IMG/VR virus record: IMGVR_UViG_3300027779_002770
Coordinates: 18,660-82,659 of that record
Length of the DNA: 64,000 nucleotides
Reading direction: 5' to 3' (one strand)
Source of the DNA: a virus
In this document: positions 1-64,000 of the stretch, piece by piece
How positions within the stretch are numbered: the stretch's first letter is position 1
How the letters are laid out: each line of letters opens with the position of its first letter
The notes under the pieces: generated by a model
Seen by the model: the letters and a program-made list of their open reading frames with translations, nothing else
What the model was told of the DNA's origin: nothing
The model's database searches: none
Made by a program: the position numbers and the translations under genes

Positions 1-81
1 GTTAAGAAGCGGGAAACCAAATAACAAAGTACCATCTAGATTTCATAATCAAAAGAGAGATGCTGAAGGAAATTTGGTTGA

Positions 82-489
82 TTGTTAATGATTAAATTGA
101 AAGACATATTATACGAAGAAAAAATTACAGATACTGCTGGAATTATATTAAGAGATAAGCTAGCAGGCATTGTACTGGTTAAAGAAACAGAATGGTGGGG
201 TATTCCAAAAGGAAAAGTGGATCCTGGAGAGACGCCCATACATGCAGCATGTCGTGAAACGCTTGAAGAGGTATCAATTTTAGTTAGTGTTAGCGGATCA
301 CATATTAATGAGCCTATTAGGCTGCTTACAAAAGAAAAAAATTCTAGAGGGGGCGATTTCTATATTTACGAATCAAAACTCAAAATGGCTGTTGTTCCAG
401 TTAAAAGTCATGAGCATGAAGAGGTCCGATACTTTACAAAATTTGAGTTACCTGACAACATAGATCCACGCATTAAGGGGCTACTATAA
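82..489 (+). CDS. NUDIX hydrolase
   Basis: Nudix box GKVDPGETPIHAACRETLEEV (GX5EX7REUXEE). Confidence 0.85.
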   Translation: MLMIKLKDILYEEKITDTAGIILRDKLAGIVLVKETEWWGIPKGKVDPGETPIHAACRETLEEVSILVSVSGSHINEPIRLLTKEKNSRGGDFYIYESKLKMAVVPVKSHEHEEVRYFTKFELPDNIDPRIKGLL

Positions 490-878
490 TGAAGACACAA
501 TTATTATGCACATTTTGTTCAAAAGATGAACTAGATGATTGTACAGAATTAATAAAACTAGGTACATCTGTTGTATTTAATAAAATTTATGTATTTGAGA
601 GTTTAGATGAAGAAAATTATTTAATATGTACCTACAATGTAGAGAAGACAGATGATTTTGTACAAAATTCAAAGACAATGGCAATACATCGTAAAAAAGA
701 AACAAATACACTATACACGATTAATGCCTTAAACGAGGCAATAAGAAAAGCCAACAACGGCCTACTAGATAAGCAATACTCACTAGAATGGTCAGAATAT
801 CAAAATAGCTTATTATTGACAAATGATCAAGGACTCAATGTAGTGAAAACAAAGCTTTACAAAATAGTTGAAATATAA
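489..878 (+). CDS. hypothetical phage protein
   Basis: 129-aa ORF coupled to the upstream stop; no motif recognised. Confidence 0.6.
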   Translation: MKTQLLCTFCSKDELDDCTELIKLGTSVVFNKIYVFESLDEENYLICTYNVEKTDDFVQNSKTMAIHRKKETNTLYTINALNEAIRKANNGLLDKQYSLEWSEYQNSLLLTNDQGLNVVKTKLYKIVEI

Positions 879-904
879 AGCAAATAATAGGGAAAAGAAT
901 CAAA

Positions 905-1456
905 GTGGAAAACATCAAAATAAAAGACGTTATAAGTAAAGAGTACAAGACAAAGTTAACCGAATACCACAGTAGTAATAAAAAGTGGGGCGGCGCAGTA
1001 ACAAGTAAAACAGCTGAAATTCATAAATTAATGATCTTAACAGATTCTAAATCAGTATTAGATTATGGTGCTGGTAGCAGTGCTTATCTTGACACAATGA
1101 ACGCATATAATATGGATCTTCCGTATAGCATACATGAGTATGAACCCGGAAGAGAAGAATTATCAGGAGATCCCCCAGTTGTAGATTTCACAGTTTGTTG
1201 TGATGTACTAGAACATGTTGAACCTGCGAAAGTAGATATCACCTTACAGCACATTGCTAATAAAACAAGAAAGTTTGCGTATTTTACAATATGTCTTGTT
1301 CCTTCAAGTGGCACATTTTCTGATGGAACTAACTTACACTTAACTATACATCCAGCAGATTGGTGGCTGAAGAAATTAGAAGCTGATTGGGAAATTATAA
1401 CCAATACCACTACATGGGCACATCTAGTACTGTGTCTTAAGAGAAAATCTAAATAA
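905..1456 (+). CDS. class I SAM-dependent methyltransferase
   Basis: VLDYGAG motif I and CCDVLEHV motif. Confidence 0.8.
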   Translation: MENIKIKDVISKEYKTKLTEYHSSNKKWGGAVTSKTAEIHKLMILTDSKSVLDYGAGSSAYLDTMNAYNMDLPYSIHEYEPGREELSGDPPVVDFTVCCDVLEHVEPAKVDITLQHIANKTRKFAYFTICLVPSSGTFSDGTNLHLTIHPADWWLKKLEADWEIITNTTTWAHLVLCLKRKSK

Positions 1457-1486
1457 TATTAAAGTTAACGTATAAAGGAAAATGTT

Positions 1487-2389
1487 ATGAAAGTAATTGT
1501 TACAGGAGGCGCAGGCTTTATAGGCAGCGCATTAGTAGATAAATTAATAAAAAAGAAGCATGAAGTAATAATTTTAGATAATTTATCAACAGGAACAGAA
1601 AAATACTTAAATCCAAAAGCTAGATTTATAGAGTGCGACATTTCAGATGACAAACAGTTTGAATATGCAGAGTACTTTTTTGACGGTGTAGATGTAGTAT
1701 TTCATACAGCTGCAATGCCAAGAGTACAACCATCAATTGATGATCCTATTCGATATCATGAAGTAAATGTTTTAGGGACATTAAAGTTATTAATGGCGTG
1801 TAGAGATAACAATGTAAGAAGGTTTGTATTTAGTTCATCTTCTTCTGTATACGGAAATCCAAAAATACTTCCAGCTTTGGAAGATCATGAGTTGAATCCA
1901 TTGAGTCCCTATGCATTGAATAAACAAATGGGAGAACAGTATTGTAAAATTTTTAGTGAGCTCTATGGCCTTGAAACTGTCGCGTTAAGATACTTTAATG
2001 TGTATGGCGATAGACAACCGACTGAGGGTGCTTATTGCTTGGTCATGGGTGTATTTTTAAATCAGCTTCTTAATGGTAAAAAATTAACAATCAATGGTGA
2101 TGGAGAGCAGCGAAGAGATTTTACTTATGTTGGTGACGTTGTTGATGCAAATATAAAAGCAGCCTATACATCTTTAGATAAGTTTGAGGTCTTTAATATT
2201 GGGGCAGGAAGTAGTAAATCTGTAAATCATGTTGCTGATCTATTTGATTGTGACAGAATACATAGAGATCCTGTTATAGAACCAAGAGAGCTACAGGCAG
2301 ATGTTACTAAAGCAAAAAATATTCTAGATTGGAAGCCAACAGGTGATTTTGATAGTTGGTGTAAAAATTGGATAAAAAAGTATATATAA
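1487..2389 (+). CDS. NAD-dependent nucleotide-sugar epimerase/dehydratase
   Basis: VTGGAGFIGS, SSSSVYG, YALNK (YxxxK), LRYFNVYG. Confidence 0.92.
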   Translation: MKVIVTGGAGFIGSALVDKLIKKKHEVIILDNLSTGTEKYLNPKARFIECDISDDKQFEYAEYFFDGVDVVFHTAAMPRVQPSIDDPIRYHEVNVLGTLKLLMACRDNNVRRFVFSSSSSVYGNPKILPALEDHELNPLSPYALNKQMGEQYCKIFSELYGLETVALRYFNVYGDRQPTEGAYCLVMGVFLNQLLNGKKLTINGDGEQRRDFTYVGDVVDANIKAAYTSLDKFEVFNIGAGSSKSVNHVADLFDCDRIHRDPVIEPRELQADVTKAKNILDWKPTGDFDSWCKNWIKKYI

Positions 2390-2461
2390 ACTAACTTTTG
2401 AAAGTCTTGCATAATATATATTAACGTATTAAATGAACAATGAACACTTAACGAAGGAGAA

Positions 2462-3229
2462 ATGATAATGGACTTAAGCGTAATAAAATCCAGGTTATCA
2501 CAACTACAACAATCAAATCAAAGAACTACAAATCTATGGAAACCCTCCCCGGGTAAGACTCAAATCCGAATTGTACCTTATAAATTTAACAAGGACAATC
2601 CGTTTATTGAACTCTATTTCCATTATGATATGGGTGAGAAGAATTATCTTTCACCAATTTCATTTGGTCGTCCAGACCCAATGGAAGAGTTCGCAACTAA
2701 GTTAAAGACTTCCGGTAATAAGGAAGACTATAAGCTTGGTAGGAAAATAGAAGCTAAGATGCGTACCTACGCTCCTGTCATCGTTCGCGGTGAGGAGAAT
2801 GAAGGTGTAAAATTCTGGGGCTTCGGAAAAATGGTGTATCAGGAATTACTTTCTGTTATAGCTGATCCAGACTACGGTGACATCACTGATCCAGTAAAAG
2901 GTCGTGATATTGTCGTTGAGTTTAAGACTAGCGAAGAGACAGGACGTGCTTTCCCGATGACGACTATTAGGGTTAAACCTAATCAGACGGCACTCACAGA
3001 GAACACTGAAGTTATGAAAGTAGTAAAAGATACTCAGCGAAACATTACTGATATCTATTCAGAATTAGAGTATGATGATCTTCAAAAGGCATTAGAGGCT
3101 TGGCTAAATCAAGAAAATGATGTTAAAGAAGGTGAGATATCTGATCCTGCAAAAGCTGCTGATTCAAAAAAGAATGGTCAAGTGACTGAAGATGTTTCTT
3201 CAGCTTTCGATGACCTATTTAATTCTTAA
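2462..3229 (+). CDS. T4 gp32-like single-stranded DNA-binding protein
   Basis: LWKP..G..QIRIVP, FWGFGKMVY, DITDPVKGRD, acidic C-terminus AFDDLFNS; directly upstream of recA/uvsX. Confidence 0.8.
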   Translation: MIMDLSVIKSRLSQLQQSNQRTTNLWKPSPGKTQIRIVPYKFNKDNPFIELYFHYDMGEKNYLSPISFGRPDPMEEFATKLKTSGNKEDYKLGRKIEAKMRTYAPVIVRGEENEGVKFWGFGKMVYQELLSVIADPDYGDITDPVKGRDIVVEFKTSEETGRAFPMTTIRVKPNQTALTENTEVMKVVKDTQRNITDIYSELEYDDLQKALEAWLNQENDVKEGEISDPAKAADSKKNGQVTEDVSSAFDDLFNS

Positions 3230-3246
3230 GTTATAGGAGAACCACT

Positions 3247-4350
3247 ATGAGCGCAAGACGTGATGTTCTTGCTAGTGAGCTAGCAGAAAGTCTAAACTCG
3301 AAAGTAAAAGGGCAAAAAGTAGCATTTTTCTTAGATGGAACAGATGACACGCCAACTGATATTAAAGATTTCATATCTACAGGATCATCTTTACTTGACT
3401 TAGCAGTATCAAACAGACCGAATGGTGGAATAGCAGTGGGAAGAATCACGGAGATCAATGGTCTTCAGGCTTCCGGAAAATCACTGCTTGGTGCACATAT
3501 TCTTGCTGAGACACAGAAAAAAGGTGGCATCGCAGTTTATATTGACACAGAAACTTCTGTTAGTAAGGAATTTCTAGATGCAATTGGTGCTGATACTAAG
3601 AATATCCTGTATCTTCATATGGAAACTGTTGAAGATATATTTCAAGGAATCGAAGATATTGTAACTAAAGTAAGAGAATCTGACAAAAACAAGTATGTTA
3701 CCATACTGGTCGACAGTCTTGCTGGAGCATCTACTAAGGTTGAAATGTCATCTGATTATGAAAAAGATGGATGGGCTACATCCAAAGCAATCATAATCTC
3801 TAAGGCAATGCGTAAGATTACACAGATGATTGGTAGACAAAAAATCACACTTGTGTTTACAAATCAATTGAGACAGAAATTGGGTGTTATGTTTGGTGAT
3901 CCATATACGACTAGTGGTGGTTTGGCATTGCCATTCCACGCTTCAACTCGTATACGATTATCGAATATGGGCATGATTAAGGACAAAGAATCAAATGTAA
4001 TCGGACATAAATGCCGTGCTAAAATTATCAAGAATAGAATCGGACCGCCACTGCGAATATCAGATTACGAGATGTATTTTGATCGTGGTATTGATGATGC
4101 TGGTGGCTGGCTGCTAACTCTTAAGAATATTAAGGTAGCGCAAGGTGCTGGAGCTTGGTATACTATTGACTACAACGGTACACCTGTAAAATTCTTATCA
4201 AAAGACTTCAAAGATAAGCTAGAAGAAATAGACGGACTCAAAGAATATCTCTATGATAAAATCTGTGAAGCTAACATCTTGAAGTATGATGACAAGAGAG
4301 GCATTGATGATGTTGAATTTACAGATGAAGTAGTCGGCGAAGATGCGTGA
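3247..4350 (+). CDS. uvsX: UvsX/RecA recombinase
   Basis: GRITEINGLQASGKS Walker A, VDSL Walker B, NQLR, TSGGLAL.FHAS.R. Confidence 0.92.
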   Translation: MSARRDVLASELAESLNSKVKGQKVAFFLDGTDDTPTDIKDFISTGSSLLDLAVSNRPNGGIAVGRITEINGLQASGKSLLGAHILAETQKKGGIAVYIDTETSVSKEFLDAIGADTKNILYLHMETVEDIFQGIEDIVTKVRESDKNKYVTILVDSLAGASTKVEMSSDYEKDGWATSKAIIISKAMRKITQMIGRQKITLVFTNQLRQKLGVMFGDPYTTSGGLALPFHASTRIRLSNMGMIKDKESNVIGHKCRAKIIKNRIGPPLRISDYEMYFDRGIDDAGGWLLTLKNIKVAQGAGAWYTIDYNGTPVKFLSKDFKDKLEEIDGLKEYLYDKICEANILKYDDKRGIDDVEFTDEVVGEDA

Positions 4351-5356
4351 GAGGTACAAAGAGATACTTTCTCAAATTAGTGAACATGTAAGAAAAGAGC
4401 ATAGTGTTGATGACCACGTCCTGATAATAGACGGTTTAAATAACTTTATCAGGACGTGGGCCGCATCACCTGCTACTAATTCCGATGGTCAACATATCGG
4501 TGGCATTGTAGGTTTTTTACAGACAATTGGTTTAGCAATTAGAACTCTTGGCCCCACAAGAGTTATTATTACATTTGATGGTAAAGGCGGATCAGCTCGA
4601 AGAAAGAAACTCTACCCAGAATATAAAGCTGGAAGGAAGCCCCTTAAGCGACCGAATAGAGTTGAAGGAATGACAGATGAAGGTGAAGCTGAGAACATGC
4701 GCAGGCAGTTTAGACGCTTAATTGAGTACCTAGACTGTCTGCCTGTTGGAGTAATTACAATTGAAAATATCGAAGCTGATGACACGATAGCTTATATTTC
4801 AAAGCAGATACTCAAAGATTCAAAAGTAACAATAATGAGTACAGATAAAGATTTTTATCAAATTATAAATGATAGAATTTCAGTATGGTCACCAACAAAA
4901 AAAGTTTTATATGATAGAAAAAAGCTTGAAGAAGAATTTGAAATACTTGCTGAAAATTTTGTATATTATAGAATAATTGATGGTGATAAGTCTGATAATA
5001 TAAGCGGAATCAGAGGCTTAGGTCTTAAAACAATTCGAAAGAAATTTCCATTTTTAGAAAATAAAGTAATAGCTGACATTGATAATTTTTTAAATGTTAC
5101 AAAGCTACATGAACATAAAGAAGTTCTAGAACGTAATTATAAATTAATGCAATTACATAATGTCGATATTCCTGGAAATGCAAAGTTACAAATAATAGAC
5201 CAAGTAAGAGATGGATCTTCAAGATTAGTAAAATATAAGATCCATAAAATGTTTTTAGAAGATACAATTGATCATGCAATTAGAAATCCTGATGTCTGGT
5301 TGCAAGACAGTTTTAACAAATTAGATTTGATACTAAATAATGTCCCCAATAAATGA
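4343..5356 (+). CDS. 5'-3' exonuclease / flap endonuclease (T4 RNase H / Pol I N-terminal type)
   Basis: IIDGLN, FDG, YKAGR, EADD, STDKD, GDKSDNI.G..G.G.KT. Confidence 0.9.
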   Translation: MRERYKEILSQISEHVRKEHSVDDHVLIIDGLNNFIRTWAASPATNSDGQHIGGIVGFLQTIGLAIRTLGPTRVIITFDGKGGSARRKKLYPEYKAGRKPLKRPNRVEGMTDEGEAENMRRQFRRLIEYLDCLPVGVITIENIEADDTIAYISKQILKDSKVTIMSTDKDFYQIINDRISVWSPTKKVLYDRKKLEEEFEILAENFVYYRIIDGDKSDNISGIRGLGLKTIRKKFPFLENKVIADIDNFLNVTKLHEHKEVLERNYKLMQLHNVDIPGNAKLQIIDQVRDGSSRLVKYKIHKMFLEDTIDHAIRNPDVWLQDSFNKLDLILNNVPNK

Positions 5357-6749
5357 TTCACTAACAAAATACGGATCCGTCTTTCAGACTAAGATCATAA
5401 CATCATTATTAACTGATCAGCAGTTCGCAATAACAGTGTATGATATGATATTGCCAGAACTTTTAGATACAGAAGCAAAACAATGGTTAGTTAGGCAGGT
5501 TAAAGAGTACTATTACGAATATAAAGTTACGCCAACACTAGCAGCATTAAAAGTGAAAATAAATGAAGTATCAACAGAGCTATTAAAAGATGCAATTGTT
5601 GATGAGCTTCGTGAAGTTACAAAAAATATTGAAGCACCTGATCTTCAATTCGTTAAGAATGAAACAGTTATCTTTTGTAAAAATCAAATGTTAAAATCTG
5701 CAATTATTAAGTCTGTTGATCTGCTACAATTAGGGCAATATGATGAGATAAAGCGTGTTGTTGATGATGCATTGCGTGCCGGGACACATAGAGACATTGG
5801 CTTAGAATATGTAAAAGATTTTGATTCAATTTTAGATGATATTGTTAGAGACACTGTTAAAAGTGGCTGGGAGCCAATTGATGAAATAATGGATGGCGGC
5901 CTTGCGGGAGGAGAACTCGGAGTTGTAGTAGCGCCTTCAGGAATTGGAAAGAGTTGGTGCTTACAAGCACTCGGAGTAAATGCATTAAAAGCAGGAAAAA
6001 ATGTCGTACATTACACATTAGAATTAAATCAAGCTTATGTTGGAATGAGATATGCAACAATTTTTGCAGGTGTGCCTGTTGCAAATATCAAAGATAATAA
6101 AGAAGAAGTTAAGACAGTAATTACAAATGAGTGCAAAGGTGAATTAATTATAAAATATTTTCCAACAAGATCAGCAACTGTGCAAACAATTCACACACAT
6201 TTAAAGACAATAGAATTAATGGGTCATAGCCCTGATGTAATACTTCTAGATTATGCAGACTTATTACGAGATGTTGGATCAAATAAGGATGCAGCTGTTC
6301 GACATATGTTAGGAAATATTTATGAAGATTTACGCGGCTTAAGCGGAGAATTTCAAATACCGATTTGGACAGCATCACAGTCTAATAGGTCATCATTAGA
6401 AGATGAGGTAATCGGCGCAGACAAAATTGCAGAATCATATGCAAAAATAATGACGGCTGATTTCGTTATGTCATTATCTAGAAAGATAGAGGATAAGATC
6501 GCAAATACAGGACGTATTCATATTATAAAAAATAGATTCGGTCCTGATGGCATGACTTATCCAACAACTATGAATACATCAATAGGCCATATAGATGTGT
6601 ATGACACCGCATCTGTTAGTGGAAAAGCTGAACAACAAAAGCAAAATAACGGCGCTGAATATACCAGAAAGCTGCTTGCTAAAAAGTACGATGATTTTAA
6701 ACCAACAAATAAAGATGATCAAAAACATAAAGATTTTGTACAAAATTAA
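5340..6749 (+). CDS. dnaB: DnaB-like replicative helicase
   Basis: APSGIGKS Walker A, LDYADL, TASQSNR, KNRFG. Confidence 0.9.
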   Translation: MSPINDSLTKYGSVFQTKIITSLLTDQQFAITVYDMILPELLDTEAKQWLVRQVKEYYYEYKVTPTLAALKVKINEVSTELLKDAIVDELREVTKNIEAPDLQFVKNETVIFCKNQMLKSAIIKSVDLLQLGQYDEIKRVVDDALRAGTHRDIGLEYVKDFDSILDDIVRDTVKSGWEPIDEIMDGGLAGGELGVVVAPSGIGKSWCLQALGVNALKAGKNVVHYTLELNQAYVGMRYATIFAGVPVANIKDNKEEVKTVITNECKGELIIKYFPTRSATVQTIHTHLKTIELMGHSPDVILLDYADLLRDVGSNKDAAVRHMLGNIYEDLRGLSGEFQIPIWTASQSNRSSLEDEVIGADKIAESYAKIMTADFVMSLSRKIEDKIANTGRIHIIKNRFGPDGMTYPTTMNTSIGHIDVYDTASVSGKAEQQKQNNGAEYTRKLLAKKYDDFKPTNKDDQKHKDFVQN

Positions 6750-6818
6750 TGTATATCTTGTTATTTAAAGTGGCAGTATGAGATCAAGTTTTAATAATTT
6801 TGCAAAGGAGAAGTTTTA

Positions 6819-8789
6819 ATGCAACAAAAGTTCAAGTTATCACAGGCATTTATAGACAAGTTCAAACGAAAAAAACCGCCTTTTGGCTTTAACGGATTAG
6901 GTGAGCTGGTTTACATGAGAACATACTCACGCCTTAAAGAAGATGGAAAAAATGAAAAATGGTGGGAGACAGTAAGGCGAGTTGTAGAAGGCACATATTC
7001 AATGCAAATGAATTGGATTGACTCACATCAGTTAGGATGGAATCCCTGGCGCGCTCAAAAATCTGCACAAGAAATGTATGACCGTATTTTCAATATGAAA
7101 TTCTTGCCGCCTGGTAGAGGTTTATGGGCAATGGGATCACCAATAACAGAAGAAAGAAATTTATATGCAGCACTAAACAATTGTGCCTTCGTTTCTACAG
7201 AAACAATTAAAGATGATGGTTCAAAACCGTTTACATTTTTAATGGATGCCAGTATGTTAGGTGTTGGTGTAGGCTTTGATACAAAGGGTGCAGAAAAAAT
7301 TATGGTCAAGGGACCTTCACTAAAAAGAGATCCTGAACTTTTTGTAGTACCAGATACGCGTGAAGGCTGGGTTGAAGCAGTAGCTGCTTTAATTGATTCT
7401 TATTTTCACGGAACATCTGACTTATCATTTGATTATACAAAAATAAGACCAGCGGGTGTACCAATCAAAGGTTTTGGAGGGCAATCAAGCGGCCCGGAGC
7501 CATTAAAAGAATTACATGATACAATCAGAGAAGTACTAGATAGAAATATTGGAGCACCAATTACTATTACAACAATTGTAGATATAATGAACCTCATCGG
7601 CAAGTGTGTAGTAGCAGGAAATGTACGTAGAACAGCTGAGATTGTATTCGGTGACCCATATTCTGATGAATACATGGACCTCAAAAACTACGATCAAAAC
7701 CCCCACAGAGATCAATATGGATGGACATCAAATAATTCTATATTTGCAGAGTTAGGCATGGATTATTCAGAGCCCTGTAAGAGAATTATAAAAAATGGGG
7801 AACCAGGCTTTGCTTGGCTAGAAAATATGCAAGGCTATTCTAGAATGAAAAATGGGAAAGATGATAAAGATCATAGAGCAGCTGGCGGCAATCCGTGCTT
7901 GGAACAAACGCTTGAAAGCTATGAGCTATGTTGCCTCGTAGAAACATTTCCGTTTGCGCATGATTCATTAGATGATTATAAAAGAACATTAAAATATGCT
8001 TATCTGTATGCCAAAACCGTAACATTAGGAAAGACACACTGGCCAGAAACAAATAGGGTAATGTTAAGAAATCGCAGAATCGGCTGTTCAGTTAGCGGAG
8101 TTGCACAATTTTTAACTTATAGAGGCATTGGTGAGCTAAGAGATTGGTTAGAATCAGGATACGATGAAATCCAAAGATTAGATCATGTCTATTCAGATTT
8201 TTTTGCAATCCCAAAGTCAATTAAAACAACATCAGTAAAACCAAGCGGAACAGTATCCCTGCTTGCAGGTGCTACACCAGGAGTACATTATCCTGAGTCA
8301 AGATTTTATATTCGTAGAATGCGACTATCAAATCAGTCAGAATTATTGCAGCCACTAAGATCTGCAGGTTATAAAATTGAACCAGCATACGGATCTGAAG
8401 ATTCTACAGTCTGTGTAGAGGTACCAATTGATGTTGGTGATGGAGTTAGAACAGCTAAAGAATTGACTATTTGGGAACAATTTAGTCTTGCTGCATTTAT
8501 GCAAAGACACTGGGCAGATAATCAAGTAAGCTGTACTGTGACATTTGATCCTGAAAAAGAAGCTGATCAATTAGAACAAGCACTTAATTATTTTCAATAT
8601 CAATTAAAAGGTATTAGCTGTCTTCCAAGATCTGACACCGGTGCATACAAACAAATGCCTTATGAGGCGATTGATGAGAAAGCATACAATAAAATAAGTA
8701 AAAAACTCAATAAATTATCATTTGCCAAGATGAAAGGTGAAGATGCAGAGGTAGAATTATTTTGTGATGGAGATGTTTGTATTATTTAA
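6819..8789 (+). CDS. nrdJ: class II (adenosylcobalamin-dependent, monomeric RTPR-type) ribonucleotide reductase
   Basis: PPGRGLW, NNCAF, GNVRRTAE, NPCLEQ, KPSGTVS, C-terminal CDGDVC; no small-subunit gene nearby. Confidence 0.92.
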   Translation: MQQKFKLSQAFIDKFKRKKPPFGFNGLGELVYMRTYSRLKEDGKNEKWWETVRRVVEGTYSMQMNWIDSHQLGWNPWRAQKSAQEMYDRIFNMKFLPPGRGLWAMGSPITEERNLYAALNNCAFVSTETIKDDGSKPFTFLMDASMLGVGVGFDTKGAEKIMVKGPSLKRDPELFVVPDTREGWVEAVAALIDSYFHGTSDLSFDYTKIRPAGVPIKGFGGQSSGPEPLKELHDTIREVLDRNIGAPITITTIVDIMNLIGKCVVAGNVRRTAEIVFGDPYSDEYMDLKNYDQNPHRDQYGWTSNNSIFAELGMDYSEPCKRIIKNGEPGFAWLENMQGYSRMKNGKDDKDHRAAGGNPCLEQTLESYELCCLVETFPFAHDSLDDYKRTLKYAYLYAKTVTLGKTHWPETNRVMLRNRRIGCSVSGVAQFLTYRGIGELRDWLESGYDEIQRLDHVYSDFFAIPKSIKTTSVKPSGTVSLLAGATPGVHYPESRFYIRRMRLSNQSELLQPLRSAGYKIEPAYGSEDSTVCVEVPIDVGDGVRTAKELTIWEQFSLAAFMQRHWADNQVSCTVTFDPEKEADQLEQALNYFQYQLKGISCLPRSDTGAYKQMPYEAIDEKAYNKISKKLNKLSFAKMKGEDAEVELFCDGDVCII

Positions 8790-8857
8790 AAAAAATATAT
8801 ATTTTGAATAATTAGCACTATATATATATTAAATGGTTATACATAAAGGAGTTATAA

Positions 8858-9292
8858 ATGTACGATTGCTATATTGCTAGTGGTTGGTTCAATGAGAATC
8901 AAGCACGAGACTTAGAAAACATAAAATCTACACTTGATGAAATGGGTGTTAAATATTTTTCACCAAAAGATGAAATCGTTGCCAAGCGTGATGCCACATT
9001 GGAAGAGCAAGAAATGATTTTTAAGGGAAATGTTGATGCTATCACAAGTGGAAAATTTGTTGTTTGTAATACACGTGATAAAGATCTGGGAACAATATTT
9101 GAGGCAGGATTTTCATATGCATCAGGTATTCCGCTAATCTATTATGCTGAAGGGCTACAAGGTAATTTCAATCTTATGCTTTCTCGTAGTGGAAGGGCTG
9201 TTGCAACAAATGTAGATGAATTAAAAGAACACGTAAAAGGAATAATGGAAAATCCAAAATATGAAAAAGAATACGTCGGTTTCGTTGAGTGA
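8858..9292 (+). CDS. nucleoside 2-deoxyribosyltransferase / dNMP N-glycosidase family protein
   Basis: YIASGWF, FSP, D.GTIFEAG.SYA, NLML motifs of the NDT fold. Confidence 0.8.
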   Translation: MYDCYIASGWFNENQARDLENIKSTLDEMGVKYFSPKDEIVAKRDATLEEQEMIFKGNVDAITSGKFVVCNTRDKDLGTIFEAGFSYASGIPLIYYAEGLQGNFNLMLSRSGRAVATNVDELKEHVKGIMENPKYEKEYVGFVE

Positions 9293-9794
9293 TTTTGTAG
9301 ATAATATCTATATTTTAAAAGCACTTACAAGATATAATAATAAATTTAAAATAATTAATGAATCAGTAGCAGAACATTCTTATTTTGTTGCTGTATTAAC
9401 ACTTAAAATGCATGATGATTATAATTTTGATCTAGAAGAGGCGCTCAAAATGGCACTAATTCATGACATTCCGGAATTACATTTATCAGATGTCACACAT
9501 GATGTAAAGCGTAATTTTCCAAAGCTTGCACAAGAAGTAACTAATGCTGAATATGTCATTATGAAGCAAAAATATCCGCAATGGTTCACAGAATTCAAAA
9601 AATTTGAAGATCAGGAGTCAGTTGAGGCATTAGTTGTAAAGATGGCAGATAATCTTAGTTGTGTGCAATATGCAACTGCAGAAATGTTGCTTGGCAATAA
9701 GGGTTATATGAAAGAAGTCGCTGAAAATGCCGCTAAAAGAGTTATGCAATGTGAAAGAAAATTAAAAAAATGGAGAAAAATAAATGCCAATTAA
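9261..9794 (+). CDS. HD-domain 5'-deoxynucleotidase / dNTPase (YfbR-like)
   Basis: R..ESVAEHSY, ALIHDIPE..SD, VKMAD; start codon uncertain. Confidence 0.85.
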   Translation: MKKNTSVSLSDFVDNIYILKALTRYNNKFKIINESVAEHSYFVAVLTLKMHDDYNFDLEEALKMALIHDIPELHLSDVTHDVKRNFPKLAQEVTNAEYVIMKQKYPQWFTEFKKFEDQESVEALVVKMADNLSCVQYATAEMLLGNKGYMKEVAENAAKRVMQCERKLKKWRKINAN

Positions 9795-10749
9795 CAATGA
9801 TTTACCAGTAGTTGAACTTCCAACTGGTCTGGGATTTAACGAACCAATAAAAACAGACTTCCATGATCATCTGGACTCTGTAAAAATAAAGCTAGTAAGC
9901 AGCCCTTCAATAGAAGAATTAAGAAACTATATACCTGACTTTTGTACTGCTACATGGGCAGAACAGCCTTTCAATAAAGCCGGACTGTCAAATTATGAAA
10001 AAGATAAAATGATTTGGATGTTATTTGATGGAAAGCTATTGCCAACAGCATTCGAAACAATAAACTGTACGTTTACCATAGAGGGTATTGACACTCAATT
10101 TGTAACACACTTAATCAGACATCGTACATTCAGCTTTTCAGCGCAATGTACAGGTGACAGATCACAAAGAAATGATAATGCTGTCATACCCCATGCAATC
10201 ATTAACACACCTGAGATGGCTGAACGCTATAAACAATTAGTCAATGACACAAAGCAGCTTTACGCTGACATGGTTGACACAAAGCAAATTTCTGTTATGG
10301 ATGCCAGGCATATTTTGCCAAAATGCCTAAGTACATTTTACTGGGCAAGAGGTAACATAAGAGATGTAATGGCTTTTATCAAGACCCGCATCGATAAACA
10401 AATCCAACCAACAGAAGATAATTTAGTTGCATACTACATGTGGTTAGAACTGGTAAGGCAATATCCAATGCTTATTGACTGTATCGACATCCACACGCCT
10501 GCAAGATATTATATTTCTACAGCAAGAACAGGTACAGGCACAAATCTTTACTGGCCAGATGAAGACTCTGATCTGTTTGACTATAATGAAGATGATTTTT
10601 TATATCAGTCTATACGTGAAGATCTTAACGGAACTAAAGACTCTGGTAGAAATACATTCATTGAAAAGCTAATAGAAGTAGATAAAGAATTAGAAGAAAT
10701 AAGACAAGTCGCATATGAAAGATATGATTTTTTAAAAGAAGGAAAATAG
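9784..10749 (+). CDS. thyX: divergent flavin-dependent thymidylate synthase homologue
   Basis: THLIRHRTFSFSAQC and DARHILP motifs; RHRX7S Ser replaced by Cys. Confidence 0.75.
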   Translation: MPINNDLPVVELPTGLGFNEPIKTDFHDHLDSVKIKLVSSPSIEELRNYIPDFCTATWAEQPFNKAGLSNYEKDKMIWMLFDGKLLPTAFETINCTFTIEGIDTQFVTHLIRHRTFSFSAQCTGDRSQRNDNAVIPHAIINTPEMAERYKQLVNDTKQLYADMVDTKQISVMDARHILPKCLSTFYWARGNIRDVMAFIKTRIDKQIQPTEDNLVAYYMWLELVRQYPMLIDCIDIHTPARYYISTARTGTGTNLYWPDEDSDLFDYNEDDFLYQSIREDLNGTKDSGRNTFIEKLIEVDKELEEIRQVAYERYDFLKEGK

Positions 10750-11102
10750 TGGAACGGCTAGAAGAAATATACGAACTACAGAAACATTTTACAGAAAGAT
10801 TCTTTAAAGAAAAACAAGGGTTAACATTAGATGAAGTAAGATCTGATAAAGAACAACTTGTAAAATGGAACAAAGAATACATACTCGCTTTAATAGCTGA
10901 GGCGACTGAGGTTTTAAACGAAGTTGATTGGAAGATGCATAAAAAAATGAATCTTCCAAATGATGCAAGAGAACGATTACTGGAAGAAAGTATTGATGTC
11001 ATGAAATTCTTATTGGGACTGATGATAGTCAATGGATTCAGCCTTGAAGACATCTATACTATGTTTGTAAAGAAATCAAAAATAGTTGAAAAAAGACTAT
11101 AA
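10749..11102 (+). CDS. all-alpha dimeric dUTPase/dCTPase (T4 gp56 / MazG-like superfamily)
   Basis: AEATEVLNEVDWKMHK and EESIDVMKF motifs; GTG start. Confidence 0.78.
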   Translation: MERLEEIYELQKHFTERFFKEKQGLTLDEVRSDKEQLVKWNKEYILALIAEATEVLNEVDWKMHKKMNLPNDARERLLEESIDVMKFLLGLMIVNGFSLEDIYTMFVKKSKIVEKRL

Positions 11103-11108
11103 AAAGCC

Positions 11109-11137
11109 TTTACACTTAAGCGAAAAAGGCTTAGATT
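11109..11137 (+). promoter_or_regulatory. sigma70-like phage promoter TTTACA-N17-TAGATT upstream of dnaE
   Basis: One of nine intergenic copies of CCTTT(AC/CA)W-N17-TA(G/T)ATT. Confidence 0.7.
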
Positions 11138-11162
11138 CTAATACAATAAAAAAGGTAATAAT

Positions 11163-14100
11163 TTGTCATTAAAAAATATAACACCACCAGATAGATTCAC
11201 CGGGTTACATTCACACACAACATTTAGTACATTCGATGCAATAGGCTACCCATCAGATCATATTGATTTTATTACAAGTGATCCGCAAGGCGGCGATTCA
11301 TGGGCAATTACTGATCATGGAAATGGTAACGGATTAGGCCACGCAAATGCGCATGCCAATATAGTTAAAAAGTCTGGTAGAAAATATCGTCAGTTATACG
11401 GTGTTGAATTTTATTTTATACCCTCAATAAAAACTTGGCAGCAACAATATGAAGCACATCGTGCAACTGTTCAAGCAGAAAGAGATGCTAAAAAACAAGA
11501 GAAGCTAGCAAATACACCAGTTATTATTGATGCTGAAAAAGAAGTAGAGGCAGGCGGCCATGTGTTAGAGGACGAATCTGAAACAAAGGGCTCTGCAAAA
11601 GGTAAACCGGCTTGGAAGAGGTATCATCATCTAGTTGTTGTTGCAAAAAATAGGCAAGGATTAGCTAATCTATTTACACTTGTTAAGAAGTCTTATAAAG
11701 ATGGATTCTATAGATTCCCTCGTATTGATTTTGAAATGCTTAAAGCACATGGTGATGGGCTAGTTGTATCAACAGCATGTGTTGGAGGCCTGGCATCGGG
11801 TATAATTTACAATGAGTTTCAAGATTTAACTTTTGATCAATTCCATCCTGATCTATTAAATAATTCATTGAAATACAATACAATCATGAAAAGATTAACA
11901 AATATGACTGATTATTTTGTTGATTGCGTTGGGCCAGAGAACTTCTTCCTAGAAATACAATTTAATAAATTAACAGCACAACAAATGACAAATCGTATGT
12001 TGCTTGATTTATCTAAAAATACAGGTATCAAATTAGTTGCAACTGCTGATTCACATTATCCATCACCTGATGTTTGGGAGGCAAGAGAACTTTATAAAAA
12101 ATTAGGTTGGTTTAGCAACGATCCTAAAAAGATGATACTCCCAAAAGAAGAAGAACTAAAGTGCTTATTATACCCTAAAAATGCACAACAGATGTGGTCT
12201 GAATTTACAGAAAATTATAATGAATATGATTTTTATAAAGGTCATGAAACTGAAGTTCGCGATGCGATAAATAGAACACATGATATTGCGTGGGATCTAT
12301 GTGAAGATACATGGATTGATCAATCAGCAAAGCTACCAATTCACGGAACAACAGAAAAACCTGCATTTAATATGCTTGTTGATTTAGCTAGAGAGGGCTT
12401 GATCCGTGAAGGCTTAGATAAAAAACAGGAATATATTGATCGTACAAAAAAAGAGTTAGCAGATATAAAGACACTTGGTCATGAATCATATTTTATAACA
12501 ATGTATCAGATCTTTGACAAGTCTTCCAAGCGGACATTATTGGGCCCCGGTCGTGGTTCAGGCGCAGGTAGTCTTGTAAACTTCTTATTAGGAATAACTC
12601 AGCTTGATCCACTTGAATATGGCTTATTATGGGAAAGATTTTTAGGACCGCATAAAGTATCCTGGCCAGATATTGATACTGATGCAGGTGATCGCGATGT
12701 CCTAATTGAGGTATCAAAAGAGCTGTATGGCGAAGAATCAGTTATTCCTGTATCAAATTTCAATACACTAAAATTAAAATCACTTCTTAAAGATGTATCA
12801 AAGTTTTATGGCGTACCATTTGCAGAAGTAAACAATCTTTCAAACGGACTCCAGGAAGAAGTCATGCCTTTTGCACGTGGTGATAATGAAGAAAAATCAA
12901 TGTTCATGCTTAAACATGAAGATTGTATGGAACATTCCAAACGTTACAAAGATTTTATGGAAAAATATCCTAATGTTGCAAGACAAATCAGTTCTTTATT
13001 TTTACAAAATAGAAGTATTGGACGACATGCAGGCGGTGTTATAATAGCACCTGAAAAAGATCTCACAAGCTGTATGCCTATTATATCAGTTAGAGGTGAA
13101 TTACAAACACCGTGGTCTGAAGGCATGAATGTTAGAAATTTAGAACCTAATGGATTCCTTAAATTTGATTTCTTAGGTTTAACATTGTTACGAGATGTAG
13201 AAAATTGTATTAGACGTATTCTTAAAAAACAAGGTAATTCTGATCCAACATTTTTAGAAGTAAAAGAGTTCTTTGATAAAAAATTAAATTGTCGAAATGC
13301 AAAGATGGATGACCCAAAAGTCTGGAAACATGTGTATGAAGATGGAAAGTTTACAGCAATCTTCCAGTTTACTGCAGATGGTGCAAGACGATTTTGTCTA
13401 GACGCAAAGCCAACCGACATTGAAACACTTGGAGCGATAACAGCAATCTACAGACCTGGTCCGCTTAAAGCTAATGTACATCAAAAATTTGTTAAAAATA
13501 AACGACAAGCAGCGATGATAGACTATGATCATCCTTTAATTGAAAAAATATTAGGACCAACATTCAATAATATTGTATTTCAAGAACAGTTCATGTTGCT
13601 AGCACAAGATCTTTCAGGCTTTACATTAGGTGAGGCAGATAAGCTTAGGAAGACATTAGTTAAGATGTCACATGATTCTCTTAGCGGTAAGAAAAATGAA
13701 AGACAATTTGCAAAAGAGAAGTTTATTTCTGGTGCTAAGAAGCTTAATGGCATTGATGAAAAAATTACAACTGATTTGTGGGAAAAAATTGAAGCATTTT
13801 CTACGTATGGATTTAATAAATCACATGCAATTGCTTACGCAATTGACTCTTACTATGGTGCATGGTTACACACATATTATGAAGTAGAATGGTTAGCAAC
13901 AATACTTGATTCTGAAAATAATAATCCCAAAGGCTTAACAAAAACAATTTCTGAAATAAAATCTTATGGCTACCAAATTATTGATGCTGATATAAACTAT
14001 TCTGGTATACAATGGGAATATTCAACTGAAATAGATGCATTTGTTCCTCCGCTATCTTCAATCAAAGGTGTAGGTGCTGCAGCAATGAATGAAGTTATGG

Positions 14101-14798
14101 GAGCTAGACCCTTTAGAAATATTAAAGAATTGTTATATGATTCTGAAGGTAGCTGGAGATGGTCAAAGTTTAATAAGTCTGCAATTAAATCACTGTGTAC
14201 TGTTGAGGCATTAGGCTCGATTGCGGAATTCAATAATGGAACTTTAAATAATCATAATCAATTACTCCACGTGCTAACAGATGATAAAAATTATGAAACA
14301 CTTAGAAAGCACATAAGCGGTTTAACAAAGACACAACGTCAGAAACTTGAAAAGCAAAATGAATACCCAACAGACTATATTGATGGATTATTTAGTAAAT
14401 ATGCAGATATTCCTGATTGGTCTAGAATGGAAAAGATCGAGAATTATGCTTCAATGACAGCAACAATAAAAAATGATCTTGTATTTCCGGAAGAAGTTAT
14501 GGACCAAATTGGCTTACATAATGTAATATGTGCTTTTGATATACCTGAAGGGACAAGGAAGCAAGGATGGTTTTCTGTTATTGAAAAGACTAAAAAGAAA
14601 TCAAAAAATAATAGAGTTTTCTGGAGTCTAAAGATAATCGATAATCAAAATAATACAGGCTGGTTACGTGTTTGGGGCGATTTTTACGAAGATAAAGAGC
14701 CAGGTAAATATACATTTTGTCTTGCTGATATTCACAATGATTCACAATGGGGAATGTCAACAAATGCAGCAAAATTTAAAATAATACCTTTACAATAA
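11163..14798 (+). CDS. dnaE: DNA polymerase III alpha subunit (family C)
   Basis: PHP domain (HSH..FS..D, ITDHG, ADSHY), GRGSGAGS, PDIDTD, HAGGV, KFDFLGL, YGFNKSHA; TTG start. Confidence 0.95.
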   Translation: MSLKNITPPDRFTGLHSHTTFSTFDAIGYPSDHIDFITSDPQGGDSWAITDHGNGNGLGHANAHANIVKKSGRKYRQLYGVEFYFIPSIKTWQQQYEAHRATVQAERDAKKQEKLANTPVIIDAEKEVEAGGHVLEDESETKGSAKGKPAWKRYHHLVVVAKNRQGLANLFTLVKKSYKDGFYRFPRIDFEMLKAHGDGLVVSTACVGGLASGIIYNEFQDLTFDQFHPDLLNNSLKYNTIMKRLTNMTDYFVDCVGPENFFLEIQFNKLTAQQMTNRMLLDLSKNTGIKLVATADSHYPSPDVWEARELYKKLGWFSNDPKKMILPKEEELKCLLYPKNAQQMWSEFTENYNEYDFYKGHETEVRDAINRTHDIAWDLCEDTWIDQSAKLPIHGTTEKPAFNMLVDLAREGLIREGLDKKQEYIDRTKKELADIKTLGHESYFITMYQIFDKSSKRTLLGPGRGSGAGSLVNFLLGITQLDPLEYGLLWERFLGPHKVSWPDIDTDAGDRDVLIEVSKELYGEESVIPVSNFNTLKLKSLLKDVSKFYGVPFAEVNNLSNGLQEEVMPFARGDNEEKSMFMLKHEDCMEHSKRYKDFMEKYPNVARQISSLFLQNRSIGRHAGGVIIAPEKDLTSCMPIISVRGELQTPWSEGMNVRNLEPNGFLKFDFLGLTLLRDVENCIRRILKKQGNSDPTFLEVKEFFDKKLNCRNAKMDDPKVWKHVYEDGKFTAIFQFTADGARRFCLDAKPTDIETLGAITAIYRPGPLKANVHQKFVKNKRQAAMIDYDHPLIEKILGPTFNNIVFQEQFMLLAQDLSGFTLGEADKLRKTLVKMSHDSLSGKKNERQFAKEKFISGAKKLNGIDEKITTDLWEKIEAFSTYGFNKSHAIAYAIDSYYGAWLHTYYEVEWLATILDSENNNPKGLTKTISEIKSYGYQIIDADINYSGIQWEYSTEIDAFVPPLSSIKGVGAAAMNEVMGARPFRNIKELLYDSEGSWRWSKFNKSAIKSLCTVEALGSIAEFNNGTLNNHNQLLHVLTDDKNYETLRKHISGLTKTQRQKLEKQNEYPTDYIDGLFSKYADIPDWSRMEKIENYASMTATIKNDLVFPEEVMDQIGLHNVICAFDIPEGTRKQGWFSVIEKTKKKSKNNRVFWSLKIIDNQNNTGWLRVWGDFYEDKEPGKYTFCLADIHNDSQWGMSTNAAKFKIIPLQ

Positions 14799-14817
14799 CA
14801 TGAAAAAGTATTAGATT
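14789..14817 (+). promoter_or_regulatory. sigma70-like promoter, probably giving a leaderless mRNA
   Basis: TTTACA-N17-TAGATT; ATG at 14823 only 5 nt after the -10 box; no SD. Confidence 0.6.
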
Positions 14818-14822
14818 CTATT

Positions 14823-15731
14823 ATGCTATTATTAAATAATATTACACTTGAAGGTGCAGATTTGGCAGGAAAAACTACGCTAATGAAAAGACTTCACAAA
14901 GAGACAAAAAATAAATACAATATTATTGACAGATCTCTTATGTCAGCGCTAGTTTATGCTAGGTTATATAAACGACCAAATATCTCACTTCTAGAAAAAC
15001 AACTAAGAGATGATTTAAATAACTTAAATAATCGGACAATCGTATTAATGCCAGATTTAGAGTTATTAGGAGAGCGATACAATAAAAGAGGTGATGAGAT
15101 TCAAAATTGGCATGGAATTATAAAGATAAGAGAAGCATACGAAGAAGTATTAAATATTTATGAATCATTTAGCACTGTCCATGTTGTTAGAAACTCATCT
15201 GAACTCCCATGGGAACCACATGATGAAGTATTGAAATATCTTGCGAATAGTGAGACTAGTGATATTCCTTATCAAGTTAGACAAAATGCTATTGCTTCTG
15301 ATAATGAAGCATTTCCGGTAACATTTGAAGTTAATCTTAGCGCTAGTTTTATGACATCACATGCTGATGCATTAGAACATCAATCTGAAAAAGCTTATTA
15401 TACAAAAATACTTTCTAAGATGTTGACAACAATTACAAAAGAAAATATTGGTGATAATCCTTACGGCAAACCACAAGATCCAAAAGCTACGAGACGATAT
15501 ATTTATGCAGATGATTCTTGTATAGCATTATTTCATATGATGTATCGCAAAGATAGATTAAATTTCTATGCAACGTTAAGGTCATCAGATGTTGTAAATA
15601 TATTTGAACACGATTATAAATTCTTATTGTATTTATGTGGTCAATGTGCAAAAGCCGTGGGAATAAAAGATTATGAAATACCAAAAGAAAATACGTTAAC
15701 AATTACGCTACATTCAGCACACATAACATAA
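14823..15731 (+). CDS. dNMP kinase fused to a thymidylate-synthase-fold (dCMP hydroxymethylase-like) domain
   Basis: N-terminal EGADLAGKTT and IIDRS; C-terminal SC..., RSSDVVNIFEHDY, LHSAH. Confidence 0.75.
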   Translation: MLLLNNITLEGADLAGKTTLMKRLHKETKNKYNIIDRSLMSALVYARLYKRPNISLLEKQLRDDLNNLNNRTIVLMPDLELLGERYNKRGDEIQNWHGIIKIREAYEEVLNIYESFSTVHVVRNSSELPWEPHDEVLKYLANSETSDIPYQVRQNAIASDNEAFPVTFEVNLSASFMTSHADALEHQSEKAYYTKILSKMLTTITKENIGDNPYGKPQDPKATRRYIYADDSCIALFHMMYRKDRLNFYATLRSSDVVNIFEHDYKFLLYLCGQCAKAVGIKDYEIPKENTLTITLHSAHIT

Positions 15732-16165
15732 TGCCAAATTATAACAAGTACTTTAAACAAATATTAAAAGAGACAGCTGCTATGTCAACATGTGCAAGGG
15801 TACAAGTTGGTTGTGTAATTGTAAGAGATGGAAGAATAATATCAACAGGATGGAACGGTGTACCTGCTGGACAAGAGCATTGTAAAGATGAGTATGTATT
15901 TGGTGGTTTGCCAATTGAATCACATCACACATGGTCAACAAAGCATGAAGTTCATGCTGAGACAAACGCAATAGGCTATGCTGCGAAAAATGGGGTAGCT
16001 ACACAAGGTGCAACAATTTACACGTCAGTCTCACCTTGTATTGACTGCGCAAAATTAATAATAGCAGCAGGTATAAAGTGTGTTTATTATATAGACGAGT
16101 ATGATAGAAGTAATACTGGAGAAGCATTTTTACGTAGAAATAAAATAGGTTGTACAAAATTATGA
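15731..16165 (+). CDS. dCMP deaminase
   Basis: STC.R.QVG, GWNG, HAETNAI, SPCIDC. Confidence 0.92.
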   Translation: MPNYNKYFKQILKETAAMSTCARVQVGCVIVRDGRIISTGWNGVPAGQEHCKDEYVFGGLPIESHHTWSTKHEVHAETNAIGYAAKNGVATQGATIYTSVSPCIDCAKLIIAAGIKCVYYIDEYDRSNTGEAFLRRNKIGCTKL

Positions 16166-16572
16166 AAAGAATAAATAGAAATCTTTACAAGATAGAAGAA
16201 GATGATAGAGACAGTGCTGAAAGCAAGAACTGGAACAACAGCATAAATACTTTTATAGGTAATCTTTCTGAGATAGCAGCATGCAGTTATTTGGGAATTG
16301 ACTGGTCAACAGCAGATAAAGCTACAGCTGATATTATCGATGATGATGGGCTAAGGTATCAAGTAAAAGGGACAAAAGAAGGGTTCAATAAAAAAAGATA
16401 CTGGCTAGAACAGGGTATAACTAAACAATTTGATAGGTACATATTTGTTGTAGTTGATGAAGAAGAAAAGTTTGCTAAAATAGAAATGGATGTAGTTAAG
16501 CAAATACCACACCAAAACGTGCATGAAGTCACATTAAGTGGTAAAAGGCTTCAAGCTATATTTAGAAAATAG
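16150..16572 (+). CDS. putative PD-(D/E)xK endonuclease
   Basis: G..SE, ADIID, YQVKG pattern; start may be ATG 16162. Confidence 0.45.
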   Translation: MYKIMKRINRNLYKIEEDDRDSAESKNWNNSINTFIGNLSEIAACSYLGIDWSTADKATADIIDDDGLRYQVKGTKEGFNKKRYWLEQGITKQFDRYIFVVVDEEEKFAKIEMDVVKQIPHQNVHEVTLSGKRLQAIFRK

Positions 16573-16580
16573 GAGTTGTA

Positions 16581-16997
16581 ATGAGTATCAGAGAGAGTGA
16601 TATGACAATAAAAAAGAGTTTAAAGAAGAATGCAAGAACGCAGGCTGGGAGACAGAAAAGTAATGCAGAATCAGTACTTAGACAAGCTTACCCTCAAATG
16701 ATCAATGAATTTAGACAAATTCAAGAAGAACAATTTGATTTATTTTGTAAAAAGCAGCATGATTACGGCCCAGGGAATATTTCAGTTGGAACACAATTAC
16801 AGACAGAAGAAGAAATAAAATTATCTCTTACAGGATTATGGTTCAGAATTAATGACAAATGCCAGAGACTAAAAACTTTGTTAATGAACAACCGAGAAAG
16901 TGCAGTTAAAGATGAACCATTAGAAGATACATTTCTTGACATTTCTAATTATGGAATTATGGCAACTATTGTCAGTAGAGGGAAGTGGGGTAAATAA
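16581..16997 (+). CDS. nucleotide modification associated domain 1 (DUF1599/Nmad1) protein
   Basis: KKQHDYG, FRINDKCQRL, EPLEDTFLDISNY. Confidence 0.8.
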   Translation: MSIRESDMTIKKSLKKNARTQAGRQKSNAESVLRQAYPQMINEFRQIQEEQFDLFCKKQHDYGPGNISVGTQLQTEEEIKLSLTGLWFRINDKCQRLKTLLMNNRESAVKDEPLEDTFLDISNYGIMATIVSRGKWGK

Positions 16998-17000
16998 CTA

Positions 17001-17864
17001 ATGGGAAGAATTAGCTGGTCGCAAGTCCAAACATATACACAGTGTCCTTATAAGTGGAAGTTAAATTATATTGATGGGCACAAAACATTCACAGATTCAA
17101 TATTTACAGTGTATGGTAAGGCACTTCACGATACACTACAAACATACTTAACAAAAATGTATTCTGTGTCTATTAAAGAAGCTGACGAAATAGATTTGTC
17201 AAATATGGTCGTTGACAGGCTTAAGTATCATTATGGTGAAGGTGTTAAAAATGCAAATGGAGTTCATTTTTCTACACAATCACAACTAACTGAGTTTTGT
17301 ATTCAAGGAGCAAAAGCACTTGATTGGTTTAAACGACATAGATCTGATTATTTTAACAAGAAAGACTGGGAATTATTGGGTGTTGAGACACCGATAGAGA
17401 CACATTATAAGACTGTAGACGTGCTGGGCTATATTGATGTATTAATGAGAAATACAAAGACAGGTCGAATTAAGGTTATTGATATCAAGACATCAACTAG
17501 AGGCTGGAAAAAAGAAAAGACAGACCAAATGAAGCGAGGCCAACTTTTATTTTATAAAAAATTCACAGCTGAAAAATATAATGTCGATATTTCAATGGTA
17601 GATGTAGAATTCATTATCGTAAAACGAATGGTGTGGGAAAATTCAGACTTTCCAGTAAAATATATTCAAAGATTTGAGCCACCGTCTGCAGGTGTATCAA
17701 TTAATAGAATTTTTGATAAAGTTGACCTATTTATTAGTGAATGTTTTAATAAAGATGGAAGTTACAAGGTAGAAACAAAGTATGAAAAACTTGGCGTACA
17801 AAATAAATGTAAGTGGTGTGAATTTGCGGACAAGCCAGCACTATGCGATAAGGGCAAATCATGA
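17001..17864 (+). CDS. PD-(D/E)xK (Cas4/RecB-like) exonuclease
   Basis: SWSQ...QCP, G.ALH, GYIDVL, IDIKT, QL.FY, CKWCEF..C. Confidence 0.85.
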   Translation: MGRISWSQVQTYTQCPYKWKLNYIDGHKTFTDSIFTVYGKALHDTLQTYLTKMYSVSIKEADEIDLSNMVVDRLKYHYGEGVKNANGVHFSTQSQLTEFCIQGAKALDWFKRHRSDYFNKKDWELLGVETPIETHYKTVDVLGYIDVLMRNTKTGRIKVIDIKTSTRGWKKEKTDQMKRGQLLFYKKFTAEKYNVDISMVDVEFIIVKRMVWENSDFPVKYIQRFEPPSAGVSINRIFDKVDLFISECFNKDGSYKVETKYEKLGVQNKCKWCEFADKPALCDKGKS

Positions 17865-18289
17865 TACCAACTGTTAGAATACCAGCAAATTTTATAATGT
17901 CTGAATATAGAGATCCAGTTTGGAAATATATTTCTAATACAATTGATGAAACTAAAGACTTTATACTGTGTATTTATTGTGACACTACACATGATATGGC
18001 AGAAGTTGCAAATTTTGTTGATAGCCATAGTGAAAAATTAAGAATAAAGACAACAATAAAGGTTTGGGATGTATGCAAACAAGAAAGAGTGTTCTTGGAT
18101 GTACCAAATGGCAACAAAACAGACGCTAGATTTGTTGTAGGACGACATAATGTTGATGGAATTATAGCAGCTATGGTTTTTTTAAGAAGTCATTTTGAAT
18201 TTCTTAGTCGCGAGAAAACAGGACATCCTGTTATAAAACATCAAAAAAGGAACGATTCAAAGAATTATGATGGTATATATAAAAAGTAA
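17861..18289 (+). CDS. hypothetical protein
   Basis: ATGA-coupled 142-aa ORF. Confidence 0.55.
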   Translation: MIPTVRIPANFIMSEYRDPVWKYISNTIDETKDFILCIYCDTTHDMAEVANFVDSHSEKLRIKTTIKVWDVCKQERVFLDVPNGNKTDARFVVGRHNVDGIIAAMVFLRSHFEFLSREKTGHPVIKHQKRNDSKNYDGIYKK

Positions 18290-18307
18290 TTTTTTATCTC
18301 ATTTCTT

Positions 18308-18341
18308 GATATATATTAAAAATAGATATATATTAAAAATA
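18308..18341 (+). repeat. perfect 17-bp tandem repeat GATATATATTAAAAATA x2 containing the ATATATATTA motif
   Basis: Copies at 18308-18324 and 18325-18341. Confidence 0.85.
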
Positions 18342-18350
18342 AAGGATGTT

Positions 18351-18566
18351 ATGATGATAAAACAAACACATGATTTTTGGAAATTGACATCGATTAAAGT
18401 GCTAGTAGAACTATACACGGACTTTCGAAAAAGCAGTAAATCAGAGAATATGACACTACAAAAACTAGTTAATAGATCAATGTATCTTTTTCTAAACGAT
18501 CCAGATTTTAAAAGTACTATAAAAGATGTTAATGAATTAAAAGAAAACTATAAAAAAGGTTATTAA
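18351..18566 (+). CDS. small putative DNA-binding (ribbon-helix-helix-like) protein
   Basis: LTSIKV..ELY..FR...TLQKLVNRSM pattern; start moved to ATG 18351 after AAAGGA SD. Confidence 0.5.
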   Translation: MMIKQTHDFWKLTSIKVLVELYTDFRKSSKSENMTLQKLVNRSMYLFLNDPDFKSTIKDVNELKENYKKGY

Positions 18567-20045
18567 ATGCTTAAGCTAGGTGACGTTCGTAATGGATACG
18601 AAGTTCTCCCGCATAACAAAAGAAAAACAGTCCTGCTATTAAGTGACGATTTAAGAATGACGTCAGGTGTCGGGAATATGTCAAGAGAATTTGTTATGGG
18701 AACTTTGCATCAAATTAATTGGATTCAAATTGGTGGTGCAATAAACCATCCAGACGCTGATAAGGCGATAGACATGAATGAAGATGTGCAAAAAAGAACT
18801 GGAATTGAAGACGCATATTTAAAAATACATCCAGTAAATGGTTATGGAAACCAAGAGATTGTTCGACAATGTCTAAATTTTTATAAACCTGATGCAATCA
18901 TGATCTATACAGATCCAAGATTCTGGGGATGGTTGTTCCAAATGGAAAATGAAATACGTCAAAATCTGCCTATTTTTTATTACAATATATGGGATGATCT
19001 TCCGTACCCGATGTGGAACCAAAAATATTATGATTCTGTAGATGCATTATTTAATATATCACGACAAAGTGTTAATATTGTAAAGCAAGTAAGATCATCA
19101 TACGAAGATTGGCAAGCAACATACATTCCGCATGGTATCAATGAAGATGATTTTTTTCCATTACCTAAGAAATATGAGAAACAAAAAGAATACGAAGAAT
19201 TTAAAAAAGATGCATTGCAACACAGTAAAAAAGATTTTGTACTTTTCTATAATGCTAGAAATATTAGAAGGAAATTACCAGCAGATATTGTTTATGCGTA
19301 TAGAACATTTTGTGATTCTATTCCAAAAGAAGATGCTGCTAGGTGTTTATTATTAATGCATTGTGCACCAGCAGATGAAAATGGAACTGATCTTCCTGAA
19401 GTTGTAGCAAATTTATGCCCTGATTATTCTGTTGGCTTCTCTTCCGGAAAGCTTGAAAGAGAACAAATGAATTGGTTATATAATTTATCAGATTGTTCGA
19501 TACTAATAAGTTCTAATGAAGGATTTGGCTTAATGGGTGCAGAATCATTAATTACTGGCACGCCATTAATTGTAAATGTTTCAGGCGGAATGCAAGATTA
19601 TTGTGGATTTAAAAAAGAAAACGGAGAGTATCTAACAGTTGATGATTACACTCTAGAGTGGGGATCAAATCATGATGGACGATATAAGGATCACGGTGAG
19701 TGGGTATTTCCTGTATATCCAATGTCGCGATCAATTCAGGGCTCAATACCAACTCCATATATTTCTGATGATAGACCTGATTGGCAAGATGTTGCAATAC
19801 AAATTAAAAAAGCATGGTCTATGAGAGGTAAGAAATTACAAGAAGCAGGTATGAAAGGAAGAGAATTTATTCTTGATCCGGAAATAGGAATGACATCATC
19901 AGAAATGTGTAGAAGGTTTGTACATGATATGCATCAAGTATGGGAAAACTGGAAACCAAGAGCAAGAATGACAATAGATAATGCTACATTATGGAATCCA
20001 AGAAAGATAAAATTTAACGGTCTAACATTAAACAAGGAGATATAA
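18567..20045 (+). CDS. GT-B (GT4-like) glycosyltransferase
   Basis: SGVG, YIPHG, RNIRRK, SNEGFGL..AES..GTP. Confidence 0.85.
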   Translation: MLKLGDVRNGYEVLPHNKRKTVLLLSDDLRMTSGVGNMSREFVMGTLHQINWIQIGGAINHPDADKAIDMNEDVQKRTGIEDAYLKIHPVNGYGNQEIVRQCLNFYKPDAIMIYTDPRFWGWLFQMENEIRQNLPIFYYNIWDDLPYPMWNQKYYDSVDALFNISRQSVNIVKQVRSSYEDWQATYIPHGINEDDFFPLPKKYEKQKEYEEFKKDALQHSKKDFVLFYNARNIRRKLPADIVYAYRTFCDSIPKEDAARCLLLMHCAPADENGTDLPEVVANLCPDYSVGFSSGKLEREQMNWLYNLSDCSILISSNEGFGLMGAESLITGTPLIVNVSGGMQDYCGFKKENGEYLTVDDYTLEWGSNHDGRYKDHGEWVFPVYPMSRSIQGSIPTPYISDDRPDWQDVAIQIKKAWSMRGKKLQEAGMKGREFILDPEIGMTSSEMCRRFVHDMHQVWENWKPRARMTIDNATLWNPRKIKFNGLTLNKEI

Positions 20046-21337
20046 TGGGAAAACCGAGTGTTTTAGTTACTGCACCTGTTGCAACAAGATCAGGATACGG
20101 GGCAAGATCAAGAGACGTTGTGCATGCATTATTAAAATTAGATAAGTATGACGTCAGTGTATTTCCTGTACCGTGGGGAACAACAGCACAAAATGCTCTA
20201 GTCATTGATAACCCTAGAGATAAAGCAATATTTGATTGTATAGTAACAAGTCAAGATGCGCTACCAAAGAATCCTGATGTTCATATACATATCGTTGTTC
20301 CAAATGAATTTATGCCAGTTGGAAAATATAATATTGGAATAACAGCCGGCCTCGAGGCAACAGCAATTCCGCAATCTTGGATCGAAGGTATTAATCGAAT
20401 GGACTTGACACTGGTAAGCTCAGTATTTAGCAAGGATGTTTGTCTGCTAACAGAGTACACTGACAAGGCTGTAAACAAAGTTATGAAAGTTGAAAAGCCA
20501 GTTGAGGTTTTATTTGAAGGAACAGATACTGATATATTTCATAAGAAAGCTTCAGGGTCAAGCTTCTCAAAGCCTATTGTTGATGTAATGAAACAAATTA
20601 AAGAGAACTGGTGCTTTTTATTTGTTGGCCATTGGCTTCAAGGACCAGAAGGACATGATAGAAAAGATGTTGCAAATCTTATTAGATCTTTTATGACAAC
20701 TTTTAGAAATAAAAAAGATACTGCGCTAATACTAAAGACATCTGGCGCAACAAATTGTGTATTAGATAGAGAAGAGTTATTACGAAAAATAAGAAATATA
20801 AAAATATCACTTGATCTCCCTGAGAGCGCGCTACCAAGTGTTTATCTATTACATGCAGATTTATATGATGATGAAGTGAATGATTTGTACAACCATCCAA
20901 AGGTAAAAGCTCATATTACATTTACACACGGAGAAGGATTTGGAAGGCCATTGCTAGAAGCAAGTCTGTCAGCTAAGCCAATTCTTGCTACAGGGTGGTC
21001 CGGACACACAGATTTTCTTAATAAAACCAATACAGTTTTATTGCCAGGCAGCATGATAGATGTTCATCCTGCTTCACTTCCAGAGAATATTTTTGTCAAA
21101 GGACAACAATGGTTTTGTGTTAATTATCCTGAGGCAGCAAGACAAATGCTAAGTGTTCGAAAAAATCATAAGGTATTTAAAGCAAAGGCTGCAAAACAAG
21201 CAATGTGGAACAAATCAAAATTTAGTTTTGATAGTATGACGAAGAGGTTAGGCAGTATATTAAATGATAATCTTCCAAAATTTACAGAAACAGTTATACC
21301 AAAGATTAACTTACCAAAATTAGAAAAAACATCATGA
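20045..21337 (+). CDS. GT-B (GT4-like) glycosyltransferase
   Basis: SGYG, FLFVG, DRK, GEGFGRPLLEA, WSGHTDF. Confidence 0.85.
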   Translation: MGKPSVLVTAPVATRSGYGARSRDVVHALLKLDKYDVSVFPVPWGTTAQNALVIDNPRDKAIFDCIVTSQDALPKNPDVHIHIVVPNEFMPVGKYNIGITAGLEATAIPQSWIEGINRMDLTLVSSVFSKDVCLLTEYTDKAVNKVMKVEKPVEVLFEGTDTDIFHKKASGSSFSKPIVDVMKQIKENWCFLFVGHWLQGPEGHDRKDVANLIRSFMTTFRNKKDTALILKTSGATNCVLDREELLRKIRNIKISLDLPESALPSVYLLHADLYDDEVNDLYNHPKVKAHITFTHGEGFGRPLLEASLSAKPILATGWSGHTDFLNKTNTVLLPGSMIDVHPASLPENIFVKGQQWFCVNYPEAARQMLSVRKNHKVFKAKAAKQAMWNKSKFSFDSMTKRLGSILNDNLPKFTETVIPKINLPKLEKTS

Positions 21338-21546
21338 TGCAACTAGGCTCATCAATTGTGAAAGCTATAAGAAAAAAGCTTGAAGGCGAAATTGAAACTC
21401 ATAAAGTTAACATTCAAATTATGCTTGAAAACACGGTTGGCATTGCTAACCATCCTAATGTTATAGAGACAATTGAAGATAAGCTTAGCATTATGGCTGC
21501 TTGTGAAGATAAAATATTAGTTTTAGAAAAATACTTTGAGGTATGA
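21334..21546 (+). CDS. hypothetical phage protein
   Basis: Coupled 70-aa helical ORF with VGIA.HP. Confidence 0.55.
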   Translation: MMQLGSSIVKAIRKKLEGEIETHKVNIQIMLENTVGIANHPNVIETIEDKLSIMAACEDKILVLEKYFEV

Positions 21547-21652
21547 ATATGATGTTAGCTATAATACCAAGCTTTATGCAAAATTGGGAAATGATCTACT
21601 TTTGTATGTTTTGCTTATTAATGATGGATTTTACAGATTGGATAGATAGAAA

Positions 21653-22099
21653 ATGGAAAAAGTAATACAATGTTTTGTGTGTGAAGATCTAGACCACTGC
21701 TTCGAAGAAGTACAAGAAGCATATAGCAGTTTTATGTGTTTTAAATGTGGCTTCATGAGTGATACAAGATTCAATAATGATCATGATAGAGAGTCTGAAC
21801 AAAATATGGCGTTGTTAATGAATAAGATTAAAGTCTTTGATGAAGTAAGAAGAATCTGGTGGTATCCCTCTGTTGTTAATATGGGTAAGTTGGGTATGAT
21901 TTTTCCTGAAGGCTCTAGCAAATATGACTGGCAATGGAAATTTGCTAAGGTCGTACCTGTTTCACAAGGTGATACTGCGGCAGAAGGTTATACTGAAAAA
22001 TTAGATATTGAAAATGCAGATACCTATAACAAAGCTGATTTTATATCAGCTATCAAAGATATGGGAATAACAAAGGATCTAAGAAATGCGAAGAATTAG
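21653..22099 (+). CDS. hypothetical protein with zinc-ribbon-like Cys pairs
   Basis: CFVC and CFKCG. Confidence 0.6.
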   Translation: MEKVIQCFVCEDLDHCFEEVQEAYSSFMCFKCGFMSDTRFNNDHDRESEQNMALLMNKIKVFDEVRRIWWYPSVVNMGKLGMIFPEGSSKYDWQWKFAKVVPVSQGDTAAEGYTEKLDIENADTYNKADFISAIKDMGITKDLRNAKN

Positions 22100-22580
22100 T
22101 TGGGCATCTTCACAGCCAGGCCAAGTTGTAAAATTTAGATACAAAGGCAAACGTCCAGGCGCAAAAGCTCGTCTTCGTGAGTGTTTTATTTTAAACCCAC
22201 AACACATGTATAAACGAAAAGATGGAAAAAGAGTAAGATTAGTTCACGCAGTGCAATTTAGTGCAGTACCTCCCAAAAAAGGAACAAGAAATCTACAAAC
22301 AAATCAAATTAGCATGATCTTAGAAGGACTATCAGATGAATTATTACTTCTAGAAAGCGGTGAAGTGGAAGCTCTTGTAAAAAACCCACCAAGAGTGACA
22401 TACCAAAAAGTTCAAAGATTGCTCAAGCAGATATCATCACCAATATACAGAACTTTTTCTTGGCAACTTCTTCAGAGAAGCGCTGTATTTGTTGTTGACG
22501 ATCTTGAGTTGACACCTGCCCTTCAAAGCAAGCTAATTTCATTCAGCCCTGATCCAAATGTTGATGAGTCTGACATATGA
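22086..22580 (+). CDS. hypothetical protein
   Basis: 164-aa ORF overlapping both neighbours. Confidence 0.55.
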   Translation: MRRISWASSQPGQVVKFRYKGKRPGAKARLRECFILNPQHMYKRKDGKRVRLVHAVQFSAVPPKKGTRNLQTNQISMILEGLSDELLLLESGEVEALVKNPPRVTYQKVQRLLKQISSPIYRTFSWQLLQRSAVFVVDDLELTPALQSKLISFSPDPNVDESDI

Positions 22581-23212
22581 TTTCAATAAGTTACGCGGTT
22601 ACAACACATAATGAACATAAAGAGATAGAAGAGCTTATACCTTTTATACTAAATAATAAAGATAAAGAAGATGAGCTAGTTATCCTTGATGATTATTCCA
22701 GCTATGAGACATGGCGAGTATTTGATGAGTACATTCATATTCCAGATGCAAATATTAAATTTGTAGAACGTGGATTTCATGGAGACTTTTCTACACATAA
22801 AAATTTTATGAATGATCAATGCAGTGGAGATTGGATTGTTAATATTGATGCCGATGAAATGCCAAATAAATTTTTAATGTCAAATATTAAGGGTTTACTA
22901 GAGGCGAATCCAGAAGTTGAATTATTTTGGGTGCCAAGAGTGAATACTGTCAAGGGTATAACACCACAACATGCAAGACAATGGCATTATAAGATAAATG
23001 AACAGGGATGGGTTAATTGGCCAGACCCACAACAAAGAATTTATAAAAATAAAGATGATATTAAGTGGACAAGAAGAGTTCATGAACGATTAATTGGTGC
23101 AAAAAAAGATGCATTCTTGCCGTATGAAGAACAATGGTGTTTTTATCATCATAAGACAATAGAAAAACAAGAAGCACAAAATAAGTTATATGGAGACATA
23201 CAAGCTAATTGA
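22577..23212 (+). CDS. GT2 glycosyltransferase
   Basis: ISYAVTTHNE, ILDDYS, IDADE, VHE. Confidence 0.88.
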   Translation: MISISYAVTTHNEHKEIEELIPFILNNKDKEDELVILDDYSSYETWRVFDEYIHIPDANIKFVERGFHGDFSTHKNFMNDQCSGDWIVNIDADEMPNKFLMSNIKGLLEANPEVELFWVPRVNTVKGITPQHARQWHYKINEQGWVNWPDPQQRIYKNKDDIKWTRRVHERLIGAKKDAFLPYEEQWCFYHHKTIEKQEAQNKLYGDIQAN

Positions 23213-23984
23213 GTTTATAGTTCCAGAACCTTTTCGTTTTGGAAATAGAACTAATACAACAGCAGATGATTTAAGATCTGTTCGAGGTGATGTGAAAATA
23301 TCATCTAGATTAAATGAGCGTTTAAAGGGCAAGTCAGTTATTATAATAGGTCCTTCTCCATACTTACAAGGGTTAGGCAGAGGAAAAGAAATTGATAAAT
23401 TTGATGTGGTTATTAGGCTAAATAAAGGCTGGAATGTTAGCAAAGAACTACAAGCTGATTATGGAAAAAAGACGACAATGAGGTATCATTGTATGATGGA
23501 ACATGAAAGTAATGGTGGAAAATACGACATAAGTGGTATGAAAGACTATGGCGTAGAATGGTTGGCATCCCAATTTCCATATAATCTAGACTATTTCCAT
23601 GAAGATAATAAAAAATTTAGAGATCTAAATGAAAATCAAATTAATTTTCATGTTCCAGCTGATTTATTATATCACTTAAACTTACATGAAATGATGGAGA
23701 CAAGAGCAAATGTTGCAACGTCAGCAGTCTTTGATTTAATCAATTATGACATAGATCATTTACACCTATCAGGTATCTCATTTTATAGAGATGGATGGGT
23801 TGGTAATTATAAAGACGGTGCTGAAAATACAGATGATGAGGGCAATTATAAAATGGACATGAAACATATGCAGAAAGAAGGTCACGCACAGGAAGCACAA
23901 ATGCATTTACTTAAACTTTTATTATCAACGGACGACAAGTTTTCTGTTGATAATGAGATACAAAATATACTGGAGTCAAAATGA
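23190..23984 (+). CDS. GT29-like (sialyltransferase-type) glycosyltransferase
   Basis: Sialylmotif-L-like IIGPS..L...GKEIDKFDVVIRLN...DYGKKT, plus G.SFY and C-terminal H...E. Confidence 0.65.
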   Translation: METYKLIEFIVPEPFRFGNRTNTTADDLRSVRGDVKISSRLNERLKGKSVIIIGPSPYLQGLGRGKEIDKFDVVIRLNKGWNVSKELQADYGKKTTMRYHCMMEHESNGGKYDISGMKDYGVEWLASQFPYNLDYFHEDNKKFRDLNENQINFHVPADLLYHLNLHEMMETRANVATSAVFDLINYDIDHLHLSGISFYRDGWVGNYKDGAENTDDEGNYKMDMKHMQKEGHAQEAQMHLLKLLLSTDDKFSVDNEIQNILESK

Positions 23985-24955
23985 ATTCTTTAAACATACA
24001 TGATCAGAAAATATTAATTACAGGTGGCGCAGGTTATATTGGAACGGAGCTCACGAAGTTACTATTAGAAAGCGGATACTATGTCACAGTGTACGATAGG
24101 TTAATGTACGATGGTGCAGTTTTAATTCCATTTTTCAGCGATCCAAATTTCAACTTTATAAAAGGAGACATCCTAGACAAAGACAAATTATCAGATGCAA
24201 TGACAGATAAAGATGTTATTATTCATTTAGCAGCTGTTGTGGGCTATTTTGCATGTGACAAGAATAAGAACATGTCAACAGATATTAATGTACAAGGTAC
24301 ACAAAATGTACTTGACGCAATTGAACCATCTCAACTGCTATTATTCGGATCAACAGGATCAAATTACGGCAAAGTTGATGGTATATGTCTCGAGACAACG
24401 CCGTTAAACCCATCAACACTTTATGGAAGAACAAAAACAGAAGCAGAAGATATTGTAATGAATCAACATAATAATTCAATTGCGTATAGATTTGCAACAG
24501 CATTCGGTATTTCACCAAGACTTCGTATGGATTTATTAATAAATGATCTTGTGTATAAAGCTGTAACTGAGGGAGCATTAGTAATCTATCAATCAAGCGC
24601 AATGAGAACATTCATTCATGTTAGAGATATGGCGATGTCATTTTTATTTGCAATTGTAAATCATGATAAAATGTCAGGTGAAGTATACAATTGCGGATCT
24701 AATGACTTAAACTATTCAAAACGTGATATTTGTGATATGATTAAGGATAAGACTGGGTGCTATATACACTATAATGATTTTGACTATGACAAAGATAACA
24801 GAGATTATGAGGTATCGTATGACAAGTTATATGATTTGGGCTATGATATCAGTGTAAGTATTGATGAAGGGATTGATGAATTATTAAATGTTTACAATGT
24901 ACTAAATTTTGTTGATAAGAGATATTTGAATACTGGATTTCCAGAAATAAATTAA
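23981..24955 (+). CDS. NAD-dependent nucleotide-sugar epimerase/dehydratase
   Basis: ITGGAGYIG, YGRTK, RFATAFG.SPR.R.DL. Confidence 0.9.
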   Translation: MNSLNIHDQKILITGGAGYIGTELTKLLLESGYYVTVYDRLMYDGAVLIPFFSDPNFNFIKGDILDKDKLSDAMTDKDVIIHLAAVVGYFACDKNKNMSTDINVQGTQNVLDAIEPSQLLLFGSTGSNYGKVDGICLETTPLNPSTLYGRTKTEAEDIVMNQHNNSIAYRFATAFGISPRLRMDLLINDLVYKAVTEGALVIYQSSAMRTFIHVRDMAMSFLFAIVNHDKMSGEVYNCGSNDLNYSKRDICDMIKDKTGCYIHYNDFDYDKDNRDYEVSYDKLYDLGYDISVSIDEGIDELLNVYNVLNFVDKRYLNTGFPEIN

Positions 24956-24964
24956 GGAGTTATA

Positions 24965-26209
24965 ATGAAAACAATAGAGACATATTGGCCGCTAATGAAA
25001 GACTGCATAACACAGGAAGATAAAGATGAAATGCTACAGTTTATTAGCACATCAAATAGATTTACAAATGGACCTCATGTAAAAGAATTTGAGAAACAAT
25101 GGTCTGCGTGGCTGGGTGTTAAAAAATCATTATTTGTTTCCTCAGGTAGCACAGCAAATTTTTTATTGTTAGCTTCGCTTAAAGAATTATATGGATTAAA
25201 AGATGGAGATAAAGTTGTTGTTCCTGCTATAACATGGGTAACTAATATTTCACCAGTGATTCAACTAGGACTTAAACCAATTTTTTGTGATGTAGATAAA
25301 AGAACATTTTCATTTGATAAAAAAGCACTTTATAAAATTGCAAAAGAACATGATGATATAAAAGCATGTTTTGTATCACATTTATTCGGCGTCCCTGCAG
25401 AAATAGAAGATTATAAATCCATATTTAAAGATGCAGGATATGACTATGAATATGTTAAATGGATTGAAGATGTATGTGAATCACATGGAGCAGTCTGTGA
25501 CGGCCAGATGGGCGTAGCAAATGCTGGTACACTGAGTGAGGGATCAACATTTAGTTTTTATTTTGGGCATCACATGACAACAGTTGAAGGCGGAATGGTA
25601 TCAACTGACAATGAAGAGTTGTATCAAGTAATGAAAGCAAAAAGATCACATGGAATGGCGCGTGAATTAGATGAAGAATATTATGAAGCAGCTAAGAAGA
25701 AGAATCCTAAAATTCATCCAATGTTCTTATTTGTTACAGATGGCTATAATTTTAGAAATACAGAAATATATGCTGTTCTTGGCAAAAGTCAATTAAAAAG
25801 ATTGAACTCGCAAAATTTCCAACGTAAGCAAAATTATAACCGATTTTTAGAAATAATCTCTGAGTATAAGTCTTTTATACATAATGATCTTATTAAAGAA
25901 GGCGTTTCATCATTCTGTTTACAATTTATTTGTAAGACAGAAGCAATCAGAAATAAGCTTGAAAAATCTTTACAAGAAGCTGGTGTTGAAACAAGGCCAC
26001 TTTGCAGTGGAAATTTATTACGTCAACCATTTTTAACAGAATATGGTTATAAGCCAGAAGACTTCCCAAATGCAGAATATCTAGATGCGCATGGCTTTTT
26101 TATAGGAAATAATCATTTAATAACAGATGATGATTTTAATAAACTTCATGCTAATATTGATGCTGTATGCAAACAGATGTCAGAAAAAGTTACAAAATTA
26201 AACAAATAA
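24965..26209 (+). CDS. DegT/DnrJ-fold PLP enzyme, ColD/RfbH-type sugar 3-dehydratase
   Basis: SSGSTAN, EDVCESHGA, FSFYFGHHMTTVEGG with His in place of the Schiff-base Lys. Confidence 0.85.
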   Translation: MKTIETYWPLMKDCITQEDKDEMLQFISTSNRFTNGPHVKEFEKQWSAWLGVKKSLFVSSGSTANFLLLASLKELYGLKDGDKVVVPAITWVTNISPVIQLGLKPIFCDVDKRTFSFDKKALYKIAKEHDDIKACFVSHLFGVPAEIEDYKSIFKDAGYDYEYVKWIEDVCESHGAVCDGQMGVANAGTLSEGSTFSFYFGHHMTTVEGGMVSTDNEELYQVMKAKRSHGMARELDEEYYEAAKKKNPKIHPMFLFVTDGYNFRNTEIYAVLGKSQLKRLNSQNFQRKQNYNRFLEIISEYKSFIHNDLIKEGVSSFCLQFICKTEAIRNKLEKSLQEAGVETRPLCSGNLLRQPFLTEYGYKPEDFPNAEYLDAHGFFIGNNHLITDDDFNKLHANIDAVCKQMSEKVTKLNK

Positions 26210-26214
26210 AAGCC

Positions 26215-26243
26215 TTTACATTTAAACAAAAAAGGGTTAGATT
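26215..26243 (+). promoter_or_regulatory. sigma70-like phage promoter TTTACA-N17-TAGATT
   Basis: Flanks AAAAGCCTTTACA and TTAGATTCTAATACAATAA are shared with the dnaE promoter. Confidence 0.7.
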
Positions 26244-26270
26244 CTAATACAATAATCAAAGGAATACAGA

Positions 26271-26453
26271 ATGACAAGAAGAGAAGAGCTAGACACAAAG
26301 CATGAATTTTCAATTTACGGAGTGTTTAGATTTGCAGCGTACTTACTGGCTTCAATGGCCATGTACTTAGATAATTTACAAATAGCTGCAATAGCATTTG
26401 GATTTGGAGCCACACTTGGCTTTATTCGTAGGCTAGCAAGGATTTGGGAATAA
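26271..26453 (+). CDS. small membrane protein
   Basis: Two hydrophobic segments; SD AAAGGA. Confidence 0.55.
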   Translation: MTRREELDTKHEFSIYGVFRFAAYLLASMAMYLDNLQIAAIAFGFGATLGFIRRLARIWE

Positions 26454-26493
26454 TAATTACCATGAAAATAAAATACAAAAAGGAAACAACAAA

Positions 26494-26709
26494 ATGAAAT
26501 ACTATGTTGCAACAGTTATACAGGAAATAGAAGTACCGGTTGGTAACAAAGGCCAGGTGAAGACAAAGAAACTAAAAGAAGAAATTCTTGTAGGTGAATC
26601 TACATCTGTATCTATTGTCGAAAAGAAAGTTGGCGAATTGATGTCTGCTAATCCCAATGAGTGGGAACTAACGTCAGTAAGAGAATCACGCATTGTAGAA
26701 GTAATTTAA
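26494..26709 (+). CDS. hypothetical protein (DUF4494-like pattern)
   Basis: G..K.KK.KE.ILV...S...E and SV.ES.I.EVI; SD AAAGGA. Confidence 0.5.
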   Translation: MKYYVATVIQEIEVPVGNKGQVKTKKLKEEILVGESTSVSIVEKKVGELMSANPNEWELTSVRESRIVEVI

Positions 26710-26724
26710 CAAAAAGGAATTAAT

Positions 26725-26961
26725 ATGCCAAGAATGAAAAAATATGTAAGAGAGACAATAAGAAGAAAATGTCATCATTGTGGAAAGATGGCGACAAATC
26801 CGCTTGTCCACCATACAGTCCCGGGATTAATGGTTATCGGTGAGGCACCACCTACATATTCTAGAAATGCAGTGAAAACTAATCGAGTTGATTTGCGGGG
26901 TGATATGAAGATAATAACTAAAAATTATTGTAATAGAGAATGTAAACGGCTGGCAACGTGA
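26725..26961 (+). CDS. hypothetical zinc-finger protein
   Basis: CHHCG ... YCNREC. Confidence 0.5.
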   Translation: MPRMKKYVRETIRRKCHHCGKMATNPLVHHTVPGLMVIGEAPPTYSRNAVKTNRVDLRGDMKIITKNYCNRECKRLAT

Positions 26962-27977
26962 TTCACAAAGACAAATACGTAATTTATCTTTGTGGTTATA
27001 CACAGTTTGGGCATACAAATTGGTATCCGTGGAAAAAATTCTATGATGTTTTCAAGCATTTAGGCTATGAAGTATACTGGACAGAAAAAGAACAAATAAA
27101 AAAGCACACAGGAAAAAATAGAGTTTTTATTACTTGGTGCAATCCTGATACTATTGAACTTTTGAACGATAGCATTTATGAAGAAGGTGATGTAATTTTG
27201 CATAAGTTAGTTGCATTTGGTCAATATGATTCTGGCATAGAGTGGGGAAATAACATGGATGAGTGTCTAGAATTTTTTAAAAATTTTAGATGGTCGTTAT
27301 ACCAAGTTTTAGAACAAGCTTATGATGCAGGTGTTAATATATGGGGATTCGGCGCAAAAACAGAACATAAAGGTTTTGGTGAGAAAGAAAGAATTGTAGA
27401 GAAATTAAAAGATAGAATCTTTTGGATCCCATGGGGATCTAGTCTATGTACATATGATGAGGTTTATAACTCAAAACCGATTATGGACGGATTTACACAA
27501 GATCTGGGTTTTGTTGGCTCAATATGGGGAACGCCAGGAAGAGGAAATATAATGTCAGTTCAAGATTATATGGTTCCTCTTTTAGATGATCCAGAAATAA
27601 CGTCAGATCTTGGAGGTCCAGGAACAGCTAGAGGACATGTTGATGATGCAACACACATGCATATTCTAAGACATTCGCGTGTTTGTCCAATTATTAATGC
27701 ACCATCTTTTAAGGTTGAAAAAGGTGTCATGGACAGATTTTGGACAATTCATACAATAGGGAGATTTGGCGTTGCAGATACAGAAGGCGTCTATGAATTT
27801 TTTAATGAAGATGAGGTTGTATATGCAGCAACACCTGAAGAATGGAGAGATAAAGTAAAATATTACATAAAGAATGTTGATAAGCAACTTCCTTTTATAG
27901 AAAAGATACAAAAAAGAATTAGAGAAGAGTACAATTATTATCACACATGGGAAAATATTTTAAATTCTGCAAATTGA
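26958..27977 (+). CDS. putative GT-B glycosyltransferase
   Basis: LGFVGSIW, DRFW, R...EYNY C-terminal GT-B-like pattern; inside the glycan island. Confidence 0.65.
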   Translation: MIHKDKYVIYLCGYTQFGHTNWYPWKKFYDVFKHLGYEVYWTEKEQIKKHTGKNRVFITWCNPDTIELLNDSIYEEGDVILHKLVAFGQYDSGIEWGNNMDECLEFFKNFRWSLYQVLEQAYDAGVNIWGFGAKTEHKGFGEKERIVEKLKDRIFWIPWGSSLCTYDEVYNSKPIMDGFTQDLGFVGSIWGTPGRGNIMSVQDYMVPLLDDPEITSDLGGPGTARGHVDDATHMHILRHSRVCPIINAPSFKVEKGVMDRFWTIHTIGRFGVADTEGVYEFFNEDEVVYAATPEEWRDKVKYYIKNVDKQLPFIEKIQKRIREEYNYYHTWENILNSAN

Positions 27978-28012
27978 ATACTATATATATTAATGTAAAA
28001 TAAAAAGTTATA

Positions 28013-28435
28013 ATGAAATCAGAAACAGATGTTGTAAAAGTGTTGCAAGATGATGGTCTAAAAGATATAGACTGGAATACTTTAGAAAAGTATCAAAATG
28101 CAACAACCACTAATTTAGATAACCTTAGAGATGAGTTCGGATGGCATGATTCATGGGCAGTGAGAATCGCTTACAATGATGCCTTTGGTGGCGTCATAAT
28201 AAATCAACAGTCAGGAGAAGGCAATAGAAAGCATTACCATCCAGATGCAGATGAAAACTGGGTCATTCTTGATGGTGAATGGGAGTGGTGGATAGATGGA
28301 CAAGGCACAAAAAAAGTATGGCAGAATGATATCATAGTGGTTCCAAAAGGAGTACCACACCTAATAAAATGCATTAGAGGCCCAGGAGCTAGATATGCAA
28401 TAACAAAACCGGATGTAAATCATGTATACGCTTAA
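28013..28435 (+). CDS. cupin-domain protein
   Basis: HYHPDADE.W.ILDG and VP.G.PH. Confidence 0.82.
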   Translation: MKSETDVVKVLQDDGLKDIDWNTLEKYQNATTTNLDNLRDEFGWHDSWAVRIAYNDAFGGVIINQQSGEGNRKHYHPDADENWVILDGEWEWWIDGQGTKKVWQNDIIVVPKGVPHLIKCIRGPGARYAITKPDVNHVYA

Positions 28436-29171
28436 AGAAGAAAATATTGGAATGCCATATAAAAAAGCATTAGTTGTAGGTGGCAGTAAAGGAATTGGGA
28501 AAGGTATTGTAAATGCATTTCAAGGGCTTGGATACGATACATACTATTTTTCTAGAACAGAAAAGCCAAAAGAAAGAGTTCCAAGTCAAAGACCCTATCA
28601 CCATTCAACTCATATTAAAGTAGATCTAAGTTCTTCAGGAAATATCATGGCAGGATTTAAGCAATATGATAAATATGAAAGCTCGCTTGACATACTAGTC
28701 AATGCTGCAGGAATAAACTACTGTAAGCATAATGAAGAAATTTCAAATAATGAATGGGATGAAGTTTTAAATACAAATTTAAGATCGTTCTTTATTACAT
28801 GCAGAGAAGCAATAAATAGAATGCCCGCCGGCGGAAAAATAGTGAATGTATCATCAATTGCAGGGCGAAATAAAAGTATCGTTAGTGGCGTCCACTATAC
28901 AGCATCAAAGGCAGGAATCATTGGGTTAACACGCCAATTGGCACATGAAGTAGAGGACATTAATATTAATTGCGTGTGTCCGAGCCAAACACTGACTAAA
29001 ATGCTAGATAAATCAATGAATGAAAAACAAAAGAAAGAATTAGCATCAAAAATACCGCTTAAAAGATTGGCAACAGTTGATGAAATTGTTAAGCCAATTC
29101 TATTTTTATGTTCTAATGATGCAGCATATATTCACGGCGCATGTCTGGATATAAACGGAGGTCAATTATAA
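28422..29171 (+). CDS. short-chain dehydrogenase/reductase
   Basis: GGSKGIG, NAAG, SSIAG, YTASK. Confidence 0.92.
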   Translation: MYTLKEENIGMPYKKALVVGGSKGIGKGIVNAFQGLGYDTYYFSRTEKPKERVPSQRPYHHSTHIKVDLSSSGNIMAGFKQYDKYESSLDILVNAAGINYCKHNEEISNNEWDEVLNTNLRSFFITCREAINRMPAGGKIVNVSSIAGRNKSIVSGVHYTASKAGIIGLTRQLAHEVEDININCVCPSQTLTKMLDKSMNEKQKKELASKIPLKRLATVDEIVKPILFLCSNDAAYIHGACLDINGGQL

Positions 29172-29815
29172 TGATAGCTGTTATTGCTGTTAGAGCCGGC
29201 TCACAAAGAATTAAAAATAAGAATTTACAAAAATTAGGTGAGCTAACATTGTTAGAGCATAAGATTAATACTTTGTTAAAAGTCCGCGCAGCAGGATTTA
29301 TAGATAGTATTGTTGTCAATAGCGATAGTGAAGAAATGTTAAAGATAGGAGCTGATGCCGGCATTGAGACACAGAAGAGGGACGCTTATTTTGCTAGCTC
29401 AGACTGCACAAATTCTGAATTTCATAGACATATTGGTGAAGTAACAAAAGCAGATGATATATTTTTAGCGCCTGTTTGCTCACCATTTGTTACTGTAGCA
29501 ACGCATATTACTGCAATAAAATATTATCATGATAAGTCATTCGATTCACTAACATCAGTTACTGACGTAAAAAATCATTTGTGGATGGGTGGACATCCTC
29601 TAAACTATGAATTAGATAATGTACCAAATAGTCAGGATCTTCCTGATGTTGTAAAATTAAATTATGGTGTTACAATAGTAAAGAAAGAAATTATGAGAGC
29701 TCTAGGGCGAGTTGTTGGAGATAATCCTGGATTTTTAAAAATTGATGAAAAAGAATCAATTGATATTGACACACCATTTGATCTCGCAATTGCAAGGGGA
29801 ATTTTAAATGCTTAA
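29171..29815 (+). CDS. CMP-sugar synthetase / acylneuraminate cytidylyltransferase (NeuA-like)
   Basis: IAVRAGSQRIKNKN, NSDS, SPF, IDIDTPFDL; start placed at ATG 29171. Confidence 0.85.
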   Translation: MIAVIAVRAGSQRIKNKNLQKLGELTLLEHKINTLLKVRAAGFIDSIVVNSDSEEMLKIGADAGIETQKRDAYFASSDCTNSEFHRHIGEVTKADDIFLAPVCSPFVTVATHITAIKYYHDKSFDSLTSVTDVKNHLWMGGHPLNYELDNVPNSQDLPDVVKLNYGVTIVKKEIMRALGRVVGDNPGFLKIDEKESIDIDTPFDLAIARGILNA

Positions 29816-30773
29816 TATGGAAAGTATAGAACAGAAGTTTTATAATACTATTGAATCAGAAGAGTGGCTAGCACTTCAAGAGAAGTTTAATAACTGTAAT
29901 GACATATTTGTTTTGGGTCACGGCGGCAATTTAGCTGTTGCAAGTCATGCTGCAATTGACATTACAAGGTTGAGTAATGGAACAAAAAATGCTACTTGCC
30001 CTGACAGTGCTACAGTTGTTACGTCACTAATCAACGACACAGATTTTGATCATTGGATGCATCAATGGCTTAAACAGGTAACATCAACAAAGACACAGGA
30101 ACAGAAGAAAAAATGTTTAATTCTTGGAATATCATCATCAGGGACATCACGTGATTTAATTAAGGCATTACAATGGGGTTATTCAAATGATTTCCAACTG
30201 GGTTGCTTGACAGGAAGATCAATGGTTGAAAAAATACCAAAGGTAACAGAGATCAATTTAGATTGCCAATACTATCACACAGTTGAATGCTTATCTCTCA
30301 TGCTACAATATGAGTTAACTCATGGCAGCGGGAAGGTTTGTCCACCCATTGGCGGAAATAAGCCAGAAGATATTGCACATTATAATGCAAATCAAGAGAT
30401 AAGAGAGCATAGCTTTCTTGATGAATCAAAAAATATAGCAGTTGATTTTGATGGCGTCATCCACAACAGCAACAAAGGCTATCATGATGGTACAGTTTAT
30501 GGTGATGTTATAGAGGGCTCAAAAGATTCATTGAAAAAGTTATCTGAGAAGTACGATGTCGTAATATTTACAGCAAAAGCAAAGCCTGATAGGGGATTAA
30601 TAAACGGAAAGACAGGCACACAGTTAGTATGGGAATGGTTAAAGCAACATGATATGGACCAATATGTAACAAAAGTTACTGCTGAGAAACCAAGAGCTGT
30701 TGCATATATTGATGATAAAGCTATAAAATTTAAAACATGGAAAGAATATTGGAAGACTCACAAAAAGATTTAA
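29808..30773 (+). CDS. SIS-domain phosphosugar isomerase fused to a HAD phosphatase
   Basis: GHGGN.A.ASHAA.D and ISSSGTS (GmhA-like); VDFDGVI, FTA, YIDDK (HAD). Confidence 0.82.
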   Translation: MLNMESIEQKFYNTIESEEWLALQEKFNNCNDIFVLGHGGNLAVASHAAIDITRLSNGTKNATCPDSATVVTSLINDTDFDHWMHQWLKQVTSTKTQEQKKKCLILGISSSGTSRDLIKALQWGYSNDFQLGCLTGRSMVEKIPKVTEINLDCQYYHTVECLSLMLQYELTHGSGKVCPPIGGNKPEDIAHYNANQEIREHSFLDESKNIAVDFDGVIHNSNKGYHDGTVYGDVIEGSKDSLKKLSEKYDVVIFTAKAKPDRGLINGKTGTQLVWEWLKQHDMDQYVTKVTAEKPRAVAYIDDKAIKFKTWKEYWKTHKKI

Positions 30774-31414
30774 TAATATTTGTTGCACATGCTGATGATG
30801 TAGAGCTTTCATCTTTTGGTTACATAGCAAAGCATTACGATGAGTACGAATCAATTAAAATTATTTTAGCTACAGAATGGGAGCCTAAAGAAGCTACGTG
30901 GCTTGAAAATTTAGCACAAATAAACAATTATCTTTCATGCACAACAATACCTCATAGGTTTGATATTATAGAATATACAAATTTGGGTTATCCAGCAAGA
31001 CGACTTCATAGTGAATTTGATAATTTAAAAGATGATTTCTATAAGTTGATAGACTTTAAGAAAAGGTTTGACATTTTGACACATGATAGTAAAGATTGTC
31101 ATACTGATCATTTGGCAGTGAATCAAATCGCGATGGGCATGTATAAGTACGCGAATAGATTCTTGACAGCATACTCTCCAAGCTCTGCACATTTTGATGC
31201 AAATTATTTTGTCCCAATGGATGAGGGTGCTTACTCTCTTAAGAAAGAAATGTGTATGAAATATGATATTGCCAAAGAGCAATCGTATTCAAAATTAGGA
31301 TACTATCTTGAAAGTGAAGAACATTGGAATATTGGAAAAGCTTACCAAATGGAAAATTTTGTACATACAGATTATGAACATTACGAAGTATATAGGATTA
31401 TAAAATGGCTTTAA
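30737..31414 (+). CDS. PIG-L family deacetylase
   Basis: AHADD.E and D.HTDH. Confidence 0.8.
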   Translation: MERILEDSQKDLIIFVAHADDVELSSFGYIAKHYDEYESIKIILATEWEPKEATWLENLAQINNYLSCTTIPHRFDIIEYTNLGYPARRLHSEFDNLKDDFYKLIDFKKRFDILTHDSKDCHTDHLAVNQIAMGMYKYANRFLTAYSPSSAHFDANYFVPMDEGAYSLKKEMCMKYDIAKEQSYSKLGYYLESEEHWNIGKAYQMENFVHTDYEHYEVYRIIKWL

Positions 31415-32073
31415 TTGATATAGCAAATAGAGACAGAGGCACTATGATTAATAGGACACATGGTACTAGAAGTGTCGTAAAGTACTTACAAGATAATGCT
31501 GTAATAAATGAAGTATTAGATGTGTTTGCAGGTGACGGCAGCTTCTGTAGTTATTTATTATACAGGCTTAACAGCGCGCTATCCCTTCCAAGCATAACAC
31601 ATTTAGAGCAGGATGCTGTAAAGTGGAAAAAACTAAATAATCAGTTTGGTAGAAATAGAAATAATTGTTTGAATGTTGATTCATATGATTGGATGAGTAA
31701 TAAATCTGAACCGAATAAATATGATTTAATTTTTTGTGACAACGGAATGAATTCAAATGAGTATTTTGATATTATCCCATTATTGGGAGCAAATTTAAAT
31801 AATACATCTGATGGAATAAACTCTTGGTTTGTGCATAATATAAACGTAAGACCTTATGGCAATTTTTCAAGTAACGTAGCTTGGCAACAACAAAGATCAC
31901 ATTTTTATGAAATGGATGATACATCAGATTGTGACCCTGAAGATTTATTAGAAGCAACAGCAAAGAGAATAAAGGAGCATTATGGGGATGTTGTTAACTA
32001 CGGAACATTATTTCCACGTGAGCTATACAATGGCCACACTTATTTATATCATGCTGTATGGAGTCTTAAGTGA
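31405..32073 (+). CDS. class I SAM-dependent methyltransferase
   Basis: VLDVFAGDG, YDLIFCD. Confidence 0.7.
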   Translation: MALIDIANRDRGTMINRTHGTRSVVKYLQDNAVINEVLDVFAGDGSFCSYLLYRLNSALSLPSITHLEQDAVKWKKLNNQFGRNRNNCLNVDSYDWMSNKSEPNKYDLIFCDNGMNSNEYFDIIPLLGANLNNTSDGINSWFVHNINVRPYGNFSSNVAWQQQRSHFYEMDDTSDCDPEDLLEATAKRIKEHYGDVVNYGTLFPRELYNGHTYLYHAVWSLK

Positions 32074-32639
32074 TAGTATCAATACACCAACCAGAACATT
32101 TTCCTTACTTAGGCTACTTCCAAAAAATGGCTGATGCTGACATGTTTGTATTCTTAGACAATGTAAATTATAGGAAAAATTATTTTCAAAATAGAAATAG
32201 GTTTCTTAATAAAAACGGTATTGAAGAATGGTTTACAATACCAGTGCCAAAAGACTCAGTTAAAAAACACATAAAAGATGTTGTTCCTATTGAAAGTAAC
32301 TGGAGAAGAAAAATTATAAAGCAACATAAACAACACTTTGGACTAGACTTAAGCTTTGTATATGATATGGAAACATTGACTAAAATCAATATAGCAAGTA
32401 TAGTATATTGCATGCATAGATTACATATCACTACGCCCTTTATCAGGGTATCGACGCTATCTGTGACAGGAACAAAATCAGAATTGTTAGCTAACATATG
32501 CAAAGAGCTCAAAGCTACAAAATATATCAGTGGTCCTTCTGGTAAGGATTATTTAGAAATGAAATATTTTGAAGGAATTGAAGTAGAATTTTTTAAACCA
32601 AACGTACCAGATATTTACACAACATTGAGCCACATATGA
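32070..32639 (+). CDS. WbqC-like protein
   Basis: IHQP..FPYLGYF.K, QNRNR, Y.SGPSGKDYL. Confidence 0.88.
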   Translation: MIVSIHQPEHFPYLGYFQKMADADMFVFLDNVNYRKNYFQNRNRFLNKNGIEEWFTIPVPKDSVKKHIKDVVPIESNWRRKIIKQHKQHFGLDLSFVYDMETLTKINIASIVYCMHRLHITTPFIRVSTLSVTGTKSELLANICKELKATKYISGPSGKDYLEMKYFEGIEVEFFKPNVPDIYTTLSHI

Positions 32640-33601
32640 AAATAAATTATTGTACTACAGAGATGGGAATAATAGGCAAAATGCCTAAAGACAATCCTAA
32701 CATGAGAGTTTTAGAATCACAAATACTTGCGTGGGATGCTGAACACATTCCAATAACCAAACTGCTAAGTGAGGATACAGTATACGATGGCAATGTTGTT
32801 GTTGTTCTTCCAAAAGGCGGTGCAGATAAAGAACTTATTGGCTGGTTAGTAGAAAAGTATTTTAATACGTTCAAAAGTATAAAATCAAAATTCACAGGAG
32901 AAGTATGGTTTTATCAAGATGGCGAAGCAGGATATTGGAATCAACATACAGCTACACTACAAGTTTGGTGGTATAATAATGTAAGCCAATGTGATAAAAT
33001 TTTATGTCCTAACGAAACAGATGTAAAATATTATAAAGGGATGTTTCCTGATATTCCAGTTGCAGTAATGAGAAGTATAATGGCACATGTGCCCGATGTG
33101 TCTGTTGCTATGGAAGAAAAAGTTATTATTTCTGGTCCGCTAACCAGAGAATACAATGGATTACAGCAGATTATTGTTGCAAAACAATTTGATGTACCTA
33201 TTTTTATTCCACCCATGGGACTAGAAAGAATGCCAGCTGATTCATGGACAACAGCTAGCTCACTTGATGTTAAATATTTAGATTATACAGACTGGAATAC
33301 CTGGATGAAGAATTTGGGAACATATAAATATGCAGTTAATCTCCCGGGTGTGACAGCAGCTGCAAGTTTTAGTTTAAATTGTGCTTGGCATGGAATTCCA
33401 TGTATTGGCGATAGAAAAGCAGATACACAATCGATATGTTACCCGTGGACATCTGTTGATTATAATGATATTGATTCTGCAGTTAAGATAGCAAGAGGAT
33501 TAAAGACAGATAAAAAGTTTTATAATAAGTGTGCAGATTATGCACAAAAATCAGCTAGAAAGCACTTTACAAATGAAACATTTCTAAAAGGGCTTATATG
33601 A
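32636..33601 (+). CDS. putative GT-B glycosyltransferase
   Basis: C-terminal F.LNCA..GIPCIG; inside the glycan island. Confidence 0.55.
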   Translation: MKINYCTTEMGIIGKMPKDNPNMRVLESQILAWDAEHIPITKLLSEDTVYDGNVVVVLPKGGADKELIGWLVEKYFNTFKSIKSKFTGEVWFYQDGEAGYWNQHTATLQVWWYNNVSQCDKILCPNETDVKYYKGMFPDIPVAVMRSIMAHVPDVSVAMEEKVIISGPLTREYNGLQQIIVAKQFDVPIFIPPMGLERMPADSWTTASSLDVKYLDYTDWNTWMKNLGTYKYAVNLPGVTAAASFSLNCAWHGIPCIGDRKADTQSICYPWTSVDYNDIDSAVKIARGLKTDKKFYNKCADYAQKSARKHFTNETFLKGLI

Positions 33602-35592
33602 CACAACGCAAAAGTGGGATACAGCTTACCAATGCAACGGTAGGCAAAAAAGGAAACGCGAAAATACTATGTACAGGTGCACCGAGATCTGGAACTAGTA
33701 TGCTTACTTTGTTAATGACATATTTTAAAGGCATTAATGTATTTACACATGGCACACCAAGCGACCTTTGGAAAAAGCATGATTGCTTTACAACACAGCA
33801 AAGACCTGATGGTTTAATTTGGAATGACTTCATTCAAAAAACATCATTAAGAGAGATCGCAGATGACAATGTAAAGGTTGTTTGCATTTACAGGGATGGA
33901 AGAGATTCACTAATTTCAAAAAGAAAGCAATTCGTAGAAAGCTCATTAGGAAAAATAGAAAGCAAAGTGGATGATGCTTATTGGTACGGGCCTGAGATAC
34001 ATCACACTAAAAAATGGATAACATCAATTGATGTTGTTTTAGATATTATTGAAAACCCTCATGACAATATTTTTCTTATAAAGTACGAAGAACTAGTATC
34101 AAATCATAGTAAAGTAATGCCAGAGTTAGCAAAGTTTTTGGGACTAGAATTAAGAAAAGGATACACAGAATTTTATAAAGACTACTCGGGCAAATATAAT
34201 TTATCAACTGAGGGCGCGATTGGTGCAGAGCATGATGGGCTGAGACCTTTAGCACCAAATTCTGGCAATTGGAAAATGCAAAAGCATTTTGAAAGAATGA
34301 CAGAAATTGTGAATTATATTCCAGAGATTTCTGATAGATTAATTAAACTAGATTATGAAGATGATGATAAATGGAGGGAAAGATTTGGTCCAATTACATT
34401 CGTCATACCCAGTAGAAATAATTTAGAACTTTTACAGTTAGCATATAAATCAATAAAGCAGTTAGGAAATAATCATCACATTTTAGTTTTAGATGATGCG
34501 AGTGAAGATGGAACTGATAAATGGTTAAAACGATCCGAAATAGCTTCAGATGAAAATCTTCATGTTTATACAAATCCAGGGCCAGAAAGAGTTGGAATAG
34601 TCGGCATGTTTGATAAGGGTATTGAGATGGCACCAACATCAATAATAATGGCATTCCATTCAGATATGGTTGCTGGCAGAAATTTAGACATGCATGTATT
34701 GAAACACCTTAAAAGAGGAAATGTTGTAACTGCAACAAGATTAGAGCCACCACTACACCCACCCGGCCCAGAAAAAATTATAGTAGATTGTGGTGTTGAG
34801 CCAGCGGATTTTAATACAAATCTATTTCACACGACTGTTTATGATTTGCAAACAAAACCTGAACTGAGGTATAACAGAGACGTGACAAGTGGAATATTCG
34901 CACCGTGGTGTATGTACAAAGAAGATTTCTTAGCAATCGGCGGCCATGATGAATTATTTGCACCTCAGTCTAGAGAGGATTCAGATTTATTTAACCGGTT
35001 TTTATTAAACGGTTATAAGTTAATACAAACTTGGGAAGGATTTGTATATCATTTTACTAGTAGAGGAAGTAGGTTTAATACGTATGCAGGTGGTGATATT
35101 GGAAAAGATTCACCAGAATGGCAACAAACAAATGAAAAGAATATGAGAAATTTTATTCGTAAATGGAAATCTACTGTATTACATGATGAGCTAATGTTGC
35201 CAGTAGTGGCGCCAATATATAACATAGGCTTCGTAGTACATAACTGTTCAACAGAGCATCTTGCAGCCTTAGAGATATGGTGTGATGATATTTATGGCGA
35301 TTGGGTTGGTCATAAAGGGTATGGTGTAAATGGTTATATCGAAGAAGAACAAAAGAAGACAACAATAGACCTCAGCAAAAAGATACATTCACAGTACTAT
35401 GAAGACTACAAAAATGATGTTGTTCTAGAATTTGATGTGACAAGGCTGACAGACGATGATTACAAGGTAATTCAAAATTTAGGGTCGATTTTAGAAGATA
35501 GCGGTTCTGTTGGTAATTTTAAATTAGGAAATTTAAAATTTATAATTAATAAGTTAGAACAACTTCAAAATAATAATATAAAATCTAAGTAA
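33598..35592 (+). CDS. sulfotransferase fused to a GT2 glycosyltransferase
   Basis: GAPRSGTS (5'-PSB), YRDGRDS (3'-PB), KYEEL; then FVIPS.N, LDDAS.DGT, GG.DE.F...EDSD. Confidence 0.8.
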   Translation: MTQRKSGIQLTNATVGKKGNAKILCTGAPRSGTSMLTLLMTYFKGINVFTHGTPSDLWKKHDCFTTQQRPDGLIWNDFIQKTSLREIADDNVKVVCIYRDGRDSLISKRKQFVESSLGKIESKVDDAYWYGPEIHHTKKWITSIDVVLDIIENPHDNIFLIKYEELVSNHSKVMPELAKFLGLELRKGYTEFYKDYSGKYNLSTEGAIGAEHDGLRPLAPNSGNWKMQKHFERMTEIVNYIPEISDRLIKLDYEDDDKWRERFGPITFVIPSRNNLELLQLAYKSIKQLGNNHHILVLDDASEDGTDKWLKRSEIASDENLHVYTNPGPERVGIVGMFDKGIEMAPTSIIMAFHSDMVAGRNLDMHVLKHLKRGNVVTATRLEPPLHPPGPEKIIVDCGVEPADFNTNLFHTTVYDLQTKPELRYNRDVTSGIFAPWCMYKEDFLAIGGHDELFAPQSREDSDLFNRFLLNGYKLIQTWEGFVYHFTSRGSRFNTYAGGDIGKDSPEWQQTNEKNMRNFIRKWKSTVLHDELMLPVVAPIYNIGFVVHNCSTEHLAALEIWCDDIYGDWVGHKGYGVNGYIEEEQKKTTIDLSKKIHSQYYEDYKNDVVLEFDVTRLTDDDYKVIQNLGSILEDSGSVGNFKLGNLKFIINKLEQLQNNNIKSK

Positions 35593-35645
35593 ATACTAAT
35601 ATCTATAAATGCAAATTTCACATATGCAGTAAGAAGAACCAGCGG

Positions 35646-35679
35646 ATAGGCAGTTGACGCACCTATAGAAAAATGCGTC
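35646..35679 (+). promoter_or_regulatory. candidate H-type RNA pseudoknot in the 5' leader of the TonB-dependent receptor
   Basis: ATAGG/CCTAT and GACGCA/TGCGTC interleaved helices with A-rich loop AGAAAAA. Confidence 0.45.
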
Positions 35680-35708
35680 TTAAACGTAATAACAAAAGGA
35701 GAACGTTT

Positions 35709-38477
35709 ATGAATAAGCGTAACCTAGTAATATCATTATTAATGATGACAGGATTGTTCGCGCAATCTATTGTTGGAGTTGTTAATAGTGGTACTGAACC
35801 ATTGATTGGAGCAAATGTTGCTGTCGAAGGAACTGACAAAGGTGGTGTAACAGATGAATCTGGTAAATACACTATCGATGTTGGGGCTGAAGGCACATTC
35901 ACATTGACAGCTTCATTCATTGGGTACTCATCTGCAACATTAGATGTTGTGGTGGGTGATATAGTTGGAACACTCAACTTCAATTTAGAAGAAGATGTTC
36001 TAATTATGTCAGCATTAGAAGTCTTGGCTTCTAGAGCTGATGAAAATACACCTGTTGCACACACTACAGTTGGCAAAGCCGAAATGGAAATGCGTCTTGG
36101 ATCTCAAGACCTTCCAATGGCACTTAACATGACGCCAAGTGTGTATGCAACTCAACAAGGCGGCGGCGCAGGTGATGCACGTATCAATGTTCGTGGGTTC
36201 AACCAGAATAACGTAGCTGTTATGATAAATGGTGTTCCGCAAAATGATATGGAGAACGGATGGGTCTACTGGTCTAACTGGGATGGTGTAGCTGATGCTG
36301 CTCATTCTATTCAGATGCAAAGAGGATTAAGTGCAGTTAACTTAGCAACACCCTCAATTGGTGGAACGATGAACATCATTACAGATCCTGCTGCTTATGA
36401 AAAAGGCGGCAAGGTAAAACAAGAAGGTGGTGCAGGTGGTTTTTTAAAGACTACACTTAACTACAATTCTGGTCTTATGATGGGCGACAAGTTAGCTTTA
36501 AGCGGAACAGTCGTGCGCAAGACAGGTGATGGAATCATTGATGGTACTTGGACAGATGCATGGGCATACTATTTTGGTAGTAGCTATGCAATGAATAATG
36601 ATCATCGCTTTGAGTTGTATGCAATAGGTGCACCGCAACGTCATGGACATAACTTATACAAACAGAACATAGCTACATATTCACAAGAATTGGCTGGTGA
36701 TGTTAGTGGCTACGATGTAGCGGCTTTTGCAGATAGTGCAAAATTCGAAACTGAAGCTGGTAGGTTATTCAATCAAAATGTTGCAAATGTCGACGCATCA
36801 TACACTGGAAAACAGTACTACTATATGTACGGTGAAAATACTGTTGACAGACATGATCCCAATTCTCTAAACGAAAGAGAGAATTATTTTCATAAACCGC
36901 TTGTTAACTTAAACCATTTCTGGACAATAAACGATAAGGCACGATTAAGTTCAGTAGCTTATTGGTCCGGCGGATCTGGTGGAGGTACTGGTACTTATGG
37001 AAGCGTTAAACGATTCGTTGCCGCAGGTGCTTCAGATCAAGATTTATCTTGGTACAAGAGCTCTCCGTGGACTTGGGATTGGAATGGCGAAATTGCTGAA
37101 AACTCAGCAAACGTTGATTCAGCCTGGTCAGACACAGAGAACAGATCAACGGGTATTCTTCGTAATAGTATCAATCGTCAAAATACTTACGGCTTGATTT
37201 CTAAACTTAACTATGACATTAGTGATGAGTTTGAAGTTCAAGTTGGTATTGATTGGAGAACTGCTAGTATAGAACACGCACGTGAAGTTCGTGATCTACT
37301 CGGTGGTGACTACTATGTAGATTATGCTGATGACAATACACCTGATGGTAAAGTAGTTAAGTTAGGTGATGAGATCGCTTATCACTATGATACTTCAGTT
37401 GATTGGTTTGGTACATTTGCGCAAGGTAAGTATACCACTGATAAGTTTAATGTGTATGGTATGGGCGGTTTGTCCACAATCGCATACTCTTATGAGGACC
37501 ATTTTGCAGCAGATACTGATTCTCTTGGTGAAACAATCGACAACTATGACGAAGCTGATGCTATCACTACTTTTCAATTGAAAGGTGGCGGTACCTATAA
37601 CTTGGATGATCGTATGTCTGTATTTGCTAATGCTGGATACGTTCAAAAACCACCAATTATGGATAATGTAATTGGCTCCGGGTATGTATCATCAGATCCA
37701 GATAATGAGAAGTTTAAAAGCTTTGAGTTAGGTGGAAAGTACAACAGCGACTTGGTTAGCATTAAGTTGAGCACGTATGCTACACAATGGATTGATAGAA
37801 ACGTTGTTAAAAATGTATCTACTGGACAAGGTGATAGCGGTGATTCAGACATAATTTTCTTACGCGGTGTACAACAAGATCATTCAGGCTTTGAAGTCGA
37901 AAGCAAAATCGCACTTCATGAAATGGTTGATCTAGATCTTGTAATCAGTAAGGGAAAATGGGAATTTGTTGGTGACGCAGATGGTTCGTATAAAGAGCAG
38001 GAGTTTAATGAAGCAGACGAAGTCATTGGTATGACATCAACTGAGTATTCTTATGCACTTAACGGGCTTATGGTTGGCGATCAACCACAAACATCATATG
38101 CCGGCGGATTAACAGTTAAACCAATTAAGGGACTCAACATACAGGGTATTTACAAAATGTATGATGACAACTACGCTGATTGGTCTCCCGATTCTCGTGA
38201 GATTGGTAGTGATGACTACAATGATGCTCCAGTTTGGCAAGCTCCTAAGTATGGAAGATTAGATATTCATGCTTCATACAAGCTGCCAGAAGTTGCTGGG
38301 CTAGATGTAACAGTATCAGCACATATTTTCAATGCACTTGATGAAGTATACATTCAAGATGCAGTTGATAATAGTCAATACAATGGGTTTGGTGATGGAA
38401 ATCACTTGGCTCATAACGCGGAAGTATTTCTTGGGACACCAAGATATGCTAACGTAGGAATTTCAGTTAATTTCTAA
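35709..38477 (+). CDS. TonB-dependent outer-membrane receptor with N-terminal carboxypeptidase-regulatory-like domain
   Basis: Signal peptide, EPLIGANV..GT..G..TD..G.Y, plug motifs INVRGF and V.INGVP.N, C-terminal N..D..Y and PR......SVNF; start at ATG 35709 after AAGGAG. Confidence 0.92.
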   Translation: MNKRNLVISLLMMTGLFAQSIVGVVNSGTEPLIGANVAVEGTDKGGVTDESGKYTIDVGAEGTFTLTASFIGYSSATLDVVVGDIVGTLNFNLEEDVLIMSALEVLASRADENTPVAHTTVGKAEMEMRLGSQDLPMALNMTPSVYATQQGGGAGDARINVRGFNQNNVAVMINGVPQNDMENGWVYWSNWDGVADAAHSIQMQRGLSAVNLATPSIGGTMNIITDPAAYEKGGKVKQEGGAGGFLKTTLNYNSGLMMGDKLALSGTVVRKTGDGIIDGTWTDAWAYYFGSSYAMNNDHRFELYAIGAPQRHGHNLYKQNIATYSQELAGDVSGYDVAAFADSAKFETEAGRLFNQNVANVDASYTGKQYYYMYGENTVDRHDPNSLNERENYFHKPLVNLNHFWTINDKARLSSVAYWSGGSGGGTGTYGSVKRFVAAGASDQDLSWYKSSPWTWDWNGEIAENSANVDSAWSDTENRSTGILRNSINRQNTYGLISKLNYDISDEFEVQVGIDWRTASIEHAREVRDLLGGDYYVDYADDNTPDGKVVKLGDEIAYHYDTSVDWFGTFAQGKYTTDKFNVYGMGGLSTIAYSYEDHFAADTDSLGETIDNYDEADAITTFQLKGGGTYNLDDRMSVFANAGYVQKPPIMDNVIGSGYVSSDPDNEKFKSFELGGKYNSDLVSIKLSTYATQWIDRNVVKNVSTGQGDSGDSDIIFLRGVQQDHSGFEVESKIALHEMVDLDLVISKGKWEFVGDADGSYKEQEFNEADEVIGMTSTEYSYALNGLMVGDQPQTSYAGGLTVKPIKGLNIQGIYKMYDDNYADWSPDSREIGSDDYNDAPVWQAPKYGRLDIHASYKLPEVAGLDVTVSAHIFNALDEVYIQDAVDNSQYNGFGDGNHLAHNAEVFLGTPRYANVGISVNF

Positions 38478-38487
38478 CATGAAATTA

Positions 38488-38560
38488 GGGGCTGTAGCTC
38501 AGTTGGGAGAGCGCCGCACTTGCACTGCGGAGGTCGTAGGTTCGATCCCTATCAGCTCCA
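38488..38560 (+). tRNA. tRNA-Ala (anticodon TGC)
   Basis: Cloverleaf GGGGCTG/CAGCTCC with G3:U70, CCGCA-CTTGCAC-TGCGG anticodon arm, TTCGATC T-loop; CCA not encoded. Confidence 0.95.
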
Positions 38561-38583
38561 CTTAAAATTATAGAGGTCTACTC

Positions 38584-39288
38584 ATGAAAATTATAGCAGG
38601 ACCATGCGCAATAGAAGGCAGAGAAATGGCCTTCATAACAGCAGAACAAGTTGTACTACAACAGGAAATATTCCCATATTTTGATTTTGTGTATAAGTCA
38701 TCGTATGATAAAGCAAATCGTACAAGCATCAATTCAAAACGTGGAATAGGGCTTGATGAAGGACTCAAAATACTTCAAGAAGTTAAAGATAATTTTGGCC
38801 TTAAGCTCACAACTGATGTACACGAAACATATCAAGTAGAAGCTGTTGCTGAAGTAGTAGACGAAATCCAAATTCCAGCACTATTAAGTAGACAGACAGA
38901 TTTAATACGTGCAGCTGCAGATACTGGAAAATATGTTAATATAAAACGATCTCAATCAGCATCAGGAATGGACGCAAATACGATGATTGAAAAGTGTTGG
39001 CCGAATACAAAAGTACAGATGATTGAAAGAGGAAGTTCAGTTTTAAATGATATAGTTATAGACTGGAGAAATGTAATTGATATGATGAATTTCGATTGTA
39101 AAGTCATAGTGGATATTACTCATCCTCACGGCCCAACATACGCAACTCAATACGCAATGATGGCAGAATCTATAGGCTGTGATGGTTTATTTATGGAAGT
39201 TCATCCCGATCCGTTAAACGGACATTCTGATGGAAGTAAAATGATAGATTTTAAACAATTTTCTGAAATACTTAACACTGTAGCATAG
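38584..39288 (+). CDS. kdsA: KDO 8-phosphate synthase
   Basis: IAGPC.IE, YDKANRTS, TDVHE, QIPA.L.RQTDL, E.HPDP....SDG. Confidence 0.85.
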   Translation: MKIIAGPCAIEGREMAFITAEQVVLQQEIFPYFDFVYKSSYDKANRTSINSKRGIGLDEGLKILQEVKDNFGLKLTTDVHETYQVEAVAEVVDEIQIPALLSRQTDLIRAAADTGKYVNIKRSQSASGMDANTMIEKCWPNTKVQMIERGSSVLNDIVIDWRNVIDMMNFDCKVIVDITHPHGPTYATQYAMMAESIGCDGLFMEVHPDPLNGHSDGSKMIDFKQFSEILNTVA

Positions 39289-39344
39289 AAAGTACAACTT
39301 ATAAATAATGCTAGCTATATTTAATAATATAAAGGAGCAACAAC

Positions 39345-39446
39345 ATGATACACGAAACTCATGAATGCGATTGTAAAAAATGTAAATGTAAAGAATCGGA
39401 ATCTTGCAAATGTAAATGTTGTAATTGTAAAAATATAAATGCGTAA
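39345..39446 (+). CDS. metallothionein-like Cys-rich peptide (33 aa, not in the ORF track)
   Basis: MIHETHECDCKKCKCKESESCKCKCCNCKNINA with 9 Cys and 2 His; SD AAGGAG 7 nt upstream. Confidence 0.6.
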   Translation: MIHETHECDCKKCKCKESESCKCKCCNCKNINA

Positions 39447-39458
39447 TGGAGAAAAGTT

Positions 39459-39974
39459 ATGCCACAAAAGCCGGCGTCGTTTGAATATAACGGCACACTC
39501 ATTAAAGTTTTAGATGGAGATACAATAGATTGTTTTATTGATTTAGGTTTCGATTTAAAAATAAAGAAAAGAATTAGATACATGGGTATCGATACTTGGG
39601 AAAGTAGAACAAGAGATTTAGATGAGAAAGCAAAAGGACTGTTAGCAAAAGCTCGTAATAAAGAATTGCTAGAGGCTGGAGTTTTTAAAATCATATCTCA
39701 TGGAACTGGTAAATTTGGCAGAGTACTTGGTGAAATATTTGTATCGCCAGATGCAGTAGGACATGCAGTATCAGAAGACATAGATAGAAGCTCAGATGGT
39801 CTTGTAAGCATCAATGATATTTTGATTGCTGAAGGTCATGCTTACGAATACTCAGGTGGAAAGAAGAAAGACTTTAAAGCTGAAATAGCAAAAGAAAAGG
39901 CAGCTAAGAAAGAAGACTTAATTGACAAGCCAGCAGAAGAAGCAGAATCGAAAGACAATTCACAAGAGGTATAA
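39459..39974 (+). CDS. thermonuclease (SNase)-fold nuclease
   Basis: VLDGDTID, RIR..GIDT.E, GKFGRVLG, L..EGHA. Confidence 0.85.
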   Translation: MPQKPASFEYNGTLIKVLDGDTIDCFIDLGFDLKIKKRIRYMGIDTWESRTRDLDEKAKGLLAKARNKELLEAGVFKIISHGTGKFGRVLGEIFVSPDAVGHAVSEDIDRSSDGLVSINDILIAEGHAYEYSGGKKKDFKAEIAKEKAAKKEDLIDKPAEEAESKDNSQEV

Positions 39975-39989
39975 AAGCAAACAAATACC

Positions 39990-40018
39990 TTTCATTTGTG
40001 GCAAATAAGTATTAGATT
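39990..40018 (+). promoter_or_regulatory. sigma70-like promoter TTTCAT-N17-TAGATT, probably leaderless
   Basis: 35-bp identity with 63042-63076; ATG 5 nt after the -10 box. Confidence 0.65.
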
Positions 40019-40023
40019 CTTAT

Positions 40024-40269
40024 ATGACAACATATTACATTAAGATGGAAGGTGACTCTAATCATGAGTTACAATTCGATAGCAATATATTAGGCAATGA
40101 AAGCTTTGGTACATTTTATACTGAAAGAGGTGTGAAAGCATTAATTAATATAATAGCAACTCAACCAGAGGTTATTGACACTATAAAGATAGTCACTGAC
40201 AAAGGTGAGGAATTTACAATTACAGAGTTCATTGATAAGTTAAATGAGCTCAAGGTTTTGTTTAATTAA
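40024..40269 (+). CDS. hypothetical protein
   Basis: 81-aa ORF directly after the promoter. Confidence 0.6.
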   Translation: MTTYYIKMEGDSNHELQFDSNILGNESFGTFYTERGVKALINIIATQPEVIDTIKIVTDKGEEFTITEFIDKLNELKVLFN

Positions 40270-40414
40270 GGAGCGGTAGCTGTGAGTCAACATTGGACAA
40301 GATATATTGAAGATATAGAGCATGAAAATGATCGTGAACACGTTAAATCACGTAAACACAAAAAACAAAAACTTAATCATAAACAAGCCAAGCAGCTCAA
40401 GGAGGCTAAGCGAA

Positions 40415-40936
40415 ATGGTATTAAATACCCTAAAAAACATAAGCGTTAGTGCGCTTTTAATATTAATAGTTGGTTGTGAATTACCAACTACACCGAATGA
40501 ACCAGTTGATGATTTACATGGCACAACTTTTGTTGAAGTTGAAGCCATTGATGAAATCGAATTGCATGATGGTACATATCAAACTCTTTATACGATGTGG
40601 GGACTCATGTGGTCAGAGTCTTATGATGTAACACATACTCGAATTGAATGGGAGTCTAATATGTACTGGAAGGTATATGATACAGATGGATATTTTAAGG
40701 TAGACTGCCGAGGATGTACGTCTGGAACTTGGTATGATGGTGATGGCAGCACTGCGCAAGAGACACTTGATTTACATACAATGGCTCCTGTTACAAATCA
40801 AGTTTCTTTAGTCAATGGGGATGGTGAATTTTATAATGTGCTAGCACCTGTAACTTCTATGAACGGAAAATATATGTTACTTTGGTGGTCAACAGCTGAT
40901 GCTGTAATTGACTCACAAATGATATACATAAATTAG
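40415..40936 (+). CDS. putative lipoprotein
   Basis: Start moved to ATG 40415 after AAGGAGG; hydrophobic stretch and lipobox IVGC. Confidence 0.6.
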   Translation: MVLNTLKNISVSALLILIVGCELPTTPNEPVDDLHGTTFVEVEAIDEIELHDGTYQTLYTMWGLMWSESYDVTHTRIEWESNMYWKVYDTDGYFKVDCRGCTSGTWYDGDGSTAQETLDLHTMAPVTNQVSLVNGDGEFYNVLAPVTSMNGKYMLLWWSTADAVIDSQMIYIN

Positions 40937-40942
40937 AGAGGA

Positions 40943-41497
40943 ATGCTAATGAAACAAATAGGCAGTGGAATAATATGTGCATGCATTTTTGTATTTATAT
41001 CATATTCTATAATGCACATGTCAAAGATAAATGATAAAGTAGATGAATGGGAAAAGTCTTATAAGCTCATAGAGCAAGATGTGTCTGCATTTATTAAAGT
41101 TTCAGATCCAAAAACAATTCGATTGTATGTTAATGAATTAAATAAGATATTAGATGAGATACATTTTCTTGGAAAACTTATTGAGAATGGACAGTTAGCA
41201 GATGACGGACTTACAGCGATATTAAATCAGCAGTCCGAACTGAACAAGAAGATTCTAGAGATGGTAACACTGAAAGCTCATAATAAAACTAGAGATGAGA
41301 TTGAAGATCTATCCGATCGAACTGTAGGTGCCTTAGATCAGACATATGAAGACATGATGGACATTGATAACAAGTTAGATAAGACAAATAAAAAGATTCA
41401 TAAACAATTAGATGGTATACAGGATGAGATTAATGATATCAAAGGTATATTAAAGACTATGAGCAAAAAGAAATTTTTTCATACGCATAAGGATTAG
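40943..41497 (+). CDS. membrane-anchored coiled-coil protein
   Basis: N-terminal TM segment and heptad-rich body. Confidence 0.6.
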   Translation: MLMKQIGSGIICACIFVFISYSIMHMSKINDKVDEWEKSYKLIEQDVSAFIKVSDPKTIRLYVNELNKILDEIHFLGKLIENGQLADDGLTAILNQQSELNKKILEMVTLKAHNKTRDEIEDLSDRTVGALDQTYEDMMDIDNKLDKTNKKIHKQLDGIQDEINDIKGILKTMSKKKFFHTHKD

Positions 41498-41504
41498 GTA
41501 AAAA

Positions 41505-41651
41505 ATGGCAAAAGCAAAATCAATTACAACAATAGGAAAACCAACTACAACCAAAAAAAAGACACGACAAGGCATGGGTAGAGGGACAAAATTTAATACA
41601 ACTCCTACAAGTAAAAGATTCAAAAAAAAATATAGAGGACAAGGAAAATAA
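41505..41651 (+). CDS. small basic phage protein (48 aa)
   Basis: MAKAK...KKKTRQGMGRG...KKKYRGQGK; fills the intergenic gap. Confidence 0.6.
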   Translation: MAKAKSITTIGKPTTTKKKTRQGMGRGTKFNTTPTSKRFKKKYRGQGK

Positions 41652-41652
41652 A

Positions 41653-41844
41653 GTGGAAAAATTAATTAAAGAATTTCTAGACAAATATAAGAAAACTGAT
41701 GTGCCAAACGATCAATTAGCTAAACTATTAATGACAACTATAAGAACAAATAAAGGTGGATGGCTAATGGATTTAAATAGACTTGCCGGAAGACCAGAAG
41801 CTGATGCGGCATTTATACAGATGGCTGAGGAGGACTGGCGATGA
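41653..41844 (+). CDS. hypothetical protein
   Basis: GTG start after AAGGA; coupled to the next ORF. Confidence 0.45.
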   Translation: MEKLIKEFLDKYKKTDVPNDQLAKLLMTTIRTNKGGWLMDLNRLAGRPEADAAFIQMAEEDWR

Positions 41845-42098
41845 AGTATGTGTTAGTGGATAATCATGACAATATCGTCCACACAGTTAGCTTACCTACT
41901 GAATATACTCAAGAAGAAGCACGATTATATTTTTTAAATTTAAAAAAAATAGATGACAAGTCCTTTGATGAGTTGTGGAAAGTTCATTCTTCAGAAGAAT
42001 GGAAAAATATTCAACATGCTCACCAAAGACCTCCATCATCATCTCCAAACAGGGATTGGTGGAAAGAAGAAGAGCCATGGTTAGATTTAGAAAAATGA
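41841..42098 (+). CDS. hypothetical protein
   Basis: SD GGAGG; ATGA-coupled at both ends. Confidence 0.55.
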   Translation: MKYVLVDNHDNIVHTVSLPTEYTQEEARLYFLNLKKIDDKSFDELWKVHSSEEWKNIQHAHQRPPSSSPNRDWWKEEEPWLDLEK

Positions 42099-42985
42099 TG
42101 AAAACATTTATAAGAAAACTCATATTTTGGTTTTGTATTTGTACAACATTTGTAGATGCTCAAACCTACACAGTAGGTGATATTGTAGATAATTTTGGTG
42201 CAGAGGCATGTGTTAACGGAGAAGGTTACTGGGATTACGATACAGATGGTTTAAACAAAATTGTATGGTTAAACTTATTCACATCATGGTGACCAAGTTG
42301 TCAAGCGGAGGCTCCGTTGTCAGAATTTATTCACCAATCATATCAAGACTTACCAGTAACAGTAATAGCCGCCGGAAGTGATTGGTCAACTTATAGTTGT
42401 GAGGGATGGGCAAATGCATTTGGAATAACGTATCCGATATTGGATGATGATGTTGGTACTATCTATCCCTTGTTTGGAACTGGATACATACCACACAATA
42501 TTGTAATCGATGGAAGCGGTGTAGTTTTATATTCCCAATCAGGTTTTAATCAAGATGCCATTCTTGCTGCAATACAAGAGGGATTATCTTATCTTGAAGT
42601 GGATACTGATAGTGATGGTCTATTAGATGAGTACGATAATTGTCCAGAAGATTACAACCCGAACCAAGATGATATTGATAATGATGGAGATGGAGATGCT
42701 TGTGATCAATGTAATAACTTAATATTTACTGGTGGTAATATTGATGGTAACGAAAGTATAGATATAATAGATGTACTAATGTTAGTAGATGTTATTTTAG
42801 GTGAGAATGAATATATTTGTTCATTCGAGGCGGGTGATATAACACAAGACGGATTTTTAAATGTTATGGATGTTATAGGTTTAATTCAAATAATAATGGG
42901 TAGTACTGAATCTCAAGCGATGATATGGATAGAAAAGAGCTTCGAATACATCCCAATGAACACAATCACTATTGATACACTTTGA
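42095..42985 (+). CDS. secreted thioredoxin-fold (TlpA/AhpC-like) selenoprotein with UxxC, TSP3-like Ca-binding repeats and dockerin-like domain
   Basis: In-frame TGA at 42290 gives FTSW-U-PSCQAE and joins two ORF-track ORFs; YIPHN.VID..G; DTDSDG..D..DNCP...NP.Q.D.D.DG.GDACD; GNIDGN..IDIIDV and GDITQDG.LNVMDV. Confidence 0.85.
42299..42322 (+). promoter_or_regulatory. bacterial SECIS-like hairpin
   Basis: TG-T-CAA-G-CGGA[GGC]TCCG-TTG-T-CA; G-led apical loop 17 nt after the TGA. Confidence 0.6.
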
Positions 42986-43116
42986 ATCATATTGTTACAC
43001 TAATAACACAATGTTACACTATATGTTATACTATAAAATATTTAAAATCAAAAGTTATGTTCAATAATATTGATACTTATAGAGTATTTTAAAATACTTT
43101 ACAAAATCAGCAGGGT

Positions 43117-43132
43117 TTGGCATAGTTTTTTC
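43117..43132 (+). promoter_or_regulatory. sigma54-like -24/-12 promoter upstream of the pilin operon
   Basis: TTGGCATAGTTTTTTC: -24 GG matches, -12 is TC instead of GC; TGTTA-N6-TAACA at 42993-43008. Confidence 0.45.
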
Positions 43133-43177
43133 CTTATATAGTATGTAAACACTAATTAATTCTTAAAGGAGAAGAAA

Positions 43178-43834
43178 ATGTTTAACAATTTAATGAAAAA
43201 AATAAAGAATAACAGAGGTAATTCACTTGCTGAATTCGCTGTTGTTACTGCAATGATGGCTACGATGGCTACTACTGCCGCCCCAAAATTTGGTGCTGTT
43301 GGTGATTCTGCTAAATCTAAAACATCAATTGCTAATCTAGATAAAATCAAGTCTGCAGCTAATAACTTTTATAACGCTGCTGTGTCTGAAGAAGGTCGTG
43401 GAAGATTTCCAGGACAAACTAAGTATGATGTAAAAGTTGGTGGATTTGATTTACCTGCTGAGACTACTACGGATATGGCATTGGAATTGTATTTAGAAAC
43501 TATTCTAAATTCTTATGAAGGATATGAAGCTGACTTAACTGATTTCGTATATGTATTCTCAACTTCAATAACTGATGAAGATGCTCTACAAGGTGATTGG
43601 ATGAGTGTTGATAATGATGGTGCACACCAGATAGATGCTGGATTTGATGAAGATGGTGCTTTAGATTTCAAAGAAAACTTTGGTAACTCAGGTATCTCAT
43701 CTCCGTTTCAGGATGGTGCTTACATCTATCTTGTTATACCAGGAAGTGGTAGTGGTTCAGACGCTCAAGCTCCTTGTATGATTATAGCAGATGCTGAGAA
43801 TCCTGCTGAAATGTACAAAGTATTAACACCTTAA
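43178..43834 (+). CDS. atypical type IV pilin-like protein
   Basis: Basic leader then G|NSLAEFAVV with E5, hydrophobic helix, Pro22, later GRFPG. Confidence 0.75.
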   Translation: MFNNLMKKIKNNRGNSLAEFAVVTAMMATMATTAAPKFGAVGDSAKSKTSIANLDKIKSAANNFYNAAVSEEGRGRFPGQTKYDVKVGGFDLPAETTTDMALELYLETILNSYEGYEADLTDFVYVFSTSITDEDALQGDWMSVDNDGAHQIDAGFDEDGALDFKENFGNSGISSPFQDGAYIYLVIPGSGSGSDAQAPCMIIADAENPAEMYKVLTP

Positions 43835-43849
43835 TTTTGTGAAAGGAGA

Positions 43850-44281
43850 ATGACAATGAGAAATAACAAAGGATTTACCCTTATTGAATTAATAATGGTT
43901 ACAATCATATTAGGTATTCTTGCTGCTGTCGCTATCCCTCGGTACATGACAACAGTTGCTAAAGCCGAATCGGCTGCAGAAAATGCAGTAATAGGTTCTA
44001 TATTGGCTGGTTTAGAAGTCTTTGCTACAGAACAATTGATGGATAATGGTCGAAGATCATGGCCTGATAATCCATTTGACGGTTTGGACACAAAGCCAAA
44101 TGGTTACACTACAGATGCAACTGATGCTAATGTTGACGGGGAGTGGACATTTAATACCACTTCACTAAAAATTACACATCAACGTCTTGATAATTCACGT
44201 GTTGGCTGGGTTTATGCTAAAGGCACACAAACAGGAGATGCTGCTAACGTGGGTACTCTCGGTGCTAGAGCAACTTTGTAG
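43850..44281 (+). CDS. type IV pilin
   Basis: KG|FTLIELIMVTIILGILAAVAIPRY class III signal peptide. Confidence 0.92.
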   Translation: MTMRNNKGFTLIELIMVTIILGILAAVAIPRYMTTVAKAESAAENAVIGSILAGLEVFATEQLMDNGRRSWPDNPFDGLDTKPNGYTTDATDANVDGEWTFNTTSLKITHQRLDNSRVGWVYAKGTQTGDAANVGTLGARATL

Positions 44282-44293
44282 AGGAGACTACTT

Positions 44294-44731
44294 ATGAATA
44301 ACTCTGCTGGATTCACTTTAGCGGAATTAGTCGTAACTATCGTATTGGTGGGGATACTTGCAGCAGCAGCTATCCCCACTTTTAATAATGTGATGGTATC
44401 AACTCAACTCCAAATAAACAAATCAAATATGGAAAGTATAAAGAATGCCTTTATGCGGTATTATTTTGTAACTCAAAATGATCCTCCACCAATACCAGAA
44501 AACCATTTGCTAGATTCAGAATACAAAGATTTAGTTTTACCTGACGGTAGAACACCCGATAATTTATTTAATGGTAAAGCTGGTTTACCTTATAATAGCA
44601 ATGGAGACCCTTATAGTTATTACCTAGAGAACGACACAAATTCCACAGGATTTGTAACACGGACAATAATAATAAAAGATATGAATACAGATAGCCCGTC
44701 ATACGAGGAATATGTAATCGGAGGGATTTAA
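44294..44731 (+). CDS. type IV pilin / pseudopilin
   Basis: AG|FTLAELVVTIVLVGILAAAAIP. Confidence 0.9.
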   Translation: MNNSAGFTLAELVVTIVLVGILAAAAIPTFNNVMVSTQLQINKSNMESIKNAFMRYYFVTQNDPPPIPENHLLDSEYKDLVLPDGRTPDNLFNGKAGLPYNSNGDPYSYYLENDTNSTGFVTRTIIIKDMNTDSPSYEEYVIGGI

Positions 44732-45126
44732 TGAACAGAGGATATACGCTGATCGAAATGGTCGTAGTTATTCTCATAATTGGTATTATGAGTGCAGTAG
44801 CAGTACCGAGATACCAAAGAATAATTGAATTAAAAGAATTAGAAGCTGAAACAGAATTTGTACATCAGATGTGGAAAGAATTAGAATTATATGCTGAAGA
44901 ACGATTTGTAGCAACAGGCACAGAGAGCTGGCCGGTAAATCCACTTTCTGTTTTAGGTCGCACAAGAGGTGTCATCGTTACTATGGACTTGGGAATACCC
45001 GATGAAGATAATGAATGGCAATTTGATGGAACTGACTTATTTCATAGGAGAAGGAACAATGAGACTTGGTATTTCAATTACACCCCTAGTAATTTTCATT
45101 TGTCTGAACTTCCAGTTAAGTTTTAG
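44731..45126 (+). CDS. type IV pilin / pseudopilin
   Basis: RG|YTLIEMVVVILIIGIMSAVAVPRY; WP.NP and W.F shared with the 43850 pilin. Confidence 0.9.
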   Translation: MNRGYTLIEMVVVILIIGIMSAVAVPRYQRIIELKELEAETEFVHQMWKELELYAEERFVATGTESWPVNPLSVLGRTRGVIVTMDLGIPDEDNEWQFDGTDLFHRRRNNETWYFNYTPSNFHLSELPVKF

Positions 45127-45442
45127 TCAAGATGAAGTTGACTTGGATTTTGATGCCATGTGGGATAATACTATATGGAACGAAATCGAAGATATAGCAG
45201 ATGAAGAAATACAAGAGGTAGATAACATAACAGCAACAGCTGGTGTTCGTGGAGCTGAAGCAGAAGATGAAGCGTTAGCACTATTGTATTATAGACGAAG
45301 TATGAAAGGACTATCCAAATTAGATTTACAAAAAGCATTAGGTAAGTTAATCATCAAGCGACAAAAGATGTCCGATGATAGCAATACAAAAAAGATAGAT
45401 GGTTATATTTTACAATTAAAAATAAAAATAAAGAAAGTATGA
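45059..45442 (+). CDS. secreted hypothetical protein
   Basis: Signal peptide from ATG 45059; TATAGVRG motif. Confidence 0.55.
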   Translation: MRLGISITPLVIFICLNFQLSFSQDEVDLDFDAMWDNTIWNEIEDIADEEIQEVDNITATAGVRGAEAEDEALALLYYRRSMKGLSKLDLQKALGKLIIKRQKMSDDSNTKKIDGYILQLKIKIKKV

Positions 45443-45882
45443 AAATTAATGAAGTTATAGAAGTTGGAATTGGTACATTAATCATTGTAATATTAAGCTC
45501 AGTATTAAACAAACATTTGAACACTGAAGCTGACAATAAGCCTGAAAATATAGAAGCTGCTTTTGATGATTATCCGTTAGTAGCATGGCCATCTACTCAA
45601 AAAAAATGGAATGGCGAAGAGGGTGATGTTATAAAAATTAAATATAGGGCTCAACATGAGAAGACGTTCATACAGGTACTAGATATTAATGGAAATGTCG
45701 TTCATAAGCAACCATACACTAGAAACCCATGGGAAGATGGCAGATACAGAGATTTTACATATCACTGGATGTTATATTATACAGAAGACTATGGACCTGA
45801 CATTCCACCGGGAGATTATCAAATACAGGTGTGTCACACCAATTCACTCAATGTTGATATGGTTCTGGATATATCAATTTAA
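45439..45882 (+). CDS. membrane-anchored protein with FlgD-like Ig domain
   Basis: N-terminal TM; I.V.DING.VV...W...PPGDY.I.V. Confidence 0.55.
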   Translation: MKINEVIEVGIGTLIIVILSSVLNKHLNTEADNKPENIEAAFDDYPLVAWPSTQKKWNGEEGDVIKIKYRAQHEKTFIQVLDINGNVVHKQPYTRNPWEDGRYRDFTYHWMLYYTEDYGPDIPPGDYQIQVCHTNSLNVDMVLDISI

Positions 45883-45892
45883 TCTTACAGAA

Positions 45893-45924
45893 ATGGGCCG
45901 CATTACACGGCCCATATCCTTTTT
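45893..45924. terminator. intrinsic terminator between convergent genes
   Basis: ATGGGCCG-CATTACA-CGGCCCAT 8-bp stem, then ATCCTTTTT. Confidence 0.7.
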
Positions 45925-45946
45925 AAACAGTTATACTGTTATTCCT

Positions 45947-46168
45947 TTATTTGCGGAACAATCCAACTAATACTAACATAGCAACTAAGCCAGCAAATCC
46001 GGAGGATCCGAATTTACTTATAATATTTGTTAGATTTCCAATAACATTTACACCGAAGATACCATTGCCGAAGAGGACTTCTGACATAGCACCAACCGCC
46101 ACAAAGGACATTAGTAGATGAACAAAGTCATCTATCCAATCCTTGACCATTGTGATAGTTTCTCTCAT
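45947..46168 (-). CDS. small membrane protein (only credible minus-strand gene)
   Basis: SD AAGGAG before ATG 46168; two hydrophobic segments; no + strand gene here. Confidence 0.7.
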   Translation of the reverse strand: MRETITMVKDWIDDFVHLLMSFVAVGAMSEVLFGNGIFGVNVIGNLTNIISKFGSSGFAGLVAMLVLVGLFRK

Positions 46169-46302
46169 GATGTTATTCTCCTTTTGTTCCAAAGAAAAAG
46201 AGGACTAACATAGCCCTCTTATGTTATCAATAAATAGTGTTATATATGTAAAAAAGTCTCCTGGACATTATCTTTTGCAATTAGGTTTAGATATATATTA
46301 AT

Positions 46303-46575
46303 ATGAAACATCACGATAATACTGAATTATTTTTAATTGATGGAAAACAATTAAATTTATCAATATGGTCAATTGAGCAGATGATGGACTTGTTCCAAGA
46401 AAACGAGAATATGCTTATTAAGCTTGGAAGATTAAGAGAATGCTTGATCAATAAAACTAGTTATACTGAGTTGCTTAATATACTAGGCATACCGCAAGCA
46501 CCATCTGCAAATGACGTATCTTGGACAGAATTCTTAAATGATTTTGGAATCAGCCCAGCAGAAAAGAATACATAA
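46303..46575 (+). CDS. hypothetical protein
   Basis: ORF directly after an ATATATATTA motif. Confidence 0.5.
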   Translation: MKHHDNTELFLIDGKQLNLSIWSIEQMMDLFQENENMLIKLGRLRECLINKTSYTELLNILGIPQAPSANDVSWTEFLNDFGISPAEKNT

Positions 46576-46589
46576 GTGAAAAAAGGCAA

Positions 46590-46658
46590 AAAAAAGCCTT
46601 TACTTTGTCGCGGATTATGCGTAGATTGTAACTCAATAAACAAGAGGTTACAATGAAA
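46590..46658 (+). repeat. promoter+RBS cassette repeat (similar copies at ~48991-49062 and ~60288-60356)
   Basis: AAAAAAGCCTTTACTTTGTCGCGGATTATG..TAGATT...ACAAGAGGTTACA near-identical in three places. Confidence 0.85.
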
Positions 46659-46997
46659 GCAGGATTAGACTATAGAACAATTGGAAGAAATGCAAAGGGA
46701 GAGCTGGAGTTTTTTTCTTCAAAACCAAAATTATCAATCACACCTAAAAGGGCTAATGGTAAGGGCTTGACCAGAGACGAAAAAGAGTACTCTTGGAATT
46801 GGTACCAAAACAATGCCAATCGCGTAAATGTTACAGATGCATTCATCAGGGCATTAAGAGAATTTTCAGGTAGAAAGGATGGCAAATCTACAGACTTGAA
46901 GATATTAAAGAGTTATTTTAGTTATGGTAATAATGAACAATCACGAGATGCATACATGAATCTTACATCATTAAGCTTGCTAGCTAATGCAAAATAA
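46653..46997 (+). CDS. hypothetical early protein
   Basis: First ORF after the repeated promoter cassette. Confidence 0.6.
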   Translation: MKAGLDYRTIGRNAKGELEFFSSKPKLSITPKRANGKGLTRDEKEYSWNWYQNNANRVNVTDAFIRALREFSGRKDGKSTDLKILKSYFSYGNNEQSRDAYMNLTSLSLLANAK

Positions 46998-47235
46998 AAT
47001 GAATTTAGCTGACTTACTTATGGAAAAATTCAATGGCACATTGATAGATGAGTACGGTATAGAACATTATAAGCTAAAAGGAAAGAAGCATGATATACAG
47101 AGGAATGACAGAAGAGACTGGTCATGCTCCTGTCCAGCATTCAGATGGCAAAAGAAATCTAAGAAATTAGGTTGTAAACATGTAAAAGAAGCAAAAATGA
47201 TGAGGTTCAATTGGCTAAGTACGCACCAGTATTAA
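46987..47235 (+). CDS. SWIM zinc-finger protein
   Basis: WSCSCP....CKH. Confidence 0.75.
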   Translation: MQNKMNLADLLMEKFNGTLIDEYGIEHYKLKGKKHDIQRNDRRDWSCSCPAFRWQKKSKKLGCKHVKEAKMMRFNWLSTHQY

Positions 47236-47711
47236 AAAAAGATCACAAGAACTTTAAGCTCGACAGGAAATGGCAGCAGTTGAGTCATATCTTAGATGAT
47301 GCAGCCTATTGGCCAGAGGGGTTAAGCGTAACATCGCTACGCCCTACTCGTGATGCACACACAACTAGTTATAAAAAATTTGTTATCGCTATGATGGTAG
47401 CAATTAAAAATGGCAGAAAAATTACTCCAAAAATGTCATCAGCGATTGATGGTATTATTAAGAGATACGTTAACAGTAAAGCACCAAATCCTGAACGTGA
47501 AGAAAGAATTGAAAAAATAATAAAAAAGTTAGATGCAGTAAGAAGGGAAATGTTTGAGGCAAGATATAAAGACCAATATCATAATTTCCTCTCAGGTCTT
47601 GCAACTTCAGCAATGAAGTTTGGTCAATTAACAAACAATCAAAAAATAGCCGTCAACAGACTTTATAAGAAGGCACGAAAGAAAAATGAAAAAGAACACA
47701 GTTATATTTGA
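47211..47711 (+). CDS. hypothetical basic protein
   Basis: TTG start after GAGGT. Confidence 0.5.
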   Translation: MAKYAPVLKKDHKNFKLDRKWQQLSHILDDAAYWPEGLSVTSLRPTRDAHTTSYKKFVIAMMVAIKNGRKITPKMSSAIDGIIKRYVNSKAPNPEREERIEKIIKKLDAVRREMFEARYKDQYHNFLSGLATSAMKFGQLTNNQKIAVNRLYKKARKKNEKEHSYI

Positions 47712-48189
47712 CTTAGATGGAACACTTGCTACTATTGAAGCTAGGAGAGCTAAATCCTTAACCAATGATAAAATGGATTGGGATGTATTTTTTAATGCTG
47801 AGAATATTCAACTTGACTTACCTAACAAACCAGTTATTAAGATGGCTCAATTGCTTAAACAAGATGGGTTTGAAATCGTTATCTTCTCCGGAAGAAATGA
47901 TAGAAGTTTCTTTGCTACTAAAGATTGGTTGAAGGTCAACAAAGTTCCATTTGATTTGTTAGTTATGAGACCTGATAAATTTCAATCAAATTCATGGCCT
48001 GTTGCTGATGGAAATCCAGCTACTAAAGAAATGAGGTTTATGCCTGATGAGCTTCTCAAAAAAGAAATGTTAGATACTTTTGTAAATATAGATGAAGTTT
48101 TTCTTGTGGTTGATGATAGAGATAAGGTTGTCAAGATGTGGAGAGATCTAGGATTAAATACTTTTCAGGTCAATTTTGGGAATTTTTAA
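47686..48189 (+). CDS. HAD-family phosphatase (T4 PseT/PNK 3'-phosphatase-like)
   Basis: IFDLDGTLA, FSGR, LVMRP, VDDRDKVV.MW. Confidence 0.85.
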   Translation: MKKNTVIFDLDGTLATIEARRAKSLTNDKMDWDVFFNAENIQLDLPNKPVIKMAQLLKQDGFEIVIFSGRNDRSFFATKDWLKVNKVPFDLLVMRPDKFQSNSWPVADGNPATKEMRFMPDELLKKEMLDTFVNIDEVFLVVDDRDKVVKMWRDLGLNTFQVNFGNF

Positions 48190-48392
48190 AATGTCCAAAG
48201 TAAATATAAAATTATTAAATATTTCAGAAGAACAATATAATCACTATTATCAAAAGTGGTTGTATACCTTTGGAGGTGCACCGGATATTGTTTCATTAGA
48301 AAATTATATTAAAGCTTATAATGATGAGTTAGATGGCGATGTAGATATTTATTCCTCTTCTGTATGTCCGTGTATAATATGTGTAAATATTA

Positions 48393-48542
48393 ATGAGTAA
48401 GAAACCAAAAATTAAAAAAGAAAAATCAAAACCAAAAAGTAAGTATTCTGATGCCGGTAAGGGCGACAAAAGCAGAGTAGATAACCTTAGCAAGTACGCT
48501 GAGAATTGGGAAAAGATTTTTGGAAAAAAGGATGACAAATGA
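48393..48542 (+). CDS. small phage protein (49 aa)
   Basis: ..AGKGDKSR....YAENWEKIF; fills the gap, ATGA-coupled to the next ORF. Confidence 0.5.
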   Translation: MSKKPKIKKEKSKPKSKYSDAGKGDKSRVDNLSKYAENWEKIFGKKDDK

Positions 48543-48724
48543 AAGACAAATGTGTAAGTTGTAATGTTGAAACTAAATATAGTAAACACGATCATATAGA
48601 TTATAGGCTTGGGTATGTTAGTGGTGCCGGCCAGCTATGTTTGGAATGTTATGATAAAATTTATATAAGAAAGGAAACTAGTTATGCAAAAAATCATAAA
48701 AGCAGTCTTAGACGATCTAGCTGA
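48539..48724 (+). CDS. small zinc-finger protein
   Basis: CVSC...GAGQLCLEC. Confidence 0.55.
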   Translation: MKDKCVSCNVETKYSKHDHIDYRLGYVSGAGQLCLECYDKIYIRKETSYAKNHKSSLRRSS

Positions 48725-48980
48725 AGGGCAAATCAATCTTGGCTCTAATGCTGCAAGAAAAACAATAGCAGATCTTATAACAGTAGCATTAAAAACTAGA
48801 GGGATCTATACCGCCGTAGGTAAAAAAGAAGATCAAAAGGCAATTGATTCTTGGGTATGTGAAATTTGTGGCAAAAATACATGGGATGTTGATTGTGATT
48901 ACATTGGATCAGGAACAAATCACTTAGGTTGCGAACTCAGTGATGACGCGTCACAGTTGCTAAACCTTGTAAAAAAGTAA
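48684..48980 (+). CDS. hypothetical protein with zinc-binding motif
   Basis: CEICG...HLGC. Confidence 0.55.
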   Translation: MQKIIKAVLDDLAEGQINLGSNAARKTIADLITVALKTRGIYTAVGKKEDQKAIDSWVCEICGKNTWDVDCDYIGSGTNHLGCELSDDASQLLNLVKK

Positions 48981-49059
48981 AAAAAGGCAAAAAAAAGCCT
49001 TTACTTTGTCGCGGATTATGCCTAGATTAGAGTATCAATTACAAGAGGTTACACATCAA

Positions 49060-51090
49060 ATGACAAAAATAAATCAAAACTCAAACTACTGGACTGGAAA
49101 TCTTACTGGATCTTTAGACATGTGGTGGAGGGAAGATGCAGAAGAAACACAAAAAGGACGTGATGTTGTTGCGCTAGCTTCCTATCGTGCTGCAATCGCA
49201 AATTATGTAAATATCGTTACAGGTCGTACAGACATTCCAGTTACTTATAATTCAGCTGATGAATCATTTACTGATGGTAAAAAAGTTTACCTTTCAGGTA
49301 ACATGAATGAAAAGAATTTTGATCCTAATGTTGGACTTGCTCTTCATGAAGGCAGTCACATTGTTCATAGTGATTTTGATCTTATTAAAGATCTTTGGAG
49401 ATATGTTACAGAGAAATACAGTCTCACCACTAATGATTATAAAGAATCATCTGCCGCAGAACAAACAACTAAGCGCATTAAAAATTTACTTAACTACGTT
49501 GAAGATCGTCGTATTGATTACTTGACTTTTAAGTCAGCTCCTGGGTATAAAAATTATTATCACGCAATGTATAATAAATATTTTAATTTTAGTGTTATTG
49601 ATAAGGCACTCAAATCAAATACACATCGTGAAGCCGATTGGGACAGCTATATGTTTCGTATCATGAACTTTACAAATGAGAACACTGATCTTGATGCACT
49701 CCCAGGTTTAAGAGAAATTTATCGTACAATTGGTTTTCAAAATATTTCTAGACTTAGAACAACTAACGATGCACTTGATGTTGCCTTTGAAGTTTATGAT
49801 CTTATTCTTAAACATGCTGATATTGATGCTATCAAGGACAATGATGAAGAAGCAGGAGATAATGGTGAAGGCGCTGAGGGGAACGAAGACGACGAATCTT
49901 CAGAAGGCACAGGTAGTGGTTCAGGAGAATCTGGTGATGCAGATCCTAATCAGGAAGCTGCACCTAGCTCTGATGATTCAGGTGAAGGCACAACAATTGA
50001 TTTACCTGAATTAACACCTAATCAAGAAAGGTCACTTGAAAGTGCTATTAAGAAACAAGAAGAATTACAAAATGGCAAATCTAAAAAAGTTAAATTGACA
50101 AAAGCTGAAAAGGGATCTGTAAAATCTGTTGAAGATTCAGGCGCTTATCAGGTTGAAGTTGGCACAGGTTCACATTCAACTCAAAAAACACATGTTGTTA
50201 TTTATCCTAGACTTACTGATTCAATGGTTAAATCATGTCAATCTTGGGAAAATAGAGAGCTGTATCCTTTCATGAGAACAAACAGCTATCATGGAGATAC
50301 TACAGCGGAGGCAATCAATAGAGGCCTTCTTCTTGGTAAGATTCTTGGTAAAAAACTTAAAGTTCGTAATGAGGAAAGAGTTACAAAGTGGTCACGCCAA
50401 GAGTCAGGAAGACTTGATAAAAGAATTATTGCAGAGCTAGGTTTTAATAATGATCGTGTGTTTAAAACACAATTGATAGAAAAATATAATGATGCATTTA
50501 TCCATATTTCAATAGATGCTTCTGGCTCAATGAGTGGTGAAAACTTTAATAATGCTCTTAAATCAACGGCTGCTATTTGTCAGGCTGCTTCAATGGCTGG
50601 AAACATACATGTTCAAGTTACATTGAGAACCACACTAACAAATAAAGGAATTGGCAGACCATTAATGGCCATTCTTTATGATTCAAAAGTTAATAAGATC
50701 GTTCACATTAAGAAATTTTGGAAGTACTTAACAGCATCAGGAACTACACCTGAAGGATTATGTTTCGAGGCTATTTCAAATCAAATCATTACTGATTCAG
50801 CTGGTCGTGATGCATTCTTTTTAAATTACTCTGACGGCATGCCATACTTCAGTGGTAAAGATTTTTACTACTCAGGTCATACAGCTGTTAAGCACACAAG
50901 AAGAGAGATCGAAAAATTTCGTAACGTTGGAATTGAAGTACTATCATTTTATGTTACTGATGGTTGGACTAGAGACGGTGCAATGTTAGATTTCAAAAAA
51001 ATGTATGGCAAAGATGCAACAACTATCGATCCCACAAAAATGGTTGCATTAGCAAAAGAATTAAATAAAAAATTCCTTCAAAAGTCATAA
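49060..51090 (+). CDS. vWA-domain protein with N-terminal HExxH domain (CobT-like partner of a MoxR AAA+)
   Basis: HEGSH, NYVEDRRI, acidic linker, MIDAS DASGSM, TPEG, SDG; start moved to ATG 49060. Confidence 0.82.
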   Translation: MTKINQNSNYWTGNLTGSLDMWWREDAEETQKGRDVVALASYRAAIANYVNIVTGRTDIPVTYNSADESFTDGKKVYLSGNMNEKNFDPNVGLALHEGSHIVHSDFDLIKDLWRYVTEKYSLTTNDYKESSAAEQTTKRIKNLLNYVEDRRIDYLTFKSAPGYKNYYHAMYNKYFNFSVIDKALKSNTHREADWDSYMFRIMNFTNENTDLDALPGLREIYRTIGFQNISRLRTTNDALDVAFEVYDLILKHADIDAIKDNDEEAGDNGEGAEGNEDDESSEGTGSGSGESGDADPNQEAAPSSDDSGEGTTIDLPELTPNQERSLESAIKKQEELQNGKSKKVKLTKAEKGSVKSVEDSGAYQVEVGTGSHSTQKTHVVIYPRLTDSMVKSCQSWENRELYPFMRTNSYHGDTTAEAINRGLLLGKILGKKLKVRNEERVTKWSRQESGRLDKRIIAELGFNNDRVFKTQLIEKYNDAFIHISIDASGSMSGENFNNALKSTAAICQAASMAGNIHVQVTLRTTLTNKGIGRPLMAILYDSKVNKIVHIKKFWKYLTASGTTPEGLCFEAISNQIITDSAGRDAFFLNYSDGMPYFSGKDFYYSGHTAVKHTRREIEKFRNVGIEVLSFYVTDGWTRDGAMLDFKKMYGKDATTIDPTKMVALAKELNKKFLQKS

Positions 51091-51120
51091 TGAAATATTT
51101 ATTAAAAATAGGAATTTCAT

Positions 51121-51402
51121 ATGAACACGAAAGACAAGCAAGATCTAGAATTGGTGCACTACAGGCTAGATGAGATGGATAAGAAGATTGATGAGCTAAA
51201 GTACACAATGAGAGATGATCACAAGAAGGTGGCTGAAAGCTTGAGTTTTATAAAAGAAAATTTATTTAATCCGAATGAAGGATTATGGGCAGAAACTAAA
51301 CAAAACACGCTATTCAGAGACAATACAACAAAGTGGCGAAGTGTCATTGGAGTTGGTTTTATTGGATTAATGATAGATAAAGTATGGAATATGTTTAATT
51401 AA
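51121..51402 (+). CDS. small coiled-coil protein with C-terminal membrane segment
   Basis: Heptads, NP..GL, hydrophobic C-terminus. Confidence 0.55.
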   Translation: MNTKDKQDLELVHYRLDEMDKKIDELKYTMRDDHKKVAESLSFIKENLFNPNEGLWAETKQNTLFRDNTTKWRSVIGVGFIGLMIDKVWNMFN

Positions 51403-51426
51403 TTAAAAAAGCAAAGGTTATTAAGT

Positions 51427-52014
51427 ATGCAAGACAAGAACACATTGGCAGCAAATAGTAATGAGAACAATAATGTTGTATTATCGGATGACAGCAAACA
51501 ACATCCTAATTTTAAAAATACAAGGCATCATATAAGTTGGCCTAGCTGGGAAGAAGATGTTGCTGAGTTAACAACACAGCTAAACTTCCATGGAAATCCG
51601 CTAGATAGAGATTACCAATTTGTTTATGGCATCCCAAGAGGCGGTCTAACACTCGCGACACAACTTTCACATAGACTCGGAATTCCACTAGTTTCAGATG
51701 CTCCTGGCTATTGGATGCTAGACTGGTATCACTGGCGTATGAAACAAGGTATAGAGCTTAAAAGCAATTGTAAAAATATCTTAATAGCAGATGCAATATG
51801 TGATACAGGAGCTACAATAGATTATGTAGTTAAAGATTTCATGAATGCGATAAGACAAACAAAAGATCCTGATCAGTGGAGCATAACATTTTGTGCTGTT
51901 GACGTAGATCCTTCTGTTATTGATAAAGTCGACTACTACGTAAATATAAAGAACCCAAAACAGTGGTATGTATATCCCTGGGAGATTGGTTCACAAGAAT
52001 TATTAAGTTTATAA
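51427..52014 (+). CDS. phosphoribosyltransferase-fold protein (Gpt-like)
   Basis: GIPRGGL, ILIADAICDTGAT, W.VYPWE. Confidence 0.8.
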   Translation: MQDKNTLAANSNENNNVVLSDDSKQHPNFKNTRHHISWPSWEEDVAELTTQLNFHGNPLDRDYQFVYGIPRGGLTLATQLSHRLGIPLVSDAPGYWMLDWYHWRMKQGIELKSNCKNILIADAICDTGATIDYVVKDFMNAIRQTKDPDQWSITFCAVDVDPSVIDKVDYYVNIKNPKQWYVYPWEIGSQELLSL

Positions 52015-52026
52015 TGGAGAAGTATA

Positions 52027-52272
52027 ATGAGTATAGATAAATTCATGAAAGCAATCGAAGATGTAACATCTTTTATTGGTGCTAATAATGATGGTGACCA
52101 TTGGGGAACTATAACGTGGCATGATTCTGGGTGGGATAGAAAATGGAATGAAATAGGTACTGTGATCTCTCCCGATCACATTCAAAAAAGATCAGGTAGC
52201 GAGCGTAGAGATGAGATAAAAAAAGTACCAAAAAACGTTAAAGCAAAAAGAAAATCAATACGAAGAAAATAA
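52027..52272 (+). CDS. hypothetical protein
   Basis: SD GGAG. Confidence 0.5.
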   Translation: MSIDKFMKAIEDVTSFIGANNDGDHWGTITWHDSGWDRKWNEIGTVISPDHIQKRSGSERRDEIKKVPKNVKAKRKSIRRK

Positions 52273-52394
52273 TATGAAACAAAAAGAAAGTAACAGAAGT
52301 GCTAAAATAATTAGTGTATTGAGAAGTATGAATGACACTGCTCAAAAGACAATAGAAATATTAGAAAGAATTGAAACTAAATTGGAGAAGATAA

Positions 52395-52655
52395 ATGGCA
52401 ATTAAAATAATGGCTGAACGTCAGGCCCCTGGAGACCGATGGCTGCTAACTGAAGAGGCGATTGATAACTATGATGATCAAATCGTGCAAACTAGTCTAA
52501 CATCATGTCTTAATGAAATATTTAAACATACGGGCGAGACAAATTTTATTGTTGATGCTAAAGCTGGTGAAGTAAGAGTTGAAACTGAGAAGACTAAAGG
52601 CCCACAAATTTGGGACTTATATGGCGAAAAACAACAACAAGTATTGCGAGGTTAA
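52395..52655 (+). CDS. hypothetical protein
   Basis: SD GGAG; PGDRW motif. Confidence 0.55.
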   Translation: MAIKIMAERQAPGDRWLLTEEAIDNYDDQIVQTSLTSCLNEIFKHTGETNFIVDAKAGEVRVETEKTKGPQIWDLYGEKQQQVLRG

Positions 52656-52658
52656 AGT

Positions 52659-52898
52659 ATGCAAAATCTAAACAAACCTGCACAATTAAACATTGATCCA
52701 AAAGATTTAGATGATATTGCGTGTAACGGACGTGGACATTTAAGCTGTGGCAGTATAAACTTCAAACAAGTCTTCCAAATGAAAAAGCTATCAGCCCTTA
52801 TGGCACCTGATGGCCGTGATCAAATGATTACAATACCAGTTTTTATTTGTGATGACTGCGGACTACAATTAAACTGGGGTACAGAAGCAACAACATGA
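52659..52898 (+). CDS. small zinc-ribbon protein
   Basis: C..CG....F...CDDCG. Confidence 0.55.
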   Translation: MQNLNKPAQLNIDPKDLDDIACNGRGHLSCGSINFKQVFQMKKLSALMAPDGRDQMITIPVFICDDCGLQLNWGTEATT

Positions 52899-53248
52899 CA
52901 AAACGAATTATCTCAGCAATACACATAGTGATAGTTTCTGTAGCATTGTTATACTGTTCACTAAGGGCACAAAAGATTTATTCTGTCAAGTATCGTAATC
53001 AATCTGATTTATCAGTTTACGTGACTGATTATCCTGCACAGGCAGATTTATTAGTATACAAAGTAAAATACCGTGATAGAGCTGGTGATAAAAGTGGTTG
53101 GTGGTATTTTGAAAAATATTCTAATACAGCAGACAAGAAGATTTATTTTGAAAAATATCCTGTAAGTGCAGACTTGAAGATTCATTTTGTACAATACAAG
53201 AGTAACGCAGGCTGGAGAAGGCCACATAGACAATACCTACTACAATGA
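52895..53248 (+). CDS. secreted protein with internal ADL.VY repeats (DUF6150-like)
   Basis: Signal peptide; SDLSVYV, ADLLVYKV, ADKKIYF, ADLKIHFV. Confidence 0.65.
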   Translation: MTKRIISAIHIVIVSVALLYCSLRAQKIYSVKYRNQSDLSVYVTDYPAQADLLVYKVKYRDRAGDKSGWWYFEKYSNTADKKIYFEKYPVSADLKIHFVQYKSNAGWRRPHRQYLLQ

Positions 53249-53639
53249 AATTAACTGACATCATATTCTTTTATACCAATCTAGTATTCACTGGTATTGT
53301 AATACTAACCACAGTATTAGCAGGACTATTCATATACTCCCTATTCTGGTTGCTAATAGTGCCACCAATGTTTTTATCAGATGTGTTTACTACACTCATA
53401 CGCAATAGACGATGAAGAATCTATTTATATTTGTATTCCCATTCTTAAGAACACCAACTGAGGAAGAGATGGAAGGATTTAAAGATTACATAATAATGTT
53501 CTATGAGTTTAGGTATGAGCTTATAAGTTTCGAGTTGGCATATGCATAACATCACGCGCGACCCGGCCGAGGACACTGAACGCCGGCTGCCGCGCGCGAC
53601 GCGCGGCGCCGCCGAAATTTCTCACGTGCCCGAACTTTC

Positions 53640-54015
53640 CGGATCTAACAGTAATGAAGGCAAAGCGAGAGCTCTCATATCAGGTGACCTCCCCGCGGGG
53701 CGGGGGCCTAACGGCGATCCAACCAACCAGAGTAATAATGACAACTGGTTCCATGCATTTGCATGGACCTCAATGCGGATGTTGAACCCCCATTATCTCC
53801 ATGGAGATATAGATGGAAAAAACTGGATACACCGAGAGGGGCCAGAACTCTTGCAAGGGACATCCGCAAAAACATCGGCTAGCTCCGCAGGTAGTTATAT
53901 GGATGCCTTGAGACTGCAGACTCGCGTAAAGCGAGTCCAATATGACTCAACACCAGGATATAACGCGCCATCCCTTTGGGATGGCTGCTTAGTAAATCCT
54001 CGGAGCAGCCGATCC
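53640..54015 (+). ncRNA. candidate large structured non-coding RNA, family unassigned
   Basis: At least ten helices including nested long-range pairs, GNRA loops, directly 5' of tRNA-Gly; strand inferred from the tRNA and GNRA loops. Confidence 0.6.
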
Positions 54016-54037
54016 ACATCTATTCACGAATTGATGT

Positions 54038-54108
54038 GCGAGTATCGTATAGCGGTAATACCCCAGCCTTCCAAGCTGGTGACGTCAGTTCGATTCTGTC
54101 TACTCGCT
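54038..54108 (+). tRNA. tRNA-Gly (anticodon TCC)
   Basis: GCGAGTA/TACTCGC acceptor stem, U73, GTAT/ATAC D-stem, CCAGC-CTTCCAA-GCTGG, TTCGATT T-loop (one T-stem mismatch); CCA not encoded. Confidence 0.9.
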
Positions 54109-54319
54109 CAAACTCCTATTCCAGGTAACCACTATAGCAATGGTCTACCGGACAGTAGACCTGCAGAGGCCTCCTATCATATGCTAACACCATAAGATAC
54201 TTTGCAGAGACATACTATATAATATAATACATGGGATAGGAGTAATTTGACTAAGTCATAGTCACAGTGACCATGCTAATGACCAAGGTACATGTATTCA
54301 CATGATACCAATAAACTAG

Positions 54320-54372
54320 TCTTTCAGGAAGATAACTGATCCTACGAATGTATCTTTCAGGAAGATAACTGA
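54320..54372. repeat. 20-bp direct repeat TCTTTCAGGAAGATAACTGA x2, 33-bp period
   Basis: Exact copies at 54320-54339 and 54353-54372. Confidence 0.9.
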
Positions 54373-54770
54373 CCCCCCACCCAATACAATATAAACGGTA
54401 CATGTATACAAGTACATCCATCCATGCCCACATGGATACCCCGCAAGTATCATTTAAGGCTCTCCGCTACCCTGTAATATACATCAATGCACTATGTAGC
54501 ATAGATGATACACTGATGGTAGAGTGTTATGGGTGCTGTTGTATATGACCACGTCACACATCCTCCAGTACTTGGCAGCTATCGTAGAAGCTTACTCACG
54601 TATTTATCAAGTTAATGCCTATTTATTGGTATGAAGTATCAGAATCAACATATCCCTACTATGCTCACGCGCGCGTCGCTTTTTCTTTTTCCGCCCGGCA
54701 GTGTAAGTGAGGCTAAGTATATATGACATAATGACATACCCAGTATATACAGAAACATTAAAGGAATTAC

Positions 54771-55121
54771 ATGATGGACTCGTTTAAGCATAATGGACAA
54801 TTAGAGAACAACCAGAGGTATATTACCAAGAAGCAGCTAGCAGAGAGACTCGGGGTAACTGAGGTAAGCATCGACAATTGGCGGAGGACCGGGGCTCTAC
54901 CGTATATCAAGATGGGTGCTAGTACTAATAGCAGGGTTTTGTTTGATATGAATGATGTTGAAGACTATATGGAGAGGCGTAAGCTGAATGTGGGTGAGAG
55001 ACGACACCTTCAGGGGTTACATAGGGCTAATGGTTCTTTTAAGCCTAAGCATGAGGATGAAGCTGATGATAGTCACGTAGAAGATACAGCTAATTGGGAT
55101 GCACCGCCAGACATATACTAA
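54771..55121 (+). CDS. excisionase/MerR-like winged-HTH DNA-binding protein
   Basis: YITKKQLAERLGVT..SIDNWRR.G.LPYIK.G...VLF....V. Confidence 0.82.
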   Translation: MMDSFKHNGQLENNQRYITKKQLAERLGVTEVSIDNWRRTGALPYIKMGASTNSRVLFDMNDVEDYMERRKLNVGERRHLQGLHRANGSFKPKHEDEADDSHVEDTANWDAPPDIY

Positions 55122-55294
55122 ATAGCACGTCTAGCAAGACGTCGGTTTTACCTCGAGGGCCGCAGCCTAGAGCCCTACGGCTCAGAATCAGCAGTTACTA
55201 AACAAAAATACTTTCACTTTTAGCAAAAAAAGCCTTTCATCTTAAGCTTAGAATGCTTATATTAGGGCATCAAATACAAGAGGTTACACATCAA

Positions 55295-56485
55295 ATGAAA
55301 CAATACAATTTAACACCAGACACCGTCGTAGTAAAAATCGAGGCACGTGGTACGCGACTCGTAGCTATTGACGCTAAGGGTAACAAGGTTAACGGTCCTT
55401 CCAAAAAGTGGAAGACTACTGCCTTCGATACTAACTGTGCGCTAGCAGAGATCATAGGTTCAACCGGCAGGGGCTACTGGAGACCGGTAGAGATGGATGA
55501 GTTCAACAGCCGGGCTAACATACCTGCTCCAATGGAGCCGATTGAAGTACCCAACGATCATGGTGAAGTACTAGATTTTATCCATTCATCTTATAAGCTT
55601 AAACCGGCTAGCCTGGTTATGAATGAGTTGAAGTGGAAGTACCTTGTACGCTCTGCTGTACGTGGTAAGAATATTATGATGACCGGTCCTGCTGGTTGTG
55701 GTAAGACTATGGCTGCTAGAGCACTGGTTAAATCACTAGACAGACCGGACTTCTATTTTAATATGGGTGCTACCCAAGATCCCCGAGCTACCTTAATCGG
55801 CAACACACACTTTTCAAAGGACACTGGGACTTATTTCACTGAGTCAGCCTTTGTTAAAGCGATTATGACATCTAATGCCGTTATACTAATGGATGAGTTA
55901 TCCAGGGCTCACCCAGACGCATGGAACATCCTAATGACCGTGTTAGACGAAGGACAAAGATATCTTCGGTTGGATGAGGCAGAAGGACAGGCAACTATTA
56001 AGGTAGCTGAAGGGGTAACATTCATCGCGACTGCTAACGTTGGTAATGAGTACACCTCTACCAGAGTTATGGATAGAGCGCTAGTTGATAGGTTCACACA
56101 GATCGAGATGGATGTACTGAATAAAGATCAAGAAGCTGGACTACTTAAAGCACTCTACCCAGACGTAGACTTTAATATACTTGAGAACCTTGCTGAACTA
56201 TCCCATATAACTAGGGTAGAGTCACAAGGCGACGATGGTAAGTTATCAACCCACGTATCTACTAGAACATCAGTAGAAGCGGCAAGTCTAATACATGATG
56301 GCTTCACCCTTAGTGAAGCAGCCGAAGTAACAGTGCTACCCCGATTCGATAGTACAGGTGGGCTAGAATCAGAGAGAACCTACGTAAAGCAGGTCCTCCA
56401 GAAGTTCCTTAACGATGGCTCCTCCGATGAGTTATTCTCCGATGTAGAAGAAGATGCTGAAAATCTAATGGACTCCAGCATATAG
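55295..56485 (+). CDS. MoxR/CbbQ-type AAA+ ATPase (CobS-like)
   Basis: GPAGCGKT, ILMDELSR, IATAN.G.EY, DRALVDRF, STR; start moved to ATG 55295. Confidence 0.88.
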   Translation: MKQYNLTPDTVVVKIEARGTRLVAIDAKGNKVNGPSKKWKTTAFDTNCALAEIIGSTGRGYWRPVEMDEFNSRANIPAPMEPIEVPNDHGEVLDFIHSSYKLKPASLVMNELKWKYLVRSAVRGKNIMMTGPAGCGKTMAARALVKSLDRPDFYFNMGATQDPRATLIGNTHFSKDTGTYFTESAFVKAIMTSNAVILMDELSRAHPDAWNILMTVLDEGQRYLRLDEAEGQATIKVAEGVTFIATANVGNEYTSTRVMDRALVDRFTQIEMDVLNKDQEAGLLKALYPDVDFNILENLAELSHITRVESQGDDGKLSTHVSTRTSVEAASLIHDGFTLSEAAEVTVLPRFDSTGGLESERTYVKQVLQKFLNDGSSDELFSDVEEDAENLMDSSI

Positions 56486-56506
56486 CAATCGCAAGATATG
56501 TAACCT

Positions 56507-56548
56507 CGTGGGGCGAAGGGCTGGTCTTTACTGATCAGCCGCCCCATG
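56507..56548 (+). terminator. strong hairpin 3' of the AAA+ gene (terminator or stabiliser)
   Basis: CGTGGGGC-[GAAG]-GGCTGGTC-TTTACT-GATCAGCC-GCCCCATG; the T-tract comes only ~25 nt later. Confidence 0.5.
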
Positions 56549-56876
56549 AACTCTCTGCCGAAATCGAAAACGGTTTTTTCTTTTTTTCATGGCTCAAGTC
56601 TATTTTTATATCAAGCATGCTTTTCAACCCTAGGAACAATATATATTAATAATGGCAGGCCATTACAGTTATATCAAATACATTGGTTATTAGCATGAAA
56701 ACAATAAGACATAGCAGACTACCTATCACACTAACTAGCTCAGATCGCCTTACACCTGATTTTTTAAGGGCTATAACTTTAGATCTTGGATGGTATGGTT
56801 GGGATAAATGGATAGACGAGTATGGGGAATGGTTCAGACCTAATAAGCAAAATAAAAATCAAATGGAGTTATTTAA

Positions 56877-57182
56877 ATGAGACTTATACTACTAATGCTT
56901 GCTAGCATACTATACAGCCAAGAGCTGCCAGAGATGGTACCGTACAGATTACTACCTTGTGACTATAGCCCAGATGAATGGTTAGAACTAGAGATAGAGA
57001 TCATAGCACCCATAACAACAGATGGGTTTCCCGCAGTGCACAAGGCAGAGACGTTAGAGATACTCTATGAAAGAATTAACTTTGAAGTTATTAACCCAGA
57101 GATGCGCAATGAAATGTTTAAGATAGATGGACAACAGTATTATTTAATTAGACTACCGTTTAATGGAGTACCATGGCAATAA
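56877..57182 (+). CDS. secreted hypothetical protein
   Basis: Short signal peptide; SD GGAG. Confidence 0.5.
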   Translation: MRLILLMLASILYSQELPEMVPYRLLPCDYSPDEWLELEIEIIAPITTDGFPAVHKAETLEILYERINFEVINPEMRNEMFKIDGQQYYLIRLPFNGVPWQ

Positions 57183-57532
57183 GAAAGAATACTATAATAT
57201 CAGATGCATCAGAAGTTACGTACAGCGTAGTTGAGAATTATGGATGGGATGCTCGCGATAAGAAACAACGAAAGGTTGGTACGATTACACAACTACAATT
57301 TATAGATTTAAAGGCAGAGGAAGCAGGTAAGCTCAGCAGGGCAGCATTGCTTGAGGAACTAAACTCAGAAAGGCAACATCCAAAGGTGGGGTCCGAGCGG
57401 CAGACCGATGACACGTTTTTGAAAAGTGGTAGAGTAATTGGAGAATGGCTTGAGTATCCACACAACAGAATAGTTTCTAACCCTCCCTTTTCTACCCGCA
57501 ATCCTTTCAGCTCTAGCAAAGATGACATTTAG
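57173..57532 (+). CDS. hypothetical protein
   Basis: SD GGAG; overlaps both neighbours. Confidence 0.5.
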   Translation: MAIRKNTIISDASEVTYSVVENYGWDARDKKQRKVGTITQLQFIDLKAEEAGKLSRAALLEELNSERQHPKVGSERQTDDTFLKSGRVIGEWLEYPHNRIVSNPPFSTRNPFSSSKDDI

Positions 57533-58034
57533 ATTCGGTGGTTTCGGTAAGGGCAGTTGTGCTAGCCCACGATGCAGTGGGACACGTAAGGGTAAAGCTA
57601 GCATCCGCCAGCCGGACAAAACGTATAAGAAGACAGCATCACCATTATGTCCCAGATGTACAAGGTACTACCAGGGTAAAGGTACACTTAAGGAAAATGT
57701 TGGTTTAGTTAAAAAAACGTTTTGTGAGAATTATGGTTGGTATGGCAGCATTGATGAATGGGGTGTAATACAGAGAGCTAATAGAACTGGACGTGATATG
57801 GCTGGTGGAGTTAATAAGGGCGCACTGTTTCCCTTCCTATGCCGCACAATACACGATGCTGATGGTACTATTCCGAATGGTTTATTACACTTAGATCATA
57901 TAGTCTCTGAAAGAGATAACGGTCCCAATACAGCAGATAATCTTAGAACATTATGTAGTCACTGTCACAGTACAATATCACTGTCAAGCGGTGATTATGT
58001 GAACCGACCTATACATATTAATAAAGAGGAGTAG
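57522..58034 (+). CDS. HNH endonuclease-like protein
   Basis: LHLDHI....NG.N..DNLRTLCSHCH plus N-terminal Cys pairs. Confidence 0.8.
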   Translation: MTFRFGGFGKGSCASPRCSGTRKGKASIRQPDKTYKKTASPLCPRCTRYYQGKGTLKENVGLVKKTFCENYGWYGSIDEWGVIQRANRTGRDMAGGVNKGALFPFLCRTIHDADGTIPNGLLHLDHIVSERDNGPNTADNLRTLCSHCHSTISLSSGDYVNRPIHINKEE

Positions 58035-58036
58035 TC

Positions 58037-58279
58037 ATGAGTGATATAGTTATGTGTGCAGTTATTACATTTTTGCTTGTTAAAAGCTTTTATCAGAATA
58101 GACTCAGTTACTACCGTCGTGAGGTAGCAGAGTTACGAGAGGAATCTGAGCAATTAGCAGTACTTGTACAATCATTGCAAGTTAAACTTGGATCTCATGA
58201 TATTGACTGGGATTTAAATGATTTCCTAGATGATGAAGACGAGTGGACGCAGTTTGACGATAGACGCAATGAAGCATGA
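58037..58279 (+). CDS. small membrane-anchored protein
   Basis: SD GAGGAG; N-terminal hydrophobic segment. Confidence 0.5.
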   Translation: MSDIVMCAVITFLLVKSFYQNRLSYYRREVAELREESEQLAVLVQSLQVKLGSHDIDWDLNDFLDDEDEWTQFDDRRNEA

Positions 58280-58607
58280 TACGGTATATAACAAACCCAA
58301 TAATGCGATTATGGTCCGTACGCGTGGGAACGAGATACACATTATATGTGATACCGAGGATAAAGTGGATAGCGTAGTTAAGAGACTTAGTACACCAAAC
58401 TGCTTTCTTGCAGGGTATGAAGAGTGGGATGATGGTCCGGATAAGAAGTGGATCCTTACTTTTCTAGTGGGTACCGAAGATTTTGAGATCACTCCGGTGT
58501 TAAATTGAGTGTAACACCACGGTCCAATGCTAGTAGGAGCGGGCAAAAAAAAATTTTTCTCAAAAGGCAATGGATATGTATACACATGAAAGAAAAGATT
58601 ACAAACA

Positions 58608-58829
58608 ATGGAGGTTATAATGAAAGTAACAAGACAAACTTGGTTAGATGAAAAAGTCACATGTGATGAGTGGGGAAGACCACCATCATTAGCAGATGTG
58701 CCTATAGCAGTAATGACAAGAGGTGAAGCTTTTGTAAAGCAAGGTGGCTCTAAACACGACATAGATTCAATGTGGAAACAGAAACAGCAGTCATTAAAAG
58801 AAAATGCACACCTGACTATATCAATCTAG
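58608..58829 (+). CDS. hypothetical phage protein
   Basis: DEWGRPPSLADVP; start probably the second Met after GGAGG. Confidence 0.55.
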   Translation: MEVIMKVTRQTWLDEKVTCDEWGRPPSLADVPIAVMTRGEAFVKQGGSKHDIDSMWKQKQQSLKENAHLTISI

Positions 58830-58835
58830 AACATA

Positions 58836-59093
58836 ATGAAATATACGTTATCACAGTTATACACCAATAATAAAACTAAGCCATTCGTTAACGTCACAGA
58901 TATTGATGTTGAAATACAATGGGATGAATGTAACTTAGAAGGTATGCCTGACAAGGTAACAGGTACTTCTTATCACAACATGGGTAAGACTTCCAAGGTG
59001 TCGTATGATGAGCTGCCTAAAACATTTAAAGCCATAGATGGTAATGAATACCTTATTGAAGATATACACACGATATGGGGTGGCAGTAAATGA
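58836..59093 (+). CDS. hypothetical protein
   Basis: 85-aa ORF in the gene run. Confidence 0.5.
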   Translation: MKYTLSQLYTNNKTKPFVNVTDIDVEIQWDECNLEGMPDKVTGTSYHNMGKTSKVSYDELPKTFKAIDGNEYLIEDIHTIWGGSK

Positions 59094-59192
59094 ATTTAAG
59101 TTTAGAATACTTAACCCTGTATTGGAAAGTAGTCCTTTGTATAGGATTATTAATGATGTTATTGTCAGTTAATTTAAACAAGGAGAAGTAAA

Positions 59193-59519
59193 ATGAACAA
59201 GCGGTTATTACCTATACTACTACTTATATCAGCATTAGCGTCTCAAACTCATACAGCAGGTGACACGCTGATGTTTAAAGTTAGTGGTCTTGTTTGCTCA
59301 TTTTGCGCACACGGCCTCAATAAGGGCATCGGCAATATGAAGTATACAGACAAGGATAAGGTGTTCGTTGATATCAACAACCAGATTGTTAAGGTGGCGC
59401 TCAATAAGAAGCATAAGCATCTGCCTTCATTAATCATAAATGAAACTATTGCAGTAATAATAGAAAGTGGGTATGAAGTTAACAAGGTCTTCTTTAACGG
59501 AAGGCCATTGATAAAGTAA
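59193..59519 (+). CDS. exported heavy-metal-associated (HMA, MerP-like) protein
   Basis: Signal peptide; V.GLVCSFCA and ..SGYEV. Confidence 0.8.
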   Translation: MNKRLLPILLLISALASQTHTAGDTLMFKVSGLVCSFCAHGLNKGIGNMKYTDKDKVFVDINNQIVKVALNKKHKHLPSLIINETIAVIIESGYEVNKVFFNGRPLIK

Positions 59520-59533
59520 ACAGGAGAAGTAAA

Positions 59534-60283
59534 ATGGATAACAAAAAATTTGGGTGGGCAATGGCTAAATGCTCAGAAGCCGCCTATATGGATGGTAAGA
59601 CAGCTAAGCCCCTGTACAAAGGATTAGGGTTTAATAGGCATAAGTACTTTGATGTCAAAGGTGCACAGTGCCATGCTGCTTATAATAAGGAGTATTTTGT
59701 CTTAGCGTTTAGGGGCACTGAGGTTAAATCTTGGTCCGATATAAAAGCGGATTTGAATGTTAGTTCAACTCCTGCTAAGCATTCTTATGGTAAGGTCCAT
59801 GAGGGGTTTGAGAAAGAAGTTGATAAGCTCTGGACACAGATAAGGGATTATGTATTAAAGCAATGTAAGGATAGAAAGTTGATCGTTACTGGTCACTCAC
59901 TTGGAGCATCGATGGCTACTATAGTTGCGGCTAGATTGAAAACGGCTGGATGGAATGTTAACGGACTATACACATACGGTTCCCCTCGAGTAGGGAATGC
60001 ATCGTTCAAGAAGAGCTTAGATATATCACACTACAGATTTGTCAACAACTCTGATGATGTAACCAAGATGCCGTTCTACCATTGGGGCTATAGGCACCAC
60101 GGTGAGCTACGTTATATTAACTCTAAGGGCGCTGTTGAACTCGGCACTAACGTGATGCGTAGGACACTAGATCGACTGGCTGGCAGGTGGAGTGGCTTCA
60201 AGAACAAGGACTACTTCGATGGATTATCAGATCACAGTATCACAGGATACGCAGATAACTTACTTGAATATATTGAAAAATAA
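59534..60283 (+). CDS. class 3 lipase
   Basis: AFRGT, VH.GF, TGHSLGA, TYGSPRVG, D.V, DH. Confidence 0.92.
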   Translation: MDNKKFGWAMAKCSEAAYMDGKTAKPLYKGLGFNRHKYFDVKGAQCHAAYNKEYFVLAFRGTEVKSWSDIKADLNVSSTPAKHSYGKVHEGFEKEVDKLWTQIRDYVLKQCKDRKLIVTGHSLGASMATIVAARLKTAGWNVNGLYTYGSPRVGNASFKKSLDISHYRFVNNSDDVTKMPFYHWGYRHHGELRYINSKGAVELGTNVMRRTLDRLAGRWSGFKNKDYFDGLSDHSITGYADNLLEYIEK

Positions 60284-60350
60284 ATGAAAAAAAGCCTTTA
60301 CTTTGTCGCGGATTATGTGTAGATTGTAGTACAATAAACAAGAGGTTACA

Positions 60351-61694
60351 ATGAAAAGACAACAACTACATCCGGATATAAAATTACTTGGGAAGCTTAG
60401 TTCACTTCACACCAAGCTTCATAAATCAAATAGTAGCAATGATAAGATTGCTATACTTGAGGCTGTTGTCGGCGGTGAAATGGATTTGCTACGACTTTTA
60501 AGTTATATGTATGATCCTTATAAACAGTACTATTCATCTTGGAAGAATATTCTTAAGCGTGATGATTTACACAGACATTTTACTGGTACTATATTTAATT
60601 TACTTGACATGCTTAGCAATCGCGCAGTAACAGGGCATGATGCACTTGGCTTGATTAATGATTATCGTTCTAAAATGAATAATGATGCTGCTATTGAATT
60701 GATATTCGAACGTAGTCTTAAGGCACGCATTGATTCAAAACTAATTAACAGAGTATTTCCTGGTCTTATCCCAACATTTGATGTTGCTCTTGCAACAAAG
60801 TATGAAAACTATGCTGATAGGTTTAATCCCGAAGAAGAGCGATGGATGTGGTCTAGAAAGCTAGACGGTGTAAGAGTTATAATGCGTATTGAAAATGGTA
60901 CAATCAAGTACTTTTCACGTCAAGGTAAGGAATTCAATACATTAGACAGGATAACACAAAGTCTTAAAGCACACAGCATCATGAAGGAGAATATCGTGCT
61001 AGACGGAGAGCTGTGCATCGTAGACGAGAACGGAAATGAAAACTTCCAATCAGTTATTAAAGAGATCAGACGTAAAGATCACACAATAAAAAAGCCAAGA
61101 TTTAAAGTATTTGATTGCCTTACAATAGAAGAATTCGATTCAGGTGTATCAAGCGAACACAGAGCTTTCGCTGCTAGATATGATGATATACAGTGGAAGC
61201 TTGGCAATCCTTTATGGGATGCAGACTTTCCAATTGATCTCGTAGTACATGAATTTGTGCTGTCAAAAGGAGAGATTCCTATCTTACTTGATAATGCTGA
61301 TGACAGCGGCTGGGAAGGAATCATGCTTCGTAAAGATGTACATTATAAAGGCAAACGTTCAAATGATATCTTAAAAGTAAAGAAGATGCACGATGCAGAG
61401 TATGTTGTTGAAGATGTAGAATATGGTCCATTTAGAATGATCGATCCAAAGACAGGGTTAGAAACTACAATTGAGACAATGACAAATGTCATTATTAAAC
61501 ACAAGGGCAATGTTGTGTCAGTCGGCTCAGGATTCTCATTGGCTCAAAGGGCTAGATACTTTGGCTATCCAGAAAGAATTGTTGGTAAGGAAATCACCGT
61601 TCAGTACTTCGAGGAATCACAGGACAAGACAGGTAAACACTCACTTAGATTTCCTGTTTGTAAAGCAGTGTGGGAAGATGGAAGACAAGTATAA
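60351..61694 (+). CDS. ATP-dependent DNA ligase
   Basis: KLDGVR, LDGEL, FD, EGIMLR, KVKK, VGSGF, SLRFP. Confidence 0.93.
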   Translation: MKRQQLHPDIKLLGKLSSLHTKLHKSNSSNDKIAILEAVVGGEMDLLRLLSYMYDPYKQYYSSWKNILKRDDLHRHFTGTIFNLLDMLSNRAVTGHDALGLINDYRSKMNNDAAIELIFERSLKARIDSKLINRVFPGLIPTFDVALATKYENYADRFNPEEERWMWSRKLDGVRVIMRIENGTIKYFSRQGKEFNTLDRITQSLKAHSIMKENIVLDGELCIVDENGNENFQSVIKEIRRKDHTIKKPRFKVFDCLTIEEFDSGVSSEHRAFAARYDDIQWKLGNPLWDADFPIDLVVHEFVLSKGEIPILLDNADDSGWEGIMLRKDVHYKGKRSNDILKVKKMHDAEYVVEDVEYGPFRMIDPKTGLETTIETMTNVIIKHKGNVVSVGSGFSLAQRARYFGYPERIVGKEITVQYFEESQDKTGKHSLRFPVCKAVWEDGRQV

Positions 61695-62500
61695 TGAAAA
61701 ATAAAAAGATGAAGGTGAATAGCCGAACATTCCAAGACGGCACTGTTATAAAATTTTCAGTACCAGATGGTGCTGGTATGCTGCGTTACCGCGCTGAAAC
61801 CTTGATGACTAAAGAGCCGGAAACTATTATGTGGTTAGATCGGATGAATAAAGAAGACGTGTTGTGGGACGTCGGTGCGTGTATCGGAAGCTATAGCATA
61901 TACGCCGCTGTAAGGCGGGGTGTAAATGTATGCGCATTTGAACCTGCGAGTTATAATAATGCTGTGTTAGAAACCAATATACAATTAAATAATGTGAGTG
62001 ACAAAGTTATATCGTATCCTATAGCTATAGGCACAGAATTTGCGTATACTCAATTAGCACATATCAATGATACAGACACAGGAAGTAGTTGCAACGATAT
62101 TGTGACGTCAGGTTATAGTAAGGCAAGTAATTATAGGAACGTAAGTTTGACAGGTTGTGTAGTTGATAGTATTGATAATTTAGTAGAACATGGATTGCCG
62201 TACCCAACACATCTAAAAATAGATGTAGATGGAGCAGAGCCTGATGTGATCAAAGGGGCAATGAAAACTTTACCTAATCTGAAGTCGATACTGATTGAAC
62301 TATGGCCCGACCCGCCCAAACACCTCGCTCATTATCACTATAGAAAACAACATAAAAAAGTAGACAAAGATTTACAATCTATGGGATGGGTATTAGACGA
62401 AGAGTTATTTGAACTCTCAGTAAAAGAAAACGACGAATCAAATGGATTCCCTGGACAACGAAATTTTATATATTATATGGGAGACAAGCATAATGTCTGA
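61694..62500 (+). CDS. FkbM-family methyltransferase
   Basis: WDVGACIG.YS, AFEP, LKIDVDGAE; start placed at ATG 61694. Confidence 0.88.
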   Translation: MKNKKMKVNSRTFQDGTVIKFSVPDGAGMLRYRAETLMTKEPETIMWLDRMNKEDVLWDVGACIGSYSIYAAVRRGVNVCAFEPASYNNAVLETNIQLNNVSDKVISYPIAIGTEFAYTQLAHINDTDTGSSCNDIVTSGYSKASNYRNVSLTGCVVDSIDNLVEHGLPYPTHLKIDVDGAEPDVIKGAMKTLPNLKSILIELWPDPPKHLAHYHYRKQHKKVDKDLQSMGWVLDEELFELSVKENDESNGFPGQRNFIYYMGDKHNV

Positions 62501-62852
62501 TTTTGAAAATATTGCATGTAAAGTTTTAGGTATTATTTTGTTTATAGTACTTTGTATACTAACACTTCAATTGAATGGATGTGCTACTGGTGGCACTATG
62601 ACAGGCTGGACAGATAGTGGGGCACCGATTGTTGTTAAGCGAACTTATCCTTTGCTTGATTATAATGGGATAGAACATCAATACAAAGGTGATGTATCGA
62701 ATTTTATTTTTCCCAAGCACAACAGAGAATTAACACAGTATTGTAGTATTCATTTTTGTTGGGAAGATATTCAAGCCAGGTGGTCTCAAGATAAACAAGC
62801 TGAGCCGGGCAATCATAGATGGAATTATTTCGTTACAGAGAATAAAAGATGA
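62493..62852 (+). CDS. putative lipoprotein / membrane protein
   Basis: Hydrophobic helix then LNGC; start at MSDFEN after GGAG. Confidence 0.5.
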   Translation: MSDFENIACKVLGIILFIVLCILTLQLNGCATGGTMTGWTDSGAPIVVKRTYPLLDYNGIEHQYKGDVSNFIFPKHNRELTQYCSIHFCWEDIQARWSQDKQAEPGNHRWNYFVTENKR

Positions 62853-63016
62853 CAAACATAGACTACAGAGAAACTATACTATACTGGCTTCATCGCAAAA
62901 TAAAATGGCTACCGTTCTTGCCGCCTTTCCCTTATGGGTTTTGGGCCTCATTAGCATGCCCCGATAAAGAACCGTTACATTTTCACCATGACGGCTGTCC
63001 GCATTGCGATATGTAA
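62849..63016 (+). CDS. small His/Cys-rich protein (55 aa, not in the ORF track)
   Basis: ATGA-coupled; ends C...EPLHFHHDGCPHCDM. Confidence 0.55.
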   Translation: MTNIDYRETILYWLHRKIKWLPFLPPFPYGFWASLACPDKEPLHFHHDGCPHCDM

Positions 63017-63118
63017 TGTATAAAAAATAAGTTAAAATAGTCCTTTCATTTGTGGCAAATAAGTATTAGATTCTTAAATGAATGGTGTCCCGGAAATAGG
63101 AGTTACAGAAAATAAAAG

Positions 63119-63484
63119 ATGACTAGAATAAATGCAGGAATAAAACCAGCCGAGTTAACAGATAAACATTTGTTAGCTGAGGCACGTGAAATAAAACGAA
63201 TACCCAACTGTATCAATAAAGGGCGTTATTCTATGGATGACAGACCCTCTATGTTCAAGTTAGGTACAGGACATGTAAAGTTTTTTTATGATAAACTATT
63301 ATACTTGAAAAAACGATATGACACAATCTACAATGAGTGTGTTAAGCGTGGTTTTAATGTGACATACTTTGGTGGTGCATGGAGTAATGTGCCAAATGAT
63401 TTAATGAACGACTACACCCCTACAGAGGCTGATAGGTTAATAGTTCAGGAACGAATAAGTGAGAGATTAAATAAAACAAAATGA
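63119..63484 (+). CDS. denV: pyrimidine-dimer DNA glycosylase (T4 endonuclease V)
   Basis: MTRIN....LTDKHLLAE.REI.R, F.LG.GHV.FFYDKL.YL..R. Confidence 0.93.
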   Translation: MTRINAGIKPAELTDKHLLAEAREIKRIPNCINKGRYSMDDRPSMFKLGTGHVKFFYDKLLYLKKRYDTIYNECVKRGFNVTYFGGAWSNVPNDLMNDYTPTEADRLIVQERISERLNKTK

Positions 63485-63912
63485 AATTTAAAACAATAAA
63501 ATTAGATGGCGAGTACCCAAGTGATTTTAAACCATCAGTATCAGTACAGGAAGTACAACTATTTTTTGAGGCGTACAAATTCTTTGATGGAAGAATGATA
63601 GGCGGCAGTAAAACTGGATATAGAGATCAACATCCAGATGATTTAATAGTTTTTAATGCTAATATATTAATGCCAGGTTATGGTAAAGTATGGTATGGTG
63701 ATTTAAATCTTACTGAAGATTATTTAGCATTAAGAGAAATTGCTCAAAATTTAAATACAGAGTTATATGTGTTGTGGGAGAGTGATGGAAGATTTGGAGA
63801 TGAGAATAAACCATTTGATTCGTTGATTAAAAAAGCAGTATGGAATACGGATGAACTTAAACCAACTAAAGAATGGTATTTAAACAAACAGGATAAAAAA
63901 TACGATAGTTGA
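63481..63912 (+). CDS. hypothetical phage protein
   Basis: GRMI.GSK..Y, FNAN, WYGDL, E.DGRF. Confidence 0.6.
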   Translation: MKFKTIKLDGEYPSDFKPSVSVQEVQLFFEAYKFFDGRMIGGSKTGYRDQHPDDLIVFNANILMPGYGKVWYGDLNLTEDYLALREIAQNLNTELYVLWESDGRFGDENKPFDSLIKKAVWNTDELKPTKEWYLNKQDKKYDS

Positions 63913-64000
63913 ACCAAGCAAGATCAGTTATGGATAAAACTAAGAAACTACATATAACAATGTTGAGTGACTCACACAACAGTACTCACGATGTAATCAT

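What the first reader, a model, noticed from the sequence alone, without database searches (positions are those of the whole stretch)
8858..21337. Gene set for a non-canonical DNA base, probably a modified cytosine, built around DnaE
Seen: contiguous NDT-fold N-glycosidase, HD dNMPase, altered ThyX, all-alpha dNTP pyrophosphatase, DnaE, dNMP kinase fused to a TS-fold domain with the dCMP-type Asp, dCMP deaminase, Nmad1/DUF1599, nucleases and two GT-B enzymes. Known: T4 replaces C with glucosyl-hmC using a TS-fold hydroxymethylase, a dNMP kinase, an all-alpha dCTPase and GT-B transferases; HD enzymes purge canonical dNTPs in Z-genome phages; NDT-fold enzymes (MilB, DNPH1) act on hydroxymethyl-pyrimidine nucleotides. 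Inference: two non-standard pyrimidine-C5 enzymes plus three pool-purging hydrolases beside a family C polymerase suggest an uncharacterised base-substitution pathway.
Basis: partly seen in the sequence, partly recalled or inferred. Interest (0 to 1): 0.8.

Follow-up and report, generated by a model that had tools for sequence, protein, structure and literature searches.

The report
Phage pyrimidine-modifying gene module beside DnaE
An uncultured marine phage carries, next to its DnaE polymerase, a conserved and uncharacterised enzyme set that most likely makes a modified deoxycytidine nucleotide for its DNA, but no DNA chemistry has been measured and the two sugar-transferase genes in the finding belong to a separate cassette.

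Summary
The region splits into two independent units.

**Module A (8858-16165):** NDT-fold enzyme, HD phosphohydrolase, a divergent ThyX paralogue (Cys replaces the signature Ser, "ThyX-C"), an all-alpha dNTP pyrophosphatase, DnaE, a dNMP kinase fused to a ~150-aa minimal thymidylate-synthase fold ("KinTS"), and dCMP deaminase.
- In 81 of 81 viral loci (80 related contigs plus this window), KinTS lies directly after DnaE.
- The catalytic Cys and the cytosine-type Asp (E. coli ThyA N177 position) are invariant.
- ThyX-C was found in 46 and NDT in 47 of 49 KinTS-bearing records. About 22 of these also carry a canonical ThyX.
- A split form (kinase, NDT, HD, ThyX-C, mini-TS) recurs beside PolB in another contig and beside DnaE in the cultured Geobacillus phage GR1.
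- Sister phages carry PolB plus a stand-alone T4-like dCMP-type TS homologue at the same place.

**Module B (16581-23212 and onward):** Nmad1, PD-(D/E)XK nuclease, two GT-B transferases and GT2. It is conserved in 62 loci, only 4 of which have DnaE/KinTS nearby. It also occurs in Flavobacterium phage immuto, whose virion dC and dT are canonical.

Best reading: pre-replicative synthesis of a C5-modified dCTP. The chemistry is unresolved because the folate-binding parts of the TS fold are missing. Other first-stage notes of this scan on this genome had already flagged KinTS and the Cys-ThyX separately.

The parts
8858..9292 (+). Module A: NDT-fold protein (nucleoside 2-deoxyribosyltransferase / dNMP N-glycosidase superfamily), 144 aa
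   Evidence: PF05014 E 7e-14. The best solved relative is the 142-aa N-deoxyribosyltransferase 6evs, and the catalytic-Glu motif is aligned (GTIFEAG). NDT is present in 47 of 49 KinTS-bearing viral records, usually next to ThyX-C. Orthologues at 46% and 39% identity occur in L147 and phage GR1.
9261..9794 (+). Module A: HD phosphohydrolase, YfbR/HDDC2-like 5'-deoxynucleotidase family, 177 aa
   Evidence: PF12917 E 8e-17. The best PHROG is 7076, 'dATP triphosphohydrolase'. Solved relatives are 2cqz, 1xx7, HDDC2 and YfbR. It is seen only in the window and 4 close relatives, but also in L147 (42% identity) and GR1 (39%).
9784..10749 (+). Module A: ThyX-C, a divergent flavin-dependent thymidylate-synthase paralogue, 321 aa. 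Cys replaces Ser88, TGDR replaces GRY, Q75 becomes H, H53 becomes T, and there are N- and C-terminal extensions.
   Evidence: PF02511 E 5e-20. Alignment to T. maritima ThyX. The motif VTHxIRHRxxxFxAQCTGDR is conserved in 32 family members. The long form (319-359 aa) is present in 46 of 49 KinTS records, and about 22 of these also have a canonical ThyX of 216-275 aa. The GR1 orthologue is 47% identical with the same motif.
10749..11102 (+). Module A: all-alpha NTP pyrophosphatase (dimeric-dUTPase/MazG-like), 117 aa. Candidate dUTPase and/or dCTPase.
   Evidence: PF08761 E 2e-9; PHROG 173. Only a weak match to dimeric dUTPases in the PDB. Found in 25 of 81 loci within 10 kb. A 'dUTP diphosphatase' follows DnaE in GR1.
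11163..14798 (+). Module A: DnaE-type family C DNA polymerase, 1211 aa
   Evidence: PHP, DNA_pol3_alpha, finger and HHH_6 domains. It lies directly upstream of KinTS in 81 of 81 loci. The closest cultured-phage DnaE is under 32% identical.
14823..15731 (+). Module A: KinTS, a dNMP (TMPK-like) kinase (residues 1-~145) fused to a minimal TS-fold domain (residues ~150-302). The TS-fold domain has catalytic Cys233, Arg224/225, Arg253-Ser254, Asp256 (= ThyA D169), Asp264 (= ThyA N177, cytosine type) and His300.
   Evidence: AF2 pLDDT 92, pTM 0.88. Domain-only model pLDDT 94. VIA-align gives Z 10.9 to MilA, 10.9 to ThyA and 10.7 to AfhB (9iqu), with 134-141 of 159 residues aligned. Foldseek's top hit is AfhB. 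The N-domain matches YorR/TMPK at Z 13. hmmsearch hits T4 dCMP hydroxymethylase at E 0.005. Residue invariance across 81 members. 381 representative clusters found among 1.84 billion proteins.
15731..16165 (+). Module A: dCMP deaminase, 144 aa. Its start codon overlaps the KinTS stop.
   Evidence: PF00383 E 1e-24. Present downstream of KinTS in 69 of 81 loci.
16150..16572 (+). Unassigned 140-aa protein between the two modules (possible restriction-endonuclease-like fold; weak)
   Evidence: DUF6998 E 3.5e-4, below the cut-off. The atlas places it in viral hypothetical clusters; the nearest named one is Bsp6I REase at 0.91, which is a lead only.
16581..16997 (+). Module B head: Nmad1/DUF1599 protein, 138 aa
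   Evidence: PF07659 E 3e-7. It sits next to the PD-(D/E)XK nuclease in 57 of 62 GTa-bearing loci, irrespective of polymerase type.
17001..17864 (+). Module B: PD-(D/E)XK (Cas4/RecB-like) nuclease, 287 aa
   Evidence: PF12705 E 2e-17. Present in 62 of 62 GTa loci. 36% identical to the phage immuto orthologue in the same position.
17861..18566 (+). Module B: two small unknown proteins, p142 (17861-18289) and p99 (18267-18566)
   Evidence: No Pfam hit. p99 is present in 62 of 62 GTa loci and p142 in 10 of 62. The atlas lead for p142 (PAPS-reductase-like, 0.90) is too weak to use.
18567..21337 (+). Module B: two GT4-like GT-B glycosyltransferases, GTa (492 aa) and GTb (430 aa). They open a glycan island that continues to about 35.6 kb.
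   Evidence: PHROG 2170 E 9e-19 and 2e-15; weak GT4/Glycos_transf_1 Pfam hits. 45% and 40% identical and syntenic with Flavobacterium phage immuto gp181 and gp180. Downstream lie GT2, GT29-like, epimerase, DegT, cytidylyltransferase, PIG-L, WbqC and sulfotransferase-GT2 genes.

Best explanation
Module A (8858-16165) is a pre-replicative pathway that supplies the phage's own DnaE polymerase with a C5-modified deoxycytidine nucleotide.

**Shown**
- The KinTS C-domain is a minimal thymidylate-synthase fold. It keeps the nucleophilic Cys, the phosphate-binding Arg residues and an invariant Asp at the position that selects cytosine over uracil.
- It is fused to a TMPK-like dNMP kinase.
- It always lies next to DnaE and travels with a ThyX paralogue (ThyX-C) and an NDT-fold enzyme.

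**Inferred**
1. dCTP/dCDP are returned to dCMP by the all-alpha pyrophosphatase.
2. The mini-TS domain attacks C6 of dCMP and installs a C5 substituent.
3. The fused kinase immediately converts the product to the diphosphate. This channels it away from the phage dCMP deaminase.
4. Host NDK makes the triphosphate, and DnaE incorporates it.
5. dCMP deaminase and a ThyX supply dTTP for this AT-rich genome.
6. The NDT-fold enzyme and the HD nucleotidase remove unwanted mononucleotides, either canonical dCMP or a deaminated by-product (DNPH1/DmtZ-like), or swap bases.

**Nature of the substituent**
- By published residue rules (N177D, an acidic residue at L143, D169 retained), the window's enzyme looks hydroxymethylase-like.
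- Relatives with Asn at the D169 position look hydroxylase-like.
- The domain lacks the folate-binding helices and the C-terminal tail, so the cofactor and product are open.
- ThyX-C, a flavoenzyme with a new Cys at the pyrimidine C6 site, may take part in the chemistry or supply the one-carbon unit or reduced flavin.

The GT-B pair, the PD-(D/E)XK nuclease and Nmad1 (module B) are a separate glycan/recombination cassette and are not required for this pathway.
For: 1. **Fold and residues.** AF2 models have pLDDT 92 and 94. The TS-family matches reach Z 10-11 and cover 134-141 of 159 residues. The profile hits T4 dCMP hydroxymethylase and RB69 gp48. In 81 family members, K17, D36-R37, R224, C233, R253-S254, D264 (ThyA N177 position) and H300 are invariant. 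The L143 position is never hydrophobic.
2. **Published rules and precedent.** Rules for N177D, L143D/E and D169N, and the finding that a TS homologue plus its cognate dNMP kinase suffices to put 5hodC into E. coli DNA, come from PMC13326640.
3. **Linkage.** DnaE is directly upstream in 81 of 81 loci, and dCD is present in 69. ThyX-C occurs in 46 of 49 records and NDT in 47 of 49. The records lacking them are truncated near KinTS.
4. **Rosetta-stone split forms.** L147 carries TMPK-like kinase, NDT, HD, ThyX-C and a stand-alone mini-TS followed by PolB-UDG. Cultured Geobacillus phage GR1 carries NDT, HD, a P-loop kinase (hhalign 95.5%), ThyX-C (47% identity), a mini-TS (hhalign 96.4%), DnaE and a dUTPase.
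5. **ThyX-C is a paralogue.** It coexists with a canonical ThyX (S-x-R-Y motif intact) in about 22 of 49 records, including the one 100%-complete 284-kb genome.
6. **Analogous replacement in sister phages.** Sister phages (GTa 67-70% identical) have, at the same place, PolB plus a stand-alone TS homologue with Cys, D169 and N177D (DIPC...RSNDVVYGFCND), an HAD phosphatase and a trimeric dUTPase/DCD. Every role is filled by a non-orthologous analogue.
7. **Lineage background.** The immuto-related lineage is known to swap PolA, PolB and PolC (PMC11188092). The window's genome has the lineage's divergent PolA.
8. **NDT precedent.** The NDT-family enzyme DmtZ purges dAMP and makes dZMP in Z-genome phages (PMC12884076).
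Against: - No measurement of DNA composition exists for this phage, its relatives or GR1.
- The mini-TS lacks the segment that holds E58, W80 and W83 in ThyA, and the C-terminal ~55 residues. It may therefore be unable to bind folate, and no alternative cofactor site is demonstrated.
- Pfam's TS model does not hit it.
- The D169 position varies (D 32, N 36, E 13). Either the residue rule does not transfer to this family, or the family is chemically heterogeneous.
- All the gene families involved also serve ordinary nucleotide supply.
- CATG and GATC are mildly under-represented in the genome (z -6.9 and -3.9). This would be unexpected if all cytosines were protectively modified.
- GR1 encodes an integrase, and 3 of 49 related records are flagged as proviruses. 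That sits awkwardly with complete base replacement.
- 81 of 81 synteny could partly reflect shared ancestry rather than functional coupling.
Confidence: 0.5

Rival explanations
1. This is an ordinary nucleotide-supply and salvage module with no base replacement. On this reading:
- ThyX-C is simply a divergent dTMP synthase.
- KinTS is a dTMP/dCMP kinase whose TS-like domain is a nucleotide-binding or regulatory remnant.
- NDT, with the thymidine kinase seen in relatives, salvages deoxynucleosides.
- HD and the all-alpha pyrophosphatase are a house-cleaning nucleotidase and dUTPase.
- dCMP deaminase raises dTTP for an AT-rich (34% GC) genome.
For: - All families are standard nucleotide-metabolism families.
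- Relatives add thymidine kinase (67 loci), GMP reductase, a DHH phosphoesterase and RNR in the same neighbourhood.
- The closest solved NDT relative is a true deoxyribosyltransferase.
- The window's 82.6-kb fragment has no other thymidylate synthase or trimeric dUTPase, so ThyX-C and the MazG-like enzyme may be the only ones.
- The TS-like domain lacks the folate-binding parts.
- Mild GATC and CATG avoidance is present.
Against: - A vestigial domain would not keep Cys, the Arg-Arg pair, Arg-Ser, Asp and His invariant across 81 members at ~30% identity, nor in stand-alone forms.
- The Asp at the N177 position is the cytosine-type residue, not the uracil/thymine one.
- About 22 of 49 related records carry a canonical ThyX in addition to ThyX-C, so ThyX-C is not needed for dTMP there.
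- The same five-gene set recurs in three unrelated phage backgrounds.
- Sister phages place a T4-like dCMP-type TS homologue at the same locus.
Confidence: 0.22
2. The modified base ends up on the thymine side. There are two possible routes. Either the KinTS product (5-X-dCMP) is deaminated by the adjacent dCMP deaminase to 5-X-dUMP. Or ThyX-C releases 5-hydroxymethyl-dUMP instead of reducing the exocyclic methylene. The genome then carries a 5-substituted uracil in place of T.
For: - dCMP deaminase is translationally coupled to KinTS in the window (coordinates) and is present in 69 of 81 loci.
- ThyX chemistry passes through an exocyclic methylene that water can trap (PMC8989533, plus established ThyX mechanism).
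- ThyX-C keeps the uracil-binding Arg residues (R147 and R174 equivalents).
- In L147 the neighbouring PolB carries a UDG domain. In family A polymerases this feature is associated with T-modified genomes.
Against: - There is no 5-hmU DNA kinase, aGPT-Pplase or other known T-hypermodification enzyme in the window.
- Fusing the kinase to the TS domain favours immediate phosphorylation of the dCMP-derived product rather than its deamination.
- A canonical ThyX coexists in many relatives, which implies that dTMP is still made.
Confidence: 0.12
3. This is a MilA/MilB-like route to a free modified pyrimidine base. The TS-fold domain modifies (d)CMP. The NDT-fold enzyme then cleaves the glycosidic bond to release a 5-substituted cytosine, or transfers deoxyribose 5-phosphate onto a pre-made base as DmtZ does. 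The module's real product would then be a free base or a base-swapped nucleotide.
For: - The TS-like (Asp) plus NDT-fold pairing is the MilA/MilB logic. MilA is the joint top structural match, at Z 10.9.
- NDT co-occurs with KinTS in 47 of 49 records.
- DmtZ shows that NDT-family enzymes in phages can hydrolyse a canonical dNMP and build the non-canonical one.
Against: - The fused dNMP kinase argues that the nucleotide is kept and pushed towards the triphosphate.
- NDT is adjacent to ThyX-C rather than to KinTS.
- The closest solved NDT relative is a nucleoside transferase, not MilB or DNPH1.
Confidence: 0.08

Closest known systems
T4-type hydroxymethylcytosine pathway (gp42 dCMP hydroxymethylase, gp1 dNMP kinase, gp56 dCTPase/dUTPase, cd dCMP deaminase, gp43 polymerase)
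   Same: - The cast of roles is the same: a TS-fold enzyme with Cys and the cytosine-type Asp, a dNMP kinase, a dNTP pyrophosphatase, a dCMP deaminase and a phage polymerase.
- The core motif RSSDVVNIFEHDY resembles T4's RSNDVVFGFRNDY.
- The profile search hits PDB 1b49.
   Different: - The TS fold is cut down to ~150 aa. It lacks the folate-binding helices and the C-terminal tail.
- It is fused to the kinase.
- The polymerase is family C, not family B.
- dTMP comes from ThyX-type enzymes.
- An NDT-fold enzyme and a ThyX paralogue are obligatory companions.
- No T4-like alpha- or beta-glucosyltransferase is present.
RB69/DLP3/HY126 5-hydroxy-dCMP synthases (gp48, gp80, AfhB; flavin-dependent TS homologues) with their cognate dNMP kinase (PMC13326640)
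   Same: - AfhB (9iqu, 9iqc) is Foldseek's top structural match and ties for best by Z.
- Both end in the S-A-H motif, and both have N177D and an acidic or polar residue at L143.
- In both systems a TMPK-like gene lies in the cluster.
- 36 of 81 KinTS relatives have the diagnostic D169N.
   Different: - The window's enzyme keeps Asp at the D169 position.
- The domain is ~80 residues shorter than gp48 (238 aa).
- Flavin binding is untested.
- No arabinose or UDP-sugar genes and no DNA glycosyltransferases are demonstrably tied to it.
Canonical flavin-dependent thymidylate synthase ThyX (T. maritima TM0449, PF02511)
   Same: - The Pfam match is well above the cut-off.
- The RHR motif and the R147- and R174-equivalent Arg residues are kept.
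   Different: - Ser88 becomes Cys, G-R-Y becomes T-G-D-R, Q75 becomes H and H53 becomes T.
- There are extensions of about 65 aa (N-terminal) and about 90 aa (C-terminal).
- It forms its own conserved family, which coexists with canonical ThyX in the same genomes.
Z-genome phages: PurZ, DatZ (HD), MazZ, DmtZ (NDT family) and DpoZ
   Same: - The logic is the same: a dedicated polymerase surrounded by an HD hydrolase, an all-alpha pyrophosphatase and an NDT-family enzyme that purge or convert canonical nucleotides.
- The HD protein's best PHROG is the DatZ-type family.
   Different: - No PurZ was found in the 82.6-kb record.
- The base-specific enzyme here is a pyrimidine-C5 (TS-fold) enzyme.
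- The polymerase is DnaE rather than PolA.
MilA/MilB (CMP hydroxymethylase plus NDT-fold hmCMP N-glycosidase of mildiomycin biosynthesis)
   Same: - A TS-fold enzyme with Asp is paired with an NDT-fold enzyme.
- MilA ties for the best structural match.
   Different: - MilA is a full-length (~320 aa) folate enzyme acting on ribonucleotides in a secondary-metabolite cluster.
- Here the context is phage DNA replication, with a fused dNMP kinase.
[quoted passage not shown]
   Same: - Module B is syntenic with it: PD-(D/E)XK 36%, p99 38%, GTa 45%, GTb 40%, p148 28%, GT2 44% and sulfotransferase-GT2 56% identity.
- Both genomes have the divergent PolA of this lineage.
   Different: - Immuto uses PolA, lacks KinTS and replaces dG with fdPreQ1, while its dC and dT are canonical.
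- The cassette is therefore not a cytosine- or thymine-glycosylating system there.

Membership tests
Thymidylate synthase / dCMP hydroxymethylase superfamily (TS fold) | TS alpha/beta fold | tested here: met
   The domain-only AF2 model (pLDDT 94) aligns to MilA, ThyA and AfhB at Z 10.7-10.9, rmsd ~3 A, over 134-141 of 159 residues. 395 chains score Z >= 8.
Thymidylate synthase / dCMP hydroxymethylase superfamily (TS fold) | Catalytic Cys (ThyA C146), Arg126/127, Arg166-Ser167, His207 | tested here: met
   C233, R224/R225, R253-S254 and H300 are invariant, or 80 of 81 for R225, across the family. They align with T4 dCH and RB69 gp48.
Thymidylate synthase / dCMP hydroxymethylase superfamily (TS fold) | Folate-binding elements (the E58/W80/W83 helices and the C-terminal tail), and a match to Pfam PF00303 | tested here: not met
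   The alignment with full-length TS homologues shows that the segment holding ITEWLWYL...KIWD is deleted. The protein ends right after SAHIT. There is no PF00303 hit.
T4-type dCMP hydroxymethylase | Asp at ThyA N177, an acidic residue at L143, and Asp retained at D169 | tested here: met
   The window protein has D264, D230 and D256 at these positions. D264 is invariant in 81 of 81. The D169 position is D in only 32 of 81. The residue rules come from PMC13326640.
T4-type dCMP hydroxymethylase | Methylene-tetrahydrofolate-dependent formation of 5hm-dCMP | not testable with these tools
   This needs an enzyme assay. The absence of the folate-binding segments makes it doubtful.
Flavin-dependent 5-hydroxy-dCMP synthase (RB69 gp48 / AfhB) | Diagnostic D169N substitution | tested here: not met
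   The window protein has Asp256. Asn occurs in 36 of 81 relatives, and in the GR1 mini-TS (RSSN).
Flavin-dependent 5-hydroxy-dCMP synthase (RB69 gp48 / AfhB) | Bound flavin and O2-dependent hydroxylation | not testable with these tools
   Only structural similarity is available (9iqu and 9iqc are top Foldseek hits).
ThyX (flavin-dependent thymidylate synthase, PF02511) | Pfam model above the gathering score, and the RHR motif | tested here: met
   72.5 bits against a cut-off of 24.8. IRHR is present.
ThyX (flavin-dependent thymidylate synthase, PF02511) | Signature RHRx7S with the following x-R-Y (Ser88, Arg90, Tyr91 of T. maritima) | tested here: not met
   The sequence is RHRTFSFSAQ-C-TGDR, and this is conserved in 32 family members. 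Canonical paralogues in the same phage group keep S-R-R-Y.
dNMP/thymidylate kinase | P-loop, D-R motif and the TMPK fold | tested here: met
   GADLAGKTT and IIDRS are present, and K17, D36 and R37 are invariant. Z 13.0 to YorR and ~12 to S. aureus TMK. Pfam TMPK scores below its cut-off.
NDT superfamily (PF05014) | Pfam match and the catalytic Glu | tested here: met
   52.4 bits against a cut-off of 28.8. The FEAG Glu aligns with the WELG Glu of 6evs. Whether it is a transferase, hydrolase or phosphodeoxyribosyltransferase cannot be told.
DNA base glycosyltransferases acting on hmC/hoC (T4 a-gt/b-gt, RB69 or DLP3 arabinosyltransferases) | Co-occurrence with, and dependence on, a hydroxylated pyrimidine in DNA | tested here: not met
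   The GTa-GTb cassette occurs in 62 loci, only 4 of which have KinTS. It also occurs in phage immuto, whose dC and dT are canonical.
Z-genome (2-aminoadenine) system | PurZ (adenylosuccinate-synthetase homologue) | tested here: not met
   No PF00709 match in the 82.6-kb record. The record is only ~41% complete.

The most novel reading that the evidence does not exclude
The conserved quartet of mini-TS, dNMP kinase, ThyX-C and NDT may be a new biosynthetic system for a pyrimidine not yet described in DNA.

On this reading, a ThyX paralogue with a new active-site Cys works with a folate-site-less TS fold. It would act as a flavin-dependent, Cys-nucleophile enzyme, or as the one-carbon or reduced-flavin donor.

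The polymerase and its base-modification toolkit would also move en bloc between related phages. Three alternatives are seen in one lineage: DnaE with KinTS, PolB with a stand-alone dCMP-type TS, and PolA with 7-deazaguanine. Polymerase swaps in this lineage would then really be swaps of whole DNA chemistries.
Probability: 0.3. Interest if true: 0.9.

Novelty: new variant of a known kind. Interest (0 to 1): 0.78.

Why it matters
- **Diversity of phage DNA chemistry.** Modified bases in phage DNA defeat restriction and CRISPR defences and are a source of enzymes for biotechnology. This module is widespread: more than 120 viral contigs, 381 protein clusters at 50% identity, and seawater metagenomes from at least 12 studies. 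No cultured phage in the collection searched carries the fused form.
- **Unusual enzymes.** The module contains two enzymes without a characterised counterpart. One is a TS fold stripped of its folate site and fused to a kinase. The other is a ThyX paralogue with a Cys at the C6 site.
- **Polymerase swapping.** The module is strictly linked to a family C polymerase, in a lineage known for polymerase swapping. This suggests a testable rule: polymerases travel with the nucleotide chemistry they must accept.
- **Testable now.** The cultured Geobacillus phage GR1 carries the split form, so the question can be addressed at the bench immediately.

Tried and rejected
- **No close cultured relative.** Megablast of the whole region against 50,697 phage records found nothing. 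tblastn of KinTS against cultured phages found only a 47-residue P-loop match.
- **Z-genome reading rejected.** No PurZ was found, although the record is incomplete. No ThyA and no trimeric dUTPase are in the record either.
- **GT-B pair as T4-like DNA glucosyltransferases rejected.** Cassette distribution and the published immuto DNA composition argue against it.
- **Palindrome statistics uninformative.** On the 82.6-kb record, mean z was -1.0 for 4-mers and +0.15 for 6-mers. Only CATG and GATC are mildly low.
- **Sequencing runs cannot show modification.** The phage is held in marine or seawater metagenomes from 12 studies, but only as assembled contigs.
- **No paper on AfhB/HY126 found.** Only the citation in PMC13326640 turned up. 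No paper describes a kinase-TS fusion or a Cys-ThyX paralogue.
- **Protein atlas leads too weak.** p140 points to Bsp6I-like at 0.91 and p142 to PAPS-reductase-like at 0.90.
- **Profile too variable.** The search for related loci with the alignment of stand-alone mini-TS proteins failed for lack of a conserved stretch. The single protein P0176 was used instead.

Full report
**What the window is**

The window is bases 18660-82659 of an 82.6-kb IMG/VR virus record, estimated to be about 41% complete. All genes run on the + strand and GC is about 34%.

Upstream in the record lie a tail sheath, a T4-type baseplate protein and a 434-aa divergent family A polymerase. That polymerase's only relatives in cultured phages are in the Flavobacterium phage immuto group and Microcystis phage Mel-JY01. 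A preprint describes this "divPolA1" group as 155-190-kb phages whose regular polymerase can be family A, B or C (PMC11188092).

The stretch from DnaE to dCMP deaminase is held by marine and seawater metagenomes from 12 studies. The phage is therefore a marine myovirus of the immuto-related lineage, and the one here uses DnaE.

**Checking the observation**

- NDT-fold (PF05014), HD (YfbR-like), ThyX (PF02511) and all-alpha dUTPase_2/MazG-like.
- DnaE with PHP, NTPase, finger and HHH domains.
- A 302-aa protein with weak kinase hits, dCMP deaminase, a DUF1599/Nmad1 protein and a PD-(D/E)XK nuclease.
- Two GT4-like glycosyltransferases.

The ThyX reads RHRTFSFSAQCTGDR where T. maritima ThyX reads RHRIASYNELSGRY. 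Its best PDB hit is, tellingly, the S88C mutant.

The 302-aa protein was modelled with a 23-sequence alignment (pLDDT 92, pTM 0.88).
- Residues 1-150 form a TMPK/YorR-like kinase (Z 13.0, rmsd 2.9 A, 140 residues aligned).
- The C-terminal ~150 residues, modelled alone (pLDDT 94), match only the thymidylate-synthase family. MilA scores Z 10.9, ThyA 10.9 and the phage HY126 dCMP hydroxylase AfhB 10.7. These are tied, with 134-141 of 159 residues aligned.
- Profile searches also reach T4 dCMP hydroxymethylase (E 0.005) and RB69 gp48 (hhalign E 5e-4).

**Anatomy of the fused protein (KinTS)**

Mapped to E. coli ThyA numbering, the domain keeps C146 (C233), R126/R127 (R224/R225), R166-S167 (R253-S254), D169 (D256) and H207 (H300). 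It has Asp (D264) at N177, the position that switches the enzyme from uracil to cytosine. D230 sits at L143.

Across 81 family members (29-76% identical), K17, D36-R37, R224, C233, R253-S254, D264 and H300 are invariant. The L143 position is never hydrophobic. The D169 position is D in 32, N in 36 and E in 13.

A 2026 paper gives the residue rules (PMC13326640):
- N177D marks dCMP use.
- L143D/E marks a product other than methyl.
- D169N marks the flavin- and O2-dependent 5-hydroxy-dCMP synthases.
- A TS homologue plus its cognate dNMP kinase is enough to put the new base into E. coli DNA.

By those rules the window's enzyme looks hydroxymethylase-like, and about half of its relatives look hydroxylase-like.

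However, alignment with full-length TS homologues shows two losses. The mini domain has lost the segment carrying E58, W80 and W83, and it has lost everything after H207. These are the parts that bind folate. The rules may therefore not transfer, and the cofactor is open.

**The module is real and conserved**

KinTS relatives are found in at least 122 viral contigs. I analysed 80 of them with 10-kb flanks, plus the window.
- DnaE lies directly upstream in 81 of 81.
- Within 10 kb, dCMP deaminase is present in 69, thymidine kinase in 67, an NDP-sugar epimerase/dehydratase in 64, NDT in 40, the long ThyX in 32 and the all-alpha pyrophosphatase in 25.

Searching 49 whole records raised these figures.
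- ThyX matches occur in 47 of 49, with the long ThyX-C form in 46.
- NDT occurs in 47 of 49, mostly adjacent to ThyX-C.
- G006 and G008 lack both genes; in both, KinTS sits near a contig end. G043 has only a canonical-type ThyX.

About 22 of the 49 records carry a second, canonical ThyX of 216-275 aa with the S-x-R-Y motif. This includes the one complete 284-kb genome. ThyX-C is therefore a paralogue with its own conserved motif, VTHxIRHRxxxFxAQCTGDR, and not just the phage's thymidylate synthase.

In a library of 1.84 billion representative proteins, the mini-TS profile finds 381 proteins. Most are ~300-aa fusions, and some are ~170-aa stand-alone forms. No cultured phage in the collection searched has the fusion.

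**Split forms in unrelated phages**

Two unrelated genomes carry the same five-gene set, with the kinase and mini-TS as separate genes.
- **Contig L147** (GC 28%) encodes, in order: a TMPK-like kinase, NDT (46% identical), HD (42%), ThyX-C (38%, motif AQCSGD) and a stand-alone 166-aa mini-TS. A PolB with an N-terminal UDG domain follows.
- **Cultured Geobacillus phage GR1** (79 kb) encodes: NDT (39%), HD (39%), a glycosyltransferase unrelated to GTa/GTb, a 145-aa P-loop protein matching the KinTS kinase domain (hhalign 95.5%), RNase H, an NAD(P)H nitroreductase/flavin-reductase-like protein and ThyX-C (47%, identical AQCTGDR motif). Immediately after come a 151-aa protein matching the mini-TS (hhalign 96.4%; Cys kept, RSSN), then DnaE and a dUTP diphosphatase.

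The recurrence of this set in three different phage backgrounds is the strongest evidence that the genes work together. The GR1 paper reports nothing on DNA chemistry.

**The GT-B pair belongs elsewhere**

GTa homologues define 62 viral loci.
- PD-(D/E)XK and p99 are present in 62 of 62, Nmad1 in 57, GTb in 58, p148 in 52 and GT2 in 48.
- DnaE and KinTS are present in only 4.

[quoted passage not shown] That phage uses PolA and has no mini-TS. LC-UV-MS of its virion DNA showed canonical dA, dC and dT, with dG replaced by fdPreQ1 (PMC10516641).

In the window the cassette opens a glycan island of at least 13 kb, holding GT2, GT29-like, epimerase, DegT, cytidylyltransferase, PIG-L, WbqC and sulfotransferase-GT2 genes. 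The cassette is independent of KinTS, and in the one phage whose DNA has been analysed it does not glycosylate C or T. I put at most about 0.2 on these enzymes acting on DNA here.

**Sister phages swap polymerase and chemistry together**

Close relatives (GTa 67-70% identical) have a different gene set upstream of the same dCD/Nmad1/PD-(D/E)XK/GT block.
- **L087** has a stand-alone 290-aa TS homologue with DIPC...RSNDVVYGFCND (Cys, L143D, D169, N177D). This is the T4 hydroxymethylase signature. It also has an HAD phosphatase, a trimeric dUTPase/DCD and PolB.
- **L091** has a 252-aa dCMP-type TS homologue with an APH-like kinase, an ADI-like protein, a glutamine-synthetase-like protein, a dUTPase and PolB.

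Each role in module A (C5 enzyme with Asp, dNMP phosphatase, dNTP pyrophosphatase, polymerase) is thus filled by a non-orthologous analogue in the sister phages. Immuto itself pairs PolA with a 7-deazaguanine pathway.

This pattern suggests that polymerase and base-modification genes are exchanged as a unit. Only the right-hand boundary of the swap (dCD/Nmad1) could be seen with the DNA available.

**Mechanism proposed**

*Shown:* the folds, the conserved residues and the gene linkage.

*Inferred:*
1. dCMP, replenished from dCTP by the all-alpha pyrophosphatase, is attacked at C6 by Cys233.
2. A C5 substituent is installed.
3. The fused kinase makes the diphosphate at once. This would shield the product from the co-encoded dCMP deaminase.
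4. DnaE incorporates the triphosphate.

The NDT-fold and HD enzymes would clear unwanted mononucleotides. The NDT enzyme might be a DNPH1-like remover of a deaminated by-product, or a DmtZ-like hydrolase/phosphodeoxyribosyltransferase (PMC12884076).

ThyX-C may be a second C5 enzyme. Alternatively it may supply the one-carbon unit or reduced flavin that the folate-site-less mini-TS cannot obtain itself. The adjacent flavin-reductase-like gene in GR1 fits a flavin-based chemistry, but this is speculation.

**Cautions**
- No DNA composition data exist for any carrier of the module.
- All the families involved also serve ordinary nucleotide supply.
- GATC and CATG are mildly under-represented.
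- GR1 has an integrase, and 3 of 49 related records are flagged as proviruses.
- 81 of 81 synteny partly reflects common descent.

I therefore give the modified-cytosine pathway 0.5, plain nucleotide supply 0.22, a thymine-side product 0.12 and a free-base/base-swap route 0.08.

**Novelty and verdict**

The logic (TS-fold enzyme, kinase, pool-purging enzymes, dedicated polymerase) is the known T4/RB69/Z-phage logic. This makes the finding a new variant of a known kind.

Four things appear undescribed in the literature I could search:
- the kinase-fused, folate-site-less TS fold;
- the Cys-ThyX paralogue;
- the obligate NDT partner;
- the strict tie to DnaE.

The finding is worth following up, and phage GR1 offers an immediate experimental handle.

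Noticed in passing
L091:40-7555 (IMGVR_UViG_3300025133_000036), a close relative of the window's phage: In place of DnaE-KinTS this relative has an ADI-like protein, a divergent dCMP-type TS homologue (252 aa; Cys, RSTD, Asp at the N177 position), an APH/protein-kinase-like phosphotransferase, a trimeric dUTPase/DCD, PolB, dCMP deaminase, Nmad1 and a glutamine-synthetase-like protein. This looks like a different, also uncharacterised, pyrimidine hypermodification cluster.
   Followed up: partly
L148 (Geobacillus phage GR1, OK896991.1 23909-34837): A cultured phage carries the split form of the module. An NAD(P)H nitroreductase/flavin-reductase-like gene sits directly upstream of ThyX-C, and a 459-aa glycosyltransferase unrelated to GTa/GTb lies between HD and the kinase.
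   Followed up: partly
L147:7748-10636: A family B DNA polymerase with an N-terminal uracil-DNA-glycosylase-superfamily domain lies directly after the stand-alone mini-TS. So far, UDG-polymerase fusions have been described for family A polymerases of phages with T-modified genomes (PMC13697223).
   Followed up: no
window 21653-35592: A large glycan island follows the GT-B pair. It holds GT2, a GT29 (sialyltransferase-like) protein, an NAD epimerase/dehydratase, a DegT aminotransferase, a GT1-like protein, a cupin, an SDR, a CMP-sugar cytidylyltransferase, a PIG-L deacetylase, an FtsJ-like methyltransferase, WbqC and a sulfotransferase-GT2 fusion. It is partly syntenic with phage immuto.
   Followed up: partly
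L146:15225-16529 (record G000 upstream of the window): A 434-aa divergent, truncated family A polymerase (PF00476 below cut-off, E 3e-6). Its only cultured relatives are in the immuto phages and Microcystis phage Mel-JY01. It coexists with the DnaE in the window.
   Followed up: partly
L146:723-1289: A 2OG-Fe(II) oxygenase-superfamily protein (188 aa) lies near the tail genes. It was not examined for a nucleic-acid role.
   Followed up: no
Relatives L006-L081, directly downstream of KinTS (e.g. L028:10906-11922): In 64 of 81 loci an NDP-sugar 4,6-dehydratase/epimerase gene immediately follows KinTS, inside the nucleotide-metabolism block. The window's homologue sits instead in the glycan island (23981-24955). 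Whether this links a sugar to the modified base is unknown.
   Followed up: partly
Relatives, about 5-6 kb downstream of KinTS (e.g. L064:14044-14745, L033:20490-20882, L020:11907-12959): Conserved companions in the wider group include a protein with an Fe/Mn superoxide-dismutase C-terminal domain (56 loci), a pterin-4a-carbinolamine dehydratase (24 loci) and a GMP reductase/IMPDH (18 loci).
   Followed up: no
window 82-2389: A NUDIX hydrolase (82-489), a weak methyltransferase-like protein (905-1456) and a second NAD-dependent sugar epimerase/dehydratase (1487-2389) precede the gp32/RecA/exonuclease/DnaB/class II RNR replication block.
   Followed up: no
window 38488-38561 and 54038-54109: Two tRNA genes: tRNA-Ala (TGC) and tRNA-Gly (TCC).
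   Followed up: no

What the first reader, a model, noticed from the sequence alone, without database searches (positions are those of the whole stretch)
42095..42985. Phage-encoded selenoprotein hidden as two split ORFs
Seen: ORF-track ORFs 41975-42292 and 42317-42985 are in the same frame, separated only by TGA 42290-42292. Read-through gives FTSW-U-PS-C-QAE, putting the TGA at the first Cys of a thioredoxin W-C-x-x-C site. A hairpin with a G-led apical loop begins its loop 17 nt downstream (42299-42322), matching bacterial SECIS geometry. The 296-aa product has a signal peptide, redoxin fold, TSP3-like Asp repeats and a dockerin-like duplication. TGA is an ordinary stop elsewhere in the window. 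Known: UxxC redoxins occur in marine bacteria but are rarely reported in phages. Inference: the phage uses host SelB and tRNA-Sec, so the host is Sec-positive.
Basis: partly seen in the sequence, partly recalled or inferred. Interest (0 to 1): 0.8.

Follow-up and report, generated by a model that had tools for sequence, protein, structure and literature searches.

The report
Phage gene encoding a selenocysteine redoxin
A large marine phage carries a secreted redox-enzyme gene whose internal "stop" codon is almost certainly read as selenocysteine by its host's machinery. I found no published case of this in a virus of bacteria.

Summary
One 296-codon gene (42095-42985) is split by a single in-frame TGA (42290-42292), giving W-U-P-S-C at the active site of a ResA/TlpA-like thioredoxin-fold domain.

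The TGA is not an error or a decaying gene. It is kept in every Sec-type relative I could read as DNA: 16 other IMG/VR viral contigs, 8 metagenome contigs and 12 Fidelibacterota (Marinimicrobia/SAR406) MAG loci, down to 30% protein identity. Protein conservation runs on both sides of it.

Nine Cys-form relatives in that phylum, and ResA/CcmG structures, have Cys at that column.

A hairpin follows, with a GGC loop starting 17 nt after the UGA. Its core GGAGGCUCC occurs in 30 of 33 Sec forms and 0 of 9 Cys forms, and its stem covaries.

TGA ends 25 of 94 ORFs in the record, so the code is standard.

The record is a myophage (tail sheath, baseplate hub, replication genes). Neither it nor five related phage records carries selA, selB, selD or tRNA-Sec. 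Fidelibacterota MAGs carry all four, and their selD SECIS has the same 17-nt spacing.

Selenium incorporation and the host assignment are inferred.

The scan has noted phage UxxC glutaredoxin/thioredoxin candidates on other DNA. This one is a different, secreted, multidomain family.

The parts
42095..42985 (+). Complete selenoprotein gene: 296 codons plus the terminal TGA. The ATG overlaps the stop of the upstream ORF (ATGA).
   Evidence: homologues
42095..42160 (+). Predicted Sec-type signal peptide, residues 1-22. Cleavage after VDA, before the invariant Q23, is inferred.
   Evidence: Sequence; AF2 helix 2-18; Q23 invariant in A1. No signal-peptide predictor was run.
42236..42553 (+). ResA/TlpA/DsbE-like thioredoxin-fold redoxin domain, residues 48-153.
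   Evidence: Pfam; PDB sequence matches; AF2 plus Foldseek, TM 0.82-0.87 normalised to the target
42290..42292 (+). UGA read as selenocysteine (U66), the attacking residue of the U-P-S-C redox motif.
   Evidence: TGA kept in all Sec-type homologous loci read as DNA. Cys sits at this column in the Cys forms and in ResA/CcmG.
42299..42301 (+). TGT for Cys69, the resolving residue of UxxC.
   Evidence: Invariant column C69
42298..42323 (+). SECIS-like hairpin. Lower stem 42298-42301/42320-42323; upper stem 42304-42309/42313-42318; apical loop GGC 42310-42312, 17 nt after the UGA. The core GGAGGCTCC (42307-42315) is unique in the window.
42593..42715 (+). Thrombospondin type-3-like Ca-binding Asp/Cys repeats, about residues 167-207.
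42716..42967 (+). Dockerin-like helical module, about residues 208-291. Support is weak in this copy. The T9SS sorting domain that follows in most relatives is missing here.
42983..42985 (+). Genuine TGA stop of the same gene. I saw no SECIS-like hairpin behind it on reading the sequence; this stretch was not folded.

Best explanation
Window 42095-42985 is one gene of a large marine myophage. It encodes a signal-peptide-bearing, ResA/TlpA-like thiol-disulfide oxidoreductase whose attacking active-site residue is selenocysteine (W-U-P-S-C), followed by thrombospondin-type-3 Ca-binding repeats and a dockerin-like module.

Proposed mechanism:
1. During infection the host's SelB, loaded with Sec-tRNA(Sec), binds the hairpin at 42298-42323. 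Its GGC loop lies 17 nt after the UGA.
2. SelB delivers Sec at UGA 42290-42292, so the ribosome does not terminate.
3. The same gene's terminal TGA, behind which I saw no such hairpin, stops translation.
4. The product is exported by the Sec translocon. This copy has lost the T9SS sorting domain, so it probably stays in the periplasm or envelope, where it reduces or isomerises disulfides.

The gene belongs to a selenoprotein family that is widespread and multi-copy in Fidelibacterota (Marinimicrobia/SAR406). The family has moved between those bacteria and their phages more than once.

Shown here: TGA conservation, Cys/Sec pairing, the covarying Sec-specific hairpin, the fold, the phage context, and host-lineage Sec machinery.

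Inferred: actual Se incorporation, host identity, the protein's location, and the benefit to the phage. The neighbouring outer-membrane receptor and pilin genes suggest envelope remodelling or redox maintenance.
For: TGA at the same column in 16 other viral contigs, 8 metagenome contigs including three paralogues at about 30% identity, and 12 Fidelibacterota MAG loci. In a survey of 201 genomes of that phylum, 72 have a match, most top hits carry '1 TGA', and there are up to 4 copies per genome.

Invariant residues lie on both sides of the TGA.

Cys forms with the same architecture exist: P0166, P0176, P0184, P0220, and L205 plus 8 more read as DNA. U66 aligns to the first Cys of WCxxC in ResA 4nmu, 3kcm and CcmG 2b1k.

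The AF2 model (pLDDT 79.6) places U66 just before helix 67-82. Foldseek matches DsbE/ResA/CcmG at about 1e-11, TM 0.82-0.87 normalised to the target.

Hairpin on 30 sequences: 86.3% of cells are paired against 35-49% when partners are slid. There are 23 double-sided changes against 7.8 +/- 2.2 in shuffles, and no shuffle of 500 reached the observed covariation score. RNAalifold finds the same helix.

GGAGGCUCC fixes the wobble positions of GAG-GCU-CCG in a 34% GC genome. It is present in 30 of 33 Sec forms and 0 of 9 Cys forms, although both keep the residues E-A-P.

Host-lineage MAGs have adjacent selA and selB, a selD that itself contains a TGA, and tRNA-Sec at 63.9 bits in G002 (in G001 no tRNA-Sec reached the cut-off). 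Their selD SECIS also has 17 nt between the UGA and a 3-nt loop.

The record is a phage: tail sheath (1.3e-68), baseplate hub, UvsX-like recombinase, DnaB-like helicase, ribonucleotide reductase, DNA polymerase and ligase.

The code is standard: TGA ends 25 of 94 ORFs.
Against: No experimental or read-level data are available, and selenium incorporation is not shown.

The single-sequence fold is only moderately better than shuffles (z = -2.16). The lower stems of the window's own minimum-energy fold are not conserved.

Three Sec-type sequences (L013, L107, L108) have different hairpins at the site.

The phage record is only about 41% complete, so absence of phage-borne sel genes or tRNA-Sec is not proven.

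The host assignment rests on gene similarity and phylogeny, not on CRISPR spacers or co-occurrence. Some MAG contigs could be mis-binned phage DNA, although the flanks of L017 and L018 look cellular.

The physiological substrate is unknown.
Confidence: 0.88

Rival explanations
1. The TGA is read through or reassigned as something other than Sec. It could be Trp under code 4, Gly under code 25, a phage suppressor tRNA, or near-cognate Cys/Trp insertion.
For: 33 database homologues are printed with W at this column. Phages with recoded stop codons are known (my own knowledge).
Against: The W calls come from gene callers using code 4. P0018 aligns to L007 past that gene's own TGA stop, several proteins carry W-led tails after the normal ...LLK end, and the nearest DNA loci (up to 93% identical) have TGA.

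TGA ends 25 of 94 ORFs in this record, and only one ORF pair is split by TGA.

No suppressor tRNA is present; only tRNA-Ala and tRNA-Gly were found.

The alternative residue in relatives is Cys, not Trp, at a catalytic CxxC position.

A Sec-form-specific covarying hairpin has no role under plain reassignment.
Confidence: 0.05
2. The gene is not really phage-encoded. The contig would be a chimera, or a cellular island wrongly classed as viral, so this is simply a Marinimicrobia selenoprotein.
For: The family is abundant in Fidelibacterota genomes. The neighbouring genes are also host-like: an outer-membrane receptor with 58-65% identity to that phylum and pilins. The record is a 41%-complete fragment.
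Against: Phage genes lie on both sides on the same strand: tail sheath, baseplate hub and replication genes upstream, ligase and methyltransferase downstream. GC content is mostly about 0.33-0.37 across the window, rising to about 0.38-0.43 near 36-38 kb and 52-62 kb.

The gene is only 41-56% identical to the MAG copies, so it is not a recent assembly graft.

Sixteen other IMG/VR contigs carry it. They share other neighbours with this window (pilin cassette, orf40943, orf39459), and one of them (131 kb) has a tail sheath 54% identical to this one.
Confidence: 0.04
3. The gene is broken (a nonsense mutation), or it is two separate genes: a short secreted peptide plus a TTG-started 222-aa protein.
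For: Standard gene callers output exactly that. 79 truncated database entries start just after the TGA.
Against: The TGA is conserved across sequences as divergent as 30% identity, with purifying conservation on both sides.

The split would cut a thioredoxin fold between strand beta1 and the active-site helix, and would leave the catalytic half without a signal peptide.

The truncated proteins start at inconsistent internal Met/Leu codons.
Confidence: 0.02

Closest known systems
Bacterial UxxC thioredoxin-fold selenoproteins: the 'Trx-like', 'Prx-like' and thiol:disulfide-oxidoreductase-like families catalogued from marine metagenomes (e.g. PMC9402790 and the GOS selenoproteome work it cites)
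   Same: Sec replaces the first Cys of CxxC in a thioredoxin fold. There are Cys-form homologues. A bacterial-type SECIS hairpin lies inside the coding region just after the UGA. The setting is marine, and decoding depends on SelA/SelB/SelD/tRNA-Sec.
   Different: This copy sits in a phage genome. Its architecture is signal peptide, redoxin, TSP3 repeats, dockerin-like module, with or without a T9SS sorting domain. No NCBIfam selenoprotein model covers its redoxin part. PMC9402790 states that families other than a few metalloproteins had few or no viral sequences in GOS.
ResA / CcmG(DsbE) / TlpA extracytoplasmic thiol-disulfide oxidoreductases (PDB 4nmu, 1su9, 2b1k, 3gl3)
   Same: The fold matches (TM 0.82-0.87 normalised to the target). 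The W-C-x-x-C motif position and the cis-Pro loop (GYIPHN against GPLPTS) align. Both are exported.
   Different: Sec replaces Cys. The protein has extra C-terminal TSP3 and dockerin-like modules. It is a secreted form with a signal peptide rather than a membrane-anchored one. It scores far below the ResA and DsbE NCBIfam cut-offs (50 against 170; 31 against 123), so it is not an orthologue and has no shown link to cytochrome c maturation.
NCBIfam NF045500, Omp28-related selenoprotein
   Same: It shares the C-terminal TSP3 plus dockerin-like module (E 6.1e-28; residues 153-268 against profile positions 257-376) and is also a selenoprotein.
   Different: Only the C-terminal module matches. The score of 98 bits is below the cut-off of 200, and the N-terminal catalytic domain is a different fold family.
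Virus-encoded selenoproteins of eukaryotic viruses (poxvirus glutathione-peroxidase homologues; review PMC8310308) and tRNA-Sec genes reported in huge phages (PMC10747093)
   Same: A virus depends on, or contributes to, Sec decoding.
   Different: The poxvirus cases use eukaryotic 3'-UTR SECIS elements (my own knowledge). The huge-phage paper reports tRNA-Sec genes and only speculates about Sec proteins. Here a phage selenoprotein gene with a bacterial in-ORF SECIS is identified, with no phage tRNA-Sec found.
Phage UxxC glutaredoxin/NrdH/thioredoxin candidates noted earlier in this scan on other DNA (e1-6061176, e1-3445121, e1-6061186, e1-6055843, e1-5985503)
   Same: A phage-borne thioredoxin-fold gene with UGA at the catalytic Cys, followed by a hairpin, read with host machinery.
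   Different: Those are small cytoplasmic redoxins, mostly next to ribonucleotide reductase. This one is a 296-aa exported multidomain protein, drawn from a Marinimicrobia T9SS-cargo family and sitting in a cell-envelope gene block.

Membership tests
Bacterial selenoprotein gene (SelB/SECIS-dependent UGA decoding) | In-frame UGA conserved among orthologues, with protein conservation on both sides | tested here: met
   TGA at the same column in all Sec-type loci read as DNA: 16 viral, 8 metagenome and 12 MAG. Invariant columns lie on both sides.
Bacterial selenoprotein gene (SelB/SECIS-dependent UGA decoding) | Homologues with Cys at the UGA column | tested here: met
   P0166, P0176, P0184, P0220; L205 and L208-L218 read as DNA; the first Cys of WCxxC in ResA/CcmG
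Bacterial selenoprotein gene (SelB/SECIS-dependent UGA decoding) | Stem-loop just 3' of the UGA, with the apical loop about 16-37 nt from the UGA and a G among the first two loop bases (bSECISearch-type criteria, recalled from my own knowledge) | tested here: met
   The GGC loop starts 17 nt after the UGA. The stem covaries: 86% of cells paired against 35-49% for slid partners, and no shuffle of 500 reached the observed score. The core is present in 30 of 33 Sec forms and 0 of 9 Cys forms. bSECISearch itself was not available.
Bacterial selenoprotein gene (SelB/SECIS-dependent UGA decoding) | selA, selB, selC (tRNA-Sec) and selD available in the translating cell | tested here: inconclusive
   All four are present in Fidelibacterota MAG G002; G001 has selA, selB and selD, but no tRNA-Sec reached the cut-off there. 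None was found in this phage record or in five related ones. That these MAGs represent the actual host is inferred.
Bacterial selenoprotein gene (SelB/SECIS-dependent UGA decoding) | Selenium shown in the protein (75Se labelling or mass spectrometry) | not testable with these tools
   The host and phage are uncultured, and no proteomic data are held.
Pfam Redoxin (PF08534) / AhpC-TSA (PF00578): TlpA/ResA-like thioredoxin fold | Score above the Pfam gathering threshold | tested here: met
   AhpC-TSA 36.9 bits (cut-off 26); Redoxin 33.9 bits (cut-off 26.6)
Pfam Redoxin (PF08534) / AhpC-TSA (PF00578): TlpA/ResA-like thioredoxin fold | Thioredoxin fold with the CxxC motif at the N-terminus of helix alpha1, plus the cis-Pro loop | tested here: met
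   In the AF2 model U66 directly precedes helix 67-82. Foldseek to DsbE/ResA/CcmG gives TM 0.82-0.87 normalised to the target. Invariant P133 aligns to the Pro in ResA's GPLPTS loop (the cis-Pro, from my own knowledge).
ResA (NF002854) / DsbE-CcmG (TIGR00385) orthologues, cytochrome c maturation | Score above the NCBIfam curated cut-off | tested here: not met
   50.1 bits against a cut-off of 170; 31.4 against 123. The protein works like these enzymes but is not a member.
NF045500 Omp28-related selenoprotein | Full-length match above the cut-off | tested here: not met
   98.3 bits against a cut-off of 200. Only profile positions 257-376 match, which is the C-terminal module.
T9SS cargo (Por_Secre_tail, PF18962, C-terminal sorting domain) | C-terminal sorting domain present | tested here: not met
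   The window copy ends at residue 296 (...YIPMNTITIDTL) with no sorting domain, as do L003/L012 and L015. Thirteen of the 17 viral copies, and the L018 MAG copy (L017 lacks it), keep it and end ...VTLLK.
Dockerin type I (PF00404) | Score above the Pfam gathering threshold | tested here: not met
   14.7 bits against a cut-off of 22.9, E 0.036, for this copy. PF00404 is precomputed for many homologues, so 'dockerin-like' holds at family level only.
Stop-codon-reassigned genome (code 4 or 25) | TGA frequent inside genes and not used as a stop | tested here: not met
   25 of 94 ORFs end in TGA, and exactly one ORF pair is split by a TGA.

The most novel reading that the evidence does not exclude
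A lineage of large (about 190-200 kb) marine myophages that infect the uncultured phylum Fidelibacterota (Marinimicrobia/SAR406) stably carries host-derived selenoprotein genes. These genes have been exchanged repeatedly with the host and can be translated only by borrowing the host's SelB, tRNA-Sec, SelA and SelD. This would be a documented selenoprotein family in viruses of bacteria, and it would tie phage gene expression to the host's selenium status.
Probability: 0.8. Interest if true: 0.75.

Novelty: new variant of a known kind. Interest (0 to 1): 0.72.

Why it matters
Selenocysteine decoding in bacteria needs a dedicated factor, a dedicated tRNA and an mRNA hairpin tuned to the host's SelB. 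A phage gene that relies on all of these has several consequences:

- It is a built-in marker of host range, because the host must be Sec-positive and its SelB must recognise this hairpin.
- It shows that SECIS elements travel with genes across the phage-host boundary.
- It suggests that selenium supply can affect phage fitness in the ocean.
- It shows a systematic annotation error. Public protein sets hold this family either truncated at the TGA (79 entries among those fetched) or mistranslated with Trp through code 4 (33 entries).
- It gives a sequence-based link between a group of large uncultured myophages and Marinimicrobia/SAR406, an abundant ocean phylum with very few known viruses.

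In the papers I could search, I found tRNA-Sec genes reported in huge phages but no phage selenoprotein gene.

Tried and rejected
Tools and searches that did not help:
I could not read the DNA behind individual database proteins, so I used the search for related loci, the genome search and tblastn instead.
- The one exhaustive protein search was swamped by TSP3-repeat proteins, because I submitted the whole protein rather than the redoxin domain. It still yielded four Cys-form homologues.
- Rfam has no family matching the hairpin.
- The terminator scan found nothing after the gene, and the promoter-like sites are uninformative.
- Four literature searches found no phage selenoprotein report (one search failed on term syntax).

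Readings rejected:
- The conserved 'W' in full-length database homologues looked at first like a real WWPSC motif, with the TGA as a TGG-to-TGA mutation. I rejected this because every DNA locus has TGA, W-led tails follow the normal stop, and P0018 aligns past L007's stop codon.
- The lower stems of the window's own minimum-energy fold (UGGUGA/UCACCA, AAGUU/AAUUU) are not conserved in relatives, so I did not count them as part of the element.
- Phage-borne Sec machinery was not found in this record or in five related records. The sub-threshold tRNA-Sec hits are tRNA-Tyr and tRNA-Gly.
- A second selenoprotein gene in the 82.6-kb record was not found.
Full report
**1. The observation**

The sequence is as described. 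ORFs 41975-42292 and 42317-42985 are in one frame, separated only by TGA 42290-42292.

The likely start is ATG 42095, which overlaps the stop of the upstream ORF as ATGA. From there, read-through gives 296 residues containing FTSW-U-PS-C-QAEAP, and the gene ends at a second TGA (42983-42985).

Pfam places AhpC-TSA and Redoxin above their gathering scores on residues 48-153. It gives weak TSP_3 and Dockerin_1 matches further on. The TSP3 repeats are backed by thrombospondin-2 matches at 2e-14.

**2. Is it a phage?**

The window is bases 18660-82659 of an 82,659-bp IMG/VR record that CheckV rates 41% complete.

The record encodes the following:
- a tail sheath (phrog_23, 1.3e-68) and a baseplate hub;
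- a UvsX-like recombinase and a DnaB-like helicase;
- ribonucleotide reductase, a 1,211-aa DNA polymerase and an ATP-dependent ligase.

Nearly all long ORFs (≥100 aa) lie on one strand, in a window whose GC is mostly about 0.33-0.37, rising to about 0.38-0.43 near 36-38 kb and 52-62 kb. It is a large myophage. The redoxin gene lies between phage genes, not at a contig edge.

**3. Is the TGA meaningful?**

I first saw that full-length database homologues carry W at the TGA column (FTSWWPSC), and that about 80 others begin just after it.

The W is a gene-caller artefact from translation table 4:
- Several of these proteins carry W-led tails after the normal ...LLK end.
- P0018 aligns to locus L007 beyond that gene's own TGA stop.
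- The nearest DNA loci, up to 93% identical, have TGA.

At the DNA level, every Sec-type relative I could fetch has TGA at this codon:
- 16 other viral contigs;
- 8 metagenome contigs, including three paralogues at about 30% identity;
- 12 loci in Fidelibacterota (Marinimicrobia) MAGs.

The motif is SW-U-PSC or TW-U-GPC. Invariant residues flank it on both sides. This rules out a sequencing error, a recent nonsense mutation and pseudogene decay.

TGA is otherwise a normal stop. It ends 25 of 94 ORFs in the record. This is the only TGA-split ORF pair, and the only in-frame UxxC on the coding strand. No suppressor tRNA is present.

**4. Sec/Cys pairing and fold**

Cys-form homologues with the same architecture exist (P0166, P0176, P0184, P0220). 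Nine Cys-form genes were read as DNA from Fidelibacterota genomes; the closest, L205, is FATW-C-VPC at 49% identity.

HMMER alignments to ResA (4nmu, 2.2e-11), 3kcm and CcmG/DsbE (2b1k) put U66 on the first Cys of their W-C-x-x-C motif. They align the invariant GYIPHN loop to ResA's GPLPTS loop, which I take to be the cis-Pro loop (from my own knowledge).

An AlphaFold2 model (mean pLDDT 79.6) folds residues on both sides of the TGA into one thioredoxin-fold domain, with U66 directly before helix 67-82. Foldseek matches DsbE, ResA and CcmG at about 1e-11, with TM 0.82-0.87 normalised to the target.

The protein scores far below the NCBIfam cut-offs for ResA and DsbE. It works like those enzymes but is not an orthologue.

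**5. The hairpin**

Downstream of the UGA, the nine bases GGAGGCUCC (42307-42315, unique in the window) form G-G-A/U-C-C around a GGC loop. That loop begins 17 nt after the UGA.

In an ungapped alignment of 30 Sec-form sequences:
- A 10-pair helix (window 42298-42301/42320-42323 and 42304-42309/42313-42318) is paired in 86.3% of cells, against 35-49% when the 3' partners are slid.
- There are 23 cells with changes on both sides, against 7.8 +/- 2.2 in shuffles.
- No shuffle of 500 reached the observed covariation score (a smaller set). RNAalifold finds the same helix.

The core fixes the wobble bases of GAG-GCU-CCG (E-A-P) in a 34% GC genome.

The decisive control is the Cys forms. They keep the residues E-A-P but encode them with varied codons (GAA-GCC-CCA, GAA-GCA-CCT and so on). 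None of the nine has the core, against 30 of 33 Sec forms. The nucleotide constraint therefore goes with the TGA, not with the protein.

One Sec form (L013) has a different hairpin, CUGA-AGCACC-UCAG, at the same place.

The single-sequence fold is only moderately unusual (z = -2.16), and its lower stems are not conserved.

**6. Who decodes it?**

This record has no selA, selB, selD or tRNA-Sec. Five related phage records have no selB and no tRNA-Sec; selA and selD were not searched in those five. All are fragments.

The two MAGs that hold the closest cellular copies have adjacent selA and selB, and a selD that itself contains a TGA. One of them has a tRNA-Sec at 63.9 bits. Their selD SECIS has 17 nt between the UGA and a 3-nt loop, the same spacing as the phage gene.

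**7. Host and evolutionary origin**

The redoxin domain finds matches in 72 of 201 sampled genomes of that phylum. Most top hits contain one TGA, and there are up to four copies per genome.

In a maximum-likelihood tree, viral and MAG copies interleave, and well-supported branches force at least five changes of label. The window's copy sits in a supported clade with three viral copies, two MAG copies and two metagenome copies.

Two further points fit a Fidelibacterota host:
- A second host-like phage gene, a 934-aa outer-membrane receptor at 35673-38477, is 58-65% identical over its full length to proteins in more than 30 Fidelibacterota genomes. The best matches among 201 Bacteroidota genomes are 45-50%.
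- Most viral copies keep a T9SS C-terminal sorting domain.

The host assignment is still an inference.

The window's copy, L003/L012 and L015 lack the sorting domain and share a ...YIPM[NT]TI... tail.

Other viral contigs share neighbours with this window: the pilin cassette in L005, L006, L014 and L099; orf40943 in L008, L010 and L101; orf39459 in L016. One of them (131 kb, 70% complete) has a tail sheath 54% identical to this one.

**8. Mechanism and function**

Shown: a conserved UGA at the catalytic position, a Sec-specific covarying hairpin at SECIS spacing, and a Sec-competent candidate host lineage.

Inferred:
- Host SelB with Sec-tRNA(Sec) reads UGA66.
- The protein is exported through its signal peptide. 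Lacking the T9SS domain, it stays in the periplasm or envelope.
- It acts there as a high-reactivity thiol-disulfide reductase or isomerase.

The gene lies in a block with the outer-membrane receptor, a lipoprotein-like ORF and four pilin-like genes. This suggests envelope remodelling or redox upkeep during infection. No substrate is known.

**9. Comparison with what is known**

UxxC thioredoxin-fold selenoproteins are well known in marine bacteria (PMC9402790). That paper notes few or no viral sequences for such families in GOS.

tRNA-Sec genes have been reported in huge phages, with only speculation about Sec proteins (PMC10747093). Viruses of Marinimicrobia are known only from single-cell genomes (PMC4611503).

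NCBIfam has an 'Omp28-related selenoprotein' model that shares only the C-terminal TSP3/dockerin module.

Earlier notes of this scan report small glutaredoxin- or thioredoxin-like UxxC candidates in other phages. This is a different family, and the comparative evidence here is stronger.

I rate it a new variant of a known kind: a known decoding mechanism and protein class in a setting I could not find reported, namely phage-encoded and exchanged between host and phage.

**10. Limits**

- There are no raw reads, no proteomics and no bSECISearch run.
- The exhaustive protein search was used inefficiently.

Noticed in passing
window 43178-45126: Four tandem pilin-like genes with prepilin-type N-termini (phrog_3433 'pilin' and related families) lie directly downstream. 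The same cassette lies next to the selenoprotein gene in other viral contigs: L005, L006, L099 and L014.
   Followed up: partly
window 35673-38477: A phage-borne 934-aa outer-membrane (TonB-dependent-receptor-like) gene. It is 58-65% identical over its full length to proteins in more than 30 Fidelibacterota genomes, but at most 45-50% identical in 201 Bacteroidota genomes. I used it here as a host marker.
   Followed up: partly
public protein sets (P0005-P0038 etc.): This selenoprotein family is systematically mis-annotated. Among the proteins fetched, 33 entries have Trp at the Sec codon, often with W-led tails past the true stop, because gene callers chose code 4. Another 79 entries are truncated to start after the TGA.
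   Followed up: yes
L190 (G001) and L191 (G002), selD genes: The selD of the candidate host MAGs is itself a selenoprotein (HGSG-U-ACK). Its SECIS is UAGGUCC-UGA-GGACCUA, with 17 nt between the UGA and the loop.
   Followed up: partly
L107:2223-2276 and L107:3429-3482: One metagenome contig carries two tandem, distant (about 30% identity) Sec-containing paralogues (SASW-U-GPC and TASW-U-PSC). Their downstream hairpins differ from the GGAGGCUCC type.
   Followed up: no
NCBIfam NF045500 against window 42551-42898 (residues 153-268): The TSP3 plus dockerin-like C-terminal module is shared with a different curated selenoprotein family, 'Omp28-related selenoprotein'. This hints at a common surface-anchoring cassette on several Sec proteins.
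   Followed up: no
L223:218-620 (record G206, a related viral contig): ARAGORN calls a tmRNA gene (tag EYDYSPMVAVTNDEPTYAYA) next to a tRNA-Gly in a related phage record. It is unverified and could be a false positive.
   Followed up: no
window 42986-43177: The AT-rich intergenic stretch after the gene contains repeated GTTACAC/GTTATAC words and several promoter-like sites ahead of the pilin cassette. No intrinsic terminator was found.
   Followed up: no
L017:1114-1680: In the Marinimicrobia MAG, a Redoxin/Thioredoxin-family ORF (Pfam; I did not read its active site) lies about 3.3 kb upstream of the Sec-form gene. L102 likewise has a WATW-C-SPC redoxin near its Sec-form copy.
   Followed up: no

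What the first reader, a model, noticed from the sequence alone, without database searches (positions are those of the whole stretch)
43178..45882. Phage-borne operon of four type IV pilins with no assembly machinery
Seen: four tandem class III signal-peptide proteins (G|NSLAEF, G|FTLIEL, G|FTLAEL, G|YTLIEM), then a secreted protein and a membrane-anchored FlgD-Ig-like protein, closed by a terminator. No prepilin peptidase, ATPase, platform or secretin is in the window, and phage-type genes flank both sides. The first pilin has Asn at +1 in place of Phe. Known: type IV pili are common phage receptors, and pilins need host PilD and assembly proteins. Inference: the phage feeds its own pilins into the host pilus, for superinfection exclusion by receptor swapping or jamming, or to alter adhesion or DNA uptake.
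Basis: partly seen in the sequence, partly recalled or inferred. Interest (0 to 1): 0.8.

Follow-up and report, generated by a model that had tools for sequence, protein, structure and literature searches.

The report
Ocean phage carries host pilus-subunit operon
A large uncultured ocean phage carries four pilus-subunit genes copied from the pilus locus of its probable host, the uncultured SAR406 (Marinimicrobia) bacteria, but none of the pilus-building machinery, so infected cells most likely put phage-made subunits into their own pili, a trick with a recent laboratory precedent.

Summary
Genes p1-p4 (43178-45126) all carry a class III (prepilin) signal. A signal-peptide protein (p5), a membrane-anchored Ig-like protein (p6) and a terminator follow them.

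The window is part of an IMG/VR viral contig that is about 41% complete. Prepilin peptidase, ATPase, platform and secretin are absent from it, and also from related records that are 70% and 47% complete.

The genes come from the host. Marinimicrobia (SAR406) genomes have PilD, a PilB-like ATPase, a sigma-54 activator, PilC, then p1 x2-5, p2, p3, minor pilins and a nearby secretin. Each host p1 has a TGGCAC-N5-TTGC promoter. The phages keep a TGGYAY-N5-TTGT version; the window's copy is weaker.

The Asn at +1 of p1 is a trait of the host family, not a phage change. p4, p5 and p6 occur only in phages. All six genes are under purifying selection (dN/dS 0.11-0.30), and the cassette recurs in thousands of marine metagenome clusters.

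The most likely mechanism is that host machinery assembles the phage pilins, probably to re-surface a receptor. This has a precedent in P-FimU/P-PilA (Sztanko 2026). It is therefore a new variant of a known kind.

This scan has already reported the same cassette on at least eight other genomes.

The parts
42993..43008 (+). Inverted repeat TGTTACACTAATAACA (TGT-N10-ACA), about 185 nt upstream of p1. It is a possible activator site.
   Evidence: Sequence. A similar palindrome, TGTTACAATAGTAACA, lies upstream of p1 in L009. It was not found in the other phage loci or in the host loci tested. Weak evidence.
43118..43132 (+). Sigma-54-like -24/-12 element TGGCAT-N5-TTTC, 60 nt upstream of the p1 ATG. 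It is degraded at -12.
   Evidence: Hosts have TGGCAY-N5-TTGC before 19 of 21 p1 copies. Nine of ten phage relatives have TGGYAY-N5-TTGT at the same place. The window's copy has two mismatches to the consensus.
43178..43834 (+). p1: a 218-aa type IV pilin of the Marinimicrobia 'G|(N/Q)SLAEF' family, probably major-type.
   Evidence: More than 3,200 90%-identity clusters. G(-1) and E(+5) are invariant. The family profile hits solved pilin N-termini.
43850..44281 (+). p2: a 143-aa prepilin (G|FTLIEL), 55-73% identical to the single p2 gene of Marinimicrobia loci.
44294..44731 (+). p3: a 145-aa prepilin (G|FTLAEL), 31-39% identical to the host p3.
44731..45126 (+). p4: a 131-aa prepilin (G|YTLIEM). 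It is a phage-only paralogue of p2 and is present in every phage variant of the cassette.
   Evidence: phage-only clade, support 100; 675 clusters.
45059..45442 (+). p5: an exported protein of about 127 aa with a signal peptide. It is found only in phages. An alternative start is at 45158.
   Evidence: In relatives the longer open frame carries the same signal peptide.
45439..45882 (+). p6: a 147-aa protein with an N-terminal transmembrane helix and a C-terminal Ig-like beta-sandwich. It is found only in phages.
45893..45915 (+). Intrinsic-terminator-like hairpin that closes the operon.
45947..46192 (-). An 81-aa membrane protein on the opposite strand. It travels with the cassette in relatives. 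Function unknown.
   Evidence: 69-87% identical, directly downstream of p6 in L002-L005, L012 and L015.

Best explanation
This is a host-derived pilin cassette of a large contractile-tailed marine phage that infects Marinimicrobia (SAR406).

Shown:
- p1, p2 and p3 are homologues of the pilin block of a complete Marinimicrobia type IV filament locus. That locus reads PilD, PilB-like ATPase, sigma-54 activator, PilC, p1 xN, p2, p3, GspH-like and other minor pilins, with a secretin nearby.
- p4 is a phage-only offshoot of p2.
- p5 and p6 are phage-only envelope proteins.
- The cassette carries a sigma-54-type promoter of the host's kind.
- The phage has no assembly genes in the parts of its genome available here.

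Inferred:
- During infection, host RNA polymerase with sigma-54 transcribes the operon.
- Host PilD cleaves the prepilins at Gly(-1).
- The host ATPase and platform polymerise them onto the host's own minor-pilin tip complex, so the filament becomes coated with phage subunits.
- The most likely benefit is receptor replacement. A pilus that still works is no longer recognised by competing phages, or by the phage's own progeny. Prophage-encoded FimU does this in Pseudomonas.
For: Phage context:
- The window lies on an IMG/VR virus record.
- DnaB, RNR, DNA polymerase and ligase are in the window.
- A gp25 baseplate gene sits next to the cassette in relatives.

Pilin identity.

Host origin:
- p1 homologues occur in about 40 Marinimicrobia MAGs and single-cell genomes, on contigs of up to 583 kb.
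- The host gene order p1 xN, p2, p3 was seen.
- PilD and the ATPase lie immediately upstream. The full L025 locus was annotated.
- The hosts have a nearby secretin and RpoN.
- Phage p2 sequences sit among the host p2 sequences in the tree.

Promoter.

No machinery was found in G000, G001 (70% complete), G002 (47%) and smaller records. These records overlap to span about 180-190 kb.

Purifying selection: dN/dS is 0.11-0.30 for all six genes.

The cassette recurs in 16 IMG/VR contigs and thousands of metagenome clusters.

Precedent for receptor replacement by a phage-encoded pilus subunit: PMC12952977.
Against: - There are no expression, processing or assembly data.
- No genome of this phage group in hand is complete, so machinery elsewhere is unlikely but not excluded.
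- In the window the -12 promoter element is degraded (TTTC). All phage copies depart from the host's GC at -12, so dependence on sigma-54 is not certain.
- It is not known whether any phage uses this filament as a receptor.
- The host filament cannot be typed. Its ATPase and platform fall below the equivalog cut-offs for both PilB and GspE/GspF. It could be a secretion pseudopilus rather than a surface pilus.
- The roles of p4, p5 and p6 are unexplained.
Confidence: 0.6

Rival explanations
1. Auxiliary-gene reading. The phage supplies pilins to keep the host filament running, or to boost it, while host gene expression collapses. The filament's normal function would then continue to feed the infection. 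That function could be particle attachment, DNA or nutrient uptake, or secretion of glycan-degrading enzymes if it is a T2SS-like pseudopilus.
For: - The cassette copies the abundant, major-type subunits (p1, p2) rather than the tip minor pilins.
- In L025 the host locus lies next to a fucosidase, a GH109 enzyme and a sugar symporter.
- The window is full of other host-like auxiliary genes, including glycosyltransferases, an aminotransferase and KdsA-like genes.
- The best partial family hit for p2 is GspG.
Against: - Phage p1 is only 35-48% identical to host p1, and p4 is a long-branch phage-only pilin. That points to changed rather than merely replenished subunits.
- Hosts already carry 2-5 p1 copies.
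Confidence: 0.22
2. Poison-subunit reading. One or more of the phage pilins (for example the phage-only p4), helped by p5 and p6, jams assembly or retraction and so removes the filament from infected cells. This would block superinfection and prevent loss of progeny on cell debris.
For: - p4, p5 and p6 have no host counterpart and always travel together.
- Sztanko et al. note truncated PilA-like phage proteins that might inhibit assembly.
- Other phage proteins are known to shut down type IV pili (introduction of PMC12952977).
Against: - All four pilins are full length, with an intact G(-1), E(+5) and head domain, and are under purifying selection across their whole length.
- One inhibitor would suffice, yet the phage keeps two to four pilins.
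Confidence: 0.12
3. Virion or artefact reading. Either the pilin-like proteins are structural parts of the phage particle, because the cassette abuts the baseplate module in most relatives, or the block is a chimeric host insert or decaying cargo.
For: The cassette lies directly upstream of the baseplate genes in L003, L012 and L015.
Against: - In the window the cassette sits in the auxiliary and replication arm, far from any structural gene.
- Class III signals direct proteins into the inner membrane, which does not suit virion assembly.
- Both flanks of the cassette in G000 map to one region of the related record G001.
- The same cassette occurs on 16 viral contigs.
- dN/dS is 0.11-0.30.
Confidence: 0.04

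Closest known systems
P-FimU and P-PilA: pilus subunits encoded by Pseudomonas aeruginosa F10-like prophages, Xylella prophages and four groups of virulent phages (Sztanko et al., Cell Rep 2026, PMC12952977)
   Same: - A phage carries a homologue of a host type IV pilus subunit but no machinery.
- P-FimU is built into the host pilus, leaves it functional and blocks phages that bind there.
- The paper also reports PilA-like (major pilin) genes in non-temperate phages.
   Different: - Here there is an operon of two to four pilins plus two phage-only envelope proteins, not a single gene.
- The copied subunits are major-type (p1, p2), not the GspH/FimU-type tip pilin, which the phage did not copy.
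- A sigma-54-type promoter came with them.
- The host is an uncultured phylum, and the phage is a roughly 190-kb marine phage with no sign of lysogeny in the parts seen.
- Function is untested.
Marinimicrobia (SAR406) type IV filament locus: PilD, PilB-like ATPase, sigma-54 activator, PilC, p1 xN, p2, p3, minor pilins, secretin
   Same: - The pilin families and their order (p1, p2, p3) are the same.
- The unusual p1 signal G|(N/Q)SLAEF is shared.
- The promoter has the same type and position.
   Different: - The phage lacks the peptidase, ATPase, activator, platform, GspH-like and other minor pilins, the LamG protein and the secretin.
- It adds p4, p5 and p6.
- Its -12 element reads GT (TC in the window) instead of GC.
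Phage superinfection-exclusion proteins that disable type IV pili (Tip, Zip, Aqs1 of Pseudomonas phages; cited in PMC12952977 and in bioRxiv 10.1101/2024.03.05.583538)
   Same: A phage-encoded factor changes the pilus of the infected or lysogenised cell to keep other phages out.
   Different: Those are small cytoplasmic proteins that target PilB or PilZ and abolish pilus function. The genes here are pilus subunits themselves.
T2SS major pseudopilin GspG
   Same: The best partial NCBIfam match for p2 and p3 is GspG. They are short pilins of about 140 aa with G|FTLIEL.
   Different: The scores (40.9 and 29.6 bits) are far below the equivalog cut-off of 88.85. The match covers mainly the N-terminal helix. 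The host ATPase scores slightly better as PilB than as GspE.

Membership tests
Type IV pilin / pseudopilin (type IV filament superfamily) | Short basic leader ending in Gly(-1), cleaved by a prepilin peptidase | tested here: met
   The motif is present in all four: RG|NSLAEF, KG|FTLIEL, AG|FTLAEL, RG|YTLIEM. Gly is invariant in the p1 family. Cleavage itself was not tested.
Type IV pilin / pseudopilin (type IV filament superfamily) | Glu at +5 and a hydrophobic N-terminal helix of about 20 residues (Pfam N_methyl / TIGR02532) | tested here: met
   p2-p4 are above both cut-offs. p1 has no Pfam hit, but its family profile aligns in register with solved pilins at E=9e-7 and has an invariant E(+5).
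Type IV pilin / pseudopilin (type IV filament superfamily) | Hydrophobic +1 residue (Phe or Met) that is N-methylated | tested here: inconclusive
   p2-p4 have F, F and Y. p1 has Asn. Among host p1 proteins, +1 is N (37), Q (24), A, S, E or G. This is a non-canonical but family-wide feature. Methylation cannot be tested here.
Type IV pilin / pseudopilin (type IV filament superfamily) | Lollipop fold: a long alpha-1 helix packed on a beta-sheet head | tested here: inconclusive
   The p1 model has helix 13-72 plus strands, at pLDDT 66. Foldseek against the PDB found no significant match to the head.
Phage-encoded receptor-replacing pilus subunit (P-FimU / P-PilA kind) | The phage gene is a homologue of a pilus subunit of its own host, and the phage has no assembly genes | tested here: met
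   homology; no machinery. Caveat: the genomes are 41-70% complete.
Phage-encoded receptor-replacing pilus subunit (P-FimU / P-PilA kind) | The subunit is incorporated into the host pilus, and phages that bind it are blocked | not testable with these tools
   This needs expression in a piliated host plus adsorption assays. The host is uncultured.
Phage-encoded receptor-replacing pilus subunit (P-FimU / P-PilA kind) | FimU/GspH-type tip minor pilin (for P-FimU specifically) | tested here: not met
   p1-p4 give only weak GspH hits confined to the N-terminal helix. The host's GspH-domain gene (L025 11938-12462) has no phage copy. The cassette therefore resembles P-PilA, not P-FimU.
T2SS major pseudopilin GspG (TIGR01710) | Score above the equivalog cut-off of 88.85 bits | tested here: not met
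   p2 scores 40.9, p3 29.6 and p4 28.8 bits.
Sigma-54-dependent promoter | GG at -24 and GC at -12 with fixed spacing (TGGCAC-N5-TTGC) | tested here: inconclusive
   The window has TGGCAT-N5-TTTC: GG is present, but -12 reads TC. Relatives have TTGT and hosts TTGC, at matching distances from the ATG. The hosts have RpoN. No phage-encoded activator was found.
FlgD Ig-like domain (PF13860), for p6 | Score above the gathering cut-off of 27 bits | tested here: not met
   The score is 17.3 bits. The model is a generic Ig-like sandwich. Its best match, the PorU C-terminal domain, has Z 8.3, rmsd 2.9 over 88 residues, which is within the tool's stated noise range.

The most novel reading that the evidence does not exclude
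The phage-only core of the cassette (p1, p4, p5, p6) may do more than disguise the host pilus. It may redirect the host machine to build a filament that the phage specifies, with a function of its own. Possible functions are tethering infected cells to particles or to neighbouring cells, or pulling in DNA for nucleotide supply. In this reading, p5 and p6 act as periplasmic and membrane adaptors that favour phage pilins over host pilins, and the altered -12 promoter element frees expression from the host's activator.
Probability: 0.12. Interest if true: 0.85.

Novelty: new variant of a known kind. Interest (0 to 1): 0.55.

Why it matters
SAR406 (Marinimicrobia) is one of the most abundant uncultured bacterial groups of the dark ocean, and almost nothing is known about its phages or its surface structures.

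This cassette gives a sequence-based link between an abundant phage group of about 190 kb and that host. It also identifies a previously unannotated pilin family, G|(N/Q)SLAEF, which has no Pfam model, as the multi-copy subunit of a sigma-54-controlled filament.

Finally, it extends the recently shown receptor-replacement defence from single prophage genes in Pseudomonas to a multi-gene operon in a widespread marine phage. If this is confirmed, competition between phages over pili would be a general force in the ocean.

Tried and rejected
I could not read the 191-kb and 168-kb contigs that carry p1 and p4 relatives (P0038, P0073, P0320). These would be the best test of 'no machinery anywhere'.
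- Foldseek of the p1 model against the PDB gave nothing significant.
- I considered reading p1's signal as TadE/Flp-like and dropped it. Pfam gave no match to p1 at all, even at E<=1, and the family profile aligns with type IVa pilins.
- A possible phage-encoded sigma-54 activator (Sigma54_activat hit at window 55649-55981) is an AAA_5 / MoxR-CbbQ-type ATPase, not an enhancer-binding protein.
- The TGT-N10-ACA 'enhancer' upstream of p1 recurs in only one other phage lineage and not in hosts. I left it as a weak lead.
- PHROG scans of ten large ORFs from the structural arm of G002 mostly gave nothing. I can say the phage has a gp25-type baseplate, but I did not verify that it is 'T4-like'.
- The protein atlas gave only viral hypothetical proteins for p6 and nothing for p5.
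- The careful maximum-likelihood tree did not finish in time. The quick tree is what I cite.
- Literature searches for phage pilins in marine, jumbo or Marinimicrobia phages found nothing specific.
Full report
**What is there.** The stretch 43178-45882 holds six co-directional, tightly packed ORFs.
- p2 (43850-44281), p3 (44294-44731) and p4 (44731-45126) pass the Pfam N_methyl cut-off (34.1, 30.8 and 29.3 bits against 21.2) and TIGR02532.
- p1 (43178-43834, G|NSLAEF) has no Pfam or PHROG hit.
- The p1 family has more than 3,200 90%-identity clusters in marine metagenomes and 281 50%-identity clusters. In a diverse 23-sequence alignment, Gly(-1) and Glu(+5) are invariant.
- A profile of that alignment matches the N-terminal helix of solved type IV pilins in register: Geobacter PilA-N E=9e-7, Myxococcus PilA 1.7e-4, MshA 3.8e-4.
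- The AlphaFold model of p1 has a helix at residues 13-72 and a small alpha/beta head (pLDDT 66). The head has no significant Foldseek match.
- So all four genes are prepilins. p2 and p4 are paralogues, 37% identical.

**The two non-pilin genes and the terminator.**
- p5 has a signal peptide only if it starts at 45059, inside p4. Relatives keep that longer open frame with the same signal peptide. One database calls the gene from Met-34 instead.
- p6 is a transmembrane helix plus an Ig-like sandwich (pLDDT 61). Its FlgD_ig score is below the cut-off, and its structural matches are generic.
- A terminator-like hairpin follows at 45893-45915.

**Phage context.**
- The window is bases 18660-82659 of an IMG/VR virus record of 82.7 kb that CheckV rates about 41% complete.
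- It encodes a DnaB-type helicase, ribonucleotide reductase, a 1,211-aa DNA polymerase, a DNA ligase and many auxiliary genes, nearly all on one strand.
- Sixteen other IMG/VR contigs carry the cassette. In most of them it lies directly upstream of a baseplate module with a gp25 homologue.
- In the window it sits elsewhere, in the auxiliary arm. Both of its flanks map to one region of the related 131-kb record G001, which carries its own cassette at a different site. The cassette has therefore moved as a unit, together with the minus-strand 81-aa gene. The window is not a chimera of unrelated genomes.

**Variation and selection.**
- Some lineages have p1-p2-p3-p4. Others have only p1 plus a p4-type pilin. 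All have p5 and p6 where the contig reaches that far.
- In a quick maximum-likelihood tree, the p4-type pilins form a phage-only clade (support 100), while phage p2 sequences sit among the host p2 sequences.
- p5 and p6 have no counterpart in any cellular locus fetched.
- Pairwise dN/dS against two relatives is 0.11-0.30 for all six genes, so nothing is decaying.

**No machinery.** Peptidase_A24, T2SSE, T2SSF and secretin are absent from the window's record and from related records that are 70%, 47%, 24% and 15% complete. G000, G001 and G002 overlap so as to span roughly 180-190 kb, which fits the 191-kb contig on which p1 and p4 relatives were seen. The absence is therefore strong but not absolute.

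**Origin and host.**
- A scan of one genome per prokaryotic species found p1 homologues (35-48% identity) almost only in Marinimicrobia (Neomarinimicrobiota, SAR406) MAGs and single-cell genomes, on contigs of up to 583 kb.
- The order in those genomes is two to five tandem p1 copies, then p2 (55-73% identical to the phage's), then p3.
- The L025 locus reads: response regulator, prepilin peptidase, MshEN+T2SSE ATPase, sigma-54 activator, T2SSF platform, p1 x4, p2, p3, a GspH-domain minor pilin, two more N_methyl proteins, and a LamG protein.
- The same PilD-ATPase-pilin order holds in four other genomes. Each has a secretin of about 440 aa some 10 kb away and an rpoN gene.
- The non-Phe +1 residue of p1 is the rule in the hosts (N 37, Q 24, A 7, S 5, and others). 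It is not a phage innovation.

**Promoter.**
- Nineteen of 21 host p1 copies are preceded, 30-99 nt upstream, by TGGCAY-N5-TTGC.
- Nine of ten phage loci have TGGYAY-N5-TTGT at 53-82 nt, followed by a phage-specific ATATAGG box.
- The window has TGGCAT-N5-TTTC at 43118.
- The element was evidently copied with the genes but is consistently altered at -12.
- The phages encode no sigma-54 activator. A weak hit in the window is an AAA_5/MoxR-type ATPase.

**Mechanism.**
- Shown: host-derived prepilins, a host-type promoter, no phage machinery, purifying selection and high abundance.
- Inferred: host PilD processes the prepilins, and the host ATPase and platform assemble them onto the host's own tip complex, which re-surfaces the filament.
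- The best-supported benefit is receptor replacement. Sztanko et al. (PMC12952977) showed that prophage FimU-like proteins enter the Pseudomonas pilus, keep it functional and block tip-binding phages. They also list PilA-like genes in Xylella prophages and in four groups of virulent phages.
- Rival readings are maintenance or boosting of the filament as an auxiliary function, poisoning of assembly, and a virion role. The first two remain open. The last is unlikely.

**Novelty.** The principle is known. New here are the multi-gene operon of major-type pilins, the phage-only p4, p5 and p6, the co-transferred sigma-54-type promoter, the unannotated p1 family, and the link to SAR406. This scan has already reported the same cassette, with the same reading, on at least eight other genomes. 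My analysis reached the host locus and the promoter independently before I read those notes. I took the paper lead from them and checked the paper myself.

Noticed in passing
window 41975-42985 and L006 2663-3790: The thioredoxin-like gene just upstream of the cassette is split by a single in-frame stop right after '...FTSW'. The 54-58% identical homologue in relative L006 is split at the same position. I did not look for a SECIS element.
   Followed up: partly
L046 10001-16069 and L050 10001-20616: Two non-Marinimicrobia-labelled marine MAGs (MED-G177, B_MB92) carry very long tandem arrays of p2-type pilin genes downstream of PilD and the ATPase: about 8 and about 17 copies, after 2-3 p1 copies. 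This is an unusual degree of pilin multiplication.
   Followed up: partly
window 45947-46192 (-): An 81-aa two-helix membrane protein is encoded on the opposite strand in an otherwise one-strand region. It stays next to p6 in relatives even where the cassette sits at a different genome position. It has its own terminator-like hairpin at 46220-46198. Function unknown.
   Followed up: partly
window 55253-56485: A 410-aa AAA_5 / MoxR-CbbQ-GvpN-like ATPase, with a syntenic counterpart in G001. The 694-aa ORF at 49006-51090 hits a PHROG annotated as a cobalamin-biosynthesis protein. Together they may form a CobS/CobT-like pair of the kind seen in large phages.
   Followed up: partly
window 43083-43098: A perfect 16-bp palindrome, AGTATTTTAAAATACT, lies between the upstream repeats and the sigma-54-like element. 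I did not check whether it is conserved in relatives.
   Followed up: no
L006 8344-9078, also L010, L011 and L012: In most relatives a conserved 244-aa protein with no Pfam hit lies directly upstream of p1, at the boundary with the structural module. It is absent from the window's record. It could be a regulator of late genes. Untested.
   Followed up: no
L021 (MAG labelled Methanobacteriota), L065 (Dehalococcoidia), L062 (Nitrospinaceae) and the NCBI 'Woesearchaeota' proteins: Several MAGs of unrelated phyla hold contigs with this pilin locus or with the phage cassette. These look like binning errors, either Marinimicrobia or phage contigs, rather than true occurrences.
   Followed up: no
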